From positions 16,556,001-16,620,000 of the forward strand of contig OZ076409.1 of assembly GCA_964187785.1 (NCBI GenBank): a stretch of DNA of 64,000 nucleotides, written 5' to 3'. A program made the translations under genes and the position numbers. The stretch is from Amphiscolops sp. MND2022. Its lineage: Eukaryota. This document shows positions 1-64,000 of the stretch, one piece after another. Under the pieces are notes generated by a model. That model was given only the letters and a program-made list of their open reading frames with translations. It ran no database searches and had not been told where the DNA came from. How positions within the stretch are numbered: position 1 is the stretch's first letter; each line of letters starts with the position of its first letter.

Positions 1-89
1 GTTCTCGTCCGATCACCGAAGTTAAACAACATAGGGCCTGGTTAGTACTTGGATGGGAGACCGCTTGGGAACACCAGGTGTTGTAGCCT
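1..89 (+). rRNA. 5S rRNA (partial, 3' part)
   Basis: Window edge. Confidence 0.95.
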
Positions 90-99
90 TTTTTGTCAG

Positions 100-352
100 A
101 AATGTGGTTTAACTTCGGTGACAGTTTTGCAAAAGGGGTCAAATTGAAAAGATAGCAAAAAACGGACAACGCCATTAGAAAGAGCGTCCAAAAAAACCCC
201 CATGCTGAAATTTTCGCCGCCATCACTTGAATTTTCATTGAGTTATGTCATTTTTACTATTTTCACAAAATGTGGTTTAACTTCGGTGACAGTTTTGCAA
301 AAGGGGTCAAAATGAACAGATAGCAAAAAACGGACAACGGCATTGGAAAGAG
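100..352 (+). repeat. Spacer sub-repeat: two ~85-bp direct copies (100-184, 268-352) in every unit
   Basis: AAATGTGGTTTAACTTCGGTGACAGTTTTGCAAAAGGGGTCAAA...GAAAGAG repeated at 168-bp offset with few mismatches. Confidence 0.95.
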
Positions 353-647
353 GGCCCAAAATTACCCCTAAAACGTGTTTTTCACACTCCTGAGTCGACT
401 TTTGATAATACATGGAATTTCATTTTTAAGCTTACTAATTTATGCTTTTCAGCATACATTTTCGTAATAGAGTCAAAATTTTGCTTTCTCACAATTTTTC
501 TGGAATATTTTTGTTTCATCAGATGTCAATAACTTGAAACGTCGTCTTTTCATGAGAATTTCTCCTCAAAACAAGTTGTTGGCTGGTAATGGTAAGTCCG
601 TACCGCAGATAGGAGTCTCGCGCTCCAAAAATTGACTCTTTGCTTTT

Positions 648-756
648 AGCCTAATTGTTGTGATAAACTTATTAAATAGGTAAGTATTCCAACCCTATTG
701 ATAAGTTTTATTTGAAAGCAGACTGCGAAAGTGGTCTGCTGCCCAATTTTTTGAAC
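648..756 (+). ncRNA. Putative spliced-leader (SL) RNA gene, representative copy; 3' end approximate
   Basis: AT-rich exon 648-679 ending AG; donor GTAAGT at 680; stem AAACTTATTAAATAGG/CCTATTGATAAGTTT enclosing the donor; hairpin AGCAGACTGC-GAAA-GTGGTCTGCT 717-740; Sm site AATTTTTTGA 745-754; linked to 5S. Other uninterrupted starts: 6617, 7522, 8427, 9332, 10237, 11142, 12047, 12952, 19872, 20777, 21682, 22587, 23492, 24397, 25302, 26207, 28126, 29031, 29936, 30841, 31746, 32651, 33556, 34461, 41218, 42123, 43028, 43933, 44838, 45743, 51630, 52535, 53440, 54344, 55249, 61901, 62806, 63711. Confidence 0.85.
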
Positions 757-848
757 AAGGAACAAGCTAGTCTGCACTAACTTAAAAGTTACGCGTATTT
801 TGACCGAGAAAATTTTCGTATCATTGTACGTAATTTTGTTGTTAAGCA

Positions 849-854
849 TATAAA
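849..854 (+). promoter_or_regulatory. TATA-like box at -27 of 5S (each unit)
   Basis: TATAAA 27 nt upstream of 5S +1, a typical position for upstream elements of 5S genes. Confidence 0.65.
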
Positions 855-875
855 GCTATTGATTTTACAATGATC

Positions 876-994
876 GGCTACGACCATACCATGTTGAATG
901 CACCGGTTCTCGTCCGATCACCGAAGTTAAACAACATAGGGCCTGGTTAGTACTTGGATGGGAGACCGCTTGGGAACACCAGGTGTTGTAGCCT
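876..994 (+). rRNA. 5S rRNA
   Basis: GGCTACGACCATACC...CTCGTCCGATCACCGAAGTTAA...GTTAGTACTTGGATGGGAGACC...GTGTTGTAGCCT; 119 nt, paired ends, T6 terminator. Confidence 0.98.
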
Positions 995-999
995 TTTTT
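994..999 (+). terminator. Pol III terminator T6 (each unit)
   Basis: GTAGCC-TTTTTT at the 5S 3' end. Confidence 0.9.
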
Positions 1000-1594
1000 G
1001 TCAGAAATGTGGTTTAACTTCGGTGACAGTTTTGCAAAAGGGGTCAAATTGAAAAGATAGCAAAAAACGGACAACGCCATTAGAAAGAGCGTCCAAAAAA
1101 ACCCCCATGCTGAAATTTTCGCCGCCATCACTTGAATTTTCATTGAGTTATGTCATTTTTACTATTTTCACAAAATGTGGTTTAACTTCGGTGACAGTTT
1201 TGCAAAAGGGGTCAAAATGAACAGATAGCAAAAAACGGACAACGGCATTGGAAAGAGGGCCCAAAATTACCCCTAAAACGTGTTTTTCACACTCCTGAGT
1301 CGACTTTTGATAATACATGGAATTTCATTTTTAAGCTTACTAATTTATGCTTTTCAGCATACATTTTCGTAAGAGTCAAAATTTTGCTTTCTCACAATTT
1401 TTCTGGAATATTTTTGTTTCATCAGATGTCAATAACTTGAAACGTCGTCTTTTCATGAGAATTTCTCCTCAAAACAAGTTGTTGGCTGGTAATGGTAAGT
1501 CCGTACCGCAGATAGGAGTCTCGCGCTCCAAAAATTGACTCTTTGCTTTTAGCCTAATTGTTGTGATAAACTTATTAAATAGGTAAGTATTCCA

Positions 1595-2486
1595 GGTATG
1601 GCCGGTGCGAGACGACCGAACCTACAGATTCTACCCGTGCAATGTCAGCATCAAGATTCAAAATGCCCTGCCCAATCTGACTAACGAAGAAATCAAGAAC
1701 GAACTGAAACTACCCGAAGGCATTACTGCGAACGACGACTTGAACTTCAAAACAGTCAGCATTGGGCCGTACATGAAAGTCTTTGATGGAACAGCGACAA
1801 TCTCTGCCACTGTTCAATCTGCCGAGCAAATGGAAGAAATGAAAAACTGGTCGCGCAAATCTTTCTTTGAAGAAAAACAAGTTAGAAATCAAGTGACTCA
1901 GATGTATGCTCCTAACATCATGACATGTACTTTCTGTGAAAAGAAAGGCTCCTTCTACAGAGGTCATGATGACACTTGGTGCACAAAGAAAACGAAAGAA
2001 GAACGCGAACTGGAAAAAAAAGCGAAGGCGATCGAAGACGAAGGCGACGTCTTCACAGCCGACGAACAAAGTGTACACAACGAACAAATCGCAAAAATCA
2101 GAAACGACAGCTGTGCATCAACATCAAGCAGAAATAATAAAAGACGACGCAGCACACCAAAGCGCGCCAACTCGGAAAAAAACCCACGACTCAGTGCGAG
2201 ACAGCGAACCAGCCAAATACCAAAGATGAAAGCAAAAGCTCAAAATGAGAACAAACCCGAACAGAAAGAAAGTACAAGTCAAACTGCAAACAACAACAGT
2301 GATAACAATGACGAGAATGAAGAACAAGATACCACAAGCACGAAGAACGCAGATACCGAAAACAGATTGCCGAAACCGCTGAACATGAGAGATTTTGTGG
2401 ATGCAATGAATCCAATCCATCACATAGAAACAAATGAAACAACAAACAACAACGTCAACGAAACAAACAATACGAAGACGAAATGA
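1595..2486 (+). pseudogene. 5'-truncated ORF1 of A1
   Basis: Matches the C-terminal ~295 aa of the 397-aa ORF1 at 56577; lacks the start codon. Confidence 0.9.
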
Positions 2487-5400
2487 CGATGCCCAACATT
2501 GTTAGTTTCAATTGTAGGGGTCTTGGCAATCCCTTGAAACTCACAAGCCTAATTGCAAATACTGACATCAACAATGACGTCATTGCAATTCAAGAAACTA
2601 AAATGAAAAAACTAAAGAAAAAACATTTGAAAATACTCGAGTCCTACGACCTGAATTACGTAATCAGCCCATGCGACAAATCAAAAGCGGGCGGCCTGCT
2701 GCTTTTGTTCAAAGCAAAACATAACGTAGAGCTGGTTACCCAAAACAAGTCTTTTCAAATTATAAAGATGTCAAACCAAGCCACTGAAACAAAGATGGCC
2801 AATGTTTACATATGCCCCAGTTGGAGTATAAGCAAAATCAATGAAGAACTTGAAGACCTGAAACTCAACTTGGAATCAAAGCATCTCAGGCATATTGAAC
2901 CATGTGTAATAGTTGGTGACTTGAATTGTTTCGATGACGTCACAAGAAACAAACATCCTCAATATGCAAAACACAAAGTCATACTGAAAGCGTTTGAAAA
3001 AATGGGCTTGATGGACATGGCAGTGAAGCTTGAGAATATCGAGAACACACACTTCGCGCCAGCCCAAAAACCATCGCGCCTGGATTATATCTTCTCAAAT
3101 GTTGTGAGTCAGAAACAAGAAATCAGAACGATCAAGACATGCTTCTCAGATCACCGAATTTTGCGCCTGTCAAGCAAGCATAAGGCCGAGCAAGGTCAAA
3201 AGATCTTTAGAATGGATGACACAACTGTTGATGAAAACGTCAAAACCCTGAAAACGCTGATTTCACAAACAAATGGCTTGACCGGTGAACAGCTAGCGAA
3301 TGATGCGTATCTCACAATGAAAAATGAAATTTCCAACTTTCTAAGACAGGCTAGCATATGGAGAGCAAGAAATAACAAAGACAGACTGCTCAAGGGGCCC
3401 GACGCAGAAGCTGAGCAGAATCTTGCAAAAAGAATGCTAGCAGCAGTGAAGGTCAAATGCACTGACCTGAATGAAGGAAACTTGAAGATTGTTAAAAAGT
3501 ACTGCTCTGACAATGCAAACAACCAAAGCAACGCGATCAAGAAGCTGAAAACACAGAAAGATCGAATTGTCTCAAGTGAGAATGAGATCATAGATGAGGT
3601 TACAAAGTACTACAGTAAGCTCTACGCCAACGAACCAATTGATGAGAAGAAACAAGAGTGCCTCATCACAAACTTCAAAAAACAGATCTCTGAAGATGAA
3701 AGAGAACGTCTAACTCAGCAAATCACCCTAGACGAAATCAAAAATGCGATTGACAATCTGAACAAAGAAAGCGCGCCAGGCCCAGATGGACTCACCCCAA
3801 AACTGTTTCAAACGTTCAAAGAAGAATTCAGTCTTATGTTTCAAAAGATGTTTGAACATGCTGCAGACGGTAACAACTTACCAATGGCATTCAACCAAGC
3901 CTTCATTAGACTACTTCCGAAAAGTGGTGATCTGACAACATTGAAGAACTGGAGACCAATAAGCCTGATCAACACTGACAGCAAGATTTTTTCAGCAGTA
4001 ATTGCAAACAGAATGAAAAGTAGCCTCCGCGAAATCATCCACCCAGATCAATGCGCATATTTGAAAGGCAGACAAATGTCAAACGCCACACTGCTACTAA
4101 AATCTCTGTGCACAAACAAAAGAATGAAAAAAACTTTGACACTAGCTGGACTCGACTTCAGCAAAGCCTTCGACAGGGTAGATCGTTCGTACTTGCTGAA
4201 ACTTATAAAACATGTGGGATTCCCTCCCAACATATACAACATGATAGAGCAACTGTACAAAGATACACGATCTAACGTTCTAGTCAACTCCTTCATCACA
4301 AGACGAATACAGCAAGAAAGAGGAGTGAAACAAGGCTGCCCAGTCTCAGCTCTTTTGTTCATCCTAGCTATTGAGCCATTGCTTGAACTACTGAGATCGT
4401 CATCGAGCCTGACTGGAATCGCAAAAGGAAAATTGAAGAAAAAAATCATTGCATATGCTGATGACGTCACAATGTTAGTTGAGAATGAAGAACAACTGAA
4501 GCAAGCAATTCAAACGGTTGAAGACTTTGGCAAAAGCACCCAATTCGCCTTGAACGCTGACAAAACGGAACAGTTTGACCTGAATCGAAGAAATGAAGAT
4601 CAAAAGATCAAACTCCTCGGTTTGTATTTGTTCAGCAACCAAAAAAGTGAAAAGCAGCACTACCAGCAACAACTGATCCAAGAAAGCGAAAGAGCAAAGA
4701 AAGTGTGTAGACCATCAATGTCGATGAAAACGAAAAGTTGCGTCATGAAAGCCTTCGTAATGCCAAAAATAGTGTTCCATGCGAAAGCCTCAAACTGTGA
4801 TCGAGCAACTTGGAAAAAAGTTCAACGAAACCTAAAACAAGGACTTCACAACAATAGGAGCAATCAGATTTCAGAACGCCTTCTTTTTCAAAGCACCAAT
4901 GAAGGCGGTGTTGGCTTCCCATGCGTGAAGACCTATGCAAGCACTTCTTTTCTGATGGATGTGTGGAGAGCAGTTTTCCACAATGACGATCACTTTATTG
5001 CACTCGAAATCAAAGAAGCAGTAGAAGACGAGAAAAGTTACGTTCACAGCAAACTGAAACAAATGAAAACGATAACGAAAGCGCGAGCGATAACTTTCAA
5101 GCGAGAACACATAGAGTTTGTGACAAGTGAAGGACTAACAAAAATCCCTGCTACTTCAAAAGCAATATACGCTTTTGCAATCCGCCGACAGCATGCAGAC
5201 TTCGTAGATGAAAGAATCATGAAAGCGGGATCAAAACTTCAAACATCACCCCAACAACTTCTGTACACACTCAAAGCAATTTGGAGAAGCAACAAATTGA
5301 ACCCTGTTCAACGAGACGTCTTCTATAATTTCAGTTTCAATCTTTACCGAGACAAAGTATTCCTCCATGCAGCTGGCTACAAGTCTGATGATGACTGTTT

Positions 5401-5650
5401 CCTTTGCGGAACAAGTAAACAAACACATGAGCATCTGATCCTAGATTGTCAAAAAACAAAGCAGATTGCTGAAACCCTTGGAATTCGCAGCATGAAAGAT
5501 CTGTACCAGCAGGCAGAACAAGACACATGGAAAAAAGTCAGATTCGTAACAACTCTGCTCATATGTTCATGGACCGACAACAAGCAAGAAGTGGAACAAA
5601 TGATTCACAACTTTCCCATCACTATCAAGCAAGTTGGCACAGTGGCTTAG
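2483..5650 (+). CDS. ORF2: APE endonuclease, reverse transcriptase and C-terminal CCHC finger (L1/Tx1-like), 1055 aa
   Basis: SFNCRGL, IQET, GDLN, SRLDY, SDH; PGPDG, WRPISLIN, DFSKAFD, GVKQGCP, YADD; CFLC..H..C. Confidence 0.97.
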   Translation: MTMPNIVSFNCRGLGNPLKLTSLIANTDINNDVIAIQETKMKKLKKKHLKILESYDLNYVISPCDKSKAGGLLLLFKAKHNVELVTQNKSFQIIKMSNQATETKMANVYICPSWSISKINEELEDLKLNLESKHLRHIEPCVIVGDLNCFDDVTRNKHPQYAKHKVILKAFEKMGLMDMAVKLENIENTHFAPAQKPSRLDYIFSNVVSQKQEIRTIKTCFSDHRILRLSSKHKAEQGQKIFRMDDTTVDENVKTLKTLISQTNGLTGEQLANDAYLTMKNEISNFLRQASIWRARNNKDRLLKGPDAEAEQNLAKRMLAAVKVKCTDLNEGNLKIVKKYCSDNANNQSNAIKKLKTQKDRIVSSENEIIDEVTKYYSKLYANEPIDEKKQECLITNFKKQISEDERERLTQQITLDEIKNAIDNLNKESAPGPDGLTPKLFQTFKEEFSLMFQKMFEHAADGNNLPMAFNQAFIRLLPKSGDLTTLKNWRPISLINTDSKIFSAVIANRMKSSLREIIHPDQCAYLKGRQMSNATLLLKSLCTNKRMKKTLTLAGLDFSKAFDRVDRSYLLKLIKHVGFPPNIYNMIEQLYKDTRSNVLVNSFITRRIQQERGVKQGCPVSALLFILAIEPLLELLRSSSSLTGIAKGKLKKKIIAYADDVTMLVENEEQLKQAIQTVEDFGKSTQFALNADKTEQFDLNRRNEDQKIKLLGLYLFSNQKSEKQHYQQQLIQESERAKKVCRPSMSMKTKSCVMKAFVMPKIVFHAKASNCDRATWKKVQRNLKQGLHNNRSNQISERLLFQSTNEGGVGFPCVKTYASTSFLMDVWRAVFHNDDHFIALEIKEAVEDEKSYVHSKLKQMKTITKARAITFKREHIEFVTSEGLTKIPATSKAIYAFAIRRQHADFVDERIMKAGSKLQTSPQQLLYTLKAIWRSNKLNPVQRDVFYNFSFNLYRDKVFLHAAGYKSDDDCFLCGTSKQTHEHLILDCQKTKQIAETLGIRSMKDLYQQAEQDTWKKVRFVTTLLICSWTDNKQEVEQMIHNFPITIKQVGTVA

Positions 5651-5939
5651 CCAAAGACCATGAGTCAAACAAACGAGGTTCGAACCTCTGACGGAACCAA
5701 GACACAAACATGAAAAAAACTCTTTTACCTTATTGTTTGAAAGGTAAGTATTCCAACCCTATTGATAAGTTTTATTTGAAAGCAGACTGCGAAAGTGGTC
5801 TGCTGCCCAATTTTTTGAACAAGGAACAAGCTAGTCTGCACTAACTTAAAAGTTACGCGTATTTTGACCGAGAAAATTTTCGTATCATTGTACGTAATTT
5901 TGTTGTTAAGCATATAAAGCTATTGATTTTACAATGATC

Positions 5940-6058
5940 GGCTTCGACCATACCATGTTGAATGCACCGGTTCTCGTCCGATCACCGAAGTTAAACAACA
6001 TAGGGCCTGGTTAGTACTTGGATGGGAGACCGCTTGGGAACACCAGGTGTTGTAGCCT
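5940..6058 (+). rRNA. 5S rRNA (A5T variant)
   Basis: As 876-994, with T at 5944. Confidence 0.95.
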
Positions 6059-6616
6059 TTTTTGTCAGAAATGTGGTTTAACTTCGGTGACAGTTTTGCA
6101 AAAGGGGTCAAATTGAAAAGATAGCAAAAAACGGACAACGCCATTAGAAAGAGCGTCCAAAAAAACCCCCATGCTGAAATTTTCGCCGCCATCACTTGAA
6201 TTTTCATTGAGTTATGTCATTTTTACTATTTTCACAAAATGTGGTTTAACTTCGGTGACAGTTTTGCAAAAGGGGTCAAAATGAACAGATAGCAAAAAAC
6301 GGACAACGGCATTGGAAAGAGGGCCCAAAATTACCCCTAAAACGTGTTTTTCACACTCCTGAGTCGACTTTTGATAATACATGGAATTTCATTTTTAAGC
6401 TTACTAATTTATGCTTTTCAGCATACATTTTCGTAATAGAGTCAAAATTTTGCTTTCTCACAATTTTTCTGGAATATTTTTGTTTCATCAGATGTCAATA
6501 ACTTGAAACGTCGTCTTTTCATGAGAATTTCTCCTCAAAACAAGTTGTTGGCTGGTAATGGTAAGTCCGTACCGCAGATAGGAGTCTCGCGCTCCAAAAA
6601 TTGACTCTTTGCTTTT

Positions 6617-6725
6617 AGCCTAATTGTTGTGATAAACTTATTAAATAGGTAAGTATTCCAACCCTATTGATAAGTTTTATTTGAAAGCAGACTGCGAAAG
6701 TGGTCTGCTGCCCAATTTTTTGAAC
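6617..6725 (+). ncRNA. Putative SL RNA gene (first intact copy of block 2)
   Basis: Same sequence as 648-756. Confidence 0.85.
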
Positions 6726-6844
6726 AAGGAACAAGCTAGTCTGCACTAACTTAAAAGTTACGCGTATTTTGACCGAGAAAATTTTCGTATCATTGTACGT
6801 AATTTTGTTGTTAAGCATATAAAGCTATTGATTTTACAATGATC

Positions 6845-6963
6845 GGCTACGACCATACCATGTTGAATGCACCGGTTCTCGTCCGATCACCGAAGTTAAA
6901 CAACATAGGGCCTGGTTAGTACTTGGATGGGAGACCGCTTGGGAACACCAGGTGTTGTAGCCT
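6845..6963 (+). rRNA. 5S rRNA
   Basis: As 876-994. Confidence 0.98.
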
Positions 6964-7749
6964 TTTTTGTCAGAAATGTGGTTTAACTTCAGTGACAGTT
7001 TTGCAAAAGGGGTCAAATTGAAAAGATAGCAAAAAACGGACAACGCCATTAGAAAGAGCGTCCAAAAAAACCCCCATGCTGAAATTTTCGCCGCCATCAC
7101 TTGAATTTTCATTGAGTTATGTCATTTTTACTATTTTCACAAAATGTGGTTTAACTTCGGTGACAGTTTTGCAAAAGGGGTCAAAATGAACAGATAGCAA
7201 AAAACGGACAACGGCATTGGAAAGAGGGCCCAAAATTACCCCTAAAACGTGTTTTTCACACTCCTGAGTCGACTTTTGATAATACATGGAATTTCATTTT
7301 TAAGCTTACTAATTTATGCTTTTCAGCATACATTTTCGTAATAGAGTCAAAATTTTGCTTTCTCACAATTTTTCTGGAATATTTTTGTTTCATCAGATGT
7401 CAATAACTTGAAACGTCGTCTTTTCATGAGAATTTCTCCTCAAAACAAGTTGTTGGCTGGTAATGGTAAGTCCGTACCGCAGATAGGAGTCTCGCGCTCC
7501 AAAAATTGACTCTTTGCTTTTAGCCTAATTGTTGTGATAAACTTATTAAATAGGTAAGTATTCCAACCCTATTGATAAGTTTTATTTGAAAGCAGACTGC
7601 GAAAGTGGTCTGCTGCCCAATTTTTTGAACAAGGAACAAGCTAGTCTGCACTAACTTAAAAGTTACGCGTATTTTGACCGAGAAAATTTTCGTATCATTG
7701 TACGTAATTTTGTTGTTAAGCATATAAAGCTATTGATTTTACAATGATC

Positions 7750-7868
7750 GGCTACGACCATACCATGTTGAATGCACCGGTTCTCGTCCGATCACCGAAG
7801 TTAAACAACATAGGGCCTGGTTAGTACTTGGATGGGAGACCGCTTGGGAACACCAGGTGTTGTAGCCT
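7750..7868 (+). rRNA. 5S rRNA
   Basis: As 876-994. Confidence 0.98.
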
Positions 7869-8654
7869 TTTTTGTCAGAAATGTGGTTTAACTTCGGTGA
7901 CAGTTTTGCAAAAGGGGTCAAATTGAAAAGATAGCAAAAAACGGACAACGCCATTAGAAAGAGCGTCCAAAAAAACCCCCATGCTGAAATTTTCGCCGCC
8001 ATCACTTGAATTTTCATTGAGTTATGTCATTTTTACTATTTTCACAAAATGTGGTTTAACTTCGGTGACAGTTTTGCAAAAGGGGTCAAAATGAACAGAT
8101 AGCAAAAAACGGACAACGGCATTGGAAAGAGGGCCCAAAATTACCCCTAAAACGTGTTTTTCACACTCCTGAGTCGACTTTTGATAATACATGGAATTTC
8201 ATTTTTAAGCTTACTAATTTATGCTTTTCAGCATACATTTTCGTAATAGAGTCAAAATTTTGCTTTCTCACAATTTTTCTGGAATATTTTTGTTTCATCA
8301 GATGTCAATAACTTGAAACGTCGTCTTTTCATGAGAATTTCTCCTCAAAACAAGTTGTTGGCTGGTAATGGTAAGTCCGTACCGCAGATAGGAGTCTCGC
8401 GCTCCAAAAATTGATTCTTTGCTTTTAGCCTAATTGTTGTGATAAACTTATTAAATAGGTAAGTATTCCAACCCTATTGATAAGTTTTATTTGAAAGCAG
8501 ACTGCGAAAGTGGTCTGCTGCCCAATTTTTTGAACAAGGAACAAGCTAGTCTGCACTAACTTAAAAGTTACGCGTATTTTGACCGAGAAAATTTTCGTAT
8601 CATTGTACGTAATTTTGTTGTTAAGCATATAAAGCTATTGATTTTACAATGATC

Positions 8655-8773
8655 GGCTACGACCATACCATGTTGAATGCACCGGTTCTCGTCCGATCAC
8701 CGAAGTTAAACAACATAGGGCCTGGTTAGTACTTGGATGGGAGACCGCTTGGGAACACCAGGTGTTGTAGCCT
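8655..8773 (+). rRNA. 5S rRNA
   Basis: As 876-994. Confidence 0.98.
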
Positions 8774-9559
8774 TTTTTGTCAGAAATGTGGTTTAACTTC
8801 GGTGACAGTTTTGCAAAAGGGGTCAAATTGAAAAGATAGCAAAAAACGGACAACGCCATTAGAAAGAGCGTCCAAAAAAACCCCCATGCTGAAATTTTCG
8901 CCGCCATCACTTGAATTTTCATTGAGTTATGTCATTTTTACTATTTTCACAAAATGTGGTTTAACTTCGGTGACAGTTTTGCAAAAGGGGTCAAAATGAA
9001 CAGATAGCAAAAAACGGACAACGGCATTGGAAAGAGGGCCCAAAATTACCCCTAAAACGTGTTTTTCACACTCCTGAGTCGACTTTTGATAATACATGGA
9101 ATTTCATTTTTAAGCTTACTAATTTATGCTTTTCAGCATACATTTTCGTAATAGAGTCAAAATTTTGCTTTCTCACAATTTTTCTGGAATATTTTTGTTT
9201 CATCAGATGTCAATAACTTGAAACGTCGTCTTTTCATGAGAATTTCTCCTCAAAACAAGTTGTTGGCTGGTAATGGTAAGTCCGTACCGCAGATAGGAGT
9301 CTCGCGCTCCAAAAATTGATTCTTTGCTTTTAGCCTAATTGTTGTGATAAACTTATTAAATAGGTAAGTATTCCAACCCTATTGATAAGTTTTATTTGAA
9401 AGCAGACTGCGAAAGTGGTCTGCTGCCCAATTTTTTGAACAAGGAACAAGCTAGTCTGCACTAACTTAAAAGTTACGCGTATTTTGACCGAGAAAATTTT
9501 CGTATCATTGTACGTAATTTTGTTGTTAAGCATATAAAGCTATTGATTTTACAATGATC

Positions 9560-9678
9560 GGCTACGACCATACCATGTTGAATGCACCGGTTCTCGTCCG
9601 ATCACCGAAGTTAAACAACATAGGGCCTGGTTAGTACTTGGATGGGAGACCGCTTGGGAACACCAGGTGTTGTAGCCT
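9560..9678 (+). rRNA. 5S rRNA
   Basis: As 876-994. Confidence 0.98.
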
Positions 9679-10464
9679 TTTTTGTCAGAAATGTGGTTTA
9701 ACTTCGGTGACAGTTTTGCAAAAGGGGTCAAATTGAAAAGATAGCAAAAAACGGACAACGCCATTAGAAAGAGCGTCCAAAAAAACCCCCATGCTGAAAT
9801 TTTCGCCGCCATCACTTGAATTTTCATTGAGTTATGTCATTTTTACTATTTTCACAAAATGTGGTTTAACTTCGGTGACAGTTTTGCAAAAGGGGTCAAA
9901 ATGAACAGATAGCAAAAAACGGACAACGGCATTGGAAAGAGGGCCCAAAATTACCCCTAAAACGTGTTTTTCACACTCCTGAGTCGACTTTTGATATTAC
10001 ATGGAATTTCATTTTTAAGCTTACTAATTTATGCTTTTCAGCATACATTTTCGTAATAGAGTCAAAATTTTGCTTTCTCACAATTTTTCTGGAATATTTT
10101 TGTTTCATCAGATGTCAATAACTTGAAACGTCGTCTTTTCATGAGAATTTCTCCTCAAAACAAGTTGTTGGCTGGTAATGGTAAGTCCGTACCGCAGATA
10201 GGAGTCTCGCGCTCCAAAAATTGACTCTTTGCTTTTAGCCTAATTGTTGTGATAAACTTATTAAATAGGTAAGTATTCCAACCCTATTGATAAGTTTTAT
10301 TTGAAAGCAGACTGCGAAAGTGGTCTGCTGCCCAATTTTTTGAACAAGGAACAAGCTAGTCTGCACTAACTTAAAAGTTACGCGTATTTTGACCGAGAAA
10401 ATTTTCGTATCATTGTACGTAATTTTGTTGTTAAGCATATAAAGCTATTGATTTTACAATGATC

Positions 10465-10583
10465 GGCTACGACCATACCATGTTGAATGCACCGGTTCTC
10501 GTCCGATCACCGAAGTTAAACAACATAGGGCCTGGTTAGTACTTGGATGGGAGACCGCTTGGGAACACCAGGTGTTGTAGCCT
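10465..10583 (+). rRNA. 5S rRNA
   Basis: As 876-994. Confidence 0.98.
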
Positions 10584-11369
10584 TTTTTGTCAGAAATGTG
10601 GTTTAACTTCGGTGACAGTTTTGCAAAAGGGGTCAAATTGAAAAGATAGCAAAAAACGGACAACGCCATTAGAAAGAGCGTCCAAAAAAACCCCCATGCT
10701 GAAATTTTCGCCGCCATCACTTGAATTTTCATTGAGTTATGTCATTTTTACTATTTTCACAAAATGTGGTTTAACTTCGGTGACAGTTTTGCAAAAGGGG
10801 TCAAAATGAACAGATAGCAAAAAACGGACAACGGCATTGGAAAGAGGGCCCAAAATTACCCCTAAAACGTGTTTTTCACACTCCTGAGTCGACTTTTGAT
10901 ATTACATGGAATTTCATTTTTAAGCTTACTAATTTATGCTTTTCAGCATACATTTTCGTAATAGAGTCAAAATTTTGCTTTCTCACAATTTTTCTGGAAT
11001 ATTTTTGTTTCATCAGATGTCAATAACTTGAAACGTCGTCTTTTCATGAGAATTTCTCCTCAAAACAAGTTGTTGGCTGGTAATGGTAAGTCCGTACCGC
11101 AGATAGGAGTCTCGCGCTCCAAAAATTGACTCTTTGCTTTTAGCCTAATTGTTGTGATAAACTTATTAAATAGGTAAGTATTCCAACCCTATTGATAAGT
11201 TTTATTTGAAAGCAGACTGCGAAAGTGGTCTGCTGCCCAATTTTTTGAACAAGGAACAAGCTAGTCTGCACTAACTTAAAAGTTACGCGTATTTTGACCG
11301 AGAAAATTTTCGTATCATTGTACGTAATTTTGTTGTTAAGCATATAAAGCTATTGATTTTACAATGATC

Positions 11370-11488
11370 GGCTACGACCATACCATGTTGAATGCACCGG
11401 TTCTCGTCCGATCACCGAAGTTAAACAACATAGGGCCTGGTTAGTACTTGGATGGGAGACCGCTTGGGAACACCAGGTGTTGTAGCCT
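11370..11488 (+). rRNA. 5S rRNA
   Basis: As 876-994. Confidence 0.98.
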
Positions 11489-12274
11489 TTTTTGTCAGAA
11501 ATGTGGTTTAACTTCGGTGACAGTTTTGCAAAAGGGGTCAAATTGAAAAGATAGCAAAAAACGGACAACGCCATTAGAAAGAGCGTCCAAAAAAACCCCC
11601 ATGCTGAAATTTTCGCCGCCATCACTTGAATTTTCATTGAGTTATGTCATTTTTACTATTTTCACAAAATGTGGTTTAACTTCGGTGACAGTTTTGCAAA
11701 AGGGGTCAAAATGAACAGATAGCAAAAAACGGACAACGGCATTGGAAAGAGGGCCCAAAATTACCCCTAAAACGTGTTTTTCACACTCCTGAGTAGACTT
11801 TTGATAATACATGGAATTTCATTTTTAAGCTTACTAATTTATGCTTTTCAGCATACATTTTCGTAATAGAGTCAAAATTTTGCTTTCTCACAATTTTTCT
11901 GGAATATTTTTGTTTCATCAGATGTCAATAACTTGAAACGTCGTCTTTTCATGAGAATTTCTCCTCAAAACAAGTTGTTGGCTGGTAATGGTAAGTCCGT
12001 ACCGCAGATAGGAGTCTCGCGCTCCAAAAATTGACTCTTTGCTTTTAGCCTAATTGTTGTGATAAACTTATTAAATAGGTAAGTATTCCAACCCTATTGA
12101 TAAGTTTTATTTGAAAGCAGACTGCGAAAGTGGTCTGCTGCCCAATTTTTTGAACAAGGAACAAGCTAGTCTGCACTAACTTAAAAGTTACGCGTATTTT
12201 GACCGAGAAAATTTTCGTATCATTGTACGTAATTTTGTTGTTAAGCATATAAAGCTATTGATTTTACAATGATC

Positions 12275-12393
12275 GGCTACGACCATACCATGTTGAATGC
12301 ACCGGTTTTCGTCCGATCACCGAAGTTAAACAACATAGGGCCTGGTTAGTACTTGGATGGGAGACCGCTTGGGAACACCAGGTGTTGTAGCCT
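12275..12393 (+). rRNA. 5S rRNA (C>T variant at 12308)
   Basis: As 876-994 with one substitution. Confidence 0.95.
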
Positions 12394-13179
12394 TTTTTGT
12401 CAGAAATGTGGTTTAACTTCGGTGACAGTTTTGCAAAAGGGGTCAAATTGAAAAGATAGCAAAAAACGGACAACGCCATTAGAAAGAGCGTCCAAAAAAA
12501 CCCCCATGCTGAAATTTTCGCCGCCATCACTTGAATTTTCATTGAGTTATGTCATTTTTACTATTTTCACAAAATGTGGTTTAACTTCGGTGACAGTTTT
12601 GCAAAAGGGGTCAAAATGAACAGATAGCAAAAAACGGACAACGGCATTGGAAAGAGGGCCCAAAATTACCCCTAAAACGTGTTTTTCACACTCCTGAGTA
12701 GACTTTTGATAATACATGGAATTTCATTTTTAAGCTTACTAATTTATGCTTTTCAGCATACATTTTCGTAATAGAGTCAAAATTTTGCTTTCTCACAATT
12801 TTTCTGGAATATTTTTGTTTCATCAGATGTCAATAACTTGAAACGTCGTCTTTTCATGAGAATTTCTCCTCAAAACAAGTTGTTGGCTGGTAATGGTAAG
12901 TCCGTACCGCAGATAGGAGTCTCGCGCTCCAAAAATTGACTCTTTGCTTTTAGCCTAATTGTTGTGATAAACTTATTAAATAGGTAAGTATTCCAACCCT
13001 ATTGATAAGTTTTATTTGAAAGCAGACTGCGAAAGTGGTCTGCTGCCCAATTTTTTGAACAAGGAACAAGCTAGTCTGCACTAACTTAAAAGTTACGCGT
13101 ATTTTGACCGAGAAAATTTTCGTATCATTGTACGTAATTTTGTTGTTAAGCATATAAAGCTATTGATTTTACAATGATC

Positions 13180-13298
13180 GGCTACGACCATACCATGTTG
13201 AATGCACCGGTTCTCGTCCGATCACCGAAGTTAAACAACATAGGGCCTGGTTAGTACTTGGATGGGAGACCGCTTGGGAACACCAGGTGTTGTAGCCT
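13180..13298 (+). rRNA. 5S rRNA
   Basis: As 876-994. Confidence 0.98.
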
Positions 13299-13880
13299 TT
13301 TTTGTCAGAAATGTGGTTTAACTTCGGTGACAGTTTTGCAAAAGGGGTCAAATTGAAAAGATAGCAAAAAACGGACAACGCCATTAGAAAGAGCGTCCAA
13401 AAAAACCCCCATGCTGAAATTTTCGCCGCCATCACTTGAATTTTCATTGAGTTATGTCATTTTTACTATTTTCACAAAATGTGGTTTAACTTCGGTGACA
13501 GTTTTGCAAAAGGGGTCAAAATGAACAGATAGCAAAAAACGGACAACGGCATTGGAAAGAGGGCCCAAAATTACCCCTAAAACGTGTTTTTCACACTCCT
13601 GAGTCGACTTTTGATAATACATGGAATTTCATTTTTAAGCTTACTAATTTATGCTTTTCAGCATACATTTTCGTAATAGAGTCAAAATTTTGCTTTCTCA
13701 CAATTTTTCTGGAATATTTTTGTTTCATCAGATGTCAATAACTTGAAACGTCGTCTTTTCATGAGAATTTCTCCTCAAAACAAGTTGTTGGCTGGTAATG
13801 GTAAGTCCGTACCGCAGATAGGAGTCTCGCGCTCCAAAAATTGACTCTTTGCTTTTAGCCTAATTGTTGTGAAAGCTTTG

Positions 13881-14070
13881 ATCCCTGAAGTCTGAGCCCT
13901 AGCCCCTTCAGTGGAACAGTTGACACCTCAAATAGTTTAAAAGCCACTGCGCCAGCTGTGATTTCTCTAGATCCCTGAAGTCGAGCCCTAGCCCCTGAGG
14001 TGGATCGAAAAATCAAAGCTGAGGGAGAAACTGGCTGTATCCCTGAAGTCGAGCCCTAGCCCCTTCAGTG
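13881..14070 (+). repeat. Three copies of ATCCCTGAAGTC(T)GAGCCCTAGCCCCT in family B 5'UTR
   Basis: At ~13881, 13971 and 14039; also present in B2 at ~46672-46860. Confidence 0.9.
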
Positions 14071-14136
14071 CGATCGTTGGTGGAGACCCCCGCTTTTTGC
14101 AACTTTTTTTACCCGCTTTTTTCATAAAACCTCAAA

Positions 14137-15557
14137 ATGCCTCCTAAAAACTTCCTAGAAACAGCCTCTAGCAAAAAGAAATTTGAATCTTATAAACAAG
14201 GATCGAGAAGAAACTCAACATCAAATCTAACATCAAACATACCCAACCCTGAAGGTAAATATAACGGACCAGCTGAACGAAATCGTCTTTTGAAAGAAAA
14301 GGAAGAAGAAGAACAGAGAAAACTGAAGATTGACAAAATGATTGAAGAGACAAGGGAGGAATTTCCACCGATAGAAGGTTCCAGCAAACCACAATCACCA
14401 CAGCCTAAAAGCCAACAACAGCATGAAATACAAAACGAACAACGCCCAAAACAACAGCAGCTTCAACCTCAGCCCGACATTAGTAACAGCCAAAACAGCT
14501 ACAGTAATGCTGTCTGTAATCAAAAAACGTAGTCGTAAACAAAATCTTCCGGTTGAAAATTGTACCTCTTTTTCGCAAAGAACATTTCGAAAACAAAAAT
14601 GCCCTCGAAACTGAGATAGCAAAAGCTTATGCTGAAATCCTAAAACCATTCAAACCTCAAGTGCGAATGTACATTACAATTTCGAGAACTATTGAAGAAA
14701 AATGGGGAAAACGACTTCACATTTTACATGTAACTGCCCCTGAAGAAGCGGAAGAAGACATCGAAAACATTAAAACTAAAGGTTTACAAATAATGGGCAG
14801 AACAGTATTTCCAACTGGAGACGATTTTTACCAAGTTCGTAATAGTCAATTTCCCCGAAAAGTGTGGGTAAAGATTAACAATTTGCCGTTTCTTTGCAGC
14901 GATGAAGTTTTACTCAGTCTACTAGACCTCCCAGAAGGAGTTGAGATTAGTGAAAATGTAACAAGAGAAACGATACAAACTGAAAATGGCACCATCCACA
15001 ACGGAAAGGCTAAACTGTCAGTTGTGGTCCCAGACAGTGAAAAACTCAAAGAACTCAAACAGTGGTCTTTGGAGAAAAGTCACATTTGCGTCACAAAATG
15101 GTTCGAAATTCCGATTTATATGTCGACCCCAAGCCTGCACAAATGTGACGCTTGTGAAAAAGAAAATCGGAAATCGTACATTGGCCACGACATAGCGTGG
15201 TGCAGGGTTTTAAGGAAACCTGAAAAAACTGAGGAAGCTCCCGAAAGCTGCCAAGAAGAAACAGCGGACGAGTCACAAGCTGAACAAGAAAACGAAGTAT
15301 GGGCTGACGCACCAACAAAATCCTTTCCAAACACAAACAAAAAGAACAAGAAAAGATCGAAGTCGAAATCCAAAGAGACCACCAGCCCTGGATTGATGCA
15401 GCAGAATAAATTTCAGCTTCTTTCTACATCCAGTGACCAACCTGAAGCAATTCTAAGCGCAACGTCAACAATACAAGTCCAGCCACCAAATCCAAAGAAC
15501 CCGCAGCACCCGGAAACGCCCTGTGAAGCACCCCTGGAAAGAAGCGACCATGGATGA
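14137..15557 (+). pseudogene. ORF1 of B1, frameshifted
   Basis: A6 at 14522-14527 versus A7 in B2 splits the 473-aa ORF1 into 14137-14532 and 14553-15557; could be a homopolymer sequencing error. Confidence 0.8.
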
Positions 15558-18500
15558 AGAAATAGAAATTTTTTCAATTAATGCTAGAGGATTAGCCTCA
15601 AATAAATCAAAATTAATTGAGATTTGCAACATTGTTAAGAAAAATAAAAAACATGAAACATTTTATGTACTGATACAAGAGACTAAGCTGGAAAAAATGA
15701 AACCGGAACTTCTTAAAATAATTCAATATAACAATTTGTCTTTTCAAATAGTTCCCTCAGAAAATAAAAGTGGAGGTCTAATGATACTTTATGATAAAAA
15801 CACCGAAATAGAATTACTTGACAAGAACCAATGTTCCCTAACAATTCGAGACAAAAAATCGGATTCAATAATTATAAATACTTATGTGAATCCAAAACAG
15901 TACAATTTTCAGCCTCTCAAAGATACTATTGAAACACTAGAACTAACATGTGATCAAACTATTTATATGGGAGGTGATTTCAATGCCATCGATCCTTCAG
16001 ATATCAATGAAGAAAACAAAACGTTCAATATGACTGTAAAATCAAATGATATTCGACTATTGCGATCCAAAAAACTAATACATTTGAACTCAAGTCTCCT
16101 TCTGATAGATCTTGCGCAACTCTTACAGAATCGCCAACCAACGCATTTTGAAACACGGTCTGGAAAACAAAGCCGCATCGATTATATTTTTAGTAATAAC
16201 CAAAATCTCACCATCGAAAAAAACAGGATCGAAACATTGCCCTTTGCTTTTTCCGACCACAAATGCCTCCACCTTTTTCGAAATAGCAACTATCAGTATT
16301 CTCAAAAACTTTGGAAGCTCGATAACATTGTATTTAACTATCCGGAGAAAGTGAAGGAAATACTAGAAACATCTAAAGTCGCATCCGAAAAATTTGGGAA
16401 CATTGTGTCTTGTCATGATATCTTTAAAGCGAAATTAAGAGATCAACTAAAATACTTTAGTGCTACAAGCAGAAAGATGCTAGTGAAACAAAAAGAAAAA
16501 ATTCAGATGGATATTGAAAAACTCGAAGAAAATTGTTCTAAGGGAAATTGTTCTGACCAACAGATCAAACAGAACTTAGAGCACCTGACATGCCTCAAAA
16601 ATAATCTTCAATTGATCAAAAATGAAGAATCTGAAAATTCATTTCAACAAATCAAAAACTTCTTCAGGGAAGCCAATGATGGAAACACAAAAAATATCAA
16701 ATGCTTAGCAAAAGCCTCAAGCTTAGCTAAGGATATCAAAAAGATTGAAAAACAAGATGGATCATTCACAGAAGATCCTGACGAAATTTTAAATGAATTC
16801 AAATCTTTTTATGAGAAACTTAGCCAACCAAAATGGAAACCAACAGAAACATCCTCGAAATCTCAGGATAAATTCATTGAAAAGTTTTTTAAACAAAAAA
16901 GGAAAAGCATTGAAAACATTGAAAAATTGTTCAAAGAAACGTTGGAGGACCCCGACAACGAAATCACAGTATATGAAGTTGAAAAAGCTATCTCTAAACT
17001 GAACTCAAACAGTGCTCCTGGATCGGATGGACTTACAAGTCAATTATACCAAAACCACAAAAACTTTTTTGCCCCGTATCTTTCAAATCTATTCAATAAA
17101 ATCAATGAAAATGGAGAAGTTCCGGACTCATTTAAACATGCAATCATCAAAGTAATTCCTAAGAAGAATAATTCACTGAAGGTATCCGAATTTCGGCCAA
17201 TTAGTCTCATTAATACGGATCAAAAAATTCTTTCTCATGTTCTAGCAGAAAGACTTAAACCTATTTTATCAATATTAATTGGTAATCATCAAAACGCTCA
17301 TTTACCAAATAGAAATATACACATTGCCATACAAAAAATTCAGCATTACGCCCATGAAACTACTCGTAGTCAATCACTTATCGCTATTGACTTCAGTAAA
17401 GCTTTCGACTGTGTAGAACGTAGCTTTTTACAAAAACTGATTGAAAAAAGTCCAATCGATAAATTTACTCAAGAAATGATTTTACTTACGTACAAGGATA
17501 CTTATGCTTTCATTGGAATGAAAAATGGAATTTCCACAAAATTCAAAATAGATAGAGGGGTGAGACAAGGCTGTCCTCTCTCAGCACTGATTTTCAATCT
17601 TTGCCTCGAACCTCTTCTACAAAGAATTCAAAAATCAAAATACATAAAATCAAAACAACAAACAAAATGTATCGCCTACGCAGATGATATAACGATCAGC
17701 CTCTACAACAAATCTCTTCGGAAGCTATTGATTATATTGGATCATTTTCACGAAATAGCAGGCTTAGAAGTTAATTTAGCCAAAACTGAAATCCTTTCGA
17801 AAGCGGACAAATTATTTGTATCGGAAAAACTAACAAGAGTTACCACAACAAAAATTCTTGGAGTTTACATTTCGCTGAATAAAACTCTCAAAAAAGAAAC
17901 CAAGAACGCAATAACGAATGCTTTTAACTCAGCAGAAAAATTCATATTAAAAAATAGTTCGTTCCGCGCGAGAGCTAGAAATATTGAGACTTTTATCTAC
18001 TCGAAATTAATTCATCATCTGAGACACGAAAATTTGTACAAAAAGTTTCTTCGAAAAGTTCAATCGAAAATAATAGATGTTTTCTGGCTGTACAAAAAAC
18101 ACAATGTTAAAAAAGAAATTCTTGAGCTACCAATTGAAGAGGGCGGAGTAAACCTCAAGAACTTCTCAAAATACTACCTAACTGCCAAGATTATGAACTT
18201 GAAGTTTCTAGCGGTTAACCCAAAGGAGAGAAAATACATACAAGAATTGAAGAAATCAAAATTTTTTTCAGAATTAGAAAAACACTTCGAAAAGGAACAC
18301 ATTGAAATCCTGGAACTGAAACCAGAAGAATTTACAATCCAACATCATTTCACCACGCTTAATATAACAAAAGAAACAACTTCGAAAGAAATTTATACTT
18401 TTTTGAACAACTCCTCAATAAACGTCCCACCGTCTCTAAAAACTGAAGTCACAGCAACAAAACAAAATATAGCATCCGAAATTTTAAACTCAGTTACAAA

Positions 18501-18876
18501 GAACATCTGGAAAAACAAAAAACTCACTTCGTTTGATAAAAACTATCTTTACTGCTTCCTAATGAACTCGTATCTAGATAAACAGGACAAGTGGCTTAAA
18601 AATCTTGTTCTCCAACCACTATGTTTCGCATGTGAAGCAGAATTTGAAACATGGGACCATTTAATGTTTTCGTGTAAAAAATTGAAAACGTTAACAATGA
18701 AGTTAAACGTTTTTTCATGGAAGGAAATATGGCTTGATCGAAGTTGTCTCTCTCGAAAACTCCTTGTAGCAATAATGCTCTCGTCGTGGACGGAATCAAT
18801 TGGAGACTACTTAAAATATTTTCTAGAACGAATGAAAGTAATACTAATACCAGTTGCAAATCTATCTGATAATTGA
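15550..18876 (+). CDS. ORF2 of B1: APE, RT and CCHC finger
   Basis: ATG at 15550 (MDEEIEIFSINARGL) as in B2; IQET, GGDFN, SRIDY, SDH, PGSDG, DFSKAFD, GVRQGCP, YADD, CFAC..H..C. Confidence 0.97.
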   Translation: MDEEIEIFSINARGLASNKSKLIEICNIVKKNKKHETFYVLIQETKLEKMKPELLKIIQYNNLSFQIVPSENKSGGLMILYDKNTEIELLDKNQCSLTIRDKKSDSIIINTYVNPKQYNFQPLKDTIETLELTCDQTIYMGGDFNAIDPSDINEENKTFNMTVKSNDIRLLRSKKLIHLNSSLLLIDLAQLLQNRQPTHFETRSGKQSRIDYIFSNNQNLTIEKNRIETLPFAFSDHKCLHLFRNSNYQYSQKLWKLDNIVFNYPEKVKEILETSKVASEKFGNIVSCHDIFKAKLRDQLKYFSATSRKMLVKQKEKIQMDIEKLEENCSKGNCSDQQIKQNLEHLTCLKNNLQLIKNEESENSFQQIKNFFREANDGNTKNIKCLAKASSLAKDIKKIEKQDGSFTEDPDEILNEFKSFYEKLSQPKWKPTETSSKSQDKFIEKFFKQKRKSIENIEKLFKETLEDPDNEITVYEVEKAISKLNSNSAPGSDGLTSQLYQNHKNFFAPYLSNLFNKINENGEVPDSFKHAIIKVIPKKNNSLKVSEFRPISLINTDQKILSHVLAERLKPILSILIGNHQNAHLPNRNIHIAIQKIQHYAHETTRSQSLIAIDFSKAFDCVERSFLQKLIEKSPIDKFTQEMILLTYKDTYAFIGMKNGISTKFKIDRGVRQGCPLSALIFNLCLEPLLQRIQKSKYIKSKQQTKCIAYADDITISLYNKSLRKLLIILDHFHEIAGLEVNLAKTEILSKADKLFVSEKLTRVTTTKILGVYISLNKTLKKETKNAITNAFNSAEKFILKNSSFRARARNIETFIYSKLIHHLRHENLYKKFLRKVQSKIIDVFWLYKKHNVKKEILELPIEEGGVNLKNFSKYYLTAKIMNLKFLAVNPKERKYIQELKKSKFFSELEKHFEKEHIEILELKPEEFTIQHHFTTLNITKETTSKEIYTFLNNSSINVPPSLKTEVTATKQNIASEILNSVTKNIWKNKKLTSFDKNYLYCFLMNSYLDKQDKWLKNLVLQPLCFACEAEFETWDHLMFSCKKLKTLTMKLNVFSWKEIWLDRSCLSRKLLVAIMLSSWTESIGDYLKYFLERMKVILIPVANLSDN

Positions 18877-18966
18877 AGATATGATGCGATTCTAATCTAA
18901 TAAATTCCATATTGATCTTTTGTAAAAAAAGGGTTGATATTATTCATGATTAATTGAATTTTTGAA

Positions 18967-19075
18967 AGCCTAATTGTTGTGATAAACTTATTAAATAGGT
19001 AAGTATTCCAACCCTATTGATAAGTTTTATTTGAAAGCAGACTGCGAAAGTGGTCTGCTGCCCAATTTTTTGAAC
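18967..19075 (+). ncRNA. SL RNA sequence regenerated downstream of element B1, separated from its upstream flank
   Basis: Complete SL sequence begins with the 3' TSD. Confidence 0.75.
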
Positions 19076-19194
19076 AAGGAACAAGCTAGTCTGCACTAAC
19101 TTAAAAGTTACGCGTATTTTGACCGAGAAAATTTTCGTATCATTGTACGTAATTTTGTTGTTAAGCATATAAAGCTATTGATTTTACAATGATC

Positions 19195-19313
19195 GGCTAC
19201 GACCATACCATGTTGAATGCACCGGTTCTCGTCCGATCACCGAAGTTAAACAACATAGGGCCTGGTTAGTACTTGGATGGGAGACCGCTTGGGAACACCA
19301 GGTGTTGTAGCCT
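19195..19313 (+). rRNA. 5S rRNA
   Basis: As 876-994. Confidence 0.98.
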
Positions 19314-20099
19314 TTTTTGTCAGAAATGTGGTTTAACTTCGGTGACAGTTTTGCAAAAGGGGTCAAATTGAAAAGATAGCAAAAAACGGACAACGCCATT
19401 AGAAAGAGCGTCCAAAAAAACCCCCATGCTGAAATTTTCGCCGCCATCACTTGAATTTTCATTGAGTTATGTCATTTTTACTATTTTCACAAAATGTGGT
19501 TTAACTTCGGTGACAGTTTTGCAAAAGGGGTCAAAATGAACAGATAGCAAAAAACGGACAACGGCATTGGAAAGAGGGCCCAAAATTACCCCTAAAACGT
19601 GTTTTTCACACTCCTGAGTCGACTTTTGATAATACATGGAATTTCATTTTTAAGCTTACTAATTTATGCTTTTCAGCATACATTTTCGTAATAGAGTCAA
19701 AATTTTGCTTTCTCACAATTTTTCTGGAATATTTTTGTTTCATCAGATGTCAATAACTTGAAACGTCGTCTTTTCATGAGAATTTCTCCTCAAAACAAGT
19801 TGTTGGCTGGTAATGGTAAGTCCGTACCGCAGATAGGAGTCTCGCGCTCCAAAAATTGACTCTTTGCTTTTAGCCTAATTGTTGTGATAAACTTATTAAA
19901 TAGGTAAGTATTCCAACCCTATTGATAAGTTTTATTTGAAAGCAGACTGCGAAAGTGGTCTGCTGCCCAATTTTTCGAACAAGGAACAAGCTAGTCTGCA
20001 CTAACTTAAAAGTTACGCGTATTTTGACCGAGAAAATTTTCGTATCATTGTACGTAATTTTGTTGTTAAGCATATAAAGCTATTGATTTTACAATGATC

Positions 20100-20218
20100 G
20101 GCTACGACCATACCATGTTGAATGCACCGGTTCTCGTCCGATCACCGAAGTTAAACAACATAGGGCCTGGTTAGTACTTGGATGGGAGACCGCTTGGGAA
20201 CACCAGGTGTTGTAGCCT
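20100..20218 (+). rRNA. 5S rRNA
   Basis: As 876-994. Confidence 0.98.
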
Positions 20219-21004
20219 TTTTTGTCAGAAATGTGGTTTAACTTCGGTGACAGTTTTGCAAAAGGGGTCAAATTGAAAAGATAGCAAAAAACGGACAACG
20301 CCATTAGAAAGAGCGTCCAAAAAAACCCCCATGCTGAAATTTTCGCCGCCATCACTTGAATTTTCATTGAGTTATGTCATTTTTACTATTTTCACAAAAT
20401 GTGGTTTAACTTCGGTGACAGTTTTGCAAAAGGGGTCAAAATGAACAGATAGCAAAAAACGGACAACGGCATTGGAAAGAGGGCCCAAAATTACCCCTAA
20501 AACGTGTTTTTCACACTCCTGAGTAGACTTTTGATAATACATGGAATTTCATTTTTAAGCTTACTAATTTATGCTTTTCAGCATACATTTTCGTAATAGA
20601 GTCAAAATTTTGCTTTCTCACAATTTTTCTGGAATATTTTTGTTTCATCAGATGTCAATAACTTGAAACGTCGTCTTTTCATGAGAATTTCTCCTCAAAA
20701 CAAGTTGTTGGCTGGTAATGGTAAGTCCGTACCGCAGATAGGAGTCTCGCGCTCCAAAAATTGACTCTTTGCTTTTAGCCTAATTGTTGTGATAAACTTA
20801 TTAAATAGGTAAGTATTCCAACCCTATTGATAAGTTTTATTTGAAAGCAGACTGCGAAAATGGTCTGCTGCCCAATTTTTTGAACAAGGAACAAGCTAGT
20901 CTGCACTAACTTAAAAGTTACGCGTATTTTGACCGAGAAAATTTTCGTATCATTGTACGTAATTTTGTTGTTAAGCATATAAAGCTATTGATTTTACAAT
21001 GATC

Positions 21005-21123
21005 GGCTACGACCATACCATGTTGAATGCACCGGTTCTCGTCCGATCACCGAAGTTAAACAACATAGGGCCTGGTTAGTACTTGGATGGGAGACCGCTT
21101 GGGAACACCAGGTGTTGTAGCCT
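21005..21123 (+). rRNA. 5S rRNA
   Basis: As 876-994. Confidence 0.98.
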
Positions 21124-21909
21124 TTTTTGTCAGAAATGTGGTTTAACTTCGGTGACAGTTTTGCAAAAGGGGTCAAATTGAAAAGATAGCAAAAAACGGA
21201 CAACGCCATTAGAAAGAGCGTCCAAAAAAACCCCCATGCTGAAATTTTCGCCGCCATCACTTGAATTTTCATTGAGTTATGTCATTTTTACTATTTTCAC
21301 AAAATGTGGTTTAACTTCGGTGACAGTTTTGCAAAAGGGGTCAAAATGAACAGATAGCAAAAAACGGACAACGGCATTGGAAAGAGGGCCCAAAATTACC
21401 CCTAAAACGTGTTTTTCACACTCCTGAGTCGACTTTTGATAATACATGGAATTTCATTTTTAAGCTTACTAATTTATGCTTTTCAGCATACATTTTCGTA
21501 ATAGAGTCAAAATTTTGCTTTCTCACAATTTTTCTGGAATATTTTTGTTTCATCAGATGTCAATAACTTGAAACGTCGTCTTTTCATGAGAATTTCTCCT
21601 CAAAACAAGTTGTTGGCTGGTAATGGTAAGTCCGTACCGCAGATAGGAGTCTCGCGCTCCAAAAATTGACTCTTTGCTTTTAGCCTAATTGTTGTGATAA
21701 ACTTATTAAATAGGTAAGTATTCCAACCCTATTGATAAGTTTTATTTGAAAGCAGACTGCGAAAGTGGTCTGCTGCCCAATTTTTCGAACAAGGAACAAG
21801 CTAGTCTGCACTAACTTAAAAGTTACGCGTATTTTGACCGAGAAAATTTTCGTATCATTGTACGTAATTTTGTTGTTAAGCATATAAAGCTATTGATTTT
21901 ACAATGATC

Positions 21910-22028
21910 GGCTACGACCATACCATGTTGAATGCACCGGTTCTCGTCCGATCACCGAAGTTAAACAACATAGGGCCTGGTTAGTACTTGGATGGGAGAC
22001 CGCTTGGGAACACCAGGTGTTGTAGCCT
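21910..22028 (+). rRNA. 5S rRNA
   Basis: As 876-994. Confidence 0.98.
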
Positions 22029-22814
22029 TTTTTGTCAGAAATGTGGTTTAACTTCGGTGACAGTTTTGCAAAAGGGGTCAAATTGAAAAGATAGCAAAAA
22101 ACGGACAACGCCATTAGAAAGAGCGTCCAAAAAAACCCCCATGCTGAAATTTTCGCCGCCATCACTTGAATTTTCATTGAGTTATGTCATTTTTACTATT
22201 TTCACAAAATGTGGTTTAACTTCGGTGACAGTTTTGCAAAAGGGGTCAAAATGAACAGATAGCAAAAAACGGACAACGGCATTGGAAAGAGGGCCCAAAA
22301 TTACCCCTAAAACGTGTTTTTCACACTCCTGAGTAGACTTTTGATAATACATGGAATTTCATTTTTAAGCTTACTAATTTATGCTTTTCAGCATACATTT
22401 TCGTAATAGAGTCAAAATTTTGCTTTCTCACAATTTTTCTGGAATATTTTTGTTTCATCAGATGTCAATAACTTGAAACGTCGTCTTTTCATGAGAATTT
22501 CTCCTCAAAACAAGTTGTTGGCTGGTAATGGTAAGTCCGTACCGCAGATAGGAGTCTCGCGCTCCAAAAATTGACTCTTTGCTTTTAGCCTAATTGTTGT
22601 GATAAACTTATTAAATAGGTAAGTATTCCAACCCTATTGATAAGTTTTATTTGAAAGCAGACTGCGAAAGTGGTCTGCTGCCCAATTTTTTGAACAAGGA
22701 ACAAGCTAGTCTGCACTAACTTAAAAGTTACGCGTATTTTGACCGAGAAAATTTTCGTATCATTGTACGTAATTTTGTTGTTAAGCATATAAAGCTATTG
22801 ATTTTACAATGATC

Positions 22815-22933
22815 GGCTACGACCATACCATGTTGAATGCACCGGTTCTCGTCCGATCACCGAAGTTAAACAACATAGGGCCTGGTTAGTACTTGGATGG
22901 GAGACCGCTTGGGAACACCAGGTGTTGTAGCCT
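22815..22933 (+). rRNA. 5S rRNA
   Basis: As 876-994. Confidence 0.98.
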
Positions 22934-23719
22934 TTTTTGTCAGAAATGTGGTTTAACTTCGGTGACAGTTTTGCAAAAGGGGTCAAATTGAAAAGATAGC
23001 AAAAAACGGACAACGCCATTAGAAAGAGCGTCCAAAAAAACCCCCATGCTGAAATTTTCGCCGCCATCACTTGAATTTTCATTGAGTTATGTCATTTTTA
23101 CTATTTTCACAAAATGTGGTTTAACTTCGGTGACAGTTTTGCAAAAGGGGTCAAAATGAACAGATAGCAAAAAACGGACAACGGCATTGGAAAGAGGGCC
23201 CAAAATTACCCCTAAAACGTGTTTTTCACACTCCTGAGTCGACTTTTGATAATACATGGAATTTCATTTTTAAGCTTACTAATTTATGCTTTTCAGCATA
23301 CATTTTCGTAATAGAGTCAAAATTTTGCTTTCTCACAATTTTTCTGGAATATTTTTGTTTCATCAGATGTCAATAACTTGAAACGTCGTCTTTTCATGAG
23401 AATTTCTCCTCAAAACAAGTTGTTGGCTGGTAATGGTAAGTCCGTACCGCAGATAGGAGTCTCGCGCTCCAAAAATTGACTCTTTGCTTTTAGCCTAATT
23501 GTTGTGATAAACTTATTAAATAGGTAAGTATTCCAACCCTATTGATAAGTTTTATTTGAAAGCAGACTGCGAAAGTGGTCTGCTGCCCAATTTTTTGAAC
23601 AAGGAACAAGCTAGTCTGCACTAACTTAAAAGTTACGCGTATTTTGACCGAGAAAATTTTCGTATCATTGTACGTAATTTTGTTGTTAAGCATATAAAGC
23701 TATTGATTTTACAATGATC

Positions 23720-23838
23720 GGCTACGACCATACCATGTTGAATGCACCGGTTCTCGTCCGATCACCGAAGTTAAACAACATAGGGCCTGGTTAGTACTTG
23801 GATGGGAGACCGCTTGGGAACACCAGGTGTTGTAGCCT
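23720..23838 (+). rRNA. 5S rRNA
   Basis: As 876-994. Confidence 0.98.
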
Positions 23839-24624
23839 TTTTTGTCAGAAATGTGGTTTAACTTCGGTGACAGTTTTGCAAAAGGGGTCAAATTGAAAAG
23901 ATAGCAAAAAACGGACAACGCCATTAGAAAGAGCGTCCAAAAAAACCCCCATGCTGAAATTTTCGCCGCCATCACTTGAATTTTCATTGAGTTATGTCAT
24001 TTTTACTATTTTCACAAAATGTGGTTTAACTTCGGTGACAGTTTTGCAAAAGGGGTCAAAATGAACAGATAGCAAAAAACGGACAACGGCATTGGAAAGA
24101 GGGCCCAAAATTACCCCTAAAACGTGTTTTTCACACTCCTGAGTAGACTTTTGATAATACATGGAATTTCATTTTTAAGCTTACTAATTTATGCTTTTCA
24201 GCATACATTTTCGTAATAGAGTCAAAATTTTGCTTTCTCACAATTTTTCTGGAATATTTTTGTTTCATCAGATGTCAATAACTTGAAACGTCGTCTTTTC
24301 ATGAGAATTTCTCCTCAAAACAAGTTGTTGGCTGGTAATGGTAAGTCCGTACCGCAGATAGGAGTCTCGCGCTCCAAAAATTGACTCTTTGCTTTTAGCC
24401 TAATTGTTGTGATAAACTTATTAAATAGGTAAGTATTCCAACCCTATTGATAAGTTTTATTTGAAAGCAGACTGCGAAAGTGGTCTGCTGCCCAATTTTT
24501 TGAACAAGGAACAAGCTAGTCTGCAGTAACTTAAAAGTTACGCGTATTTTGACCGAGAAAATTTTCGTATCATTGTACGTAATTTTGTTGTTAAGCATAT
24601 AAAGCTATTGATTTTACAATGATC

Positions 24625-24743
24625 GGCTACGACCATACCATGTTGAATGCACCGGTTCTCGTCCGATCACCGAAGTTAAACAACATAGGGCCTGGTTAGT
24701 ACTTGGATGGGAGACCGCTTGGGAACACCAGGTGTTGTAGCCT
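24625..24743 (+). rRNA. 5S rRNA
   Basis: As 876-994. Confidence 0.98.
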
Positions 24744-25529
24744 TTTTTGTCAGAAATGTGGTTTAACTTCGGTGACAGTTTTGCAAAAGGGGTCAAATTG
24801 AAAAGATAGCAAAAAACGGACAACGCCATTAGAAAGAGCGTCCAAAAAAACCCCCATGCTGAAATTTTCGCCGCCATCACTTGAATTTTCATTGAGTTAT
24901 GTCATTTTTACTATTTTCACAAAATGTGGTTTAACTTCGGTGACAGTTTTGCAAAAGGGGTCAAAATGAACAGATAGCAAAAAACGGACAACGGCATTGG
25001 AAAGAGGGCCCAAAATTACCCCTAAAACGTGTTTTTCACACTCCTGAGTCGACTTTTGATAATACATGGAATTTCATTTTTAAGCTTACTAATTTATGCT
25101 TTTCAGCATACATTTTCGTAATAGAGTCAAAATTTTGCTTTCTCACAATTTTTCTGGAATATTTTTGTTTCATCAGATGTCAATAACTTGAAACGTCGTC
25201 TTTTCATGAGAATTTCTCCTCAAAACAAGTTGTTGGCTGGTAATGGTAAGTCCGTACCGCAGATAGGAGTCTCGCGCTCCAAAAATTGACTCTTTGCTTT
25301 TAGCCTAATTGTTGTGATAAACTTATTAAATAGGTAAGTATTCCAACCCTATTGATAAGTTTTATTTGAAAGCAGACTGCGAAAGTGGTCTGCTGCCCAA
25401 TTTTTTGAACAAGGAACAAGCTAGTCTGCACTAACTTAAAAGTTACGCGTATTTTGACCGAGAAAATTTTCGTATCATTGTACGTAATTTTGTTGTTAAG
25501 CATATAAAGCTATTGATTTTACAATGATC

Positions 25530-25648
25530 GGCTACGACCATACCATGTTGAATGCACCGGTTCTCGTCCGATCACCGAAGTTAAACAACATAGGGCCTGG
25601 TTAGTACTTGGATGGGAGACCGCTTGGGAACACCAGGTGTTGTAGCCT
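25530..25648 (+). rRNA. 5S rRNA
   Basis: As 876-994. Confidence 0.98.
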
Positions 25649-26434
25649 TTTTTGTCAGAAATGTGGTTTAACTTCGGTGACAGTTTTGCAAAAGGGGTCA
25701 AATTGAAAAGATAGCAAAAAACGGACAACGCCATTAGAAAGAGCGTCCAAAAAAACCCCCATGCTGAAATTTTCGCCGCCATCACTTGAATTTTCATTGA
25801 GTTATGTCATTTTTACTATTTTCACAAAATGTGGTTTAACTTCGGTGACAGTTTTGCAAAAGGGGTCAAAATGAACAGATAGCAAAAAACGGACAACGGC
25901 ATTGGAAAGAGGGCCCAAAATTACCCCTAAAACGTGTTTTTCACACTCCTGAGTAGACTTTTGATAATACATGGAATTTCATTTTTAAGCTTACTAATTT
26001 ATGCTTTTCAGCATACATTTTCGTAATAGAGTCAAAATTTTGCTTTCTCACAATTTTTCTGGAATATTTTTGTTTCATCAGATGTCAATAACTTGAAACG
26101 TCGTCTTTTCATGAGAATTTCTCCTCAAAACAAGTTGTTGGCTGGTAATGGTAAGTCCGTACCGCAGATAGGAGTCTCGCGCTCCAAAAATTGACTCTTT
26201 GCTTTTAGCCTAATTGTTGTGATAAACTTATTAAATAGGTAAGTATTCCAACCCTATTGATAAGTTTTATTTGAAAGCAGACTGCGAAAGTGGTCTGCTG
26301 CCCAATTTTTTGAACAAGGAACAAGCTAGTCTGCAGTAACTTAAAAGTTACGCGTATTTTGACCGAGAAAATTTTCGTATCATTGTACGTAATTTTGTTG
26401 TTAAGCATATAAAGCTATTGATTTTACAATGATC

Positions 26435-26553
26435 GGCTACGACCATACCATGTTGAATGCACCGGTTCTCGTCCGATCACCGAAGTTAAACAACATAGGG
26501 CCTGGTTAGTACTTGGATGGGAGACCGCTTGGGAACACCAGGTGTTGTAGCCT
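26435..26553 (+). rRNA. 5S rRNA
   Basis: As 876-994. Confidence 0.98.
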
Positions 26554-27155
26554 TTTTTGTCAGAAATGTGGTTTAACTTCGGTGACAGTTTTGCAAAAGG
26601 GGTCAAATTGAAAAGATAGCAAAAAACGGACAACGCCATTAGAAAGAGCGTCCAAAAAAACCCCCATGCTGAAATTTTCGCCGCCATCACTTGAATTTTC
26701 ATTGAGTTATGTCATTTTTACTATTTTCACAAAATGTGGTTTAACTTCGGTGACAGTTTTGCAAAAGGGGTCAAAATGAACAGATAGCAAAAAACGGACA
26801 ACGGCATTGGAAAGAGGGCCCAAAATTACCCCTAAAACGTGTTTTTCACACTCCTGAGTAGACTTTTGATAATACATGGAATTTCATTTTTAAGCTTACT
26901 AATTTATGCTTTTCAGCATACATTTTCGTAATAGAGTCAAAATTTTGCTTTCTCACAATTTTTCTGGAATATTTTTGTTTCATCAGATGTCAATAACTTG
27001 AAACGTCGTCTTTTCATGAGAATTTCTCCTCAAAACAAGTTGTTGGCTGGTAATGGTAAGTCCGTACCGCAGATAGGAGTCTCGCGCTCCAAAAATTGAC
27101 TCTTTGCTTTTAGCCTAATTGTTGTGATAAACTTATTAAATAGGTAAGTATTCCA

Positions 27156-27250
27156 TTTTTGGAGTATATCTTGCCTGTTTGAGGTGTGAGTCGCAGCAAT
27201 CATAGGTCCAAAACCAGTAACCAAAAACCAACCTGTACTTACTGTTTGAA
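27156..27250 (+). mobile_element. 95-bp insertion D at SL splice donor (3' end of a fourth family, or a non-autonomous element)
   Basis: TSD AGGTAAGTATTCCA at 27142-27155 and 27251-27264; unit is 109 bp longer (95+14); ends CTTACTGTTTGAA. Confidence 0.9.
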
Positions 27251-27448
27251 AGGTAAGTATTCCAACCCTATTGATAAGTTTTATTTGAAAGCAGACTGCG
27301 AAAGTGGTCTGCTGCCCAATTTTTTGAACAAGGAACAAGCTAGTCTGCAGTAACTTAAAAGTTACGCGTATTTTGACCGAGAAAATTTTCGTATCATTGT
27401 ACGTAATTTTGTTGTTAAGCATATAAAGCTATTGATTTTACAATGATC

Positions 27449-27567
27449 GGCTACGACCATACCATGTTGAATGCACCGGTTCTCGTCCGATCACCGAAGT
27501 TAAACAACATAGGGCCTGGTTAGTACTTGGATGGGAGACCGCTTGGGAACACCAGGTGTTGTAGCCT
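27449..27567 (+). rRNA. 5S rRNA
   Basis: As 876-994. Confidence 0.98.
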
Positions 27568-28125
27568 TTTTTGTCAGAAATGTGGTTTAACTTCGGTGAC
27601 AGTTTTGCAAAAGGGGTCAAATTGAAAAGATAGCAAAAAACGGACAACGCCATTAGAAAGAGCGTCCAAAAAAACCCCCATGCTGAAATTTTCGCCGCCA
27701 TCACTTGAATTTTCATTGAGTTATGTCATTTTTACTATTTTCACAAAATGTGGTTTAACTTCGGTGACAGTTTTGCAAAAGGGGTCAAAATGAACAGATA
27801 GCAAAAAACGGACAACGGCATTGGAAAGAGGGCCCAAAATTACCCCTAAAACGTGTTTTTCACACTCCTGAGTAGACTTTTGATAATACATGGAATTTCA
27901 TTTTTAAGCTTACTAATTTATGCTTTTCAGCATACATTTTCGTAATAGAGTCAAAATTTTGCTTTCTCACAATTTTTCTGGAATATTTTTGTTTCATCAG
28001 ATGTCAATAACTTGAAACGTCGTCTTTTCATGAGAATTTCTCCTCAAAACAAGTTGTTGGCTGGTAATGGTAAGTCCGTACCGCAGATAGGAGTCTCGCG
28101 CTCCAAAAATTGACTCTTTGCTTTT

Positions 28126-28234
28126 AGCCTAATTGTTGTGATAAACTTATTAAATAGGTAAGTATTCCAACCCTATTGATAAGTTTTATTTGAAAGCAGA
28201 CTGCGAAAGTGGTCTGCTGCCCAATTTTTCGAAC
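28126..28234 (+). ncRNA. Putative SL RNA gene, Sm-site variant AATTTTTCGA
   Basis: As 648-756 with T>C in the Sm site. Confidence 0.8.
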
Positions 28235-28353
28235 AAGGAACAAGCTAGTCTGCACTAACTTAAAAGTTACGCGTATTTTGACCGAGAAAATTTTCGTATC
28301 ATTGTACGTAATTTTGTTGTTAAGCATATAAAGCTATTGATTTTACAATGATC

Positions 28354-28472
28354 GGCTACGACCATACCATGTTGAATGCACCGGTTCTCGTCCGATCACC
28401 GAAGTTAAACAACATAGGGCCTGGTTAGTACTTGGATGGGAGACCGCTTGGGAACACCAGGTGTTGTAGCCT
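28354..28472 (+). rRNA. 5S rRNA
   Basis: As 876-994. Confidence 0.98.
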
Positions 28473-29258
28473 TTTTTGTCAGAAATGTGGTTTAACTTCG
28501 GTGACAGTTTTGCAAAAGGGGTCAAATTGAAAAGATAGCAAAAAACGGACAACGCCATTAGAAAGAGCGTCCAAAAAAACCCCCATGCTGAAATTTTCGC
28601 CGCCATCACTTGAATTTTCATTGAGTTATGTCATTTTTACTATTTTCACAAAATGTGGTTTAACTTCGGTGACAGTTTTGCAAAAGGGGTCAAAATGAAC
28701 AGATAGCAAAAAACGGACAACGGCATTGGAAAGAGGGCCCAAAATTACCCCTAAAACGTGTTTTTCACACTCCTGAGTAGACTTTTGATAATACATGGAA
28801 TTTCATTTTTAAGCTTACTAATTTATGCTTTTCAGCATACATTTTCGTAATAGAGTCAAAATTTTGCTTTCTCACAATTTTTCTGGAATATTTTTGTTTC
28901 ATCAGATGTCAATAACTTGAAACGTCGTCTTTTCATGAGAATTTCTCCTCAAAACAAGTTGTTGGCTGGTAATGGTAAGTCCGTACCGCAGATAGGAGTC
29001 TCGCGCTCCAAAAATTGACTCTTTGCTTTTAGCCTAATTGTTGTGATAAACTTATTAAATAGGTAAGTATTCCAACCCTATTGATAAGTTTTATTTGAAA
29101 GCAGACTGCGAAAGTGGTCTGCTGCCCAATTTTTCGAACAAGGAACAAGCTAGTCTGCACTAACTTAAAAGTTACGCGTATTTTGACCGAGAAAATTTTC
29201 GTATCATTGTACGTAATTTTGTTGTTAAGCATATAAAGCTATTGATTTTACAATGATC

Positions 29259-29377
29259 GGCTACGACCATACCATGTTGAATGCACCGGTTCTCGTCCGA
29301 TCACCGAAGTTAAACAACATAGGGCCTGGTTAGTACTTGGATGGGAGACCGCTTGGGAACACCAGGTGTTGTAGCCT
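29259..29377 (+). rRNA. 5S rRNA
   Basis: As 876-994. Confidence 0.98.
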
Positions 29378-30163
29378 TTTTTGTCAGAAATGTGGTTTAA
29401 CTTCGGTGACAGTTTTGCAAAAGGGGTCAAATTGAAAAGATAGCAAAAAACGGACAACGCCATTAGAAAGAGCGTCCAAAAAAACCCCCATGCTGAAATT
29501 TTCGCCGCCATCACTTGAATTTTCATTGAGTTATGTCATTTTTACTATTTTCACAAAATGTGGTTTAACTTCGGTGACAGTTTTGCAAAAGGGGTCAAAA
29601 TGAACAGATAGCAAAAAACGGACAACGGCATTGGAAAGAGGGCCCAAAATTACCCCTAAAACGTGTTTTTCACACTCCTGAGTAGACTTTTGATAATACA
29701 TGGAATTTCATTTTTAAGCTTACTAATTTATGCTTTTCAGCATACATTTTCGTAATAGAGTCAAAATTTTGCTTTCTCACAATTTTTCTGGAATATTTTT
29801 GTTTCATCAGATGTCAATAACTTGAAACGTCGTCTTTTCATGAGAATTTCTCCTCAAAACAAGTTGTTGGCTGGTAATGGTAAGTCCGTACCGCAGATAG
29901 GAGTCTCGCGCTCCAAAAATTGACTCTTTGCTTTTAGCCTAATTGTTGTGATAAACTTATTAAATAGGTAAGTATTCCAACCCTATTGATAAGTTTTATT
30001 TGAAAGCAGACTGCGAAAGTGGTCTGCTGCCCAATTTTTTGAACAAGGAACAAGCTAGTCTGCAGTAACTTAAAAGTTACGCGTATTTTGACCGAGAAAA
30101 TTTTCGTATCATTGTACGTAATTTTGTTGTTAAGCATATAAAGCTATTGATTTTACAATGATC

Positions 30164-30282
30164 GGCTACGACCATACCATGTTGAATGCACCGGTTCTCG
30201 TCCGATCACCGAAGTTAAACAACATAGGGCCTGGTTAGTACTTGGATGGGAGACCGCTTGGGAACACCAGGTGTTGTAGCCT
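30164..30282 (+). rRNA. 5S rRNA
   Basis: As 876-994. Confidence 0.98.
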
Positions 30283-31068
30283 TTTTTGTCAGAAATGTGG
30301 TTTAACTTCGGTGACAGTTTTGCAAAAGGGGTCAAATTGAAAAGATAGCAAAAAACGGACAACGCCATTAGAAAGAGCGTCCAAAAAAACCCCCATGCTG
30401 AAATTTTCGCCGCCATCACTTGAATTTTCATTGAGTTATGTCATTTTTACTATTTTCACAAAATGTGGTTTAACTTCGGTGACAGTTTTGCAAAAGGGGT
30501 CAAAATGAACAGATAGCAAAAAACGGACAACGGCATTGGAAAGAGGGCCCAAAATTACCCCTAAAACGTGTTTTTCACACTCCTGAGTAGACTTTTGATA
30601 ATACATGGAATTTCATTTTTAAGCTTACTAATTTATGCTTTTCAGCATACATTTTCGTAATAGAGTCAAAATTTTGCTTTCTCACAATTTTTCTGGAATA
30701 TTTTTGTTTCATCAGATGTCAATAACTTGAAACGTCGTCTTTTCATGAGAATTTCTCCTCAAAACAAGTTGTTGGCTGGTAATGGTAAGTCCGTACCGCA
30801 GATAGGAGTCTCGCGCTCCAAAAATTGACTCTTTGCTTTTAGCCTAATTGTTGTGATAAACTTATTAAATAGGTAAGTATTCCAACCCTATTGATAAGTT
30901 TTATTTGAAAGCAGACTGCGAAAGTGGTCTGCTGCCCAATTTTTTGAACAAGGAACAAGCTAGTCTGCAGTAACTTAAAAGTTACGCGTATTTTGACCGA
31001 GAAAATTTTCGTATCATTGTACGTAATTTTGTTGTTAAGCATATAAAGCTATTGATTTTACAATGATC

Positions 31069-31187
31069 GGCTACGACCATACCATGTTGAATGCACCGGT
31101 TCTCGTCCGATCACCGAAGTTAAACAACATAGGGCCTGGTTAGTACTTGGATGGGAGACCGCTTGGGAACACCAGGTGTTGTAGCCT
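31069..31187 (+). rRNA. 5S rRNA
   Basis: As 876-994. Confidence 0.98.
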
Positions 31188-31973
31188 TTTTTGTCAGAAA
31201 TGTGGTTTAACTTCGGTGACAGTTTTGCAAAAGGGGTCAAATTGAAAAGATAGCAAAAAACGGACAACGCCATTAGAAAGAGCGTCCAAAAAAACCCCCA
31301 TGCTGAAATTTTCGCCGCCATCACTTGAATTTTCATTGAGTTATGTCATTTTTACTATTTTCACAAAATGTGGTTTAACTTCGGTGACAGTTTTGCAAAA
31401 GGGGTCAAAATGAACAGATAGCAAAAAACGGACAACGGCATTGGAAAGAGGGCCCAAAATTACCCCTAAAACGTGTTTTTCACACTCCTGAGTAGACTTT
31501 TGATAATACATGGAATTTCATTTTTAAGCTTACTAATTTATGCTTTTCAGCATACATTTTCGTAATAGAGTCAAAATTTTGCTTTCTCACAATTTTTCTG
31601 GAATATTTTTGTTTCATCAGATGTCAATAACTTGAAACGTCGTCTTTTCATGAGAATTTCTCCTCAAAACAAGTTGTTGGCTGGTAATGGTAAGTCCGTA
31701 CCGCAGATAGGAGTCTCGCGCTCCAAAAATTGACTCTTTGCTTTTAGCCTAATTGTTGTGATAAACTTATTAAATAGGTAAGTATTCCAACCCTATTGAT
31801 AAGTTTTATTTGAAAGCAGACTGCGAAAGTGGTCTGCTGCCCAATTTTTCGAACAAGGAACAAGCTAGTCTGCACTAACTTAAAATTTACGCGTATTTTG
31901 ACCGAGAAAATTTTTGTATCATTGTACGTAATTTTGTTGTTAAGCATATAAAGCTATTGATTTTACAATGATC

Positions 31974-32092
31974 GGCTACGACCATACCATGTTGAATGCA
32001 CCGGTTCTCGTCCGATCACCGAAGTTAAACAACATAGGGCCTGGTTAGTACTTGGATGGGAGACCGCTTGGGAACACCAGGTGTTGTAGCCT
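31974..32092 (+). rRNA. 5S rRNA
   Basis: As 876-994. Confidence 0.98.
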
Positions 32093-32878
32093 TTTTTGTC
32101 AGAAATGTGGTTCAACTTCGGTGACAGTTTTGCAAAAGGGGTCAAATTGAAAAGATAGCAAAAAACGGACAACGCCATTAGAAAGAGCGTCCAAAAAAAC
32201 CCCCATGCTGAAATTTTCGCCGCCATCACTTGAATTTTCATTGAGTTATGTCATTTTTACTATTTTCACAAAATGTGGTTTAACTTCGGTGACAGTTTTG
32301 CAAAAGGGGTCAAAATGAACAGATAGCAAAAAACGGACAACGGCATTGGAAAGAGGGCCCAAAATTACCCCTAAAACGTGTTTTTCACACTCCTGAGTAG
32401 ACTTTTGATAATACATGGAATTTCATTTTTAAGCTTACTAATTTATGCTTTTCAGCATACATTTTCGTAATAGAGTCAAAATTTTGCTTTCTCACAATTT
32501 TTCTGGAATATTTTTGTTTCATCAGATGTCAATAACTTGAAACGTCGTCTTTTCATGAGAATTTCTCCTCAAAACAAGTTGTTGGCTGGTAATGGTAAGT
32601 CCGTACCGCAGATAGGAGTCTCGCGCTCCAAAAATTGACTCTTTGCTTTTAGCCTAATTGTTGTGATAAACTTATTAAATAGGTAAGTATTCCAACCCTA
32701 TTGATAAGTTTTATTTGAAAGCAGACTGCGAAAGTGGTCTGCTGCCCAATTTTTTGAACAAGGAACAAGCTAGTCTGCACTAACTTAAAAGTTACGCGTA
32801 TTTTGACCGAGAAAATTTTCGTATCATTGTACGTAATTTTGTTGTTAAGCATATAAAGCTATTGATTTTACAATGATC

Positions 32879-32997
32879 GGCTACGACCATACCATGTTGA
32901 ATGCACCGGTTCTCGTCCGATCACCGAAGTTAAACAACATAGGGCCTGGTTAGTACTTGGATGGGAGACCGCTTGGGAACACCAGGTGTTGTAGCCT
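32879..32997 (+). rRNA. 5S rRNA
   Basis: As 876-994. Confidence 0.98.
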
Positions 32998-33783
32998 TTT
33001 TTGTCAGAAATGTGGTTTAACTTCGGTGACAGTTTTGCAAAAGGGGTCAAATTGAAAAGATAGCAAAAAACGGACAACGCCATTAGAAAGAGCGTCCAAA
33101 AAAACCCCCATGCTGAAATTTTCGCCGCCATCACTTGAATTTTCATTGAGTTATGTCATTTTTACTATTTTCACAAAATGTGGTTTAACTTCGGTGACAG
33201 TTTTGCAAAAGGGGTCAAAATGAACAGATAGCAAAAAACGGACAACGGCATTGGAAAGAAGGCCCAAAATTACCCCTAAAACGTGTTTTTCACACTCCTG
33301 AGTAGACTTTTGATAATACATGGAATTTCATTTTTAAGCTTACTAATTTATGCTTTTCAGCATACATTTTCGTAATAGAGTCAAAATTTTGCTTTCTCAC
33401 AATTTTTCTGGAATATTTTTGTTTCATCAGATGTCAATAACTTGAAACGTCGTCTTTTCATGAGAATTTCTCCTCAAAACAAGTTGTTGGCTGGTAATGG
33501 TAAGTCCGTACCGCAGATAGGAGTCTCGCGCTCCAAAAATTGACTCTTTGCTTTTAGCCTAATTGTTGTGATAAACTTATTAAATAGGTAAGTATTCCAA
33601 CCCTATTGATAAGTTTTATTTGAAAGCAGACTGCGAAAGTGGTCTGCTGCCCAATTTTTTGAACAAGGAACAAGCTAGTCTGCACTAACTTAAAAGTTAC
33701 GCGTATTTTGACCGAGAAAATTTTCGTATCATTGTACGTAATTTTGTTGTTAAGCATATAAAGCTATTGATTTTACAATGATC

Positions 33784-33902
33784 GGCTACGACCATACCAT
33801 GTTGAATGCACCGGTTCTCGTCCGATCACCGAAGTTAAACAACATAGGGCCTGGTTAGTACTTGGATGGGAGACCGCTTGGGAACACCAGGTGTTGTAGC
33901 CT
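33784..33902 (+). rRNA. 5S rRNA
   Basis: As 876-994. Confidence 0.98.
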
Positions 33903-34688
33903 TTTTTGTCAGAAATGTGGTTTAACTTCGGTGACAGTTTTGCAAAAGGGGTCAAATTGAAAAGATAGCAAAAAACGGACAACGCCATTAGAAAGAGCGT
34001 CCAAAAAAACCCCCATGCTGAAATTTTCGCCGCCATCACTTGAATTTTCATTGAGTTATGTCATTTTTACTATTTTCACAAAATGTGGTTTAACTTCGGT
34101 GACAGTTTTGCAAAAGGGGTCAAAATGAACAGATAGCAAAAAACGGACAACGGCATTGGAAAGAGGGCCCAAAATTACCCCTAAAACGTGTTTTTCACAC
34201 TCCTGAGTAGACTTTTGATAATACATGGAATTTCATTTTTAAGCTTACTAATTTATGCTTTTCAGCATACATTTTCGTAATAGAGTCAAAATTTTGCTTT
34301 CTCACAATTTTTCTGGAATATTTTTGTTTCATCAGATGTCAATAACTTGAAACGTCGTCTTTTCATGAGAATTTCTCCTCAAAACAAGTTGTTGGCTGGT
34401 AATGGTAAGTCCGTACCGCAGATAGGAGTCTCGCGCTCCAAAAATTGACTCTTTGCTTTTAGCCTAATTGTTGTGATAAACTTATTAAATAGGTAAGTAT
34501 TCCAACCCTATTGATAAGTTTTATTTGAAAGCAGACTGCGAAAGTGGTCTGCTGCCCAATTTTTTGAACAAGGAACAAGCTAGTCTGCACTAACTTAAAA
34601 GTTACGCGTATTTTGACCGAGAAAATTTTCGTATCATTGTACGTAATTTTGTTGTTAAGCATATAAAGCTATTGATTTTACAATGATC

Positions 34689-34807
34689 GGCTACGACCAT
34701 ACCATGTTGAATGCACCGGTTCTCGTCCGATCACCGAAGTTAAACAACATAGGGCCTGGTTAGTACTTGGATGGGAGACCGCTTGGGAACACCAGGTGTT
34801 GTAGCCT
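34689..34807 (+). rRNA. 5S rRNA
   Basis: As 876-994. Confidence 0.98.
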
Positions 34808-35596
34808 TTTTTGTCAGAAATGTGGTTTAACTTCGGTGACAGTTTTGCAAAAGGGGTCAAATTGAAAAGATAGCAAAAAACGGACAACGCCATTAGAAAG
34901 AGCGTCCAAAAAAACCCCCATGCTGAAATTTTCGCCGCCATCACTTGAATTTTCATTGAGTTATGTCATTTTTACTATTTTCACAAAATGTGGTTTAACT
35001 TCGGTGACAGTTTTGCAAAAGGGGTCAAAATGAACAGATAGCAAAAAACGGACAACGGCATTGGAAAGAGGGCCCAAAATTACCCCTAAAACGTGTTTTT
35101 CACACTCCTGAGTAGACTTTTGATAATACATGGAATTTCATTTTTAAGCTTACTAATTTATGCTTTTCAGCATACATTTTCGTAATAGAGTCAAAATTTT
35201 GCTTTCTCACAATTTTTCTGGAATATTTTTGTTTCATCAGATGTCAATAACTTGAAACGTCGTCTTTTCATGAGAATTTCTCCTCAAAACAAGTTGTTGG
35301 CTGGTAATGGTAAGTCCGTACCGCAGATAGGAGTCTCGCGCTCCAAAAATTGACTCTTTGCTTTTAGCCTAATTGTTGTTCACGCGTCGGTTGGTTAGTT
35401 ATCTTTGACTTTTGACTTCTGATTGTGAAAAACTTTTTTGACGAGTTTTTAACACATAGTACCGCTAAAACTATAGAAGTTTAACGAAAAAATTGTTTAT
35501 TTGGGTTTATACCCCTTTGCACTTTACCCCCTCTGGGTTTATACCCCCCCCTTGGGTTTATACTCCCTTTTGGATAGAGGATAGGAAAACGACTTC

Positions 35597-36928
35597 ATGA
35601 TTCTTGACGACGATGTTGCTTCTGGTAATGTGGACGTAACAAAAATGCCGATGGATGGTCACGACAATACTGAATATATTCCACCTATTGAAAGCCTCAG
35701 CCTTGTTCAATTGTCGGAGCAATCGCAATCTGGGTCTCCGTCACTTACACCACCACCAACATCTTCTCTACAGAACATACAATCGGCAATAAACACGCAA
35801 TTATACAGCGCTGTTGCAGGTGCCAACACTCCACCATCTCGCACGACAGCAATAGTTAAAATGAAAATCATTCCACCATTACAAAAACAACACTTCACAA
35901 CCAAGGACAACTTCACTACTGCAACCAATCAATGTTTTTCAGCAATTTTACGTTGCTTTCCACCTACATACAGACAACAGCTTACTATTTCAAAATCATT
36001 TACAATTGTTGGGACCAGACATTTGCATTCAATTAATGTAGTGGCGCCTGTCACAGCCCAGGACATTGTATCAAAATTGCAAACAACAGGAATATCAATG
36101 CTTGGCAAAACTGTATTTCCATCGACAGACAACTTTCTCACTAATTTACCTGGACTCTATCCACGATACACTCAAGTGAGACTTCTACATGCACCAGCAC
36201 AATGCGATGACGAGACCTTAACAGAACTATTACATCTTCCGGCAGATACGACAATCATAGGATTCAAACGTCAGACAGACACGATTGATGGTATGTCCTT
36301 TTTCAATGGCAAAATAGCATGCACGATAAAAATCAACAATACAACTCATGAAGAAGAACTACGACAATGGTCGTTGGATCAACATGAAAATCCCACAATG
36401 ATTTGGGAGGAGATTCCTATCTTTGCTTTTATTCCCTCACTTCACAATTGCACTTTCTGTAAACAACATAACAAACCTCACTTTGGACATGACATTGCCT
36501 GGTGCAAACATGCAAAAGCACATCCAACGACTCCACCATCACCTCCTCTACCACAACAGACATCAACTACAACTTCGCAGATGCCTCTGCCTCCTCCTTC
36601 TTCTTCTGCTACTCCATCTGTTATCGCGCCAACTCCTCCTACTTTGGTTAACAACAACTTGGGTTTAGCTGACGTACCTGTTACAACGACTGATGATTGG
36701 CAACCTGTAACTAAGAAGACTTTCCCTAAACACAGTTTGGTTAGAACGAGGTCTGTTATCAAGGCGAAAAGACCAAAACACCCGAGCCCTGTAACTGAAG
36801 TTAACCCCAATTTGACAGAACCTACGATGACGGCACCGTTCCTTCCGACTACACCCATTTACAATTCATTTGACAGCAAGCGGTATTCTAAATCTTCCAG
36901 GTCTAAACATGATAGTGTTCAGCCTTAA
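35597..36928 (+). CDS. ORF1 of C, 443 aa, nucleic-acid-binding protein with CCHC motif
   Basis: CTFCKQHNKPHFGHDIAWC; motifs shared with ORF1 of B (KIIPP/KIVPP, GKTVFP/GRTVFP, LRQWSL/LKQWSL). Confidence 0.9.
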   Translation: MILDDDVASGNVDVTKMPMDGHDNTEYIPPIESLSLVQLSEQSQSGSPSLTPPPTSSLQNIQSAINTQLYSAVAGANTPPSRTTAIVKMKIIPPLQKQHFTTKDNFTTATNQCFSAILRCFPPTYRQQLTISKSFTIVGTRHLHSINVVAPVTAQDIVSKLQTTGISMLGKTVFPSTDNFLTNLPGLYPRYTQVRLLHAPAQCDDETLTELLHLPADTTIIGFKRQTDTIDGMSFFNGKIACTIKINNTTHEEELRQWSLDQHENPTMIWEEIPIFAFIPSLHNCTFCKQHNKPHFGHDIAWCKHAKAHPTTPPSPPLPQQTSTTTSQMPLPPPSSSATPSVIAPTPPTLVNNNLGLADVPVTTTDDWQPVTKKTFPKHSLVRTRSVIKAKRPKHPSPVTEVNPNLTEPTMTAPFLPTTPIYNSFDSKRYSKSSRSKHDSVQP

Positions 36929-39900
36929 TTGTAGAGGACTGAAGGATCCTCTTCGCCTTGCCATGACTCTGACTGCTTGTCAGCGTCATGGTGTGAAAAA
37001 TTTTGTTCTTTTCCTACAAGAAACTAAGATTTCTGAATTTTCTATCAATCATAGAAAACTACTTACACAACACCATCTCTCGTACTGCATGGTTCCTGCC
37101 TCTGATACTGCAGGTGGATTGGTGACAATTTTTCCGTCTTCTTTCCACATAACTTACCGTTTTAACAATGAATCCATGCTCCTATTGCGTTTTCAAGAAT
37201 ATAATATCACTTTTAGCAACTGTTATGTCAATCCGCTTGATTTTCATCTGGAAAAGCTTAATCATGGTTTCCAACAGCTTTCTCTTCTATCTTCTAGTTC
37301 TCACATACTTGGTGGAGATTTTAACTGTTTATCAACCCGTGCTGACACATCTAATGTTAATATTCGAAGTAATGATTTCCGCTTACTTCGTTTTCGAAAA
37401 CTTATGAATCTTATGCACCTGCTGGATGTCACACCATGTGCTCCAGCCTCGGTTGCACATCTGTTCACACACTATGATAAAAGGTATAATACATTTAGTC
37501 GTTTAGACTACTTTTTTACATCGAGTGTTGACTTCTCTCTCGAAACTGAAGTCATTCCTTTTTCGGATCACAAGTTAATTAAGCTTTGTGAAGCGGCATC
37601 TTTTACTCCAGCAAACAGTCATTGGAAATTAAATGACAACATTCTGCAGTATCACCATGCAGTGCGGGAGGTTTTGGTGAGTTCTATTGCATCCCGGTCT
37701 ACGGATTCAGAGTGTATCCTATCGAACTATGATGTCATTAAAAATCTTGTTAGGGATAAACTCCGTATCTTTTGTATCCAGAATCATAGACGTAATCTTT
37801 TTGAAGAAAATCACCTGAAAGAACTAATACTTGATGCAGAGAAATATCTACAAATTTTTGGCGTAGATTCCAAAACTATTTCTCGTCTTTCAGATTTAAA
37901 TAAAAAATTGATGGAACTCCAGCACCAGAATGCTCGTAAATGCCTTAAACAGGTGAAAATGTTTTATGTTGATGCCAATCATGGTGATCCTCAAGTTATT
38001 AAAAAACACCTTTCAAATATGAGAAAATCCGTACATATTTCTCAAATACAAGACGACAATGGTGAGGTCTTGACTACTGATGAGCAGATTTTTGAAGCTT
38101 TTCATATGCATTACTCAGATCGTTTTTCCATTCCGCAGGTCAATATCAATAATGATTCCCATGTCAAGCAGCTGCAAGATGACATTATTGGTACTTTTTG
38201 TAGTGTTAAGAGATCTGATATTGAAAATATTCGCACTCTAACCAGAGACCGGGATATGATTAGTGAACAAGAAGTTATTAATGCCATTAACAAATTGAAT
38301 TCTGAAAGTGCTCCTGGTCCTGATGGCCTCACTTCCAACTTTTATAAAGCTCATCAGGAGGTTCTGAGTCCTCTACTCTGCAGGCTGTTTAACCAGATGG
38401 TTACTGATGGTTGGATGCCGCTATCTTTCTCCAGAGCCATTATAAAACTGATTCCTAAAAAACCCAACGCCAATCGTGTTGAAGATTTTCGTCCCATCAG
38501 TCTTATTAATACAGACCAAAAAATACTCTCTCATATTTTGTCGGAACGAGTTCGCATTCCTGTTGATAAGCTTATTGGTCCCCACCAATCTGCTTATCTT
38601 CCTGGGCGTCACATACACCCTTCTTTATTGAAAGTCTCCTTAAACTTGGAAACCATGCCGTCAAATAATTCTCTCATCGCTATTGATTTTAGCAAAGCCT
38701 TTGATAAACTAAGTCGAACATTTATCTTTGCGTTATTAGAAAAAATTGGCTTGCACGAAAACACAGTCAAATTGATTCGCATCATGTATATGCATAATAT
38801 TGCCTATCTTGACATCAATGGTCAACTCTCTCAACCTGTTCTTATGGAAAATGGAGTTAGGCAAGGCTGCCCTTTATCCGCGCTCATTTTTATTCTAGGC
38901 ATTGAACCCCTTCTTCATGCAATTCAGCACTCCTTCAACATTAGATCGGATATGCCGTTTAAAATTATCTCGTATGCGGATGATCTTACTTGTGGTATTC
39001 ACACTGATAATATTCAAGATCTTTTTGATATCATTGATACATTTTCTGGCGTTACGAATTTATCTGTTAATCAATCTAAAACTGAAATTCTTACATTGAG
39101 TAGTCTTCGTCCTCCTCTCCAATCTTGTGACGTTGTTAAAATACTGGGTGTTCACTTTAGTTTGGGCAACTCTGCTAGACCTTTCTCTGACTTCATGAAC
39201 TATGCGCAACGAAGTGGTCAGTATTGTAACAAATACAATACTCTAATAGCTCGTGCGCGAAATATTCATACCTTTGTTATGCAAAAATTAGTTCATGAAA
39301 TTCGCCATCTTTATGTCCTAAGGCCTCAATTAGACAAAATTGATAGTATTTTCATTGATGCTATTTGGCTTGGCCGCAAACACAATCTAAGTAAATTTAT
39401 TCTCCAGAGACCATGGTCGGCGATGGGTATTGGTCTTCGGAATTTCCGTCAAACTATTGTTTCTTCCAAAATTATCGACTGCTTCAACTTTCTCTACGAA
39501 AACAGTTTGCCCGATAATCTTAAACTGTTACTCCAATCTAGGTTTTTTAGAAATCTTAAATCCTTGTGTCGCACATTTAAATGCTCCATTTCCTTTCCAA
39601 ACTCCACCACCTGTACTCTTTCTATTGATGACCGTCAACTTGTGATTTCCACCCCTCTTCCCACTAAAAAAATTTATCATTTTCTTACAGACCGGTCAAC
39701 TTCGGCAGCTTTTTGCCGAATCTCTAGTATGGCAGAGAAATTATCTGTTCCTGCTTTTTCTATCTTTTCCTTCATCCGTCACTTGTGGAAGCATCCCTCG
39801 TATGCTGCTTTTGAGAAAAATTATTTATATCTGTTTTTCCTTAATTGCTACTTAGAGAAAACCAAAAAACAAGATTTGGGCTTAGTGTTTTCAGCTCATT

Positions 39901-40160
39901 GCTGTTTTTGTGGTGTTGAAGACGAAACCTTCTCACATCTTATTACTGAATGTCAGCATATTCCATCTCTCAATTTCTTTAAAACTCCTAGTGATTGCTG
40001 TCTAGATTTTCAAAACATGAATGCAATTTACCCTTTCAAACGTCTGATAGCTCTCCTAATTTCCTCATGGAGCGAAGATCCGCTCAGATTCTCTAAGTAT
40101 TTTTTGAATTGTGTCTCCTTAAGGCATCCAACCATTCTTAACCATCAGGCTGTAACGTAA
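36909..40160 (+). CDS. ORF2 of C: APE, RT and CCHC finger
   Basis: ATG at 36909 (MIVFSLNCRGL); LQET, GGDFN, SRLDY, SDH, PGPDG, DFSKAFD, GVRQGCP, YADD, CCFC..H..C. Confidence 0.96.
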   Translation: MIVFSLNCRGLKDPLRLAMTLTACQRHGVKNFVLFLQETKISEFSINHRKLLTQHHLSYCMVPASDTAGGLVTIFPSSFHITYRFNNESMLLLRFQEYNITFSNCYVNPLDFHLEKLNHGFQQLSLLSSSSHILGGDFNCLSTRADTSNVNIRSNDFRLLRFRKLMNLMHLLDVTPCAPASVAHLFTHYDKRYNTFSRLDYFFTSSVDFSLETEVIPFSDHKLIKLCEAASFTPANSHWKLNDNILQYHHAVREVLVSSIASRSTDSECILSNYDVIKNLVRDKLRIFCIQNHRRNLFEENHLKELILDAEKYLQIFGVDSKTISRLSDLNKKLMELQHQNARKCLKQVKMFYVDANHGDPQVIKKHLSNMRKSVHISQIQDDNGEVLTTDEQIFEAFHMHYSDRFSIPQVNINNDSHVKQLQDDIIGTFCSVKRSDIENIRTLTRDRDMISEQEVINAINKLNSESAPGPDGLTSNFYKAHQEVLSPLLCRLFNQMVTDGWMPLSFSRAIIKLIPKKPNANRVEDFRPISLINTDQKILSHILSERVRIPVDKLIGPHQSAYLPGRHIHPSLLKVSLNLETMPSNNSLIAIDFSKAFDKLSRTFIFALLEKIGLHENTVKLIRIMYMHNIAYLDINGQLSQPVLMENGVRQGCPLSALIFILGIEPLLHAIQHSFNIRSDMPFKIISYADDLTCGIHTDNIQDLFDIIDTFSGVTNLSVNQSKTEILTLSSLRPPLQSCDVVKILGVHFSLGNSARPFSDFMNYAQRSGQYCNKYNTLIARARNIHTFVMQKLVHEIRHLYVLRPQLDKIDSIFIDAIWLGRKHNLSKFILQRPWSAMGIGLRNFRQTIVSSKIIDCFNFLYENSLPDNLKLLLQSRFFRNLKSLCRTFKCSISFPNSTTCTLSIDDRQLVISTPLPTKKIYHFLTDRSTSAAFCRISSMAEKLSVPAFSIFSFIRHLWKHPSYAAFEKNYLYLFFLNCYLEKTKKQDLGLVFSAHCCFCGVEDETFSHLITECQHIPSLNFFKTPSDCCLDFQNMNAIYPFKRLIALLISSWSEDPLRFSKYFLNCVSLRHPTILNHQAVT

Positions 40161-40312
40161 CTAAGTTCAATTTTATTTATATCTTGCAACCAATGAACCA
40201 TTCACTTACTTTGATTAGCTACTGAATTGTCTGAATTATGAACTTGGTCATGACCTACGCTATTTGATTGATTCATTTGTTCCTACTGATTTACTGTAAT
40301 TAATTCTTTAAA

Positions 40313-40421
40313 AGCCTAATTGTTGTGATAAACTTATTAAATAGGTAAGTATTCCAACCCTATTGATAAGTTTTATTTGAAAGCAGACTGCGAAAGTGGT
40401 CTGCTGCCCAATTTTTTGAAC
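40313..40421 (+). ncRNA. SL RNA sequence regenerated downstream of element C
   Basis: Complete SL sequence begins with the 3' TSD. Confidence 0.75.
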
Positions 40422-40540
40422 AAGGAACAAGCTAGTCTGCACTAACTTAAAAGTTACGCGTATTTTGACCGAGAAAATTTTCGTATCATTGTACGTAATT
40501 TTGTTGTTAAGCATATAAAGCTATTGATTTTACAATGATC

Positions 40541-40659
40541 GGCTACGACCATACCATGTTGAATGCACCGGTTCTCGTCCGATCACCGAAGTTAAACAAC
40601 ATAGGGCCTGGTTAGTACTTGGATGGGAGACCGCTTGGGAACACCAGGTGTTGTAGCCT
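40541..40659 (+). rRNA. 5S rRNA
   Basis: As 876-994. Confidence 0.98.
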
Positions 40660-41445
40660 TTTTTGTCAGAAATGTGGTTTAACTTCGGTGACAGTTTTGC
40701 AAAAGGGGTCAAATTGAAAAGATAGCAAAAAACGGACAACGCCATTAGAAAGAGCGTCCAAAAAAACCCCCATGCTGAAATTTTCGCCGCCATCACTTGA
40801 ATTTTCATTGAGTTATGTCATTTTTACTATTTTCACAAAATGTGGTTTAACTTCGGTGACAGTTTTGCAAAAGGGGTCAAAATGAACAGATAGCAAAAAA
40901 CGGACAACGGCATTGGAAAGAGGGCCCAAAATTACCCCTAAAACGTGTTTTTCACACTCCTGAGTAGACTTTTGATAATACATGGAATTTCATTTTTAAG
41001 CTTACTAATTTATGCTTTTCAGCATACATTTTCGTAATAGAGTCAAAATTTTGCTTTCTCACAATTTTTCTGGAATATTTTTGTTTCATCAGATGTCAAT
41101 AACTTGAAACGTCGTCTTTTCATGAGAATTTCTCCTCAAAACAAGTTGTTGGCTGGTAATGGTAAGTCCGTACCGCAGATAGGAGTCTCGCGCTCCAAAA
41201 ATTGACTCTTTGCTTTTAGCCTAATTGTTGTGATAAACTTATTAAATAGGTAAGTATTCCAACCCTATTGATAAGTTTTATTTGAAAGCAGACTGCGAAA
41301 GTGGTCTGCTGCCCAATTTTTTGAACAAGGAACAAGCTAGTCTGCACTAACTTAAAAGTTACGCGTATTTTGACCGAGAAAATTTTCGTATCATTGTACG
41401 TAATTTTGTTGTTAAGCATATAAAGCTATTGATTTTACAATGATC

Positions 41446-41564
41446 GGCTACGACCATACCATGTTGAATGCACCGGTTCTCGTCCGATCACCGAAGTTAA
41501 ACAACATAGGGCCTGGTTAGTACTTGGATGGGAGACCGCTTGGGAACACCAGGTGTTGTAGCCT
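41446..41564 (+). rRNA. 5S rRNA
   Basis: As 876-994. Confidence 0.98.
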
Positions 41565-42350
41565 TTTTTGTCAGAAATGTGGTTTAACTTCGGTGACAGT
41601 TTTGCAAAAGGGGTCAAATTGAAAAGATAGCAAAAAACGGACAACGCCATTAGAAAGAGCGTCCAAAAAAACCCCCATGCTGAAATTTTCGCCGCCATCA
41701 CTTGAATTTTCATTGAGTTATGTCATTTTTACTATTTTCACAAAATGTGGTTTAACTTCGGTGACAGTTTTGCAAAAGGGGTCAAAATGAACAGATAGCA
41801 AAAAACGGACAACGGCATTGGAAAGAGGGCCCAAAATTACCCCTAAAACGTGTTTTTCACACTCCTGAGTAGACTTTTGATAATACATGGAATTTCATTT
41901 TTAAGCTTACTAATTTATGCTTTTCAGCATACATTTTCGTAATAGAGTCAAAATTTTGCTTTCTCACAATTTTTCTGGAATATTTTTGTTTCATCAGATG
42001 TCAATAACTTGAAACGTCGTCTTTTCATGAGAATTTCTCCTCAAAACAAGTTGTTGGCTGGTAATGGTAAGTCCGTACCGCAGATAGGAGTCTCGCGCTC
42101 CAAAAATTGACTCTTTGCTTTTAGCCTAATTGTTGTGATAAACTTATTAAATAGGTAAGTATTCCAACCCTATTGATAAGTTTTATTTGAAAGCAGACTG
42201 CGAAAGTGGTCTGCTGCCCAATTTTTCGAACAAGGAACAAGCTAGTCTGCACTAACTTAAAAGTTACGCGTATTTTGACCGAGAAAATTTTCGTATCATT
42301 GTACGTAATTTTGTTGTTAAGCATATAAAGCTATTGATTTTACAATGATC

Positions 42351-42469
42351 GGCTACGACCATACCATGTTGAATGCACCGGTTCTCGTCCGATCACCGAA
42401 GTTAAACAACATAGGGCCTGGTTAGTACTTGGATGGGAGACCGCTTGGGAACACCAGGTGTTGTAGCCT
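42351..42469 (+). rRNA. 5S rRNA
   Basis: As 876-994. Confidence 0.98.
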
Positions 42470-43255
42470 TTTTTGTCAGAAATGTGGTTTAACTTCGGTG
42501 ACAGTTTTGCAAAAGGGGTCAAATTGAAAAGATAGCAAAAAACGGACAACGCCATTAGAAAGAGCGTCCAAAAAAACCCCCATGCTGAAATTTTCGCCGC
42601 CATCACTTGAATTTTCATTGAGTTATGTCATTTTTACTATTTTCACAAAATGTGGTTTAACTTCGGTGACAGTTTTGCAAAAGGGGTCAAAATGAACAGA
42701 TAGCAAAAAACGGACAACGGCATTGGAAAGAGGGCCCAAAATTACCCCTAAAACGTGTTTTTCACACTCCTGAGTAGACTTTTGATAATACATGGAATTT
42801 CATTTTTAAGCTTACTAATTTATGCTTTTCAGCATACATTTTCGTAATAGAGTCAAAATTTTGCTTTCTCACAATTTTTCTGGAATATTTTTGTTTCATC
42901 AGATGTCAATAACTTGAAACGTCGTCTTTTCATGAGAATTTCTCCTCAAAACAAGTTGTTGGCTGGTAATGGTAAGTCCGTACCGCAGATAGGAGTCTCG
43001 CGCTCCAAAAATTGACTCTTTGCTTTTAGCCTAATTGTTGTGATAAACTTATTAAATAGGTAAGTATTCCAACCCTATTGATAAGTTTTATTTGAAAGCA
43101 GACTGCGAAAGTGGTCTGCTGCCCAATTTTTCGAACAAGGAACAAGCTAGTCTGCACTAACTTAAAAGTTACGCGTATTTTGACCGAGAAAATTTTCGTA
43201 TCATTGTACGTAATTTTGTTGTTAAGCATATAAAGCTATTGATTTTACAATGATC

Positions 43256-43374
43256 GGCTACGACCATACCATGTTGAATGCACCGGTTCTCGTCCGATCA
43301 CCGAAGTTAAACAACATAGGGCCTGGTTAGTACTTGGATGGGAGACCGCTTGGGAACACCAGGTGTTGTAGCCT
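43256..43374 (+). rRNA. 5S rRNA
   Basis: As 876-994. Confidence 0.98.
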
Positions 43375-44160
43375 TTTTTGTCAGAAATGTGGTTTAACTT
43401 CGGTGACAGTTTTGCAAAAGGGGTCAAATTGAAAAGATAGCAAAAAACGGACAACGCCATTAGAAAGAGCGTCCAAAAAAACCCCCATGCTGAAATTTTC
43501 GCCGCCATCACTTGAATTTTCATTGAGTTATGTCATTTTTACTATTTTCACAAAATGTGGTTTAACTTCGGTGACAGTTTTGCAAAAGGGGTCAAAATGA
43601 ACAGATAGCAAAAAACGGACAACGGCATTGGAAAGAGGGCCCAAAATTACCCCTAAAACGTGTTTTTCACACTCCTGAGTAGACTTTTGATAATACATGG
43701 AATTTCATTTTTAAGCTTACTAATTTATGCTTTTCAGCATACATTTTCGTAATAGAGTCAAAATTTTGCTTTCTCACAATTTTTCTGGAATATTTTTGTT
43801 TCATCAGATGTCAATAACTTGAAACGTCGTCTTTTCATGAGAATTTCTCCTCAAAACAAGTTGTTGGCTGGTAATGGTAAGTCCGTACCGCAGATAGGAG
43901 TCTCGCGCTCCAAAAATTGACTCTTTGCTTTTAGCCTAATTGTTGTGATAAACTTATTAAATAGGTAAGTATTCCAACCCTATTGATAAGTTTTATTTGA
44001 AAGCAGACTGCGAAAGTGGTCTGCTGCCCAATTTTTCGAACAAGGAACAAGCTAGTCTGCACTAACTTAAAAGTTACGCGTATTTTGACCGAGAAAATTT
44101 TCGTATCATTGTACGTAATTTTGTTGTTAAGCATATAAAGCTATTGATTTTACAATGATC

Positions 44161-44279
44161 GGCTACGACCATACCATGTTGAATGCACCGGTTCTCGTCC
44201 GATCACCGAAGTTAAACAACATAGGGCCTGGTTAGTACTTGGATGGGAGACCGCTTGGGAACACCAGGTGTTGTAGCCT
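44161..44279 (+). rRNA. 5S rRNA
   Basis: As 876-994. Confidence 0.98.
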
Positions 44280-45065
44280 TTTTTGTCAGAAATGTGGTTT
44301 AACTTCGGTGACAGTTTTGCAAAAGGGGTCAAATTGAAAAGATAGCAAAAAACGGACAACGCCATTAGAAAGAGCGTCCAAAAAAAACCCCATGCTGAAA
44401 TTTTCGCCGCCATCACTTGAATTTTCATTGAGTTATGTCATTTTTACTATTTTCACAAAATGTGGTTTAACTTCGGTGACAGTTTTGCAAAAGGGGTCAA
44501 AATGAACAGATAGCAAAAAACGGACAACGGCATTGGAAAGAGGGCCCAAAATTACCCCTAAAACGTGTTTTTCACACTCCTGAGTAGACTTTTGATAATA
44601 CATGGAATTTCATTTTTAAGCTTACTAATTTATGCTTTTCAGCATACATTTTCGTAATAGAGTCAAAATTTTGCTTTCTCACAATTTTTCTGGAATATTT
44701 TTGTTTCATCAGATGTCAATAACTTGAAACGTCGTCTTTTCATGAGAATTTCTCCTCAAAACAAGTTGTTGGCTGGTAATGGTAAGTCCGTACCGCAGAT
44801 AGGAGTCTCGCGCTCCAAAAATTGACTCTTTGCTTTTAGCCTAATTGTTGTGATAAACTTATTAAATAGGTAAGTATTCCAACCCTATTGATAAGTTTTA
44901 TTTGAAAGCAGACTGCGAAAGTGGTCTGCTGCCCAATTTTTCGAACAAGGAACAAGCTAGTCTGCACTAACTTAAAAGTTACGCGTATTTTGACCGAGAA
45001 AATTTTCGTATCATTGTACGTAATTTTGTTGTTAAGCATATAAAGCTATTGATTTTACAATGATC

Positions 45066-45184
45066 GGCTACGACCATACCATGTTGAATGCACCGGTTCT
45101 CGTCCGATCACCGAAGTTAAACAACATAGGGCCTGGTTAGTACTTGGATGGGAGACCGCTTGGGAACACCAGGTGTTGTAGCCT
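45066..45184 (+). rRNA. 5S rRNA
   Basis: As 876-994. Confidence 0.98.
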
Positions 45185-45970
45185 TTTTTGTCAGAAATGT
45201 GGTTTAACTTCGGTGACAGTTTTGCAAAAGGGGTCAAATTGAAAAGATAGCAAAAAACGGACAACGCCATTAGAAAGAGCGTCCAAAAAAACCCCCATGC
45301 TGAAATTTTCGCCGCCATCACTTGAATTTTCATTGAGTTATGTCATTTTTACTATTTTCACAAAATGTGGTTTAACTTCGGTGACAGTTTTGCAAAAGGG
45401 GTCAAAATGAACAGATAGCAAAAAACGGACAACGGCATTGGAAAGAGGGCCCAAAATTACCCCTAAAACGTGTTTTTCACACTCCTGAGTAGACTTTTGA
45501 TAATACATGGAATTTCATTTTTAAGCTTACTAATTTATGCTTTTCAGCATACATTTTCGTAATAGAGTCAAAATTTTGCTTTCTCACAATTTTTCTGGAA
45601 TATTTTTGTTTCATCAGATGTCAATAACTTGAAACGTCGTCTTTTCATGAGAATTTCTCCTCAAAACAAGTTGTTGGCTGGTAATGGTAAGTCCGTACCG
45701 CAGATAGGAGTCTCGCGCTCCAAAAATTGACTCTTTGCTTTTAGCCTAATTGTTGTGATAAACTTATTAAATAGGTAAATATTCCAACCCTATTGATAAG
45801 TTTTATTTGAAAGCAGACTGCGAAAGTGGTCTGCTGCCCAATTTTTCGAACAAGGAACAAGCTAGTCTGCACTAACTTAAAAGTTACGCGTATTTTGACC
45901 GAGAAAATTTTCGTATCATTGTACGTAATTTTGTTGTTAAGCATATAAAGCTATTGATTTTACAATGATC

Positions 45971-46089
45971 GGCTACGACCATACCATGTTGAATGCACCG
46001 GTTCTCGTCCGATCACCGAAGTTAAACAACATAGGGCCTGGTTAGTACTTGGATGGGAGACCGCTTGGGAACACCAGGTGTTGTAGCCT
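45971..46089 (+). rRNA. 5S rRNA
   Basis: As 876-994. Confidence 0.98.
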
Positions 46090-46663
46090 TTTTTGTCAGA
46101 AATGTGGTTTAACTTCGGTGACAGTTTTGCAAAAGGGGTCAAATTGAAAAGATAGCAAAAAACGGACAACGCCATTAGAAAGAGCGTCCAAAAAAACCCC
46201 CATGCTGAAATTTTCGCCGCCATCACTTGAATTTTCATTGAGTTATGTCATTTTTACTATTTTCACAAAATGTGGTTTAACTTCGGTGACAGTTTTGCAA
46301 AAGGGGTCAAAATGAACAGATAGCAAAAAACGGACAACGGCATTGGAAAGAGGGCCCAAAATTACCCCTAAAACGTGTTTTTGACACTCCTGAGTCGACT
46401 TTTGATAATACATGGAATTTCATTTTTAAGCTTACTAATTTATGCTTTTCAGCATACATTTTCGTAATAGAGTCAAAATTTTGCTTTCTCACAATTTTTC
46501 TGGAATATTTTTGTTTCATCAGATGTCAATAACTTGAAACGTCGTCTTTTCATGAGAATTTCTCCTCAAAACAAGTTGTTGGCTGGTAATGGTAAGTCCG
46601 TACCGCAGATAGGAGTCTCGCGCTCCAAAAATTGACTCTTTGCTTTTAGCCTAATTGTTGTGA

Positions 46664-49600
46664 AAGCTTTGATCCCTGAAGTCTGAGCCCTAGCCCCTTC
46701 AGTGGAACAGTTGACACCTCAAATAGTTTAAAAGCCACTGCGCCAGCTGTGATTTCTCTAGATCCCTGAAGTCGAGCCCTAGCCCCTGAGGTGGATCGAA
46801 AAATCAAAGCTGAGGGAGAAACTGGCTGTATCCCTGAAGTCGAGCCCTAGCCCCTTCAGTGCGATCGTTGGTGGAGACCCCCGCTTTTTGCAACTTTTTT
46901 TTTACCCGCTTTTTTCATAAAACCTCAAAATGCCTCCTAAAAACTTCCTAGAAACAGCCTCTAGCAAAAAGAAATTTGAATCTTATAAACAAGGATCGAG
47001 AAGAAACTCAACATCAAATCTAACATCAAATATACCCAACCCTGAAGGTAAATATATCGGACCAGCTGAACGAAATCGTCTTTTGAAAGAAAAGGAAGAA
47101 GAAGAACAGAGAAAACTGAAGATTGACAAAATGATTGAAGATACAAGAGAAGAATTTCCACCGTTAGAAGGTTCCAGCAAACCACAATCACCACAGCCTA
47201 AAAGCCAACAACAGCATGAAATACAAAACGAACAACGCCCAAAACAACAGCAGCCTCAACCTCAGCCCGACATTAGTAACAGTCAAAACAGCTACAGTAA
47301 TGTTGTCTGTAATCAAAAAAACGTAGTCGTTAACAAAATCTTCCGATTGAAAATTGTACCTCCTTTTCGCAAAGAACATTTCGAAAACAAAAATGCCCTC
47401 GAAACTGAGATAGCAAAAGCTTATGCTGAAATCCTAAAACCATTCAAACCTCAAGTGCGAATGTACATTACAATTTCGAGAACTTTTGAAGAAAAATGGG
47501 GAAAACGACTTCACATTTTACATGTAACTGCCCCTGAAGAAGCGGAAGAAGACATCGAAAACATTAAAACTAAAGGTTTACAAATAATGGGCAGAACAGT
47601 ATTTCCAACTGGAGACGATTTTTACCAAGTTCGTAATAGTCAATTTCCCCGGAAAGTGTGGGTAAAGATTAACAATTTGCCGTTTCTTTGCAGCGATGAA
47701 GTTTTACTCAGTCTACTAGACCTCCCAGAAGGAGTTGAGATTAGTGAAAATGTAACAAGAGAAACGATACAAACTGAAAATGGCACCATCCACAACGGAA
47801 AGGCAAAACTGTCAGTTGTGGTCCCAGACAATGAAAAACTCAAAGAACTCAAACAGTGGTCTTTGGAGAAAAGTCACATTTGCGTCACAAAATGGTTCGA
47901 AATTCCGATTTATATGTCGACCCCAAGCCTGCACAAATGTGACGCTTGTGAAAAAGAAAATCGGAAATCGTACATTGGCCACGACATAGCGTGGTGCAGG
48001 GTTTTAAGGAAACCTGAAAAAACTGAGGAAGCTCCCGAAAGCTGCCAAGAAGAATCAGCGGACGAGTCACAAGCTGAACAAGAAAACGAAGTATGGGCTG
48101 ACGCACCAACAAAATCCTTTCCAAACACAAACAAAAAGAACAAGAAAAGATCGAAGTCGAAATCCAAAGAGACCACCAGCCCTGGATTGATGCAGCAGAA
48201 TAAATTTCAGCTTCTTTCTACATCCAGTGACCAACCTGAAGCAGTTCTAAGCGCAACGTCAACAATACAAATCCAGCCACCAAATCCAAAGAACCCGCAG
48301 CACCCGGAAACGCCCTGTGAAGCACCCCTAGAAAGAAGCGACCATGGATGAAGAAATAGAAATTTTTTCAATTAATGCTAGAGGGTTAGCCTCAAATAAA
48401 TCAAAATTAATTGAGATTTGCAACATTGTTAAGAAAAATAAAAAACATGAAACATTTTATGTACTGATACAAGAGACTAAGCTGGAAAAAATGAAACCGG
48501 AACTTCTTAAAATAATTCAATATAACAATTTGTCTTTTCAAATAGTTCCCTCAGAAAATAAAAGTGGAGGTCTAATGATACTTTATGATAAAAACACCGA
48601 AATAGAATTACTTGACAAGAACCAATGTTCCCTAACAATTCGAGACAAAAAATCGGATTCAATAATTATAAATACTTATGTGAATCCAAAACAGTACAAT
48701 TTTCAGCCTCTCAAAGATACTATTGAAACACTAGAACTAACATGTGATCAAACTATTTATATGGGAGGTGATTTCAATGCCATCGATCCTTCAGATATCA
48801 ATGAAGAAAACAAAACGTTCAATATGACTGTAAAATCAAATGATATTCGACTATTGCGATCCAAAAAACTAATACATTTGAACTCAAGTCTCCTTTTGAT
48901 AGATCTTGCGCAACTCTTACAGAATCGCCAACCAACGCATTTTGAAACACGGTCTGGAAAACAAAGCCGCATCGATTATATTTTTAGTAATAACCAAAAT
49001 CTCACCATCGAAAAAAACAGGATCGAAACATTGCCCTTTGCTTTTTCCGACCACAAATGCCTCCACCTTTTTCGAAATAGCAACTATCAGTATTCTCAAA
49101 AACTTTGGAAGCTCGATAACATTGTATTTAACTATCCGGAGAAAGTGAAGGAAATACTAGAAACATCTAAAGTCGCATCCGAAAAATTTGGGAACATTGT
49201 GTCTTGTCATGATATCTTTAAAGCGAAATTAAGAGATCAACTAAAATACCTTAGTGCTGCAAGCAGAAAGATGCTAGTGAAACAAAAAGAAAAAATTCAG
49301 ATGGATATTGAAAAACTTGAAGAAAATGGTTCTAAAGGAAATTGTTCTGACCAACAGCTCAAACAGAACTTAGAGCACCTGACATGCCTCAAAAATAATC
49401 TTCAATTGATCAAAAATGAAGAATCTGAAAATTCATTTCAACAAATCAAAAACTTCTTCAGGGAAGCCAATGATGGAAACACAAAAAATATCAAATGCTT
49501 AGCAAAAGCCTCAAGCTTAGCTAAGGATATCAAAAAGATTGAAAAACAAGATGGATCATTCACAGAAGATCCTGACGAAATTTTAAATGAATTCAAATCT

Positions 49601-50724
49601 TTTTATGAGAAACTTAGCCAACCAAAATGGAAACCAACAGAAACATCCTCGAAATCTCAGGATAAATTCATTGAAAAGTTTTTTAAACAAAAAAGGAAAA
49701 GCATTGAAAACATTGAAAAATTGTTCAAAGAAACGTTGGAGGACCCCGACAACGAAATCACAGTATATGAAGTTGAAAAAGCTATCTCTAAACTGAACTC
49801 AAACAGTGCTCCTGGATCGGATGGACTTACAAGTCAATTATACCAAAACCACAAAAACTTTTTTGCCCCGTATCTTTCAAATCTATTTAATAAAATCAAT
49901 GAAAATGGAGAAGTTCCGGACTCATTTAAACATGCAATCATCAAAGTAATTCCTAAGAAGAATAATTCACTGAAGGTATCCGAATTTCGGCCAATTAGTC
50001 TCATTAATACGGATCAAAAAATTCTTTCTCATGTTCTAGCAGAAAGACTTAAACCTATTTTATCAATATTAATTGGTAATCATCAAAACGCTCATTTACC
50101 AAATAGAAATATACACATTGCCATACAAAAAATTCAGCATTACGCCCATGAAACTACTCGTAGTCAATCACTTATCGCTATTGACTTCAGTAAAGCTTTC
50201 GACTGTGTAGAGCGTAGCTTTTTACAAAAACTGATTGAAAAAAGTCCAATCGATAAATTTACTCAAGAAATGATTTTACTTACGTACAAGGATACTTATG
50301 CTTTCATTGGAATGAAAAATGGAATTTCCACAAAATTCAAAATAGATAGAGGGGTGAGACAAGGCTGTCCTCTCTCAGCATTGATTTTCAATCTTTGCCT
50401 CGAACCTCTTCTACAAAGACTTCAAAAATCAAAATACATAAAATCAAAACAACAAACAAAATGTATCGCCTACGCAGATGATATAACGATCAGCCTCTAC
50501 AACAAATCTCTTCGGAAGCTATTGATAATATTGGATCATTTTCACGAAATAGCAGGCTTAGAAGTTAATTTAGCCAAAACTGAAATCCTTTCGAAAGCGG
50601 ACAAATTATTTGTATCGGAAAAACTAACAAGAGTTACCACAACAAAAATTCTTGGAGTTTACATTTCGCTGAATAAAACTCTCAAAAAAGAAACCAAGAA
50701 CGCGATAACGAATGCTTTTAACTC
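46664..50724 (+). mobile_element. Family B copy B2, 5'-complete and 3'-truncated
   Basis: Same 5' junction as B1 (target 46648-46663); element stops inside ORF2 at ...TTTTAACTC|AGCCTAATT (50725). Confidence 0.93.
46930..48351 (+). CDS. ORF1 of B2, 473 aa, intact
   Basis: Uninterrupted ORF; CDACEKENRKSYIGHDIAWC motif. Confidence 0.92.
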   Translation: MPPKNFLETASSKKKFESYKQGSRRNSTSNLTSNIPNPEGKYIGPAERNRLLKEKEEEEQRKLKIDKMIEDTREEFPPLEGSSKPQSPQPKSQQQHEIQNEQRPKQQQPQPQPDISNSQNSYSNVVCNQKNVVVNKIFRLKIVPPFRKEHFENKNALETEIAKAYAEILKPFKPQVRMYITISRTFEEKWGKRLHILHVTAPEEAEEDIENIKTKGLQIMGRTVFPTGDDFYQVRNSQFPRKVWVKINNLPFLCSDEVLLSLLDLPEGVEISENVTRETIQTENGTIHNGKAKLSVVVPDNEKLKELKQWSLEKSHICVTKWFEIPIYMSTPSLHKCDACEKENRKSYIGHDIAWCRVLRKPEKTEEAPESCQEESADESQAEQENEVWADAPTKSFPNTNKKNKKRSKSKSKETTSPGLMQQNKFQLLSTSSDQPEAVLSATSTIQIQPPNPKNPQHPETPCEAPLERSDHG

Positions 50725-50731
50725 AGCCTAA
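48344..50731 (+). pseudogene. ORF2 of B2, C-terminally truncated (795 aa; APE and RT retained)
   Basis: Near-identical to B1 ORF2 up to AFNSA; stop codon supplied by SL target sequence. Confidence 0.9.
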
Positions 50732-50833
50732 TTGTTGTGATAAACTTATTAAATAGGTAAGTATTCCAACCCTATTGATAAGTTTTATTTGAAAGCAGAC
50801 TGCGAAAGTGGTCTGCTGCCCAATTTTTCGAAC
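50725..50833 (+). ncRNA. SL RNA sequence regenerated downstream of element B2
   Basis: Complete SL sequence begins at the 3' junction. Confidence 0.75.
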
Positions 50834-50952
50834 AAGGAACAAGCTAGTCTGCACTAACTTAAAAGTTACGCGTATTTTGACCGAGAAAATTTTCGTATCA
50901 TTGTACGTAATTTTGTTGTTAAGCATATAAAGCTATTGATTTTACAATGATC

Positions 50953-51071
50953 GGCTACGACCATACCATGTTGAATGCACCGGTTCTCGTCCGATCACCG
51001 AAGTTAAACAACATAGGGCCTGGTTAGTACTTGGATGGGAGACCGCTTGGGAACACCAGGTGTTGTAGCCT
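50953..51071 (+). rRNA. 5S rRNA
   Basis: As 876-994. Confidence 0.98.
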
Positions 51072-51857
51072 TTTTTGTCAGAAATGTGGTTTAACTTCGG
51101 TGACAGTTTTGCAAAAGGGGTCAAATTGAAAAGATAGCAAAAAACGGACAACGCCATTAGAAAGAGCGTCCAAAAAAACCCCCATGCTGAAATTTTCGCC
51201 GCCATCACTTGAATTTTCATTGAGTTATGTCATTTTTACTATTTTCACAAAATGTGGTTTAACTTCGGTGACAGTTTTGCAAAAGGGGTCAAAATGAACA
51301 GATAGCAAAAAACGGACAACGGCATTGGAAAGAGGGCCCAAAATTACCCCTAAAACGTGTTTTTCACACTCCTGAGTCGACTTTTGATAATACATGGAAT
51401 TTCATTTTTAAGCTTACTAATTTATGCTTTTCAGCATACATTTTCGTAATAGAGTCAAAATTTTGCTTTCTCACAATTTTTCTGGAATATTTTTGTTTCA
51501 TCAGATGTCAATAACTTGAAACGTCGTCTTTTCATGAGAATTTCTCCTCAAAACAAGTTGTTGGCTGGTAATGGTAAGTCCGTACCGCAGATAGGAGTCT
51601 CGCGCTCCAAAAATTGACTCTTTGCTTTTAGCCTAATTGTTGTGATAAACTTATTAAATAGGTAAGTATTCCAACCCTATTGATAAGTTTTATTTGAAAG
51701 CAGACTGCGAAAGTGGTCTGCTGCCCAATTTTTCGAACAAGGAACAAGCTAGTCTGCACTAACTTAAAAGTTACGCGTATTTTGACCGAGAAAATTTTCG
51801 TATCATTGTACGTAATTTTGTTGTTAAGCATATAAAGCTATTGATTTTACAATGATC

Positions 51858-51976
51858 GGCTACGACCATACCATGTTGAATGCACCGGTTCTCGTCCGAT
51901 CACCGAAGTTAAACAACATAGGGCCTGGTTAGTACTTGGATGGGAGACCGCTTGGGAACACCAGGTGTTGTAGCCT
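51858..51976 (+). rRNA. 5S rRNA
   Basis: As 876-994. Confidence 0.98.
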
Positions 51977-52762
51977 TTTTTGTCAGAAATGTGGTTTAAC
52001 TTCGGTGACAGTTTTGCAAAAGGGGTCAAATTGAAAAGATAGCAAAAAACGGACAACGCCATTAGAAAGAGCGTCCAAAAAAACCCCCATGCTGAAATTT
52101 TCGCCGCCATCACTTGAATTTTCATTGAGTTATGTCATTTTTACTATTTTCACAAAATGTGGTTTAACTTCGGTGACAGTTTTGCAAAAGGGGTCAAAAT
52201 GAACAGATAGCAAAAAACGGACAACGGCATTGGAAAGAGGGCCCAAAATTACCCCTAAAACGTGTTTTTCACACTCCTGAGTCGACTTTTGATAATACAT
52301 GGAATTTCATTTTTAAGCTTACTAATTTATGCTTTTCAGCATACATTTTCGTAATAGAGTCAAAATTTTGCTTTCTCACAATTTTTCTGGAATATTTTTG
52401 TTTCATCAGATGTCAATAACTTGAAACGTCGTCTTTTCATGAGAATTTCTCCTCAAAACAAGTTGTTGGCTGGTAATGGTAAGTCCGTACCGCAGATAGG
52501 AGTCTCGCGCTCCAAAAATTGACTCTTTGCTTTTAGCCTAATTGTTGTGATAAACTTATTAAATAGGTAAGTATTCCAACCCTATTGATAAGTTTTATTT
52601 GAAAGCAGACTGCGAAAGTGGTCTGCTGCCCAATTTTTTGAACAAGGAACAAGCTAGTCTGCACTAACTTAAAAGTTACGCGTATTTTGACCGAGAAAAT
52701 TTTCGTATCATTGTACGTAATTTTGTTGTTAAGCATATAAAGCTATTGATTTTACAATGATC

Positions 52763-52881
52763 GGCTACGACCATACCATGTTGAATGCACCGGTTCTCGT
52801 CCGATCACCGAAGTTAAACAACATAGGGCCTGGTTAGTACTTGGATGGGAGACCGCTTGGGAACACCAGGTGTTGTAGCCT
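52763..52881 (+). rRNA. 5S rRNA
   Basis: As 876-994. Confidence 0.98.
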
Positions 52882-53667
52882 TTTTTGTCAGAAATGTGGT
52901 TTAACTTCGGTGACAGTTTTGCAAAAGGGGTCAAATTGAAAAGATAGCAAAAAACGGACAACGCCATTAGAAAGAGCGTCCAAAAAAACCCCCATGCTGA
53001 AATTTTCGCCGCCATCACTTGAATTTTCATTGAGTTATGTCATTTTTACTATTTTCACAAAATGTGGTTTAACTTCGGTGACAGTTTTGCAAAAGGGGTC
53101 AAAATGAACAGATAGCAAAAAACGGACAACGGCATTGGAAAGAAGGCCCAAAATTACCCCTAAAACGTGTTTTTCACACTCCTGAGTAGACTTTTGATAA
53201 TACATGGAATTTCATTTTTAAGCTTACTAATTTATGCTTTTCAGCATACATTTTCGTAATAGAGTCAAAATTTTGCTTTCTCACAATTTTTCTGGAATAT
53301 TTTTGTTTCATCAGATGTCAATAACTTGAAACGTCGTCTTTTCATGAGAATTTCTCCTCAAAACAAGTTGTTGGCTGGTAATGGTAAGTCCGTACCGCAG
53401 ATAGGAGTCTCGCGCTCCAAAAATTGACTCTTTGCTTTTAGCCTAATTGTTGTGATAAACTTATTAAATAGGTAAGTATTCCAACCCTATTGATAAGTTT
53501 TATTTGAAAGCAGACTGCGAAAGTGGTCTGCTGCCCAATTTTTTGAACAAGGAACAAGCTAGTCTGCACTAACTTAAAAGTTACGCGTATTTTGACCGAG
53601 AAAATTTTCGTATCATTGTACGTAATTTTGTTGTTAAGCATATAAAGCTATTGATTTTACAATGATC

Positions 53668-53786
53668 GGCTACGACCATACCATGTTGAATGCACCGGTT
53701 CTCGTCCGATCACCGAAGTTAAACAACATAGGGCCTGGTTAGTACTTGGATGGGAGACCGCTTGGGAACACCAGGTGTTGTAGCCT
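53668..53786 (+). rRNA. 5S rRNA
   Basis: As 876-994. Confidence 0.98.
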
Positions 53787-54571
53787 TTTTTGTCAGAAAT
53801 GTGGTTTAACTTCGGTGACAGTTTTGCAAAAGGGGTCAAATTGAAAAGATAGCAAAAACGGACAACGCCATTAGAAAGAGCGTCCAAAAAAACCCCCATG
53901 CTGAAATTTTCGCCGCCATCACTTGAATTTTCATTGAGTTATGTCATTTTTACTATTTTCACAAAATGTGGTTTAACTTCGGTGACAGTTTTGCAAAAGG
54001 GGTCAAAATGAACAGATAGCAAAAAACGGACAACGGCATTGGAAAGAGGGCCCAAAATTACCCCTAAAACGTGTTTTTCACACTCCTGAGTCGACTTTTG
54101 ATAATACATGGAATTTCATTTTTAAGCTTACTAATTTATGCTTTTCAGCATACATTTTCGTAATAGAGTCAAAATTTTGCTTTCTCACAATTTTTCTGGA
54201 ATATTTTTGTTTCATCAGATGTCAATAACTTGAAACGTCGTCTTTTCATGAGAATTTCTCCTCAAAACAAGTTGTTGGCTGGTAATGGTAAGTCCGTACC
54301 GCAGATAGGAGTCTCGCGCTCCAAAAATTGACTCTTTGCTTTTAGCCTAATTGTTGTGATAAACTTATTAAATAGGTAAGTATTCCAACCCTATTGATAA
54401 GTTTTATTTGAAAGCAGACTGCGAAAGTGGTCTGCTGCCCAATTTTTCGAACAAGGAACAAGCTAGTCTGCACTAACTTAAAAGTTACGCGTATTTTGAC
54501 CGAGAAAATTTTCGTATCATTGTACGTAATTTTGTTGTTAAGCATATAAAGCTATTGATTTTACAATGATC

Positions 54572-54690
54572 GGCTACGACCATACCATGTTGAATGCACC
54601 GGTTCTCGTCCGATCACCGAAGTTAAACAACATAGGGCCTGGTTAGTACTTGGATGGGAGACCGCTTGGGAACACCAGGTGTTGTAGCCT
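54572..54690 (+). rRNA. 5S rRNA
   Basis: As 876-994. Confidence 0.98.
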
Positions 54691-55476
54691 TTTTTGTCAG
54701 AAATGTGGTTTAACTTCGGTGACAGTTTTGCAAAAGGGGTCAAATTGAAAAGATAGCAAAAAACGGACAACGCCATTAGAAAGAGCGTCCAAAAAAACCC
54801 CCATGCTGAAATTTTCGCCGCCATCACTTGAATTTTCATTGAGTTATGTCATTTTTACTATTTTCACAAAATGTGGTTTAACTTCGGTGACAGTTTTGCA
54901 AAAGGGGTCAAAATGAACAGATAGCAAAAAACGGACAACGGCATTGGAAAGAGGGCCCAAAATTACCCCTAAAACGTGTTTTTCACACTCCTGAGTCGAC
55001 TTTTGATAATACATGGAATTTCATTTTTAAGCTTACTAATTTATGCTTTTCAGCATACATTTTCGTAATAGAGTCAAAATTTTGCTTTCTCACAATTTTT
55101 CTGGAATATTTTTGTTTCATCAGATGTCAATAACTTGAAACGTCGTCTTTTCATGAGAATTTCTCCTCAAAACAAGTTGTTGGCTGGTAATGGTAAGTCC
55201 GTACCGCAGATAGGAGTCTCGCGCTCCAAAAATTGACTCTTTGCTTTTAGCCTAATTGTTGTGATAAACTTATTAAATAGGTAAGTATTCCAACCCTATT
55301 GATAAGTTTTATTTGAAAGCAGACTGCGAAAGTGGTCTGCTGCCCAATTTTTTGAACAAGGAACAAGCTAGTCTGCACTAACTTAAAAGTTACGCGTATT
55401 TTGACCGAGAAAATTTTCGTATCATTGTACGTAATTTTGTTGTTAAGCATATAAAGCTATTGATTTTACAATGATC

Positions 55477-55595
55477 GGCTACGACCATACCATGTTGAAT
55501 GCACCGGTTCTCGTCCGATCACCGAAGTTAAACAACATAGGGCCTGGTTAGTACTTGGATGGGAGACCGCTTGGGAACACCAGGTGTTGTAGCCT
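55477..55595 (+). rRNA. 5S rRNA
   Basis: As 876-994. Confidence 0.98.
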
Positions 55596-56576
55596 TTTTT
55601 GTCAGAAATGTGGTTTAACTTCGGTGACAGTTTTGCAAAAGGGGTCAAATTGAAAAGATAGCAAAAAACGGACAACGCCATTAGAAAGAGCGTCCAAAAA
55701 AACCCCCATGCTGAAATTTTCGCCGCCATCACTTGAATTTTCATTGAGTTATGTCATTTTTACTATTTTCACAAAATGTGGTTTAACTTCGGTGACAGTT
55801 TTGCAAAAGGGGTCAAAATGAACAGATAGCAAAAAACGGACAACGGCATTGGAAAGAGGGCCCAAAATTACCCCTAAAACGTGTTTTTCACACTCCTGAG
55901 TCGACTTTTGATAATACATGGAATTTCATTTTTAAGCTTACTAATTTATGCTTTTCAGCATACATTTTCGTAATAGAGTCAAAATTTTGCTTTCTCACAA
56001 TTTTTCTGGAATATTTTTGTTTCATCAGATGTCAATAACTTGAAACGTCGTCTTTTCATGAGAATTTCTCCTCAAAACAAGTTTTTGGCTGGTAATGGTA
56101 AGTCCGTACCGCAGATAGGAGTCTCGCGCTCCAAAAATTGACTCTTTGCTTTTAGCCTAATTGTTGTGATAAACTTATTAAAAAGTCCTTTTAATAAGTT
56201 TGCTTGTACATCATTCGGTTAAGCAACCCATAGCTCTGTGCTATCATTCAAACTACCATTTTACAAACCCGTCGTGAAGCACCTAAGAAGCCATTCTTTC
56301 CTACGGGGGTCGCTGGCTAAGGTTTGATCTGCGTGGATTTTTTTCCAACCGGCTCGTGTGTGGTCGCGTTAGTAGATCAAGCTGAGAAACGGAGACTGGT
56401 GCTTCCCAGCGTATTCGTGAGGTTGCGCTGAAGCTTTCTTGGCGGTCGGCTGGCAGGAGCCCTCAATAAACTGCCAGTTGTCCCAGCAGAGCTCTTCACA
56501 GCTGGCAGTGATAGATGCTCTGTTTCCCCCTAAAAACAAAACAACTCTTTCCCTTTTATTTCAACTGAACTGAAGA

Positions 56577-57770
56577 ATGGATTACGCAGCAGCAGCAAAA
56601 TCAAGCGAAACAACAGAAGACTACCTCCCCCCACTTCTGTTTGTACTTCCAATCACTAAAGAAGATTTCAACACTCCGAACGGAATTACTGACATCTTCG
56701 TTAAACTCTGTACGACACTCTTAGCAAAACTACCATGTGAGGCTAGAACGAAAACGGTCATCCAACGAGTCTCATACGGATTCAAGAAATTGAAGGCAGT
56801 CAAAGTAAACTTGCCAACTTCATGTCAAAACGTACAAAACGAAATGCTCGGCATGGGGCTAGAATGTGGGAACAAAACGGTATGGCCGGTGCGAGACGAC
56901 CGAACCTACAGATTCTACCCGTGCAATGTCAGCATCAAGATTCAAAATGCCCTGCCCAATCTGACTAACGAAGAAATCAAGAACGAACTGAAACTACCCG
57001 AAGGCATTACTGCGAACGACGACTTGAACTTCAAAACAGTCAGCATTGGGCCGTACATGAAAGTCTTTGATGGAACAGCGACAATCTCTGCCACTGTTCA
57101 ATCTGCCGAGCAAATGGAAGAAATGAAAAACTGGTCGCGCAAATCTTTCTTTGAAGAAAAACAAGTTAGAAATCAAGTGACTCAGATGTATGCTCCTAAC
57201 ATCATGACATGTACTTTCTGTGAAAAGAAAGGCTCCTTCTACAGAGGTCATGATGACACTTGGTGCACAAAGAAAACGAAAGAAGAACGCGAACTGGAAA
57301 AAAAAGCGAAGGCGATCGAAGACGAAGGCGACGTCTTCACAGCCGACGAACAAAGTGTACACAACGAACAAATCGCAAAAATCAGAAACGACAGCTGTGC
57401 ATCAACATCAAGCAGAAATAATAAAAGACGACGCAGCACACCAAAGCGCGCCAACTCGGAAAAAAACCCACGACTCAGTGCGAGACAGCGAACCAGCCAA
57501 ATACCAAAGATGAAAGCAAAAGCTCAAAATGAGAACAAACCCGAACAGAAAGAAAGTACAAGTCAAACTGCAAACAACAACAGTGATAACAATGACGAGA
57601 ATGAAGAACAAGATACCACAAGCACGAAGAACGCAGATACCGAAAACAGATTGCCAAAACCGCTGAACATGAGAGATTTTGTGGATGCAATGAATCCAAT
57701 CCATCACATAGAAACAAATGAAACAACAAACAACAACGTCAACGAAACAAACAATACGAAGACGAAATGA
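56577..57770 (+). CDS. ORF1 of A2, 397 aa
   Basis: Intact ORF; CTFCEKKGSFYRGHDDTWC motif; basic/low-complexity C-terminus. Confidence 0.92.
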   Translation: MDYAAAAKSSETTEDYLPPLLFVLPITKEDFNTPNGITDIFVKLCTTLLAKLPCEARTKTVIQRVSYGFKKLKAVKVNLPTSCQNVQNEMLGMGLECGNKTVWPVRDDRTYRFYPCNVSIKIQNALPNLTNEEIKNELKLPEGITANDDLNFKTVSIGPYMKVFDGTATISATVQSAEQMEEMKNWSRKSFFEEKQVRNQVTQMYAPNIMTCTFCEKKGSFYRGHDDTWCTKKTKEERELEKKAKAIEDEGDVFTADEQSVHNEQIAKIRNDSCASTSSRNNKRRRSTPKRANSEKNPRLSARQRTSQIPKMKAKAQNENKPEQKESTSQTANNNSDNNDENEEQDTTSTKNADTENRLPKPLNMRDFVDAMNPIHHIETNETTNNNVNETNNTKTK

Positions 57771-60700
57771 CGACGCCCAACATTGTTAGTTTCAATTGTA
57801 GGGGTCTTGGCAATCCCTTGAAACTCACAAGCCTAATTGCAAATACTGACATCAACAATGACGTCATTGCAATTCAAGAAACTAAATTGAAAAAACTAAA
57901 GAAAAAACATTTGAAAATACTCGAGTCCTACGACCTGAATTACGTAATCAGCCCATGCGACAAATCAAAAGCGGGCGGCCTGCTGCTTTTGTTCAAAGCA
58001 AAACATAACGTAGAGTTGGTTACCCAAAACAAGTCTTTTCAAATTATAAAGATGTCAAACCAAGCCACTGAAACAAAGATGGCCAATGTTTACATATGCC
58101 CCAGCTGGAGTATAAGCAAAATCAATGAAGAACTTGAAGACCTGAAACTCAACTTGGAATCAAAGCATCTCAGGCATATTGAACCATGTGTAATAGTTGG
58201 TGACTTGAATTGTTTCGATGACGTCACAAGAAACAAACATCCTCAATATGCAAAACACAAAGTTATACTGAAAGCGTTTGAAAAAATGGGCTTGATGGAC
58301 ATGGCAGTGAAGCTTGAGAATATCGAGAACACACACTTCGCGCCAGCCCAAAAACCATCGCGCCTGGATTATATCTTCTCAAATGTTGTGAGTCAGAAAC
58401 AAGAAATCAGAACGATCAAGACATGCTTCTCAGATCACCGAATTTTGCGCCTGTCAAGCAAGCATAAGGCCGAGCAAGGTCAAAAGATCTTTAGAATGGA
58501 TGACACAACTGTTGATGAAAACGTCAAAACCCTGAAAACGCTGATTTCACAAACAAATGGCTTGACCGGTGAACAGCTAGCGAATGATGCGTATCTCACA
58601 ATGAAAAATGAAATTTCCAACTTTCTAAGACAGGCTAGCATATGGAGAGCAAGAAATAACAAAGACAGACTGCTCAAGGGGCCCGACGCAGAAGCTGAGC
58701 AGAATCTTGCAAAAAGAATGCTAGCAGCAGTGAAGGTCAAATGCACTGACCTGAATGAAGGAAACTTGAAGATTGTTAAAAAGTACTGCTCTGACAATGC
58801 AAACAACCAAAGCAACGCGATCAAGAAGCTGAAAACACAGAAAGATCGAATTGTCTCAAGTGAGAATGAGATCATAGATGAAGTTACAAAGTACTACAGT
58901 AAGCTCTACGCCAACGAACCAATTGATGAGAAGAAACAAGAGTGCCTCATCACAAACTTCAAAAAACAGATCTCTGAAGATGAAAGAGAACGTCTAACTC
59001 AGCAAATCACCCTAGACGAAATCAAAAATGCGATTGACAATCTGAACAAAGAAAGCGCGCCAGGCCCAGATGGACTCACCCCAAAACTGTTTCAAACGTT
59101 CAAGGAAGAATTCAGTCTTATGTTTCAAAAGATGTTTGAACATGCTGCAGACGGTAACAACTTACCAATGGCATTCAACCAAGCCTTCATTAGACTACTT
59201 CCGAAAAGTGGTGATCTGACAACATTGAAGAACTGGAGACCAATAAGCCTGATCAACACTGACAGCAAGATTTTTTCAGCAGTAATTGCAAACAGAATGA
59301 AAAGTAGCCTCCGCGAAATCATCCACCCAGATCAATGCGCATATTTGAAAGGCAGACAAATGTCAAACGCCACACTGCTACTAAAATCTCTGTGCACAAA
59401 CAAAAGAATGAAAAAAACTTTGACACTAGCTGGACTCGACTTCAGCAAAGCCTTCGACAGGGTAGATCGTTCGTACTTGCTGAAACTTATAAAACATGTG
59501 GGATTCCCTCCCAACATATACAACATGATAGAGCAACTGTACAAAGATACACGATCTAACGTTCTAGTCAACTCCTTCATCACAAGACGAATACAGCAAG
59601 AAAGAGGAGTGAAACAAGGCTGCCCAGTCTCAGCTCTTTTGTTCATCCTAGCTATTGAGCCATTGCTTGAACTACTGAGATCGTCATCGAGCCTGACTGG
59701 AATCGCAAAAGGAAAATTGAAGAAAAAAATCATTGCATATGCTGATGACGTCACAATGTTAGTTGAGAATGAAGAACAACTGAAGCAAGCAATTCAAACG
59801 GTTGAAGACTTTGGCAAAAGCACCCAATTCGCCTTGAACGCTGACAAAACGGAACAGTTTGACCTGAATCGAAGAAATGAAGATCAAAAGATCAAACTCC
59901 TCGGTTTGTATTTGTTCAGCAACCAAAAAAGTGAAAAGCAGCACTACCAGCAACAACTGATCCAAGAAAGCGAAAGAGCAAAGAAAGTGTGTAGACCATC
60001 AATGTCGATGAAAACGAAAAGTTGCGTCATGAAAGCCTTCGTAATGCCAAAAATAGTGTTCCATGCGAAAGCCTCAAACTGTGATCGAGCAACTTGGAAA
60101 AAAGTTCAACGAAACCTAAAACAAGGACTTCACAACAATAGGAGCAATCAGATTTCAGAACGCCTTCTTTTTCAAAGCACCAATGAAGGCGGTGTTGGCT
60201 TCCCATGCGTGAAGACCTATGCAAGCACTTCTTTTCTGATGGATGTGTGGAGAGCAGTTTTCCACAATGACGATCACTTTATTGCACTCGAAATCAAAGA
60301 AGCAGTAGAAGACGAGAAAAGTTACGTTCACAGCAAACTGAAACAAATGAAAACGATAACGAAAGCGCGAGCGATAACTTTCAAGCTAGAACACATAGAG
60401 TTTGTGACAAGTGAAGGACTAACAAAAATCCCTGCTACTTCAAAAGCAATATACGCCTTTGCAATCCGCCGACAGCATGCAGACTTCGTAGATGAAAGAA
60501 TCATGAAAGCGGGATCAAAACTTCAAACATCACCCCAACAACTTCTGTACACACTCAAAGCAATTTGGAGAAGCAACAAACTGAACCCTGTTCAACGAGA
60601 CGTCTTCTATAATTTCAGTTTCAATCTTTACCGAGACAAAGTATTCCTCCATGCAGCTGGCTACAAGTCTGATGATGACTGTTTCCTTTGCGGAGCAAGT

Positions 60701-60934
60701 AAACAAACACATGAGCATCTGATCCTAGATTGTCAAAAAACAAAGCAGATTGCTGAAACCCTTGGAATTCGCAGCATGAAAGATCTGTACCAGCAGGCAG
60801 AACAAGACACATGGAAAAAAGTGAGATTCGTAACAACTCTGCTCATATGTTCATGGACCGACAACAAGCAAGAAGTGGAACAAATGATTCACAACTTTCC
60901 CATCACTACCAAGCAAGTTGGCACAGTGGCTTAG
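57767..60934 (+). CDS. ORF2 of A2: APE, RT and CCHC finger, 1055 aa
   Basis: Same motifs as A1 ORF2 with only a handful of substitutions. Confidence 0.97.
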   Translation: MTTPNIVSFNCRGLGNPLKLTSLIANTDINNDVIAIQETKLKKLKKKHLKILESYDLNYVISPCDKSKAGGLLLLFKAKHNVELVTQNKSFQIIKMSNQATETKMANVYICPSWSISKINEELEDLKLNLESKHLRHIEPCVIVGDLNCFDDVTRNKHPQYAKHKVILKAFEKMGLMDMAVKLENIENTHFAPAQKPSRLDYIFSNVVSQKQEIRTIKTCFSDHRILRLSSKHKAEQGQKIFRMDDTTVDENVKTLKTLISQTNGLTGEQLANDAYLTMKNEISNFLRQASIWRARNNKDRLLKGPDAEAEQNLAKRMLAAVKVKCTDLNEGNLKIVKKYCSDNANNQSNAIKKLKTQKDRIVSSENEIIDEVTKYYSKLYANEPIDEKKQECLITNFKKQISEDERERLTQQITLDEIKNAIDNLNKESAPGPDGLTPKLFQTFKEEFSLMFQKMFEHAADGNNLPMAFNQAFIRLLPKSGDLTTLKNWRPISLINTDSKIFSAVIANRMKSSLREIIHPDQCAYLKGRQMSNATLLLKSLCTNKRMKKTLTLAGLDFSKAFDRVDRSYLLKLIKHVGFPPNIYNMIEQLYKDTRSNVLVNSFITRRIQQERGVKQGCPVSALLFILAIEPLLELLRSSSSLTGIAKGKLKKKIIAYADDVTMLVENEEQLKQAIQTVEDFGKSTQFALNADKTEQFDLNRRNEDQKIKLLGLYLFSNQKSEKQHYQQQLIQESERAKKVCRPSMSMKTKSCVMKAFVMPKIVFHAKASNCDRATWKKVQRNLKQGLHNNRSNQISERLLFQSTNEGGVGFPCVKTYASTSFLMDVWRAVFHNDDHFIALEIKEAVEDEKSYVHSKLKQMKTITKARAITFKLEHIEFVTSEGLTKIPATSKAIYAFAIRRQHADFVDERIMKAGSKLQTSPQQLLYTLKAIWRSNKLNPVQRDVFYNFSFNLYRDKVFLHAAGYKSDDDCFLCGASKQTHEHLILDCQKTKQIAETLGIRSMKDLYQQAEQDTWKKVRFVTTLLICSWTDNKQEVEQMIHNFPITTKQVGTVA

Positions 60935-61223
60935 CCAAAGACCATGAGTCAAACAAACGAGGTTCGAACCTCTGACGGAACCAAGACACAAACATGAAAA
61001 AAACTCTTTTACCTTATTGTTTGAAAGGTAAGTATTCCAACCCTATTGATAAGTTTTATTTGAAAGCAGACTGCGAAAGTGGTCTGCTGCCCAATTTTTT
61101 GAACAAGGAACAAGCTAGTCTGCACTAACTTAAAAGTTACGCGTATTTTGACCGAGAAAATTTTCGTATCATTGTACGTAATTTTGTTGTTAAGCATATA
61201 AAGCTATTGATTTTACAATGATC

Positions 61224-61342
61224 GGCTACGACCATACCATGTTGAATGCACCGGTTCTCGTCCGATCACCGAAGTTAAACAACATAGGGCCTGGTTAGTA
61301 CTTGGATGGGAGACCGCTTGGGAACACCAGGTGTTGTAGCCT
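61224..61342 (+). rRNA. 5S rRNA
   Basis: As 876-994. Confidence 0.98.
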
Positions 61343-61900
61343 TTTTTGTCAGAAATGTGGTTTAACTTCGGTGACAGTTTTGCAAAAGGGGTCAAATTGA
61401 AAAGATAGCAAAAAACGGACAACGCCATTAGAAAGAGCGTCCAAAAAAACCCCCATGCTGAAATTTTCGCCGCCATCACTTGAATTTTCATTGAGTTATG
61501 TCATTTTTACTATTTTCACAAAATGTGGTTTAACTTCGGTGACAGTTTTGCAAAAGGGGTCAAAATGAACAGATAGCAAAAAACGGACAACGGCATTGGA
61601 AAGAGGGCCCAAAATTACCCCTAAAACGTGTTTTTCACACTCCTGAGTCGACTTTTGATAATACATGGAATTTCATTTTTAAGCTTACTAATTTATGCTT
61701 TTCAGCATACATTTTCGTAATAGAGTCAAAATTTTGCTTTCTCACAATTTTTCTGGAATATTTTTGTTTCATCAGATGTCAATAACTTGAAACGTCGTCT
61801 TTTCATGAGAATTTCTCCTCAAAACAAGTTGTTGGCTGGTAATGGTAAGTCCGTACCGCAGATAGGAGTCTCGCGCTCCAAAAATTGACTCTTTGCTTTT

Positions 61901-62009
61901 AGCCTAATTGTTGTGATAAACTTATTAAATAGGTAAGTATTCCAACCCTATTGATAAGTTTTATTTGAAAGCAGACTGCGAAAGTGGTCTGCTGCCCAAT
62001 TTTTTGAAC
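61901..62009 (+). ncRNA. Putative SL RNA gene (first intact copy of last block)
   Basis: Same sequence as 648-756. Confidence 0.85.
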
Positions 62010-62128
62010 AAGGAACAAGCTAGTCTGCACTAACTTAAAAGTTACGCGTATTTTGACCGAGAAAATTTTCGTATCATTGTACGTAATTTTGTTGTTAAGC
62101 ATATAAAGCTATTGATTTTACAATGATC

Positions 62129-62247
62129 GGCTACGACCATACCATGTTGAATGCACCGGTTCTCGTCCGATCACCGAAGTTAAACAACATAGGGCCTGGT
62201 TAGTACTTGGATGGGAGACCGCTTGGGAACACCAGGTGTTGTAGCCT
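62129..62247 (+). rRNA. 5S rRNA
   Basis: As 876-994. Confidence 0.98.
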
Positions 62248-63033
62248 TTTTTGTCAGAAATGTGGTTTAACTTCGGTGACAGTTTTGCAAAAGGGGTCAA
62301 ATTGAAAAGATAGCAAAAAACGGACAACGCCATTAGAAAGAGCGTCCAAAAAAACCCCCATGCTGAAATTTTCGCCGCCATCACTTGAATTTTCATTGAG
62401 TTATGTCATTTTTACTATTTTCACAAAATGTGGTTTAACTTCGGTGACAGTTTTGCAAAAGGGGTCAAAATGAACAGATAGCAAAAAACGGACAACGGCA
62501 TTGGAAAGAGGGCCCAAAATTACCCCTAAAACGTGTTTTTCACACTCCTGAGTCGACTTTTGATAATACATAGAATTTCATTTTTAAGCTTACTAATTTA
62601 TGCTTTTCAGCATACATTTTCGTAATAGAGTCAAAATTTTGCTTTCTCACAATTTTTCTGGAATATTTTTGTTTCATCAGATGTCAATAACTTGAAACGT
62701 CGTCTTTTCATGAGAATTTCTCCTCAAAACAAGTTGTTGGCTGGTAATGGTAAGTCCGTACCGCAGATAGGAGTCTCGCGCTCCAAAAATTGACTCTTTG
62801 CTTTTAGCCTAATTGTTGTGATAAACTTATTAAATAGGTAAGTATTCCAACCCTATTGATAAGTTTTATTTGAAAGCAGACTGCGAAAGTGGTCTGCTGC
62901 CCAATTTTTTGAACAAGGAACCAGCTAGTCTGCATTAACTTAAAAGTTACGCGTATTTTGACCGAGAAAATTTTCGTATCATTGTACGTTATTTTGTTGT
63001 TAAGCATATAAAGCTATTGATTTTACAATGATC

Positions 63034-63152
63034 GGCTACGACCATACCATGTTGAATGCACCGGTTCTCGTCCGATCACCGAAGTTAAACAACATAGGGC
63101 CTGGTTAGTACTTGGATGGGAGACCGCTTGGGAACACCAGGTGTTGTAGCCT
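63034..63152 (+). rRNA. 5S rRNA
   Basis: As 876-994. Confidence 0.98.
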
Positions 63153-63938
63153 TTTTTGTCAGAAATGTGGTTTAACTTCGGTGACAGTTTTGCAAAAGGG
63201 GTCAAATTGAAAAGATAGCAAAAAACGGACAACGCCATTAGAAAGAGCGTCCAAAAAAACCCCCATGCTGAAATTTTCGCCGCCATCACTTGAATTTTCA
63301 TTGAGTTATGTCATTTTTACTATTTTCACAAAATGTGGTTTAACTTCGGTGACAGTTTTGCAAAAGGGGTCAAAATGAACAGATAGCAAAAAACGGACAA
63401 CGGCATTGGAAAGAGGGCCCAAAATTACCCCTAAAACGTGTTTTTCACACTCCTGAGTCGACTTTTGATAATACATAGAATTTCATTTTTAAGCTTACTA
63501 ATTTATGCTTTTCAGCATACATTTTCGTAATAGAGTCAAAATTTTGCTTTCTCACAATTTTTCTGGAATATTTTTGTTTCATCAGATGTCAATAACTTGA
63601 AACGTCGTCTTTTCATGAGAATTTCTCCTCAAAACAAGTTGTTGGCTGGTAATGGTAAGTCCGTACCGCAGATAGGAGTCTCGCGCTCCAAAAATTGACT
63701 CTTTGCTTTTAGCCTAATTGTTGTGATAAACTTATTAAATAGGTAAGTATTCCAACCCTATTGATAAGTTTTATTTGAAAGCAGACTGCGAAAGTGGTCT
63801 GCTGCCCAATTTTTTGAACAAGGAACCAGCTAGTCTGCATTAACTTAAAAGTTACGCGTATTTTGACCGAGAAAATTTTCGTATCATTGTACGTAATTTT
63901 GTTGTTAAGCATATAAAGCTATTGATTTTACAATGATC

Positions 63939-64000
63939 GGCTACGACCATACCATGTTGAATGCACCGGTTCTCGTCCGATCACCGAAGTTAAACAACAT
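63939..64000 (+). rRNA. 5S rRNA (partial, 5' part)
   Basis: Window edge. Confidence 0.95.

Follow-up and report, generated by a model that had tools for sequence, protein, structure and literature searches.

Linkage between spliced-leader (SL) and 5S rRNA genes has been treated as a general phenomenon (PMC10946416), and one described example is the C. elegans 5S rDNA-SL1 cluster, which has over 100 tandem units, roughly 1 kb long and with one 5S and one SL gene apiece (PMC12803116). Among acoels, the leader of Symsagittifera roscoffensis has been derived from unmapped 5' ends of transcripts, with 10,433 genes (30.2%) reported as trans-spliced (PMC9911081; bioRxiv 10.1101/2022.08.27.505549). 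The preprint describes multiple SL genes in that species, with a conserved region of approximately 100 bp (bioRxiv 10.1101/2022.08.27.505549).

Retrotransposons are associated with SL systems in several ways. NeSL of nematodes and SLACS/CRE of trypanosomatids, which encode a restriction-like endonuclease, insert sequence-specifically into multicopy SL genes (PMC4640811, PMC8869645). Full-length CR1 RNAs of Hydra are reported to carry the SL (bioRxiv 10.1101/2024.03.13.584568), and retrogenes have been described in dinoflagellates (PMC5585692). LINEs that combine an apurinic-type endonuclease with a multicopy small-RNA gene target are described in the Tx1 clade, including Keno (U2 snRNA) and Mutsu (5S).

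The stretch of DNA analyzed here (the window; 64,000 nucleotides) is a tandem array with one 5S and one SL gene per unit, as in C. elegans. The two genes are opposed in C. elegans (PMC12803116), whereas here they lie on the same strand, in tandem, and there are more than 1100 copies in at least three chromosomal arrays, in contrast to the >100 units of the nematode. A text search with the leader led to the preprint and the G3 paper on the S. roscoffensis genome, whose SL is the same over 31 nt as the leader in the window. The C. elegans SL1 leader differs in sequence from the acoel one. The leader is absent from the main text of the SLIDR paper, and it matches none of the chaetognath leaders shown in print.

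We consider it very probable that the locus is a working acoel SL RNA array of 905-bp 5S + SL units, producing an RNA of about 110 nt that is likely bound by Sm proteins and donates 32 nt to AG acceptors, and that L1/Tx1-like LINEs insert into it at two exact sites and are likely transcribed from the SL promoter. The earlier note on this DNA had proposed an SL gene in an animal lineage outside the ones it listed. That lineage is Acoela, as placed by the eIF2A protein of the host genome, for which the best named match is the acoel Convolutriloba macropyga (70% identical; other named matches ≤39%). As a trans-splicing lineage it is not new, the same leader having been published for an acoel in 2022. 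The SL gene, the leader and acoel trans-splicing are thus known biology, and the additions are the linkage to 5S rRNA and the associations with LINEs.

Anatomy of the SL gene and its linkage to 5S rRNA

The SL exon occupies 648..679 of the + strand (A648-G679; 32 nt, numbered SL +1 to +32) and on inspection contains no ATG. Relative to this exon, the published S. roscoffensis SL (649-679 with an added A) begins one base downstream and has one more A at its 3' end, whereas dispersed genomic copies here set the ends at A648 and G679. The splice donor GTAAGTAT (680..687, +), preceded by AG, follows the exon directly, with its GT within predicted stem-loop I; both leader-joined copies and the loose ends of RNA contigs depart from the gene after 679. 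With the Sm site kept unpaired in the fold, and with array copies too nearly identical for a covariation test, stem I is predicted to pair 665-680 with 694-708 (stem-loop I, 665..708, +), so that the splice junction sits at the top of this stem; stem II is predicted to pair 717-726 with 731-740 (stem-loop II, 717..740, +), closed by a GAAA tetraloop. An unconstrained fold of 650-760 has a free energy of -28.2 kcal/mol (z -3.78; 0/200 shuffles equally stable), and stem-loop II alone has a z of -4.32 (0/200 shuffles). An Sm-type motif in the intron part, AATTTTTTGA at 745..754 (+), is identified by sequence and is single-stranded by the same standard; it reads AAT6GA here and AAT5GA, AAT5CGA or AAT4CGA in other copies. 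Among 5000 shuffled units, 13 contain a donor with an Sm motif after it, and the fold of the SL gene region contains no stable third hairpin.

These are the features that the earlier note had described: an ATG-free exon with an AG-preceded donor at the top of stem I, all present at 648-687, then a GNRA-capped stem II, an Sm site and no third hairpin. Its start at 648 is likewise borne out by the dispersed copies, 39 of the 70 examined reaching exactly +1 or 1–4 bases beyond. It had called the gene unannotated, which holds for Rfam, as a search of the window returned 46 5S genes only, with no SL model at gathering score and no snRNA match; it does not hold for the literature, where the leader is published for S. 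roscoffensis. Of the RNA length it proposed (~110-130 nt), the lower end probably stands and the range up to 130 nt probably does not. The predicted SL RNA is probably ~107–111 nt long, since RNA contigs from relatives stop matching at 758 and the published conserved region is ~100 bp. By analogy with other SL systems, Pol II would transcribe the SL gene from the upstream spacer, the RNA would receive a trimethyl cap and would likely be bound by Sm proteins, and its first 32 nt would be donated to the AG acceptors of pre-mRNAs.

The 5S rRNA gene lies at 876..994 (+; Rfam RF00001, 117.5 bits), and a T6 run of the sort found at Pol III terminators comes next (994-999). Because the 5S gene starts 121 bases past the Sm site and ends in this T6 run, a joint SL-5S transcript made by Pol III is unlikely; the 5S gene would be transcribed separately by Pol III, as in other SL systems.

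The array fills the window with 46 5S rRNA genes (Rfam) and 45 copies of the leader, all on the + strand; 44 leader copies are exact and one has a single mismatch, compared to 0 expected by chance from shuffles. The repeat unit is 905 bp (reference unit 22815..23719, +), and uninterrupted copies are 0–4 bases off the commonest one. Co-repetition of the SL gene with a same-strand 5S gene, the central claim of the earlier note, is therefore what the window contains. Genome-wide, the array spacer precedes 1235 of 1242 exact matches to the 5' end of the window's 5S gene, a count that would miss 5S genes of other sequence, and exact copies of leader, donor and intron number 1137. Arrays are present on three contigs (C1, C12, and C13) and on small contigs. 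The distance from stem II to the 5S start downstream of it is 160 bp in 75 of 85 copies at 20 loci from C12, C13, and small contigs; nine of the other ten have no downstream 5S within the locus, and one has it farther away. Leader, donor and both stems are the same across arrays and intact in 41 window copies. The Sm site varies by array, with T6 or T5C in the window and T5 further up C1; among 60 uninterrupted copies listed for the C12, C13, and small-contig loci, 54 have T4C.

Unit length varies too. The spacer at 99-430 holds a diverged internal repeat of ~169 bp, and the unit lengths of 736, 905, and 1074 bp, met with across the window and the arrays of C12, C13, and small contigs, correspond to one, two or three copies of it.

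SL/5S linkage in acoels was not found in the literature searched, with subscription journals outside its range, and the SL figure for S. roscoffensis might show flanking genes. The S. roscoffensis main texts (PMC9911081; bioRxiv 10.1101/2022.08.27.505549) contain no mention of 5S rRNA or of non-LTR elements, and the text of the G3 supplement, figures aside, does not mention 5S.

The leader joined to other sequences

The last 22 nt of the leader match 1948 places in the genome; 1137 of these continue into an intact intron, and 629 lack the following G. Of the 629, we examined 70, namely the first 30 in the list and a selection of 40 among the 70 that come after those. The leader match reaches A648 or 1–4 bases further in 39 of them and is shorter in the others. 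What follows the leader is diverse: the 70 sites form 39 sequence clusters with different ORFs, and LINE ORF1-like sequence is present at 52, as judged with queries drawn from the same set. Such genomic retrocopies give the exact ends of a leader without RNA data.

One site (L021), the only host-gene retrocopy among the 70, is an intronless copy of eIF2A headed by the leader (Pfam eIF2A, E 2e-51). Its parent gene on contig C4 is 99% identical and contains two GT-AG introns that are absent from the copy, and a pyrimidine tract ending in TTTCAG stands in the parent immediately before base 1 of the copy. The fetched parent locus contains no leader, and beside the copy there is neither a poly(A) run of at least 8 nor a target duplication. 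We conclude that the copy is a fossil of a trans-spliced eIF2A mRNA. Dinoflagellate retrogenes, which reportedly bear relict leaders, are similar in that leader-bearing cDNAs re-enter the genome. Joining at AG acceptors is also seen among the dispersed copies. In one LINE family, one set of copies (L031/L032) has the leader joined 27 nt further in than in L006/L011, after TTTTCAG, and in another pair (L035 vs. L049) the joint is shifted 6 nt to the next AG. The earlier note had suggested looking for the leader joined to mRNAs at genomic AG acceptors, and this is now supplied by the eIF2A retrocopy and its parent, as well as by the published RNA-seq analysis of S. roscoffensis.

A search of public reads listed 19 runs, the best containing 0.31 of the sampled words and none reaching half. 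For four of these runs, one of them of other than known type, contigs were compared with region 600-860. Within that region, RNA contigs of two biofilm metatranscriptomes cover 642-758 only, and those of an oligo-dT run cover 642-681 only, i.e., the leader. Across the three RNA runs, from two studies, the contigs carry different loose ends after 679-681, although contigs in RNA libraries can be DNA and cannot show RNA ends. Two of the loose ends could not be matched exactly anywhere in this genome, so the runs probably contain relatives, and no RNA of this species itself was seen.

Several other explanations deserve consideration. That LINE ORF1-like sequence follows so many dispersed leaders would agree with an origin of the 32-mer as a retrotransposon or SINE 5' end, in which case the array would be a transposon-derived satellite rather than a set of SL genes. 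However, the 32-mer heads 39 clusters with different ORFs, one with a gag presumably of BEL/Pao type (L027), and is identical to a published SL, and a host eIF2A exon joined at its acceptor contradicts such an origin, to which we give practically no weight. It would be just as surprising if the gene were another Sm-class snRNA whose donor-like sequence arose by chance: Sm site and stems are common to snRNAs and SL RNAs, but Rfam finds no snRNA match, joining falls exactly at the donor, and the idea is again contradicted by the published SL and the eIF2A retrocopy.

Somewhat less improbable, though still unlikely, is that the copies in the window, a part of the C1 array, are silent passengers of the 5S repeat, with functional SL RNA coming from the C12 and C13 arrays, which mostly have another Sm variant. 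The differences in Sm site between arrays (T6/T5C, T5, T4C) point in this direction, and the RNA contigs could not be traced to any one array; yet the leader, donor and both stems do not differ across arrays, the window retains them intact in its 41 copies, and SL RNAs of Hydra use both AAUUUUGA and AAUUUUCG as Sm sites. A working SL RNA array is the reading we retain below.

LINEs inserted in the SL gene

All six insertions in the window sit in the SL gene, on the + strand, and five encode an apurinic-type endonuclease and a reverse transcriptase (RT; Pfam). Two stand before or at SL +31: a 5'-truncated L1/Tx1-like LINE of family A/E (1595..5741; 13–14 bp target duplication) and a 95-bp non-coding element (27156..27250; 14-bp target duplication) whose last 8 bases match the A/E end. 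Inserted before SL +1 are L1/Tx1-like LINEs of family B/D (13873..18966; 16-bp target duplication) and family C (35380..40312; 14-bp target duplication). A second B/D copy (46664..50724) lacks its 3' kilobase and still ends precisely at SL +1; this points to priming at an internal position of the RNA or to a deletion that came afterwards. The sixth insertion is a full-length A/E LINE (56183..61025), seamless with SL +1..+29 (56154-56182) and with the donor displaced to its 3' side.

Walking back from 213 copies of stem II (taken from 264 kb of array on C1 plus 20 loci outside it), we found 139 without insertion, 35 that break at +1, 35 at +31 and four elsewhere or at a locus edge. One of the breaks at +31 is a 1-nt deletion variant, the +31 count is inflated because the C12 and C13 loci were chosen around A/E ends, and homogenization or amplification of array copies means that insertions are not independent events. 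The 3' end of A/E occurs 35 times in the genome, in three chromosomal clusters and on five small contigs, and each of the 23 ends that we retrieved from outside C1 abuts the same SL sequence; the end of family C occurs 18 times, and the eight on C1 are all inside the array. Two further long families use SL +1/+31 too, along with non-autonomous elements of 95–113 bp and 1.4–2.9 kb, with target duplications mostly of 12–19 bp. The survey that gave these further elements left over ten units, with a missing anchor, a variant 5S merging two units, spacer variants or degraded copies.

Near the start of the C1 array (G000:C1:16229000-16370000), most units carry an insertion. The chief one is an element of 1.98 kb that sits at +1, is flanked by target duplications of 18 bp and has no match to the LINEs of the window.

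The SL-targeting LINEs have two ORFs, with an N-terminal Exo_endo_phos domain, RVT_1, and a weak zf-RVT in A, C, and E (Pfam). ORF2 identity between families A/E, B/D, and C is only 25–33%. Against solved structures, the A/E ORF2 scores 207 bits with human L1 ORF2p and at most 110 bits with R2. Together with this score, the apurinic-type endonuclease, two ORFs, target specificity and target duplications, as in the Tx1 clade, classify these elements by sequence as L1/Tx1-like. Site-specific insertion in SL genes is shared with NeSL and SLACS/CRE. The acoel elements differ from these in having an N-terminal apurinic-type endonuclease, RT and a C-terminal zinc knuckle, shortly after which ORF2 ends with no restriction-like endonuclease following the RT; the system also differs in its two sites, several families and non-autonomous partners. 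Unlike Keno (U2 snRNA) and Mutsu (5S), they target the SL gene. In the literature searched, with subscription journals and Repbase reports outside its range, we found no Tx1-type family and no LINE with an apurinic-type endonuclease that targets SL genes. A literature search for a link between NeSL and the SL1 promoter also returned nothing.

The heads of family A/E suggest how its copies might be transcribed. The leader to +29 precedes 15 of 17 full-length heads; in 11 of the 15 the junction is seamless and the SL promoter region, represented by four upstream variants, lies before it, and the other four have an extra leader copy after other sequence, outside the promoter context. As an extra leader copy can come only from an RNA template, A/E RNA likely starts at SL +1. 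In this model the SL promoter would drive transcription, and the RNA would read TTATTAAA-AAGTCC. In a fold of the joined test sequence, the predicted pairing of the first bases of A/E with the leader resembles that of the intron in stem I, and an RNA without donor would re-form stem I through its own 5' sequence. The 5' joining of A/E may occur by pairing of the cDNA end with the target, and insertions at +1 would separate an intact SL body from its promoter. The notion that all full-length A/E copies lack a target duplication was dropped, as two of the 17 heads follow duplicated intron sequence and four carry the extra leader.

Dispersed LINEs headed by the leader

Those of the 629 dispersed leader copies that we examined mostly head LINEs other than the array families, with (TAC)n, (TC)n or (TAA)n tails. 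One young family is 3.76 kb long, with >99% identity between copies, a (TAC)n tail and an endonuclease-RT ORF2; its ORF1 is PHD-like at 23.4 bits, just below the cut-off of 24. A PHD-finger ORF1, an apurinic-type endonuclease with RT, and a short tandem-repeat 3' tail are traits of the CR1 group, and the ORF2 of the dispersed LINEs scores only 74 bits with L1 ORF2p. Of 53 heads in the 3.76-kb family, all of the first 30 carry the leader (20 of them complete and exact), and none of these is leaderless. Whereas in Hydra CR1 RNAs are trans-spliced, here it is the genomic copies that have the leader at their start. At 15 of 16 dispersed LINE loci we found no convincing target duplication, and the remaining one (L083) has a single 12-bp case. 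Genome-wide leader-headed LINEs were not encountered in the literature searched, again exclusive of subscription journals and Repbase reports.

Their RNAs could come from an unseen master copy with an outron, or the AG of each copy's leader could serve as the next acceptor. We slightly favor the latter, as no leaderless head was seen and the leader shifts to inner AGs.

Other observations concern the sequence next to the leader. In several LINE families (L041, L012, L006, L025, L035; 56183-56205 in the window), a stretch complementary to the leader follows it, up to 19 nt long, and pairing between the two would form a hairpin resembling SL stem I. A complement of at least 8 nt in the first 60 bases is present in 7 of 39 cluster representatives, some of the seven related to each other, vs. 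12 of 312 control windows. TTTCAG or TTTCCG stands directly after the leader in 35 of 70 copies (L006-L075), TTTCAG being the host acceptor in the eIF2A gene; such a second acceptor, 6 nt further in and either unused or disabled, may guide the spliceosome to the AG of the leader. At G000:C1:32227374-32230396 (L027), a partial leader heads an ORF with DUF1759, presumably the domain typical of BEL/Pao LTR retrotransposon gag. Two loci (L089, C1:95113400; L090, C1:11035600) belong to a leader-headed LINE lineage with an extra first ORF beginning MV(H/Y)VIGASSL. This ORF has no Pfam match, and its beginning resembles an SGNH esterase start.

Taken as a whole, the SL system might feed two retrotransposon life-styles, a proposal we advance tentatively and with slightly less than even confidence. 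L1/Tx1-like LINEs would cut the SL gene at +1 or +31, and transcription from the SL promoter would provide them with a capped leader in cis, with A/E dropping the donor and rebuilding stem I. CR1-like LINEs without a promoter of their own would use the AG of the leader as a fresh trans-splice acceptor, renewing themselves, and the spliceosome would cut an exact, capped element RNA from any read-through transcript.

SL/5S linkage in Acoela is one more independent case for asking why these two genes keep joining. SL-specific LINEs with an apurinic-type endonuclease would mean that SL targeting has another origin in addition to NeSL and SLACS, and they are a natural set of endonucleases with two neighboring specificities. 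With hundreds of leader-headed LINE copies in one genome, it becomes testable whether trans-splicing replaces the usual internal promoter of LINEs.

Follow-up and report, generated by a model that had tools for sequence, protein, structure and literature searches.

Site-specific insertion into the spliced-leader (SL) exon of tandem SL genes is known from CRE1, CRE2, SLACS and CZAR of trypanosomatids and from NeSL-1 of nematodes. The CRE, SLACS, CZAR and NeSL elements are inserted in sense and probably use the SL promoter. According to the relevant portion of PMC4640811, they belong to early-branching clades and carry a C-terminal restriction-like (PD-(D/E)xK) endonuclease. The SL exon has so far been known as a target only for retrotransposons with another kind of endonuclease than the one described below: the acoel elements, unlike CRE/SLACS/CZAR and NeSL, carry an AP-type endonuclease at the N terminus and can be aligned to L1 ORF2p, and their SL targeting is in all likelihood a case of convergence, not kinship.

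Precise insertion into multicopy small-RNA genes is a property of Tx1-clade LINEs (Tx1L, Keno, Mutsu, Dewa, Kibi, Koshi, Tx1-Mar), which resemble the acoel elements in having ORF1 plus an APE-RT ORF2, sense orientation and short TSDs; the acoel genome also has a sister family inside U2. The Tx1-clade targets are U2 snRNA for Keno, 5S for Mutsu, tRNA arrays for Dewa and microsatellites for Kibi and Koshi. The SL is absent from the Tx1 targets given in the pertinent passages of PMC4494074 and PMC4640811. The insertion point of Keno lies 37 nt into U2 (PMC6136364, passage on Keno), unlike that of the acoel U2 relative, at U2 nt 18/19. Co-transcription with the target is discussed for target-specific Tx1-type elements in part of PMC4494074. 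The R1/R2 elements of rDNA share with the acoel elements precise 3' junctions and more variable 5' junctions, as well as a dependence on transcription of the target gene that is predicted for the acoel elements; full-length R1/R2-type copies are joined via upstream target sequence (passage of PMC4494074, citing Eickbush). They differ in belonging to other clades and in targeting 28S rDNA, whereas in the acoel the promoter of an Sm-class small RNA gene would be used. For the elements described here, we consider it very likely that LINEs with an N-terminal APE and an ORF1 integrate by TPRT into the acoel SL RNA gene, from whose promoter they would be transcribed.

The tandem array and its six insertions

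The window, i.e., the whole 64,000-nucleotide stretch of DNA that was analysed, is a tandem array of 905-bp units, each containing a 5S rRNA gene and an SL RNA gene (Table 1). Rfam identified 46 5S rRNA genes in it, all on the + strand, and successive 5S starts gave 44 intervals, of which 37 measure 905 bp and one 904 bp, the other six being longer. The spacer of the reference unit contains an internal duplication of ~100 bp. A first look across the genome returned about 1136 SL gene candidates; the window has 44 units.

The SL exon is letter-for-letter identical to the leader published for Symsagittifera roscoffensis, GCCTAATTG…AAATAG, a trans-spliced leader that was reconstructed from transcripts (PMC9911081, part describing the leader). 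Going by this leader, the host would be S. roscoffensis or an animal closely related to it. The SL RNA folds with -29.5 kcal/mol (z -3.45); the 3' part of the exon pairs with the intron as stem I, and a hairpin precedes the Sm-like site AAUUUUUUG. The gene had no match to an Rfam family, as expected for a lineage-specific SL. Based on leader identity, GU donor, Sm-like site, stem-loops and tandem copies, the target is, as judged from sequence, a genuine SL RNA gene, in agreement with an earlier note on this DNA.

Insertion limits were set by aligning the 905-bp consensus of the host unit to the window with blastn and by reading the junctions. Six of the 44 units carry an insertion, every one in the sense of the SL gene. 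The note had placed all six in a stretch of ~45 bp, in sense and outside 5S gene and spacer, and this was borne out: all junctions lie within unit 678-721 (44 bp). No more than two positions serve as 3' junctions, one at SL +1 (unit 678) and one at the splice donor (unit 708). By our own arithmetic, six random insertions would fall in 44 of 905 bp with a chance of about 1e-8, a figure that leaves orientation and the repeated use of two exact 3' sites uncounted. Five of the six are LINEs, belonging to three families (A, B and C), and to these the note's description of three diverse families with ORF1 and APE-RT ORF2 applies. It does not extend to #3 (95 bp), which was rejected as a copy of A, B or C and represents a separate short, non-coding family, D.

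Table 1. Features of the reference unit and of the six insertions (positions in the window)
Feature	Position	Strand	Evidence or remark
Reference host unit, intact, 905 bp	6845..7749	+	unit consensus; 37 units exactly 905 bp
5S rRNA gene of reference unit	6845-6963	+	Rfam 5S, 117.5 bits
SL exon, 31 nt, unit 679-709	7523..7553	+	equals published S. roscoffensis SL
GTAAGT donor directly 3' of SL exon	7554 (unit 710)	+	sequence read
SL RNA body: stem-loops and Sm-like site	to about 7640	+	sequence, fold
Insertion #1, family A, 5'-truncated, donor site	1595..5741	+	left flank to unit 721, right from 708
#1 ORF1 remnant	1605-2486		
#1 ORF2	2483-5650		
Insertion #2, family B, SL +1, including leader	13857..18966	+	left flank to unit 700, right from 678
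#2 SL-derived leader, 22 nt	13857-13878		
#2 without leader	13879-18966		
#2 ORF1, open part	14553-15557		334 aa
#2 ORF2	15523-18876		first ATG at 15550
Insertion #3, family D copy, 95 bp, donor site	27156..27250	+	left flank to unit 721, right from 708
Insertion #4, family C, SL +1	35380..40312	+	left flank to unit 691, right from 678
#4 ORF1	35597-36928		
#4 ORF2	36870-40160		first ATG at 36909
Insertion #5, family B with leader	46648..50724	+	left flank to unit 700, right from 678
#5 without leader	46670-50724		
#5 ORF1, intact	46930-48351		473 aa
#5 ORF2	48344-50731		continues to a stop within SL exon
Insertion #6, family A, full length, donor site	56183..61025	+	left flank to unit 706, right from 708
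#6 ORF1	56577-57770		
#6 ORF2	57767-60934		

Insertions #1 and #3 each have a 14-bp TSD (unit 708-721 in #1), and the 3' end of #3, CTTACTGTTTGAA, is similar to that of family A. Insertion #1 begins at nt 697 of #6 and is 99.66% identical to it; #6 has no TSD, with 1-2 target bases lost and SL nt 1-28 immediately upstream. In #4, unit 678-691 is present on both sides. Insertion #5 is without the last 1036 bp of family B, and its breakpoint has AGC in common with the target. Near-identical copies with intact ORFs, as previously claimed, occur in three arrays of the genome; within the window, #1 is 5'-truncated, #5 is shortened, and in #2 ORF1 is open over 334 aa only, versus 473 aa in #5.

Element class and relatives at other small-RNA genes

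Each of the three ORF2s (P0001, P0002 and P0003, from A, B and C) is preceded by an ORF1, and they are only 24-32% identical to one another. Pfam assigned Exo_endo_phos (PF03372) to their N-terminal part, followed by RVT_1 (PF00078); QETK, GD(F/L)N and SDH are legible in the endonuclease and YADD in the RT, which we take to be the catalytic signatures. A candidate for the CCHC motif mentioned in the note is legible in the C-terminal region as C-x2-C…H…C, and the corresponding zf-RVT domain scored 18-22.6 bits, below Pfam's cut-off of 27.5 bits. Human L1 ORF2p, the best match among solved structures, aligns with P0002 residues 14-887 (E=1e-55). No restriction-like endonuclease was detected in the ORF2s, for which Pfam shows only the N-terminal Exo_endo_phos, the C-terminal part having only the putative Cys/His motif. 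On these sequence grounds the elements are non-LTR (LINE) retrotransposons of the APE type, as had been proposed, and of the L1 group; the proposed L1/Tx1-like affinity holds at the level of the L1 group only, the tree covering L1-like references from vertebrates, plants and fungi.

With vertebrate and plant L1 the acoel elements share the domain order APE-RT-Cys/His motif, the last being putative in the acoel elements, and a nick, inferred here, at a pyrimidine^A step, then A/T. Unlike L1, they have a strict site preference and no poly(A) tail, their 3' ends consisting of a T-rich motif ending RAA or AGA; in addition, their ORF1 had no Transposase_22 or RRM match in Pfam, and they fall outside the L1 rows in the tree. 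The hallmarks of TPRT are present: 5' truncation (at ORF2 residues 54, 73, 114, 299, 467 and 701), target-site duplications of 14-18 bp and an invariant 3' junction.

Our phylogenetic analysis placed all 21 rows from this genome, together with their closest database relatives, in one clade (SH-aLRT 100), separate from the vertebrate, plant and fungal L1-like rows included in the tree. The vertebrate rows were taken as true L1 because their Xenopus relative P0101 matches L1-like proteins of rat and other rodents with 36-37% identity. Among its members are families located inside U1 and U2 genes or next to genes for U5 and tRNA; the U2 relative has its insertion point behind U2 nt 18 (18/19; CCTTTT^GGCTAAG), and none of the SL families was found in U2 genes. 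Judging by this tree, the SL lineage belongs to a clade that sits in or beside small-RNA genes of this genome, so that SL targeting would extend to one more gene a habit for which APE-type elements are already known.

Two exact sites across the genome

The mapping of copies and flanks across the genome, which the earlier note had put forward as a test of its own reading, supports targeting. All copy counts are lower bounds, since the best ~40 candidates were scored per search, with a bias to well-preserved copies. Diversification proved larger than noted: at least nine coding families (24-66% identity), plus the short D, occupy the two sites in three diverged arrays. Site 1, at the first base of the SL exon (unit 678; top strand GCTTTT^AGCCTAATTG), is common to at least eight coding families (B, C, C', E, F, G, H and I), and the right junction was at unit 678 in 12/12 further array insertions. 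Site 2, at the last bases of the exon (TTAAAT^AGGTAAGT), is used by family A and by non-coding D.

Among the matches listed, all 39 family A ORF2 rows (>=95% identity) lie within the arrays or on small SL-flanked contigs; 29 are of full length and uninterrupted by stops. The 3' end of family A is SL-flanked in 36/36 listed rows; 35 span the whole 100-bp flank, and in one the SL match ends 17 bp in, where a D element follows. All 22 listed family C ORF2 rows are in arrays, and the 5' junction of C lies in the SL and is identical in 19/19 copies among the matches listed. Family D has an SL flank at the donor site in 8/8 loci read, including a solitary, degenerate SL gene on C2. No off-target copies of A and C occurred among the matches listed. 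For the best-listed 3' ends that were scored, 8/13 of family B, 5/10 of F and 4/6 of E are in the SL, the remaining 5/13, 5/10 and 2/6 being off target; most copies of an older F-like family (75-79% identical) are found away from SL genes. The specificity of the site-678 families for the SL is not absolute, and the SL-specific targeting put forward in the note holds, among the matches listed, for A and C and only in part for B, E and F.

The SL-derived leader, transcription and site choice

Since every off-target copy of B, E and F read or scored adjoins AGCC, with alignments extending 2-7 nt beyond the element end, the endonuclease would recognise at least AGCC(T) just downstream of a T^A step at which it would nick the bottom strand. 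Sense orientation and an intact upstream SL promoter imply that the element is probably transcribed from the SL start, yielding an SL-leader-element chimera. Full-length copies bear at the 5' end a leader derived from the SL, which begins near SL +1 and comprises, even off target, SL nt ~1-16 in site-678 families and ~1-28 in family A. The leader is present in 5/5 full-length off-target copies read (L024, L025, L026, L011 and L012), where it starts between unit 676 and 686, and, at least partly, in 3/4 off-target family B copies read. The junction between SL and element is seamless in 18 family A rows, and in 7 further rows the SL piece attached to the element starts at unit 676-680; in five of these seven, a native copy of the flank lies 14-39 bp further upstream in the same orientation. 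Judged by coordinates, these five would have a TSD plus a duplicated leader; 3/5 have 12-24 unexplained extra bases. The leader suggests transcription from the SL promoter; it may provide the element RNA with the same 5' end as trans-spliced mRNAs of the host, and may aid formation of the 5' junction via homology with the target.

It is also conceivable, if somewhat unlikely, that the elements have their own internal promoter and that the leader is the fossil of an old TSD absorbed into the element. The family B leader, GTGAAAGCTT, differs from native SL, GTGATAAACTT, in every copy, and such fixed differences indicate that it is passed on as part of the element instead of being picked up anew in each cycle. 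An internal promoter is conceivable on this ground, and also given the long 5' UTRs (217-394 bp). Two off-target B copies have TT or TTTT ahead of the leader, which could reflect a transcript start upstream of +1. However, leaders start at unit 676-686 and never include promoter-proximal sequence, those of F and A are native SL sequence, and the uniform sense orientation of the insertions would not be needed by an internal promoter. No promoter element that the SL gene has in common with U2 or U5 genes was visible by eye.

Site choice could alternatively come mainly from base-pairing of element RNA or cDNA with the target, through the 5' SL leader or 3' read-through SL sequence, the endonuclease having a minor part and needing only T^A plus AGCC. 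Off-target sites have only about 5 nt in common, the 18 seamless family A copies have homology-like 5' junctions without TSD, and the 3'-truncated #5 was joined at an AGC microhomology, all as pairing would have it. We nevertheless regard this as unlikely, given that the element 3' ends (…TTTGAA, …TTTAAA) are unable to pair with the primer …AGGCT-3', that the leaderless 5'-truncated copies #1 and #3 are still exactly at the site, and that A and C have no off-target rows at all among the matches listed.

Under endonuclease-directed insertion with transcription from the SL promoter, the families might still be SL-specific elements already catalogued, as Tx1 or L1 in Repbase or Dfam or in a paper. 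Repbase routinely receives target-specific Tx1 families that have no accompanying paper, which counts for a re-discovery. Acoel genomes, moreover, have been public since 2019-2022 (part of PMC9911081). We consider a re-discovery quite unlikely: our searches, which covered full-text literature, found no APE-type SL-specific element, and as far as these full-text searches go, APE-type elements inserting in SL genes are probably undescribed. In the portions of the 2015 and 2022 papers concerned with target specificity (PMC4640811, PMC4494074, PMC8869645), NeSL is the only SL-specific lineage named, Tx1 and R1 are the APE-encoding clades named, and the Tx1 targets are U2, U5, 5S, satellites, microsatellites and transposons. 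Such insertions also go unmentioned in the portions of the acoel genome paper's main text and supplement that were covered (PMC9911081).

That there is no targeting, a few chance array insertions having been multiplied by unequal crossing-over and concerted evolution, is extremely improbable and already contradicted: arrays do homogenise (37 near-identical units) and D copies are spaced by unit multiples (C1:16486778, 16488694, 16489706 and 16491622), yet at least nine families of 24-66% identity hit the same two nucleotide positions, and the many distinct 5' truncation points and the AGCC flank common to off-target copies argue against such multiplication. Compared with the C1 unit, the array units of C12 and C13 show 92-94% identity. 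Movement, and not co-amplification, is indicated because truncation points vary by copy and because family A copies retain 99-100% identity between three arrays, although the host units of these arrays have diverged by about 6-7%.

The host array and its six interruptions

Rfam annotation of the window (C1:16556001-16620000, within the 1.07-Gb assembly) identified 46 5S rRNA genes, all on the + strand. Of the 44 start-to-start distances, 37 measure 905 bp and one 904 bp; the other six range from 1014 to 6015 bp. The array was missed by Tandem Repeats Finder because the longest period of that program is 500; its sole match in the window was a 19-bp tandem repeat (2.1 copies) at 35527-35567, in the 5' UTR of element family C. 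In the second gene of each unit, GCCTAATTGTTGTGATAAACTTATTAAATAG precedes GTAAGT, a strong hairpin and AAUUUUUUG, in that order. No SL family matched the unit in Rfam at either gathering or permissive thresholds, which is usual for lineage-specific leaders, and the gene was therefore identified through the literature. Its first 31 nt agree, letter for letter, with the trans-spliced leader of the acoel Symsagittifera roscoffensis, which was reconstructed from transcripts (PMC9911081, in the portion available to us), and we regard the target as a genuine SL RNA gene that is linked to 5S. A first-look search returned about 1136 SL-gene candidates genome-wide, and SL/5S arrays were also located at C1:15.32-15.47 Mb, C12:56.01-56.66 Mb and C13:13.10-13.33 Mb (C1, C12 etc. 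are contigs of the same assembly). The first of these, the C1 block ~1 Mb from the window, has the opposite orientation. Every unit in the window carries a ~100-bp direct duplication in the 5S-SL spacer (unit 130-230 / 298-398, 92% identical), and spacer structure differs in the units of C13 and C1185.

Interruptions of the SL genes were mapped by aligning the host-unit consensus to the window with blastn and by reading the junctions. The six insertions described in the earlier note were recovered, all six in SL-gene sense orientation, and their clustering in the SL gene is far beyond chance. Their 3' ends fall on two sites, the first base of the exon (GCTTTT^AGCC; SL +1, site 678) and the last two bases of the exon at the donor (AAAT^AGGTAAGT; site 708), each uncertain by one base because the A at the junction can be assigned to the element or to the flank. 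A poly(A) tail is absent from all elements of the window, which end in …TTGTTTGAA (families A and D), …ATTTTTGAA (B) and …TTCTTTAAA (C).

Insertions in the window, spacer duplication of the reference unit, and elements at other small-RNA genes (unit, position in the 905-bp host-unit consensus; SL exon, unit 679-709; L numbers, genomic loci beyond the window)
Feature	Position	Family or context	Junctions	Remarks
Insertion 1	1595-5741	A	left flank to unit 721, right from 708	5'-truncated; 14-bp TSD AGGTAAGTATTCCA
Insertion 2	13879-18966	B	left to unit 700, right from 678	AGCCTAATTGTTGTGAAAGCTT directly before
Insertion 3	27156-27250	D	left to unit 721, right from 708	95 bp; TSD AGGTAAGTATTCCA
Insertion 4	35380-40312	C	left to unit 691, right from 678	unit 678-691 on both sides
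Insertion 5	46670-50724	B	left to unit 700, right from 678	AGCCTAATTGTTGTGAAAGCTT before; without 3' end
Insertion 6	56183-61025	A	left to unit 706, right from 708	full length; no TSD; 1-2 bases lost
Spacer duplication	6974-7074 and 7142-7242	reference unit		
L017	C5:28.06 Mb	717-bp U2 snRNA tandem array	3' junction after U2 nt 18 (CCTTTT^GGCTAAGATCA)	11-bp TSD
L019	C4:81.09 Mb	717-bp U2 snRNA tandem array	3' junction after U2 nt 18 (CCTTTT^GGCTAAGATCA)	11-bp TSD
L023	C3:17.10 Mb	U1 snRNA gene	U1 nt 6/7 (ATACTT^ACCTGG)	5-bp TSD; tandem copies 4843 bp apart; ORF2 1083 aa
L022		adjoins U5 snRNA genes		
L013, L014, L015, L018, L021		beside or in tRNA genes or tRNA-like sequence		A-rich 3' tails, unlike SL families

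Copies of the same family within the window are nearly identical: insertions 1 and 6 share 99.66% identity, starting from nt 697 of insertion 6, and insertion 5 is 99.1% identical to insertion 2, whose last 1036 bp it lacks. At the breakpoint of insertion 5 (…GCTTTTAACTC|AGC…), the AGC is common to element and target; this microhomology joins insertion 5 to SL +1, and ORF2 of the insertion runs into the SL exon. The 3' loss could be explained by internal priming or by a deletion between two nick sites. The element sequence at this breakpoint (window 50690-50731) resembles the target GCTTTT|AGCC.

The earlier note had assigned all six insertions to three coding families, which does not hold for insertion 3. 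A truncated copy of family A was considered and rejected, the 95-bp sequence being a family of its own (D) with copies genome-wide. When the 95-bp sequence was used as query, the best 40 of 47 first-look candidates comprised 12 full 95-bp copies with at least 98% identity, 19 relatives of 111-113 bp with 73-75% identity and nine 41-bp fragments. All eight D loci that were read lie at the donor site with a TSD of 14-17 bp; one D copy directly follows an A copy, and another occupies a solo SL gene of degenerate sequence on C2. The likeness of D to A is limited to the last 13 nt (CTTAYTGTTTGAA), and D fits a putative non-autonomous rider on the machinery of A. The solo SL gene (C2:4.99 Mb) also holds an F-like insertion.

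Coding families and their placement in the genome

Families A, B and C each encode an ORF1 and an overlapping ORF2. The three ORF2 proteins (P0001, P0002 and P0003) matched Exo_endo_phos and RVT_1 above the Pfam cut-offs and zf-RVT below the cut-off, and QETK, GD(F/L)N, SDH and YADD, which we take to be catalytic signatures, are readable in them; the closest solved relative of P0002 is human L1 ORF2p (E=1e-55, residues 14-887). Mutual identity of the ORF2s is only 24-32%; the description of three very different families, each with ORF1 and an ORF2 combining an AP-type endonuclease (APE) with reverse transcriptase, proved correct. Pfam gave no domain for the ORF1s with E values allowed up to 1. 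The ORF1s lack a classical CX2CX4HX4C knuckle and have a C-x2-C-x10-11-H-x5-C motif in common.

Copies and flanks were mapped genome-wide, as the earlier note had proposed, with searches that each score only about the 40 best candidates, so that on-target and off-target counts are lower bounds. For family A, 39 of the 46 scored rows were at least 95% identical to P0001, and all 39 fell in C1:16.47-16.62 Mb, C12:56.14-56.61 Mb, C13:13.10-13.29 Mb or five small contigs; of these, 29 are full length and free of stops. The 3' end of A was SL-flanked in 36 of 36 rows, over the whole 100-bp flank in 35, and in one row the SL flank ends after 17 bp, where a D element begins. All 22 rows of family C (≥98% identity) likewise lie in arrays or small contigs, with 5' junctions running seamlessly into the SL flank in 19 of 19. 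The claim of SL specificity therefore stands for A and C among the scored rows; B and two further families with site 678, E and F, are less strict and partly off target: the SL flank was reached by 8 of 13 scored 3' ends of B (≥91% identity), 5 of 10 of F and 4 of 6 of E, and the others (5, 5 and 2) stop 2-7 nt past the element. An older F-like family, 75-79% identical, lies mostly outside SL genes.

When P0002 and P0003 were used as queries, additional ORF2 lineages came to light in the arrays. Thirty loci were fetched, 11 in SL arrays and 19 outside. The right junction was unit 678 in all 12 insertions of the 11 SL-array loci, and the left junction, inside the locus for 11 insertions, was unit 693-695. 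By ORF2 identity the array lineages are E, F, G, H (=K), I (=J) and C', besides B and C, which gives at least eight coding families at SL +1 and one at the donor. The SL targeting that had been called already diversified is thus larger than described, comprising at least nine coding families as well as the short family D. Copies of A are 99-100% identical across arrays, compared with 92-94% between host units of the C12 and C13 arrays and the C1 unit, which indicates that the elements moved between arrays after the arrays had diverged and, together with the many different truncation points among copies, argues against mere co-amplification of insertions with array units.

Some loci are composite. 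Locus L001 (oriented, 7864-9484) contains a 1.6-kb insertion at SL +1 made up of an element part with a 388-aa ORF, SL nt 678-695 and only the last ~26 nt of family E, as if two events had followed one another at the same site; similar second insertions occur in L008 and L009. Outside the main arrays, an 89%-identical copy of the A 5' junction at C5:70349125-70352730 may represent an old, dispersed SL gene into which A had inserted.

Relatives and possible origins of SL targeting

Related elements were found in U2 and U1 snRNA genes, beside U5 snRNA genes, and beside or in tRNA genes or tRNA-like sequence (table). The U2 family has an ORF2 of 1130 aa (L019:1-7100) and occurs as tandem insertions. 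In a quick IQ-TREE analysis of 41 ORF2s, none of them Tx1-labelled, all rows from the present genome formed one clade (SH-aLRT 100) with five database proteins, namely P0008 and P0011 (near-identical to the U1 family and B), P0013 (sister to C'), P0007 (44% identical to A) and P0009 (without close partner). P0007 and P0013 come from short contigs in public data, and related elements may exist in other species. Vertebrate, plant and fungal sequences and the remaining database rows all lie apart from this clade; those from vertebrates probably represent true L1, since their Xenopus relative P0101 matches rat and other rodent L1-like proteins with 36-37% identity. Among the protein-search matches no Tx1-labelled protein was present, and the Atlas clusters were named only 'hypothetical protein'. 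Within this sampling of rows, the SL elements belong to the L1 group and to a separate clade with a habit of targeting small-RNA genes.

Within the clade A is basal, followed by the U5 and U1 families and then by an unresolved node uniting the U2 family, the C group and a pair (SH-aLRT 99) of tRNA-associated and B-E-F-G-H-I lineages. A tree constrained to unite all site-678 families in one exclusive clade is worse by 32 log-likelihood units (AU p=0.001, for a group named after inspection of a quick tree). The SL +1 site GCTTTT^AGCCTAA resembles the U2 site CCTTTT^GGCTAAG of the sister family, so that SL targeting may be derived from U2 targeting through a small shift. Alternatively, because the tree rejects an exclusive site-678 clade, SL targeting may be ancestral and later lost in the tRNA-adjoining lineage. 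The U2 family is not site-equivalent to Keno, the known U2-specific Tx1 element, which inserts 37 nt into U2 according to the text of PMC6136364 available to us, as opposed to after nt 18 here. Reverse-complementing the first 10 nt of U1 (ATACTTACCT) gives the SL donor region, i.e., the site of family A.

SL-derived leaders and the proposed mode of propagation

Off-target copies were read for B (L024, L025, L026, L030), E (L002, L003) and F (L005, L011, L012). The 3' side of all of them is AGCC, AGCT or GGCC, often preceded by a T run, and judging from these flanks the endonuclease seems to need little beyond a T^A step followed by GCC(T). In each of the five full-length off-target copies, the element body is preceded by a piece derived from the SL that starts between unit 676 and 686: (TT)AGCCTAATTGTTGTGAAAGCTT in B, and TCCTAATTGTTGTGAT or CTAATAGTTGTGAT in F. 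Since this leader is present at off-target sites, it travels with the RNA, and an apparent 23-bp TSD of family B was rejected because off-target copies show that those bases move with the element. For family A, a 5'-junction query (60 bp of flank and 200 bp of element) gave 18 seamless rows and nine in which the element-attached part begins within the flank. Seven of these nine begin at query 30-34, corresponding to unit 676-680, and in five of the seven a second, native flank copy (to unit 702-709) lies on the same strand 14-39 bp upstream, with 12-24 bases unaccounted for in three. This layout, taken from match coordinates, is the one expected if the cDNA of an RNA beginning at SL +1 had been inserted at the donor with a TSD.

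The bottom-strand priming sites are precise, and TSDs, truncations and leader-bearing full-length copies are all present. We propose that the SL promoter would stay upstream and intact after each insertion, and that the element would be transcribed from SL +1 as a leader-element chimera with 14-17 nt of SL in the +1 families and 28/31 nt in A. The element RNA would thereby have the 5' end of a trans-spliced mRNA, presumably with the host cap, and the leader-complementary cDNA end would pair with the target to yield seamless 5' junctions. The elements may instead have an internal promoter of their own: fixed sequence differences in the B leader indicate that the leader is now inherited, at least in B, which makes an internal promoter possible there. 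No snRNA-type promoter element common to the upstream regions of SL, U2 and U5 was visible by eye.

Taken jointly, these observations suggest an undescribed acoel radiation of APE LINEs that colonised the SL gene independently of elements with a restriction-like endonuclease (RLE), borrowed the SL promoter and leader, used the leader to guide the 5' junction and arose by a U2 shift or from an ancestral SL habit. We hold this reading, which covers no fewer than nine coding families, plus a short rider family, divided between the two ends of the 31-nt exon, tentatively and at slightly short of an even chance. To our knowledge, SL RNA genes were formerly a niche of RLE elements alone, in kinetoplastids and nematodes; CRE, SLACS and CZAR belong with NeSL in this respect. 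In the portions of PMC4640811 and PMC8869645 available to us, APE-type target-specific elements are placed in the Tx1 and R1 clades, the remaining target-specific retrotransposons have an RLE, and the SL-specific lineage named is NeSL; the available part of PMC4494074 gives U2, U5, 5S, satellites, microsatellites and transposons as Tx1 targets. Our full-text literature search, whose scope lay outside Repbase Reports, Dfam and most subscription journals, found neither an APE-type SL-specific element nor a paper on such acoel non-LTR elements, candidate papers that were examined record no such insertions, and the main text and a portion of the supplement of the acoel genome paper (PMC9911081) do not mention such insertions; the families may nevertheless be described elsewhere. 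The novelty lies in a new target for site-specific APE LINEs, formerly the preserve of RLE elements, and the interpretation in the earlier note is supported and extended.

An AP-endonuclease lineage at SL genes of an early-branching bilaterian means that this niche was found twice by unrelated machineries, a case of convergence. At least nine diverged endonucleases on the same two positions, with sister enzymes on U1 and U2 genes, form a natural series for studying how AP-type endonucleases gain sequence specificity, a question relevant to programmable site-specific insertion. The leaders of SL origin suggest that, in a trans-splicing animal, a LINE can gain a translatable 5' end via the SL promoter; the comparative material within this one genome is unusually rich, and the co-transcription model is concrete and testable. 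In the window, 6 of 44 SL genes are interrupted, and the elements may thus affect the supply of SL RNA.

Follow-up and report, generated by a model that had tools for sequence, protein, structure and literature searches.

Distantly related L1/Tx1-group retrotransposons occupy two fixed sites in the spliced leader RNA genes of an acoel

The SL (trans-spliced leader) RNA genes of the acoel Amphiscolops sp. MND2022 carry retrotransposons at two sites 30 bp apart, and no family overlaps between them. Their ORF2 proteins combine an APE endonuclease, a reverse transcriptase and a zinc finger, the donor-site family A sits on a separate deep branch, and prefixes of SL exon, fixed in each family, accompany elements to ectopic places. 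We consider it probable that distantly related lineages of the L1/Tx1 group have come to occupy two fixed sites in the SL gene, one site per family, and that they likely make use of the host SL promoter.

The window, by which we mean the whole 64,000-nt stretch of DNA analysed, is a tandem SL-RNA/5S array with a unit of 905 bp. As in nematodes, where SL RNA genes are also linked to 5S genes, each unit contains a 5S rRNA gene (46 Rfam matches across the window); its second gene consists of a 31-32 nt exon followed by a GT donor, a stem-loop and an Sm-like site. The exon is identical to the trans-spliced leader given for the acoel Symsagittifera roscoffensis in excerpts of PMC9911081; we number it as the earlier note on this DNA did, so that the published leader begins at G = +2. 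One unit and the six insertions that interrupt units of the window are laid out as follows.

12952..13856, + strand: one array unit of 905 bp (SL RNA gene, 5S rRNA gene and spacer/promoter), recognized from sequence, Rfam and leader match
12953-12983, + strand: exon of the SL RNA gene within that unit, with donor GT at 12984 and Sm-like AATTTTTTG at 13049-13057
13180-13298, + strand: 5S rRNA gene within that unit
1595..5741, + strand: family A, 5'-truncated, at the donor site, with a target-site duplication (TSD) of 14 bp (1581-1594 / 5742-5755)
13857..13872, + strand: 16-nt SL-exon prefix preceding B, TSD-like but carried by the element (3 dispersed full-length B copies have an identical prefix, itself preceded by a local TSD or filler)
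13873..18966, + strand: family B, an APE non-LTR element of full length inserted at the exon start, with ORF2 (15457-18876) intact and a frameshift in the ORF1 of this copy
18967..18998, + strand: SL exon regenerated 3' of B; nick most likely between 18967 (A) and 18968 (G)
27156..27250, + strand: family D, a non-coding element of 95 bp inserted at the donor with a 14-bp TSD; its 5' half is antisense to SL +2..+44 and its 3' end to the donor downstream
35366..40312, + strand: family C at the exon-start site, with 14-nt SL prefix (35366-35379), ORF1 (35585-36928) and ORF2 (36831-40160)
46648..50724, + strand: second B copy (element 46664-50724), 3'-truncated at an internal AGC matching the target start
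56154..61025, + strand: family A, full length, with SL exon +1..+29 joined seamlessly, T30A, no donor and no TSD; ORF1 56574-57770, ORF2 57722-60934
56171..56224, + strand: hairpin at the head of this A copy, 13 perfect pairs (56171-56183 with 56189-56201) in place of the SL exon-intron stem; further antisense to the exon start extends it

The 3' junctions of B (13873-18966) and C (35380-40312) read ...AA|AGCCTAATT, and those of A (1595-5741, 56186-61025) and D (27156-27250) read ...TTTGAA|AGGTAAGT. The exon-start and donor insertion sites lie 30 bp apart, as the earlier note had proposed from B and C on one side and A and D on the other. Its TSD lengths needed revision: 14 bp is correct for the truncated A and for the D copy of the window but not for full-length A, which has no TSD, while the 16 and 14 bp described for B and C are present as lengths but are family-fixed SL prefixes, that of B shown to travel with the element. 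D does occupy the donor site, but as a recurrent family of 79-113 bp (37 copies) and not as a truncated LINE.

We tabulated junctions over three chromosomal arrays of 460, 560 and 240 kb (1.26 Mb), whose ends may extend further and which exclude unplaced contigs. These hold 695 5S genes and, among promoter-linked SL genes, 521 intact and 170 interrupted copies. Of 226 non-unit segments, 185 have their 3' junction inside an SL gene and the remaining 41 have it outside the SL gene or in N gaps. Two inversion-junction fragments were skipped, and a Helitron-like element accounts for 5 inserts at +7/+8. SL-gene 3' junctions fall 113 times at +1, the exon start, and 65 times at +31, the donor. Donor-site inserts belong to A (28) and D (37). 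The start site hosts eight autonomous L1/Tx1-group families, namely B (9, counting the 3'-truncated copy), C (12, one with a swapped tail), E (6), F (5), G (4), H (4), J (2) and K (1), together with 70 copies of ORF1-only hitch-hikers of 1.4-2.0 kb. No family was present at both sites among the 178 inserts of this three-array census, which bears out the proposal that the sites are partitioned between families. Genome-wide tallies of best matches, which overlap the census, agree: 30 of 30 for A and 30 of 30 for D are at the donor, and 19 of 20 for C are at the start, the twentieth having a swapped tail and lying at the start site too. B also occurs outside the arrays, in 5 of its 13 full 3'-end matches at identities of at least 92%, with flanks AGCCT, AGGCC or AGCTT. 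ORF2 is intact and full in 21 of 24 long A copies.

Because blocks of the arrays are duplicated by recombination, 178 overstates the number of independent events, and distinct 5' junctions provide a floor. These number 38 at the start and 24 at the donor with complete separation (Fisher p 1e-17), and 15 for A against 7 for B and C together (p 6e-6). That a few old insertions were amplified by unequal crossing-over, making the partition an artefact, is an idea to which the duplication of some neighboring blocks (for example, the C copies at C1:16.27-16.33 Mb) and the 97.6-99.98% identity between copies lend something, but it is refuted by 62 distinct 5' junctions on three chromosomes, many truncation points and tandem stacking of elements at one site, and dispersed copies have TSDs of their own; we give it almost no credence. 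The partition was also likened to R1/R2 niche partitioning. Unrelated lineages do share one multicopy gene, but avoidance of competition is doubtful, since eight autonomous and several ORF1-only families crowd the start site, each insertion regenerates the SL site, and single units can carry inserts at both sites (e.g., I142/I143).

Truncated copies are informative about cleavage. TSDs measure 14-17 bp in truncated A copies (17 in 7 of 10), 11-17 bp in D and mostly 17-19 bp in truncated +1 copies, lengths from which we infer a top-strand cut about 17-18 bp downstream. Both junctions are available for seven off-array copies (L229, L234, L236, L290, L301, L025 and L014); the G-start (GCC or GGCC) lies inside the duplication in all seven, and the base before it is not A in five. 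As the target lacks the A in those five, the A is the element's own, and the nick is best drawn TA|G, not T|AG as had been suggested for both sites. The start-site nick would then probably be at the published leader start, and the donor-site cut, by analogy, TA|GG. We found no TSD at one further dispersed copy (L286) and no poly(A) at the junctions. Off-target flanks have only ~3-4 nt, about GCC(T), in common with the target, and a T-rich upstream flank is kept. Two independent inserts are 3'-truncated exactly at an AGC/TTAGC microhomology with the target start (window position 50724, and I112), which suggests priming by annealing; in the second B copy of the window, internal priming is the likely cause.

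The stretch of SL exon that precedes start-site elements resembles a TSD, but in full-length copies its length is a property of the family: 16 in B, 12 or 14 in C, 17 in E and F, 18 in G and J, and 20 in H. It is found where there is no local SL gene, in all three dispersed full-length B copies whose 5' end is unrearranged (a fourth has undergone rearrangement) and in 4 of 4 dispersed full-length H copies. As a rule, full-length A runs on from the exon without a seam or a TSD (9 copies in the arrays, and 6 of the 8 on unplaced contigs); five A copies (I145, I158, I161, L294 and L296) instead have exon, donor and TSD and then a second exon with A's own T30A. The ORF1-only family n1603 has an SL prefix in one copy (I109), and a U5-targeting relative, L280, follows the same pattern with a U5-variant prefix. 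None of the 13 ectopic or doubled-exon prefixes (B, H, A and n1603) begins more than 4 nt upstream of the exon; four have 2-4 T's ahead of the exon, so the RNA does not begin at one exact position. Given these family-fixed prefixes on off-array and doubled copies, element RNA likely starts at the host SL promoter. Template switching to SL RNA could in principle add a prefix; the fixed lengths and A's T30A argue against it.

Donor-site families carry an additional feature at their 5' ends. The first ~40 nt of A pair with the exon, 13 perfect pairs replacing the native exon-intron stem, with T30A paired and the donor absent thereafter. The 5' half of D pairs with SL +2..+44 and its tail with the downstream donor, and the 113-bp variant of D matches antisense to +46..+59 as well (14/14). 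Compared with internal windows, the anti-SL heads of A, D95 and D113 rank first (rank p 0.003 each; 292 windows for A). The same window-rank test was not significant in 13 of 14 start-site rows, the exception, n1603, being marginal (p 0.048), and gives no support to an antisense head as a feature of start-site families. A hairpin between 3' tail and target likewise does not extend to a general rule, tail-donor pairing exceeding shuffles for D only (p 0.02-0.03; A, p 0.23). Relative to exact antisense, the D95 arm has 9 transitions that preserve pairing through G-U at 23 possible sites and none that break a pair at 20, and its 4 transversions all fall in one internal loop; this pattern could reflect selection on the RNA helix or fixed A-to-I editing. 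We suggest that the antisense heads would hide exon and donor from the trans-spliceosome.

Alternatively, prefixes and antisense heads might be by-products of template switching to abundant SL RNA, fold-back synthesis or fixed A-to-I editing, in elements driven by internal promoters. Eight of the nine pair-preserving changes in D are A-to-G, an editing signature, and some crocodilian Tx1 families have U1/U2 heads, template switching having been proposed for such heads in SINEU (excerpts of PMC4494074). By-products would not be expected to have a prefix length fixed per family, a base in A's copy that the host lacks and that pairs within the hairpin, or an arm kept in an older, ~90%-identical A variant, and we regard this account as improbable.

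D is not a truncated or internally deleted A: blastn found no match between them, and they have only the TGTTTGAA end in common. Nor is it a SINE, as it has no Rfam match and its head is antisense to a host exon; it has more in common with the non-Pol III short retroposons that excerpts of PMC4494074 describe. The ORF1-only families (n1982, n1603 and n1430) have no ORF2 match and are of HAL1 type. What they have in common with autonomous families is confined to the final ~40 nt (42/42 between n1603 and G); such a tail match was found for n1982 and n1603 and none to an autonomous family for n1430. HAL1 (half-L1; excerpts of PMC5753468) is likewise non-autonomous and ORF1-only, whereas the acoel families of 1.4-2.0 kb are site-specific, have an old ORF1 lineage of their own and exchange tails of ~40 nt with their autonomous partners. 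Mobilization of D and of the ORF1-only families may occur in trans, through partners that match them in tail and site.

A, B and C each have two ORFs, of which ORF2 joins APE, RT and zinc finger. Pfam RVT_1, Exo_endo_phos and zf-RVT are recognized in all three, some below curated cut-offs, and the catalytic motifs align. The nearest solved structure in the PDB is human L1 ORF2p (E 2e-60, vs 8e-31 for R2), and fixed 3' ends, 5' truncations and TSDs are hallmarks of TPRT. Their ORF2 domains, an RT nearer L1 and these hallmarks place the elements in the L1 (L1/Tx1) group. The ORF1s have no Pfam match but share a C-x2-C-x(9-12)-H-x(3-4)-C motif, its spacing longer than in the canonical zinc knuckle. 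A Tx1-like preference for small-RNA genes is evident from SL itself and from relatives in U1, U2 and U5. The elements insert into SL RNA genes as CRE and NeSL do, but with an N-terminal APE and two ORFs in place of a restriction-like endonuclease and a single ORF; they work alike without being members.

A protein search of the genome returned 144 matches, and the 20 we examined include relatives in U2 (about +19), U1 (about +9) or U5 genes, or dispersed with A-rich tails. ORF2 identity is 25-28% between A and the +1 families (25-27% with B and C), 33% between B and C, 37% between B and the U2 targeter and 38% between B and dispersed families. B and C are therefore closer to each other than either is to A, as the earlier note had it; both do contain the motifs that it cited, but the NDIRLLR-like one is common to the U1, U2, U5 and dispersed relatives and does not unite the two. 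We built a maximum likelihood tree of 36 rows under LG+G4 without a mixture model, with long outgroup branches, a skewed composition in C and no reference Tx1 row; 18 database rows (duplicates of local families, partials and surplus outgroups) were left out. The acoel families form a supported group of their own, apart from six outgroup rows. Within it, A groups with two database proteins, away from every other acoel family, and the U1-, U2- and U5-targeting and dispersed poly(A) relatives fall between A and B/C. C groups with K, and a second clade, sister to dispersed families (100/99), comprises B, E, J, H, F and G. AU tests reject a clade of A plus the start-site families (p-AU 1.7e-55) and a clade of start-site families only (p-AU 0.003). 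The start-site group is thus paraphyletic, topology following target only loosely. This rejection of an SL clade, with relatives of other targets in between, argues that the two SL sites were reached independently, by convergence, within a radiation that also targets U1, U2 and U5.

The earlier note had instead envisaged a shift of endonuclease specificity between lineages, such that one SL-targeting ancestor gave rise to a daughter lineage whose endonuclease slid 30 bp. The two sites resemble each other in cut motif and 3' terminus (TTT-R-AAA|G) and both ORF1 and ORF2 are homologous across families, which would fit; and, since A branches basally among the acoel families, it is formally possible that SL was the ancestral target and that many shifts came later. 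However, U1 and U2 targeters end in the same terminus, separate shifts to U5, U1, U2 and dispersed targets would be required after the split, and A's deep, separate branch and the AU tests stand against an SL clade. We consider a slid endonuclease unlikely, and A and B/C, with endonucleases only 23-28% identical, are not the natural pair for mapping APE specificity they were taken to be.

What, then, sets the site? The beta-hairpin loop of the endonuclease, at its presumed position, is identical in the SL-start family E and the dispersed poly(A) family L287 and differs among B, C and E despite their common site. Grafting of this loop alters L1 endonuclease specificity, and nicking alone fails to explain integration specificity (excerpts of PMC1950540). 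It is quite conceivable, if short of probable, that RNA-DNA annealing of read-through sequence mainly sets the site, with a loosely T-rich|G endonuclease, so that the partition is inherited through the RNA tail and not through endonuclease loops. The shared loop of E and the dispersed family, off-target sites that match the target in so few nucleotides, internal priming at AGC, and non-autonomous tails that follow the partner's site speak for this; that the best 30 of 30 A matches include no off-target 3' end is tighter than 3-4 nt of annealing alone would give, and the T-rich upstream flank of off-target sites could not be read by an RNA tail. Such annealing is compatible with distantly related lineages at two fixed sites, the difference being what sets the site.

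For these lineages, the following mechanism may be envisaged. The endonuclease would nick the bottom strand at T-rich-A|G(C/G), with the top-strand cut ~17-18 bp downstream, and target sequence acquired by read-through at the 3' end of the RNA would aid priming by annealing. At the opposite end of the RNA, its SL prefix would anneal upstream in the target, so that 5' junctions come out seamless or family-fixed. Elements at the donor site would carry the whole exon and, for that reason, fold it into an antisense hairpin, A dropping the donor too; this likely spares their RNA from consumption as a trans-splicing donor. More tentatively, and doubtful as a whole, the elements could be parasites of SL RNA, their RNA a giant SL-RNA chimera with a capped host exon at its 5' end and a read-through donor and Sm site at its 3' end, host-derived ends guiding both junctions and donor-site arms switching off the element's own trans-splicing. 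If so, the target site would be set largely by the RNA, and D would be a retroposon living inside SL RNA.

R1 and R2 in 28S rDNA resemble the acoel pair as independent lineages at nearby sites of one multicopy gene, with reliance on the host promoter and homology-driven 5' junctions without TSD. R1 and R2 differ from each other in endonuclease class, with a Pol I co-transcript and a ribozyme, whereas both members of the acoel pair are APE elements and their RNA appears to start at an snRNA-type start site. Co-transcription of R2 is cited in excerpts of PMC4494074, where Tx1-clade elements are described as targeting small-RNA genes, some with snRNA heads. According to excerpts of that source and of PMC4640811, target-specific Tx1-clade LINEs (Keno/U2, U5- and 5S-targeting, Tx1-Mar) share the APE, two ORFs and small-RNA-gene targets, with snRNA-derived heads in some families and short trans-mobilized partners (SINEU), and Tx1-Mar families are also split between two regions of one target transposon; these excerpts give no SL RNA target for the clade. 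The acoel elements differ in using two exact sites in one 31-nt exon, eight autonomous families on one of them, in a head that is the target gene's own exon and in the antisense heads of the donor-site families. SL genes are described as targets of RLE-type CRE and NeSL elements (excerpts of PMC12278014 and PMC4640811): the CRE clade (SLACS, CZAR, CRE1 and CRE2) and NeSL also insert into tandem SL RNA genes but with a restriction-like endonuclease in place of APE, and the CRE clade is described as doing so at the same relative position throughout (PMC12278014), compared with two positions in the acoel. In the literature searched we found neither an APE-type element inserted in SL genes nor any account of elements from acoels; a precedent could lie beyond its scope, in Repbase, Kojima & Fujiwara 2004, supplements or the NeSL-1 paper.

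SL RNA genes are thus apparently added to the targets of APE-type retrotransposons, SL targeting having earlier been described for restriction-like-endonuclease elements (excerpts of PMC12278014 and PMC4640811). About a quarter of SL genes (170/691) are interrupted in a host in which 30% of genes are reported to be trans-spliced. One genome holds young, intact families aimed at the SL start, the SL donor, U1, U2, U5 and dispersed sites, and two of its families combine an identical hairpin loop with different targets, which makes the shares of endonuclease and RNA annealing in LINE site choice testable. What is likely new is the convergent use of two sites in the SL gene by target-specific L1/Tx1-group elements, with likely promoter capture and an RNA-level adaptation at the donor site.

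The most frequent inserts in the arrays belong to ORF1-only, HAL1-like site-specific families (70 of 113 inserts at the SL exon start, +1), which form a separate ORF1 lineage and whose tails of about 40 nt are exchanged. Two examples are:

G000:C1:16237795, ORF1-only (HAL1-like) insert
G000:C13:13114606, ORF1-only (HAL1-like) insert

At G000:C12:56263585 (I117), a family C body ends in another 3' tail, which resembles those of J, an autonomous start-site family, and n1982, an ORF1-only one, and the site is still +1; this hybrid is a swap of tails between start-site families. The 5' UTR of family B (window 13873-14070) holds a repeat of about 24 nt three times (GATCCCTGAAGTC.GAGCCCTAGCCCC).

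The spacer of every array unit (window 13309-13577) contains an internal 101-bp duplication, 92% identical. Units of the C12 and C13 arrays carry one extra copy of it and diverge from C1 units by 4-8%. Several units in C12 and C13 (I084-I093, I148-I153, I177, I210) also carry a satellite-filled Helitron-like element, antisense between SL +7 and +8, with a 5' TC, a 3' hairpin plus CTAG and no TSD. These copies may descend from a single event that was then amplified; alternatively, the element could be a third one targeting the SL gene. Unrelated inserts have CCCGGG-type ends, one of them within 5S, and an 814-bp inverted-repeat element lies in the array spacer; as far as seen, these are single events without site specificity.

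Unrelated array inserts (CCCGGG-type ends or inverted repeat)
G000:C12:56537405, 18 kb
G000:C13:13143586, 1050 bp
G000:C13:13252911

A degenerate orphan SL gene (L292, G000:C5:70.349-70.358 Mb) holds a pile of older fragments, both A-like and from start-site families, and an older head of the donor-site family A there retains the antisense arm.

The U2 array likewise hosts two elements (L274:9208, L275:6540-9998, L276:5764-7580): an APE family ending at about U2 +19 and, stacked behind it, a zinc-finger/RT (Utopia-like) element ending at about U2 +38, in one case with a U2 +1 prefix. Related APE families (L281-L283, L278, L273, L280) occupy U1 genes (at about +9) and U5 genes (loop I region). 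The acoel U1-targeting family clusters in the tree with P0012, a database protein labeled as from a cyanobacterial MAG that is probably animal contamination. The U5 site is common to two distinct APE families.
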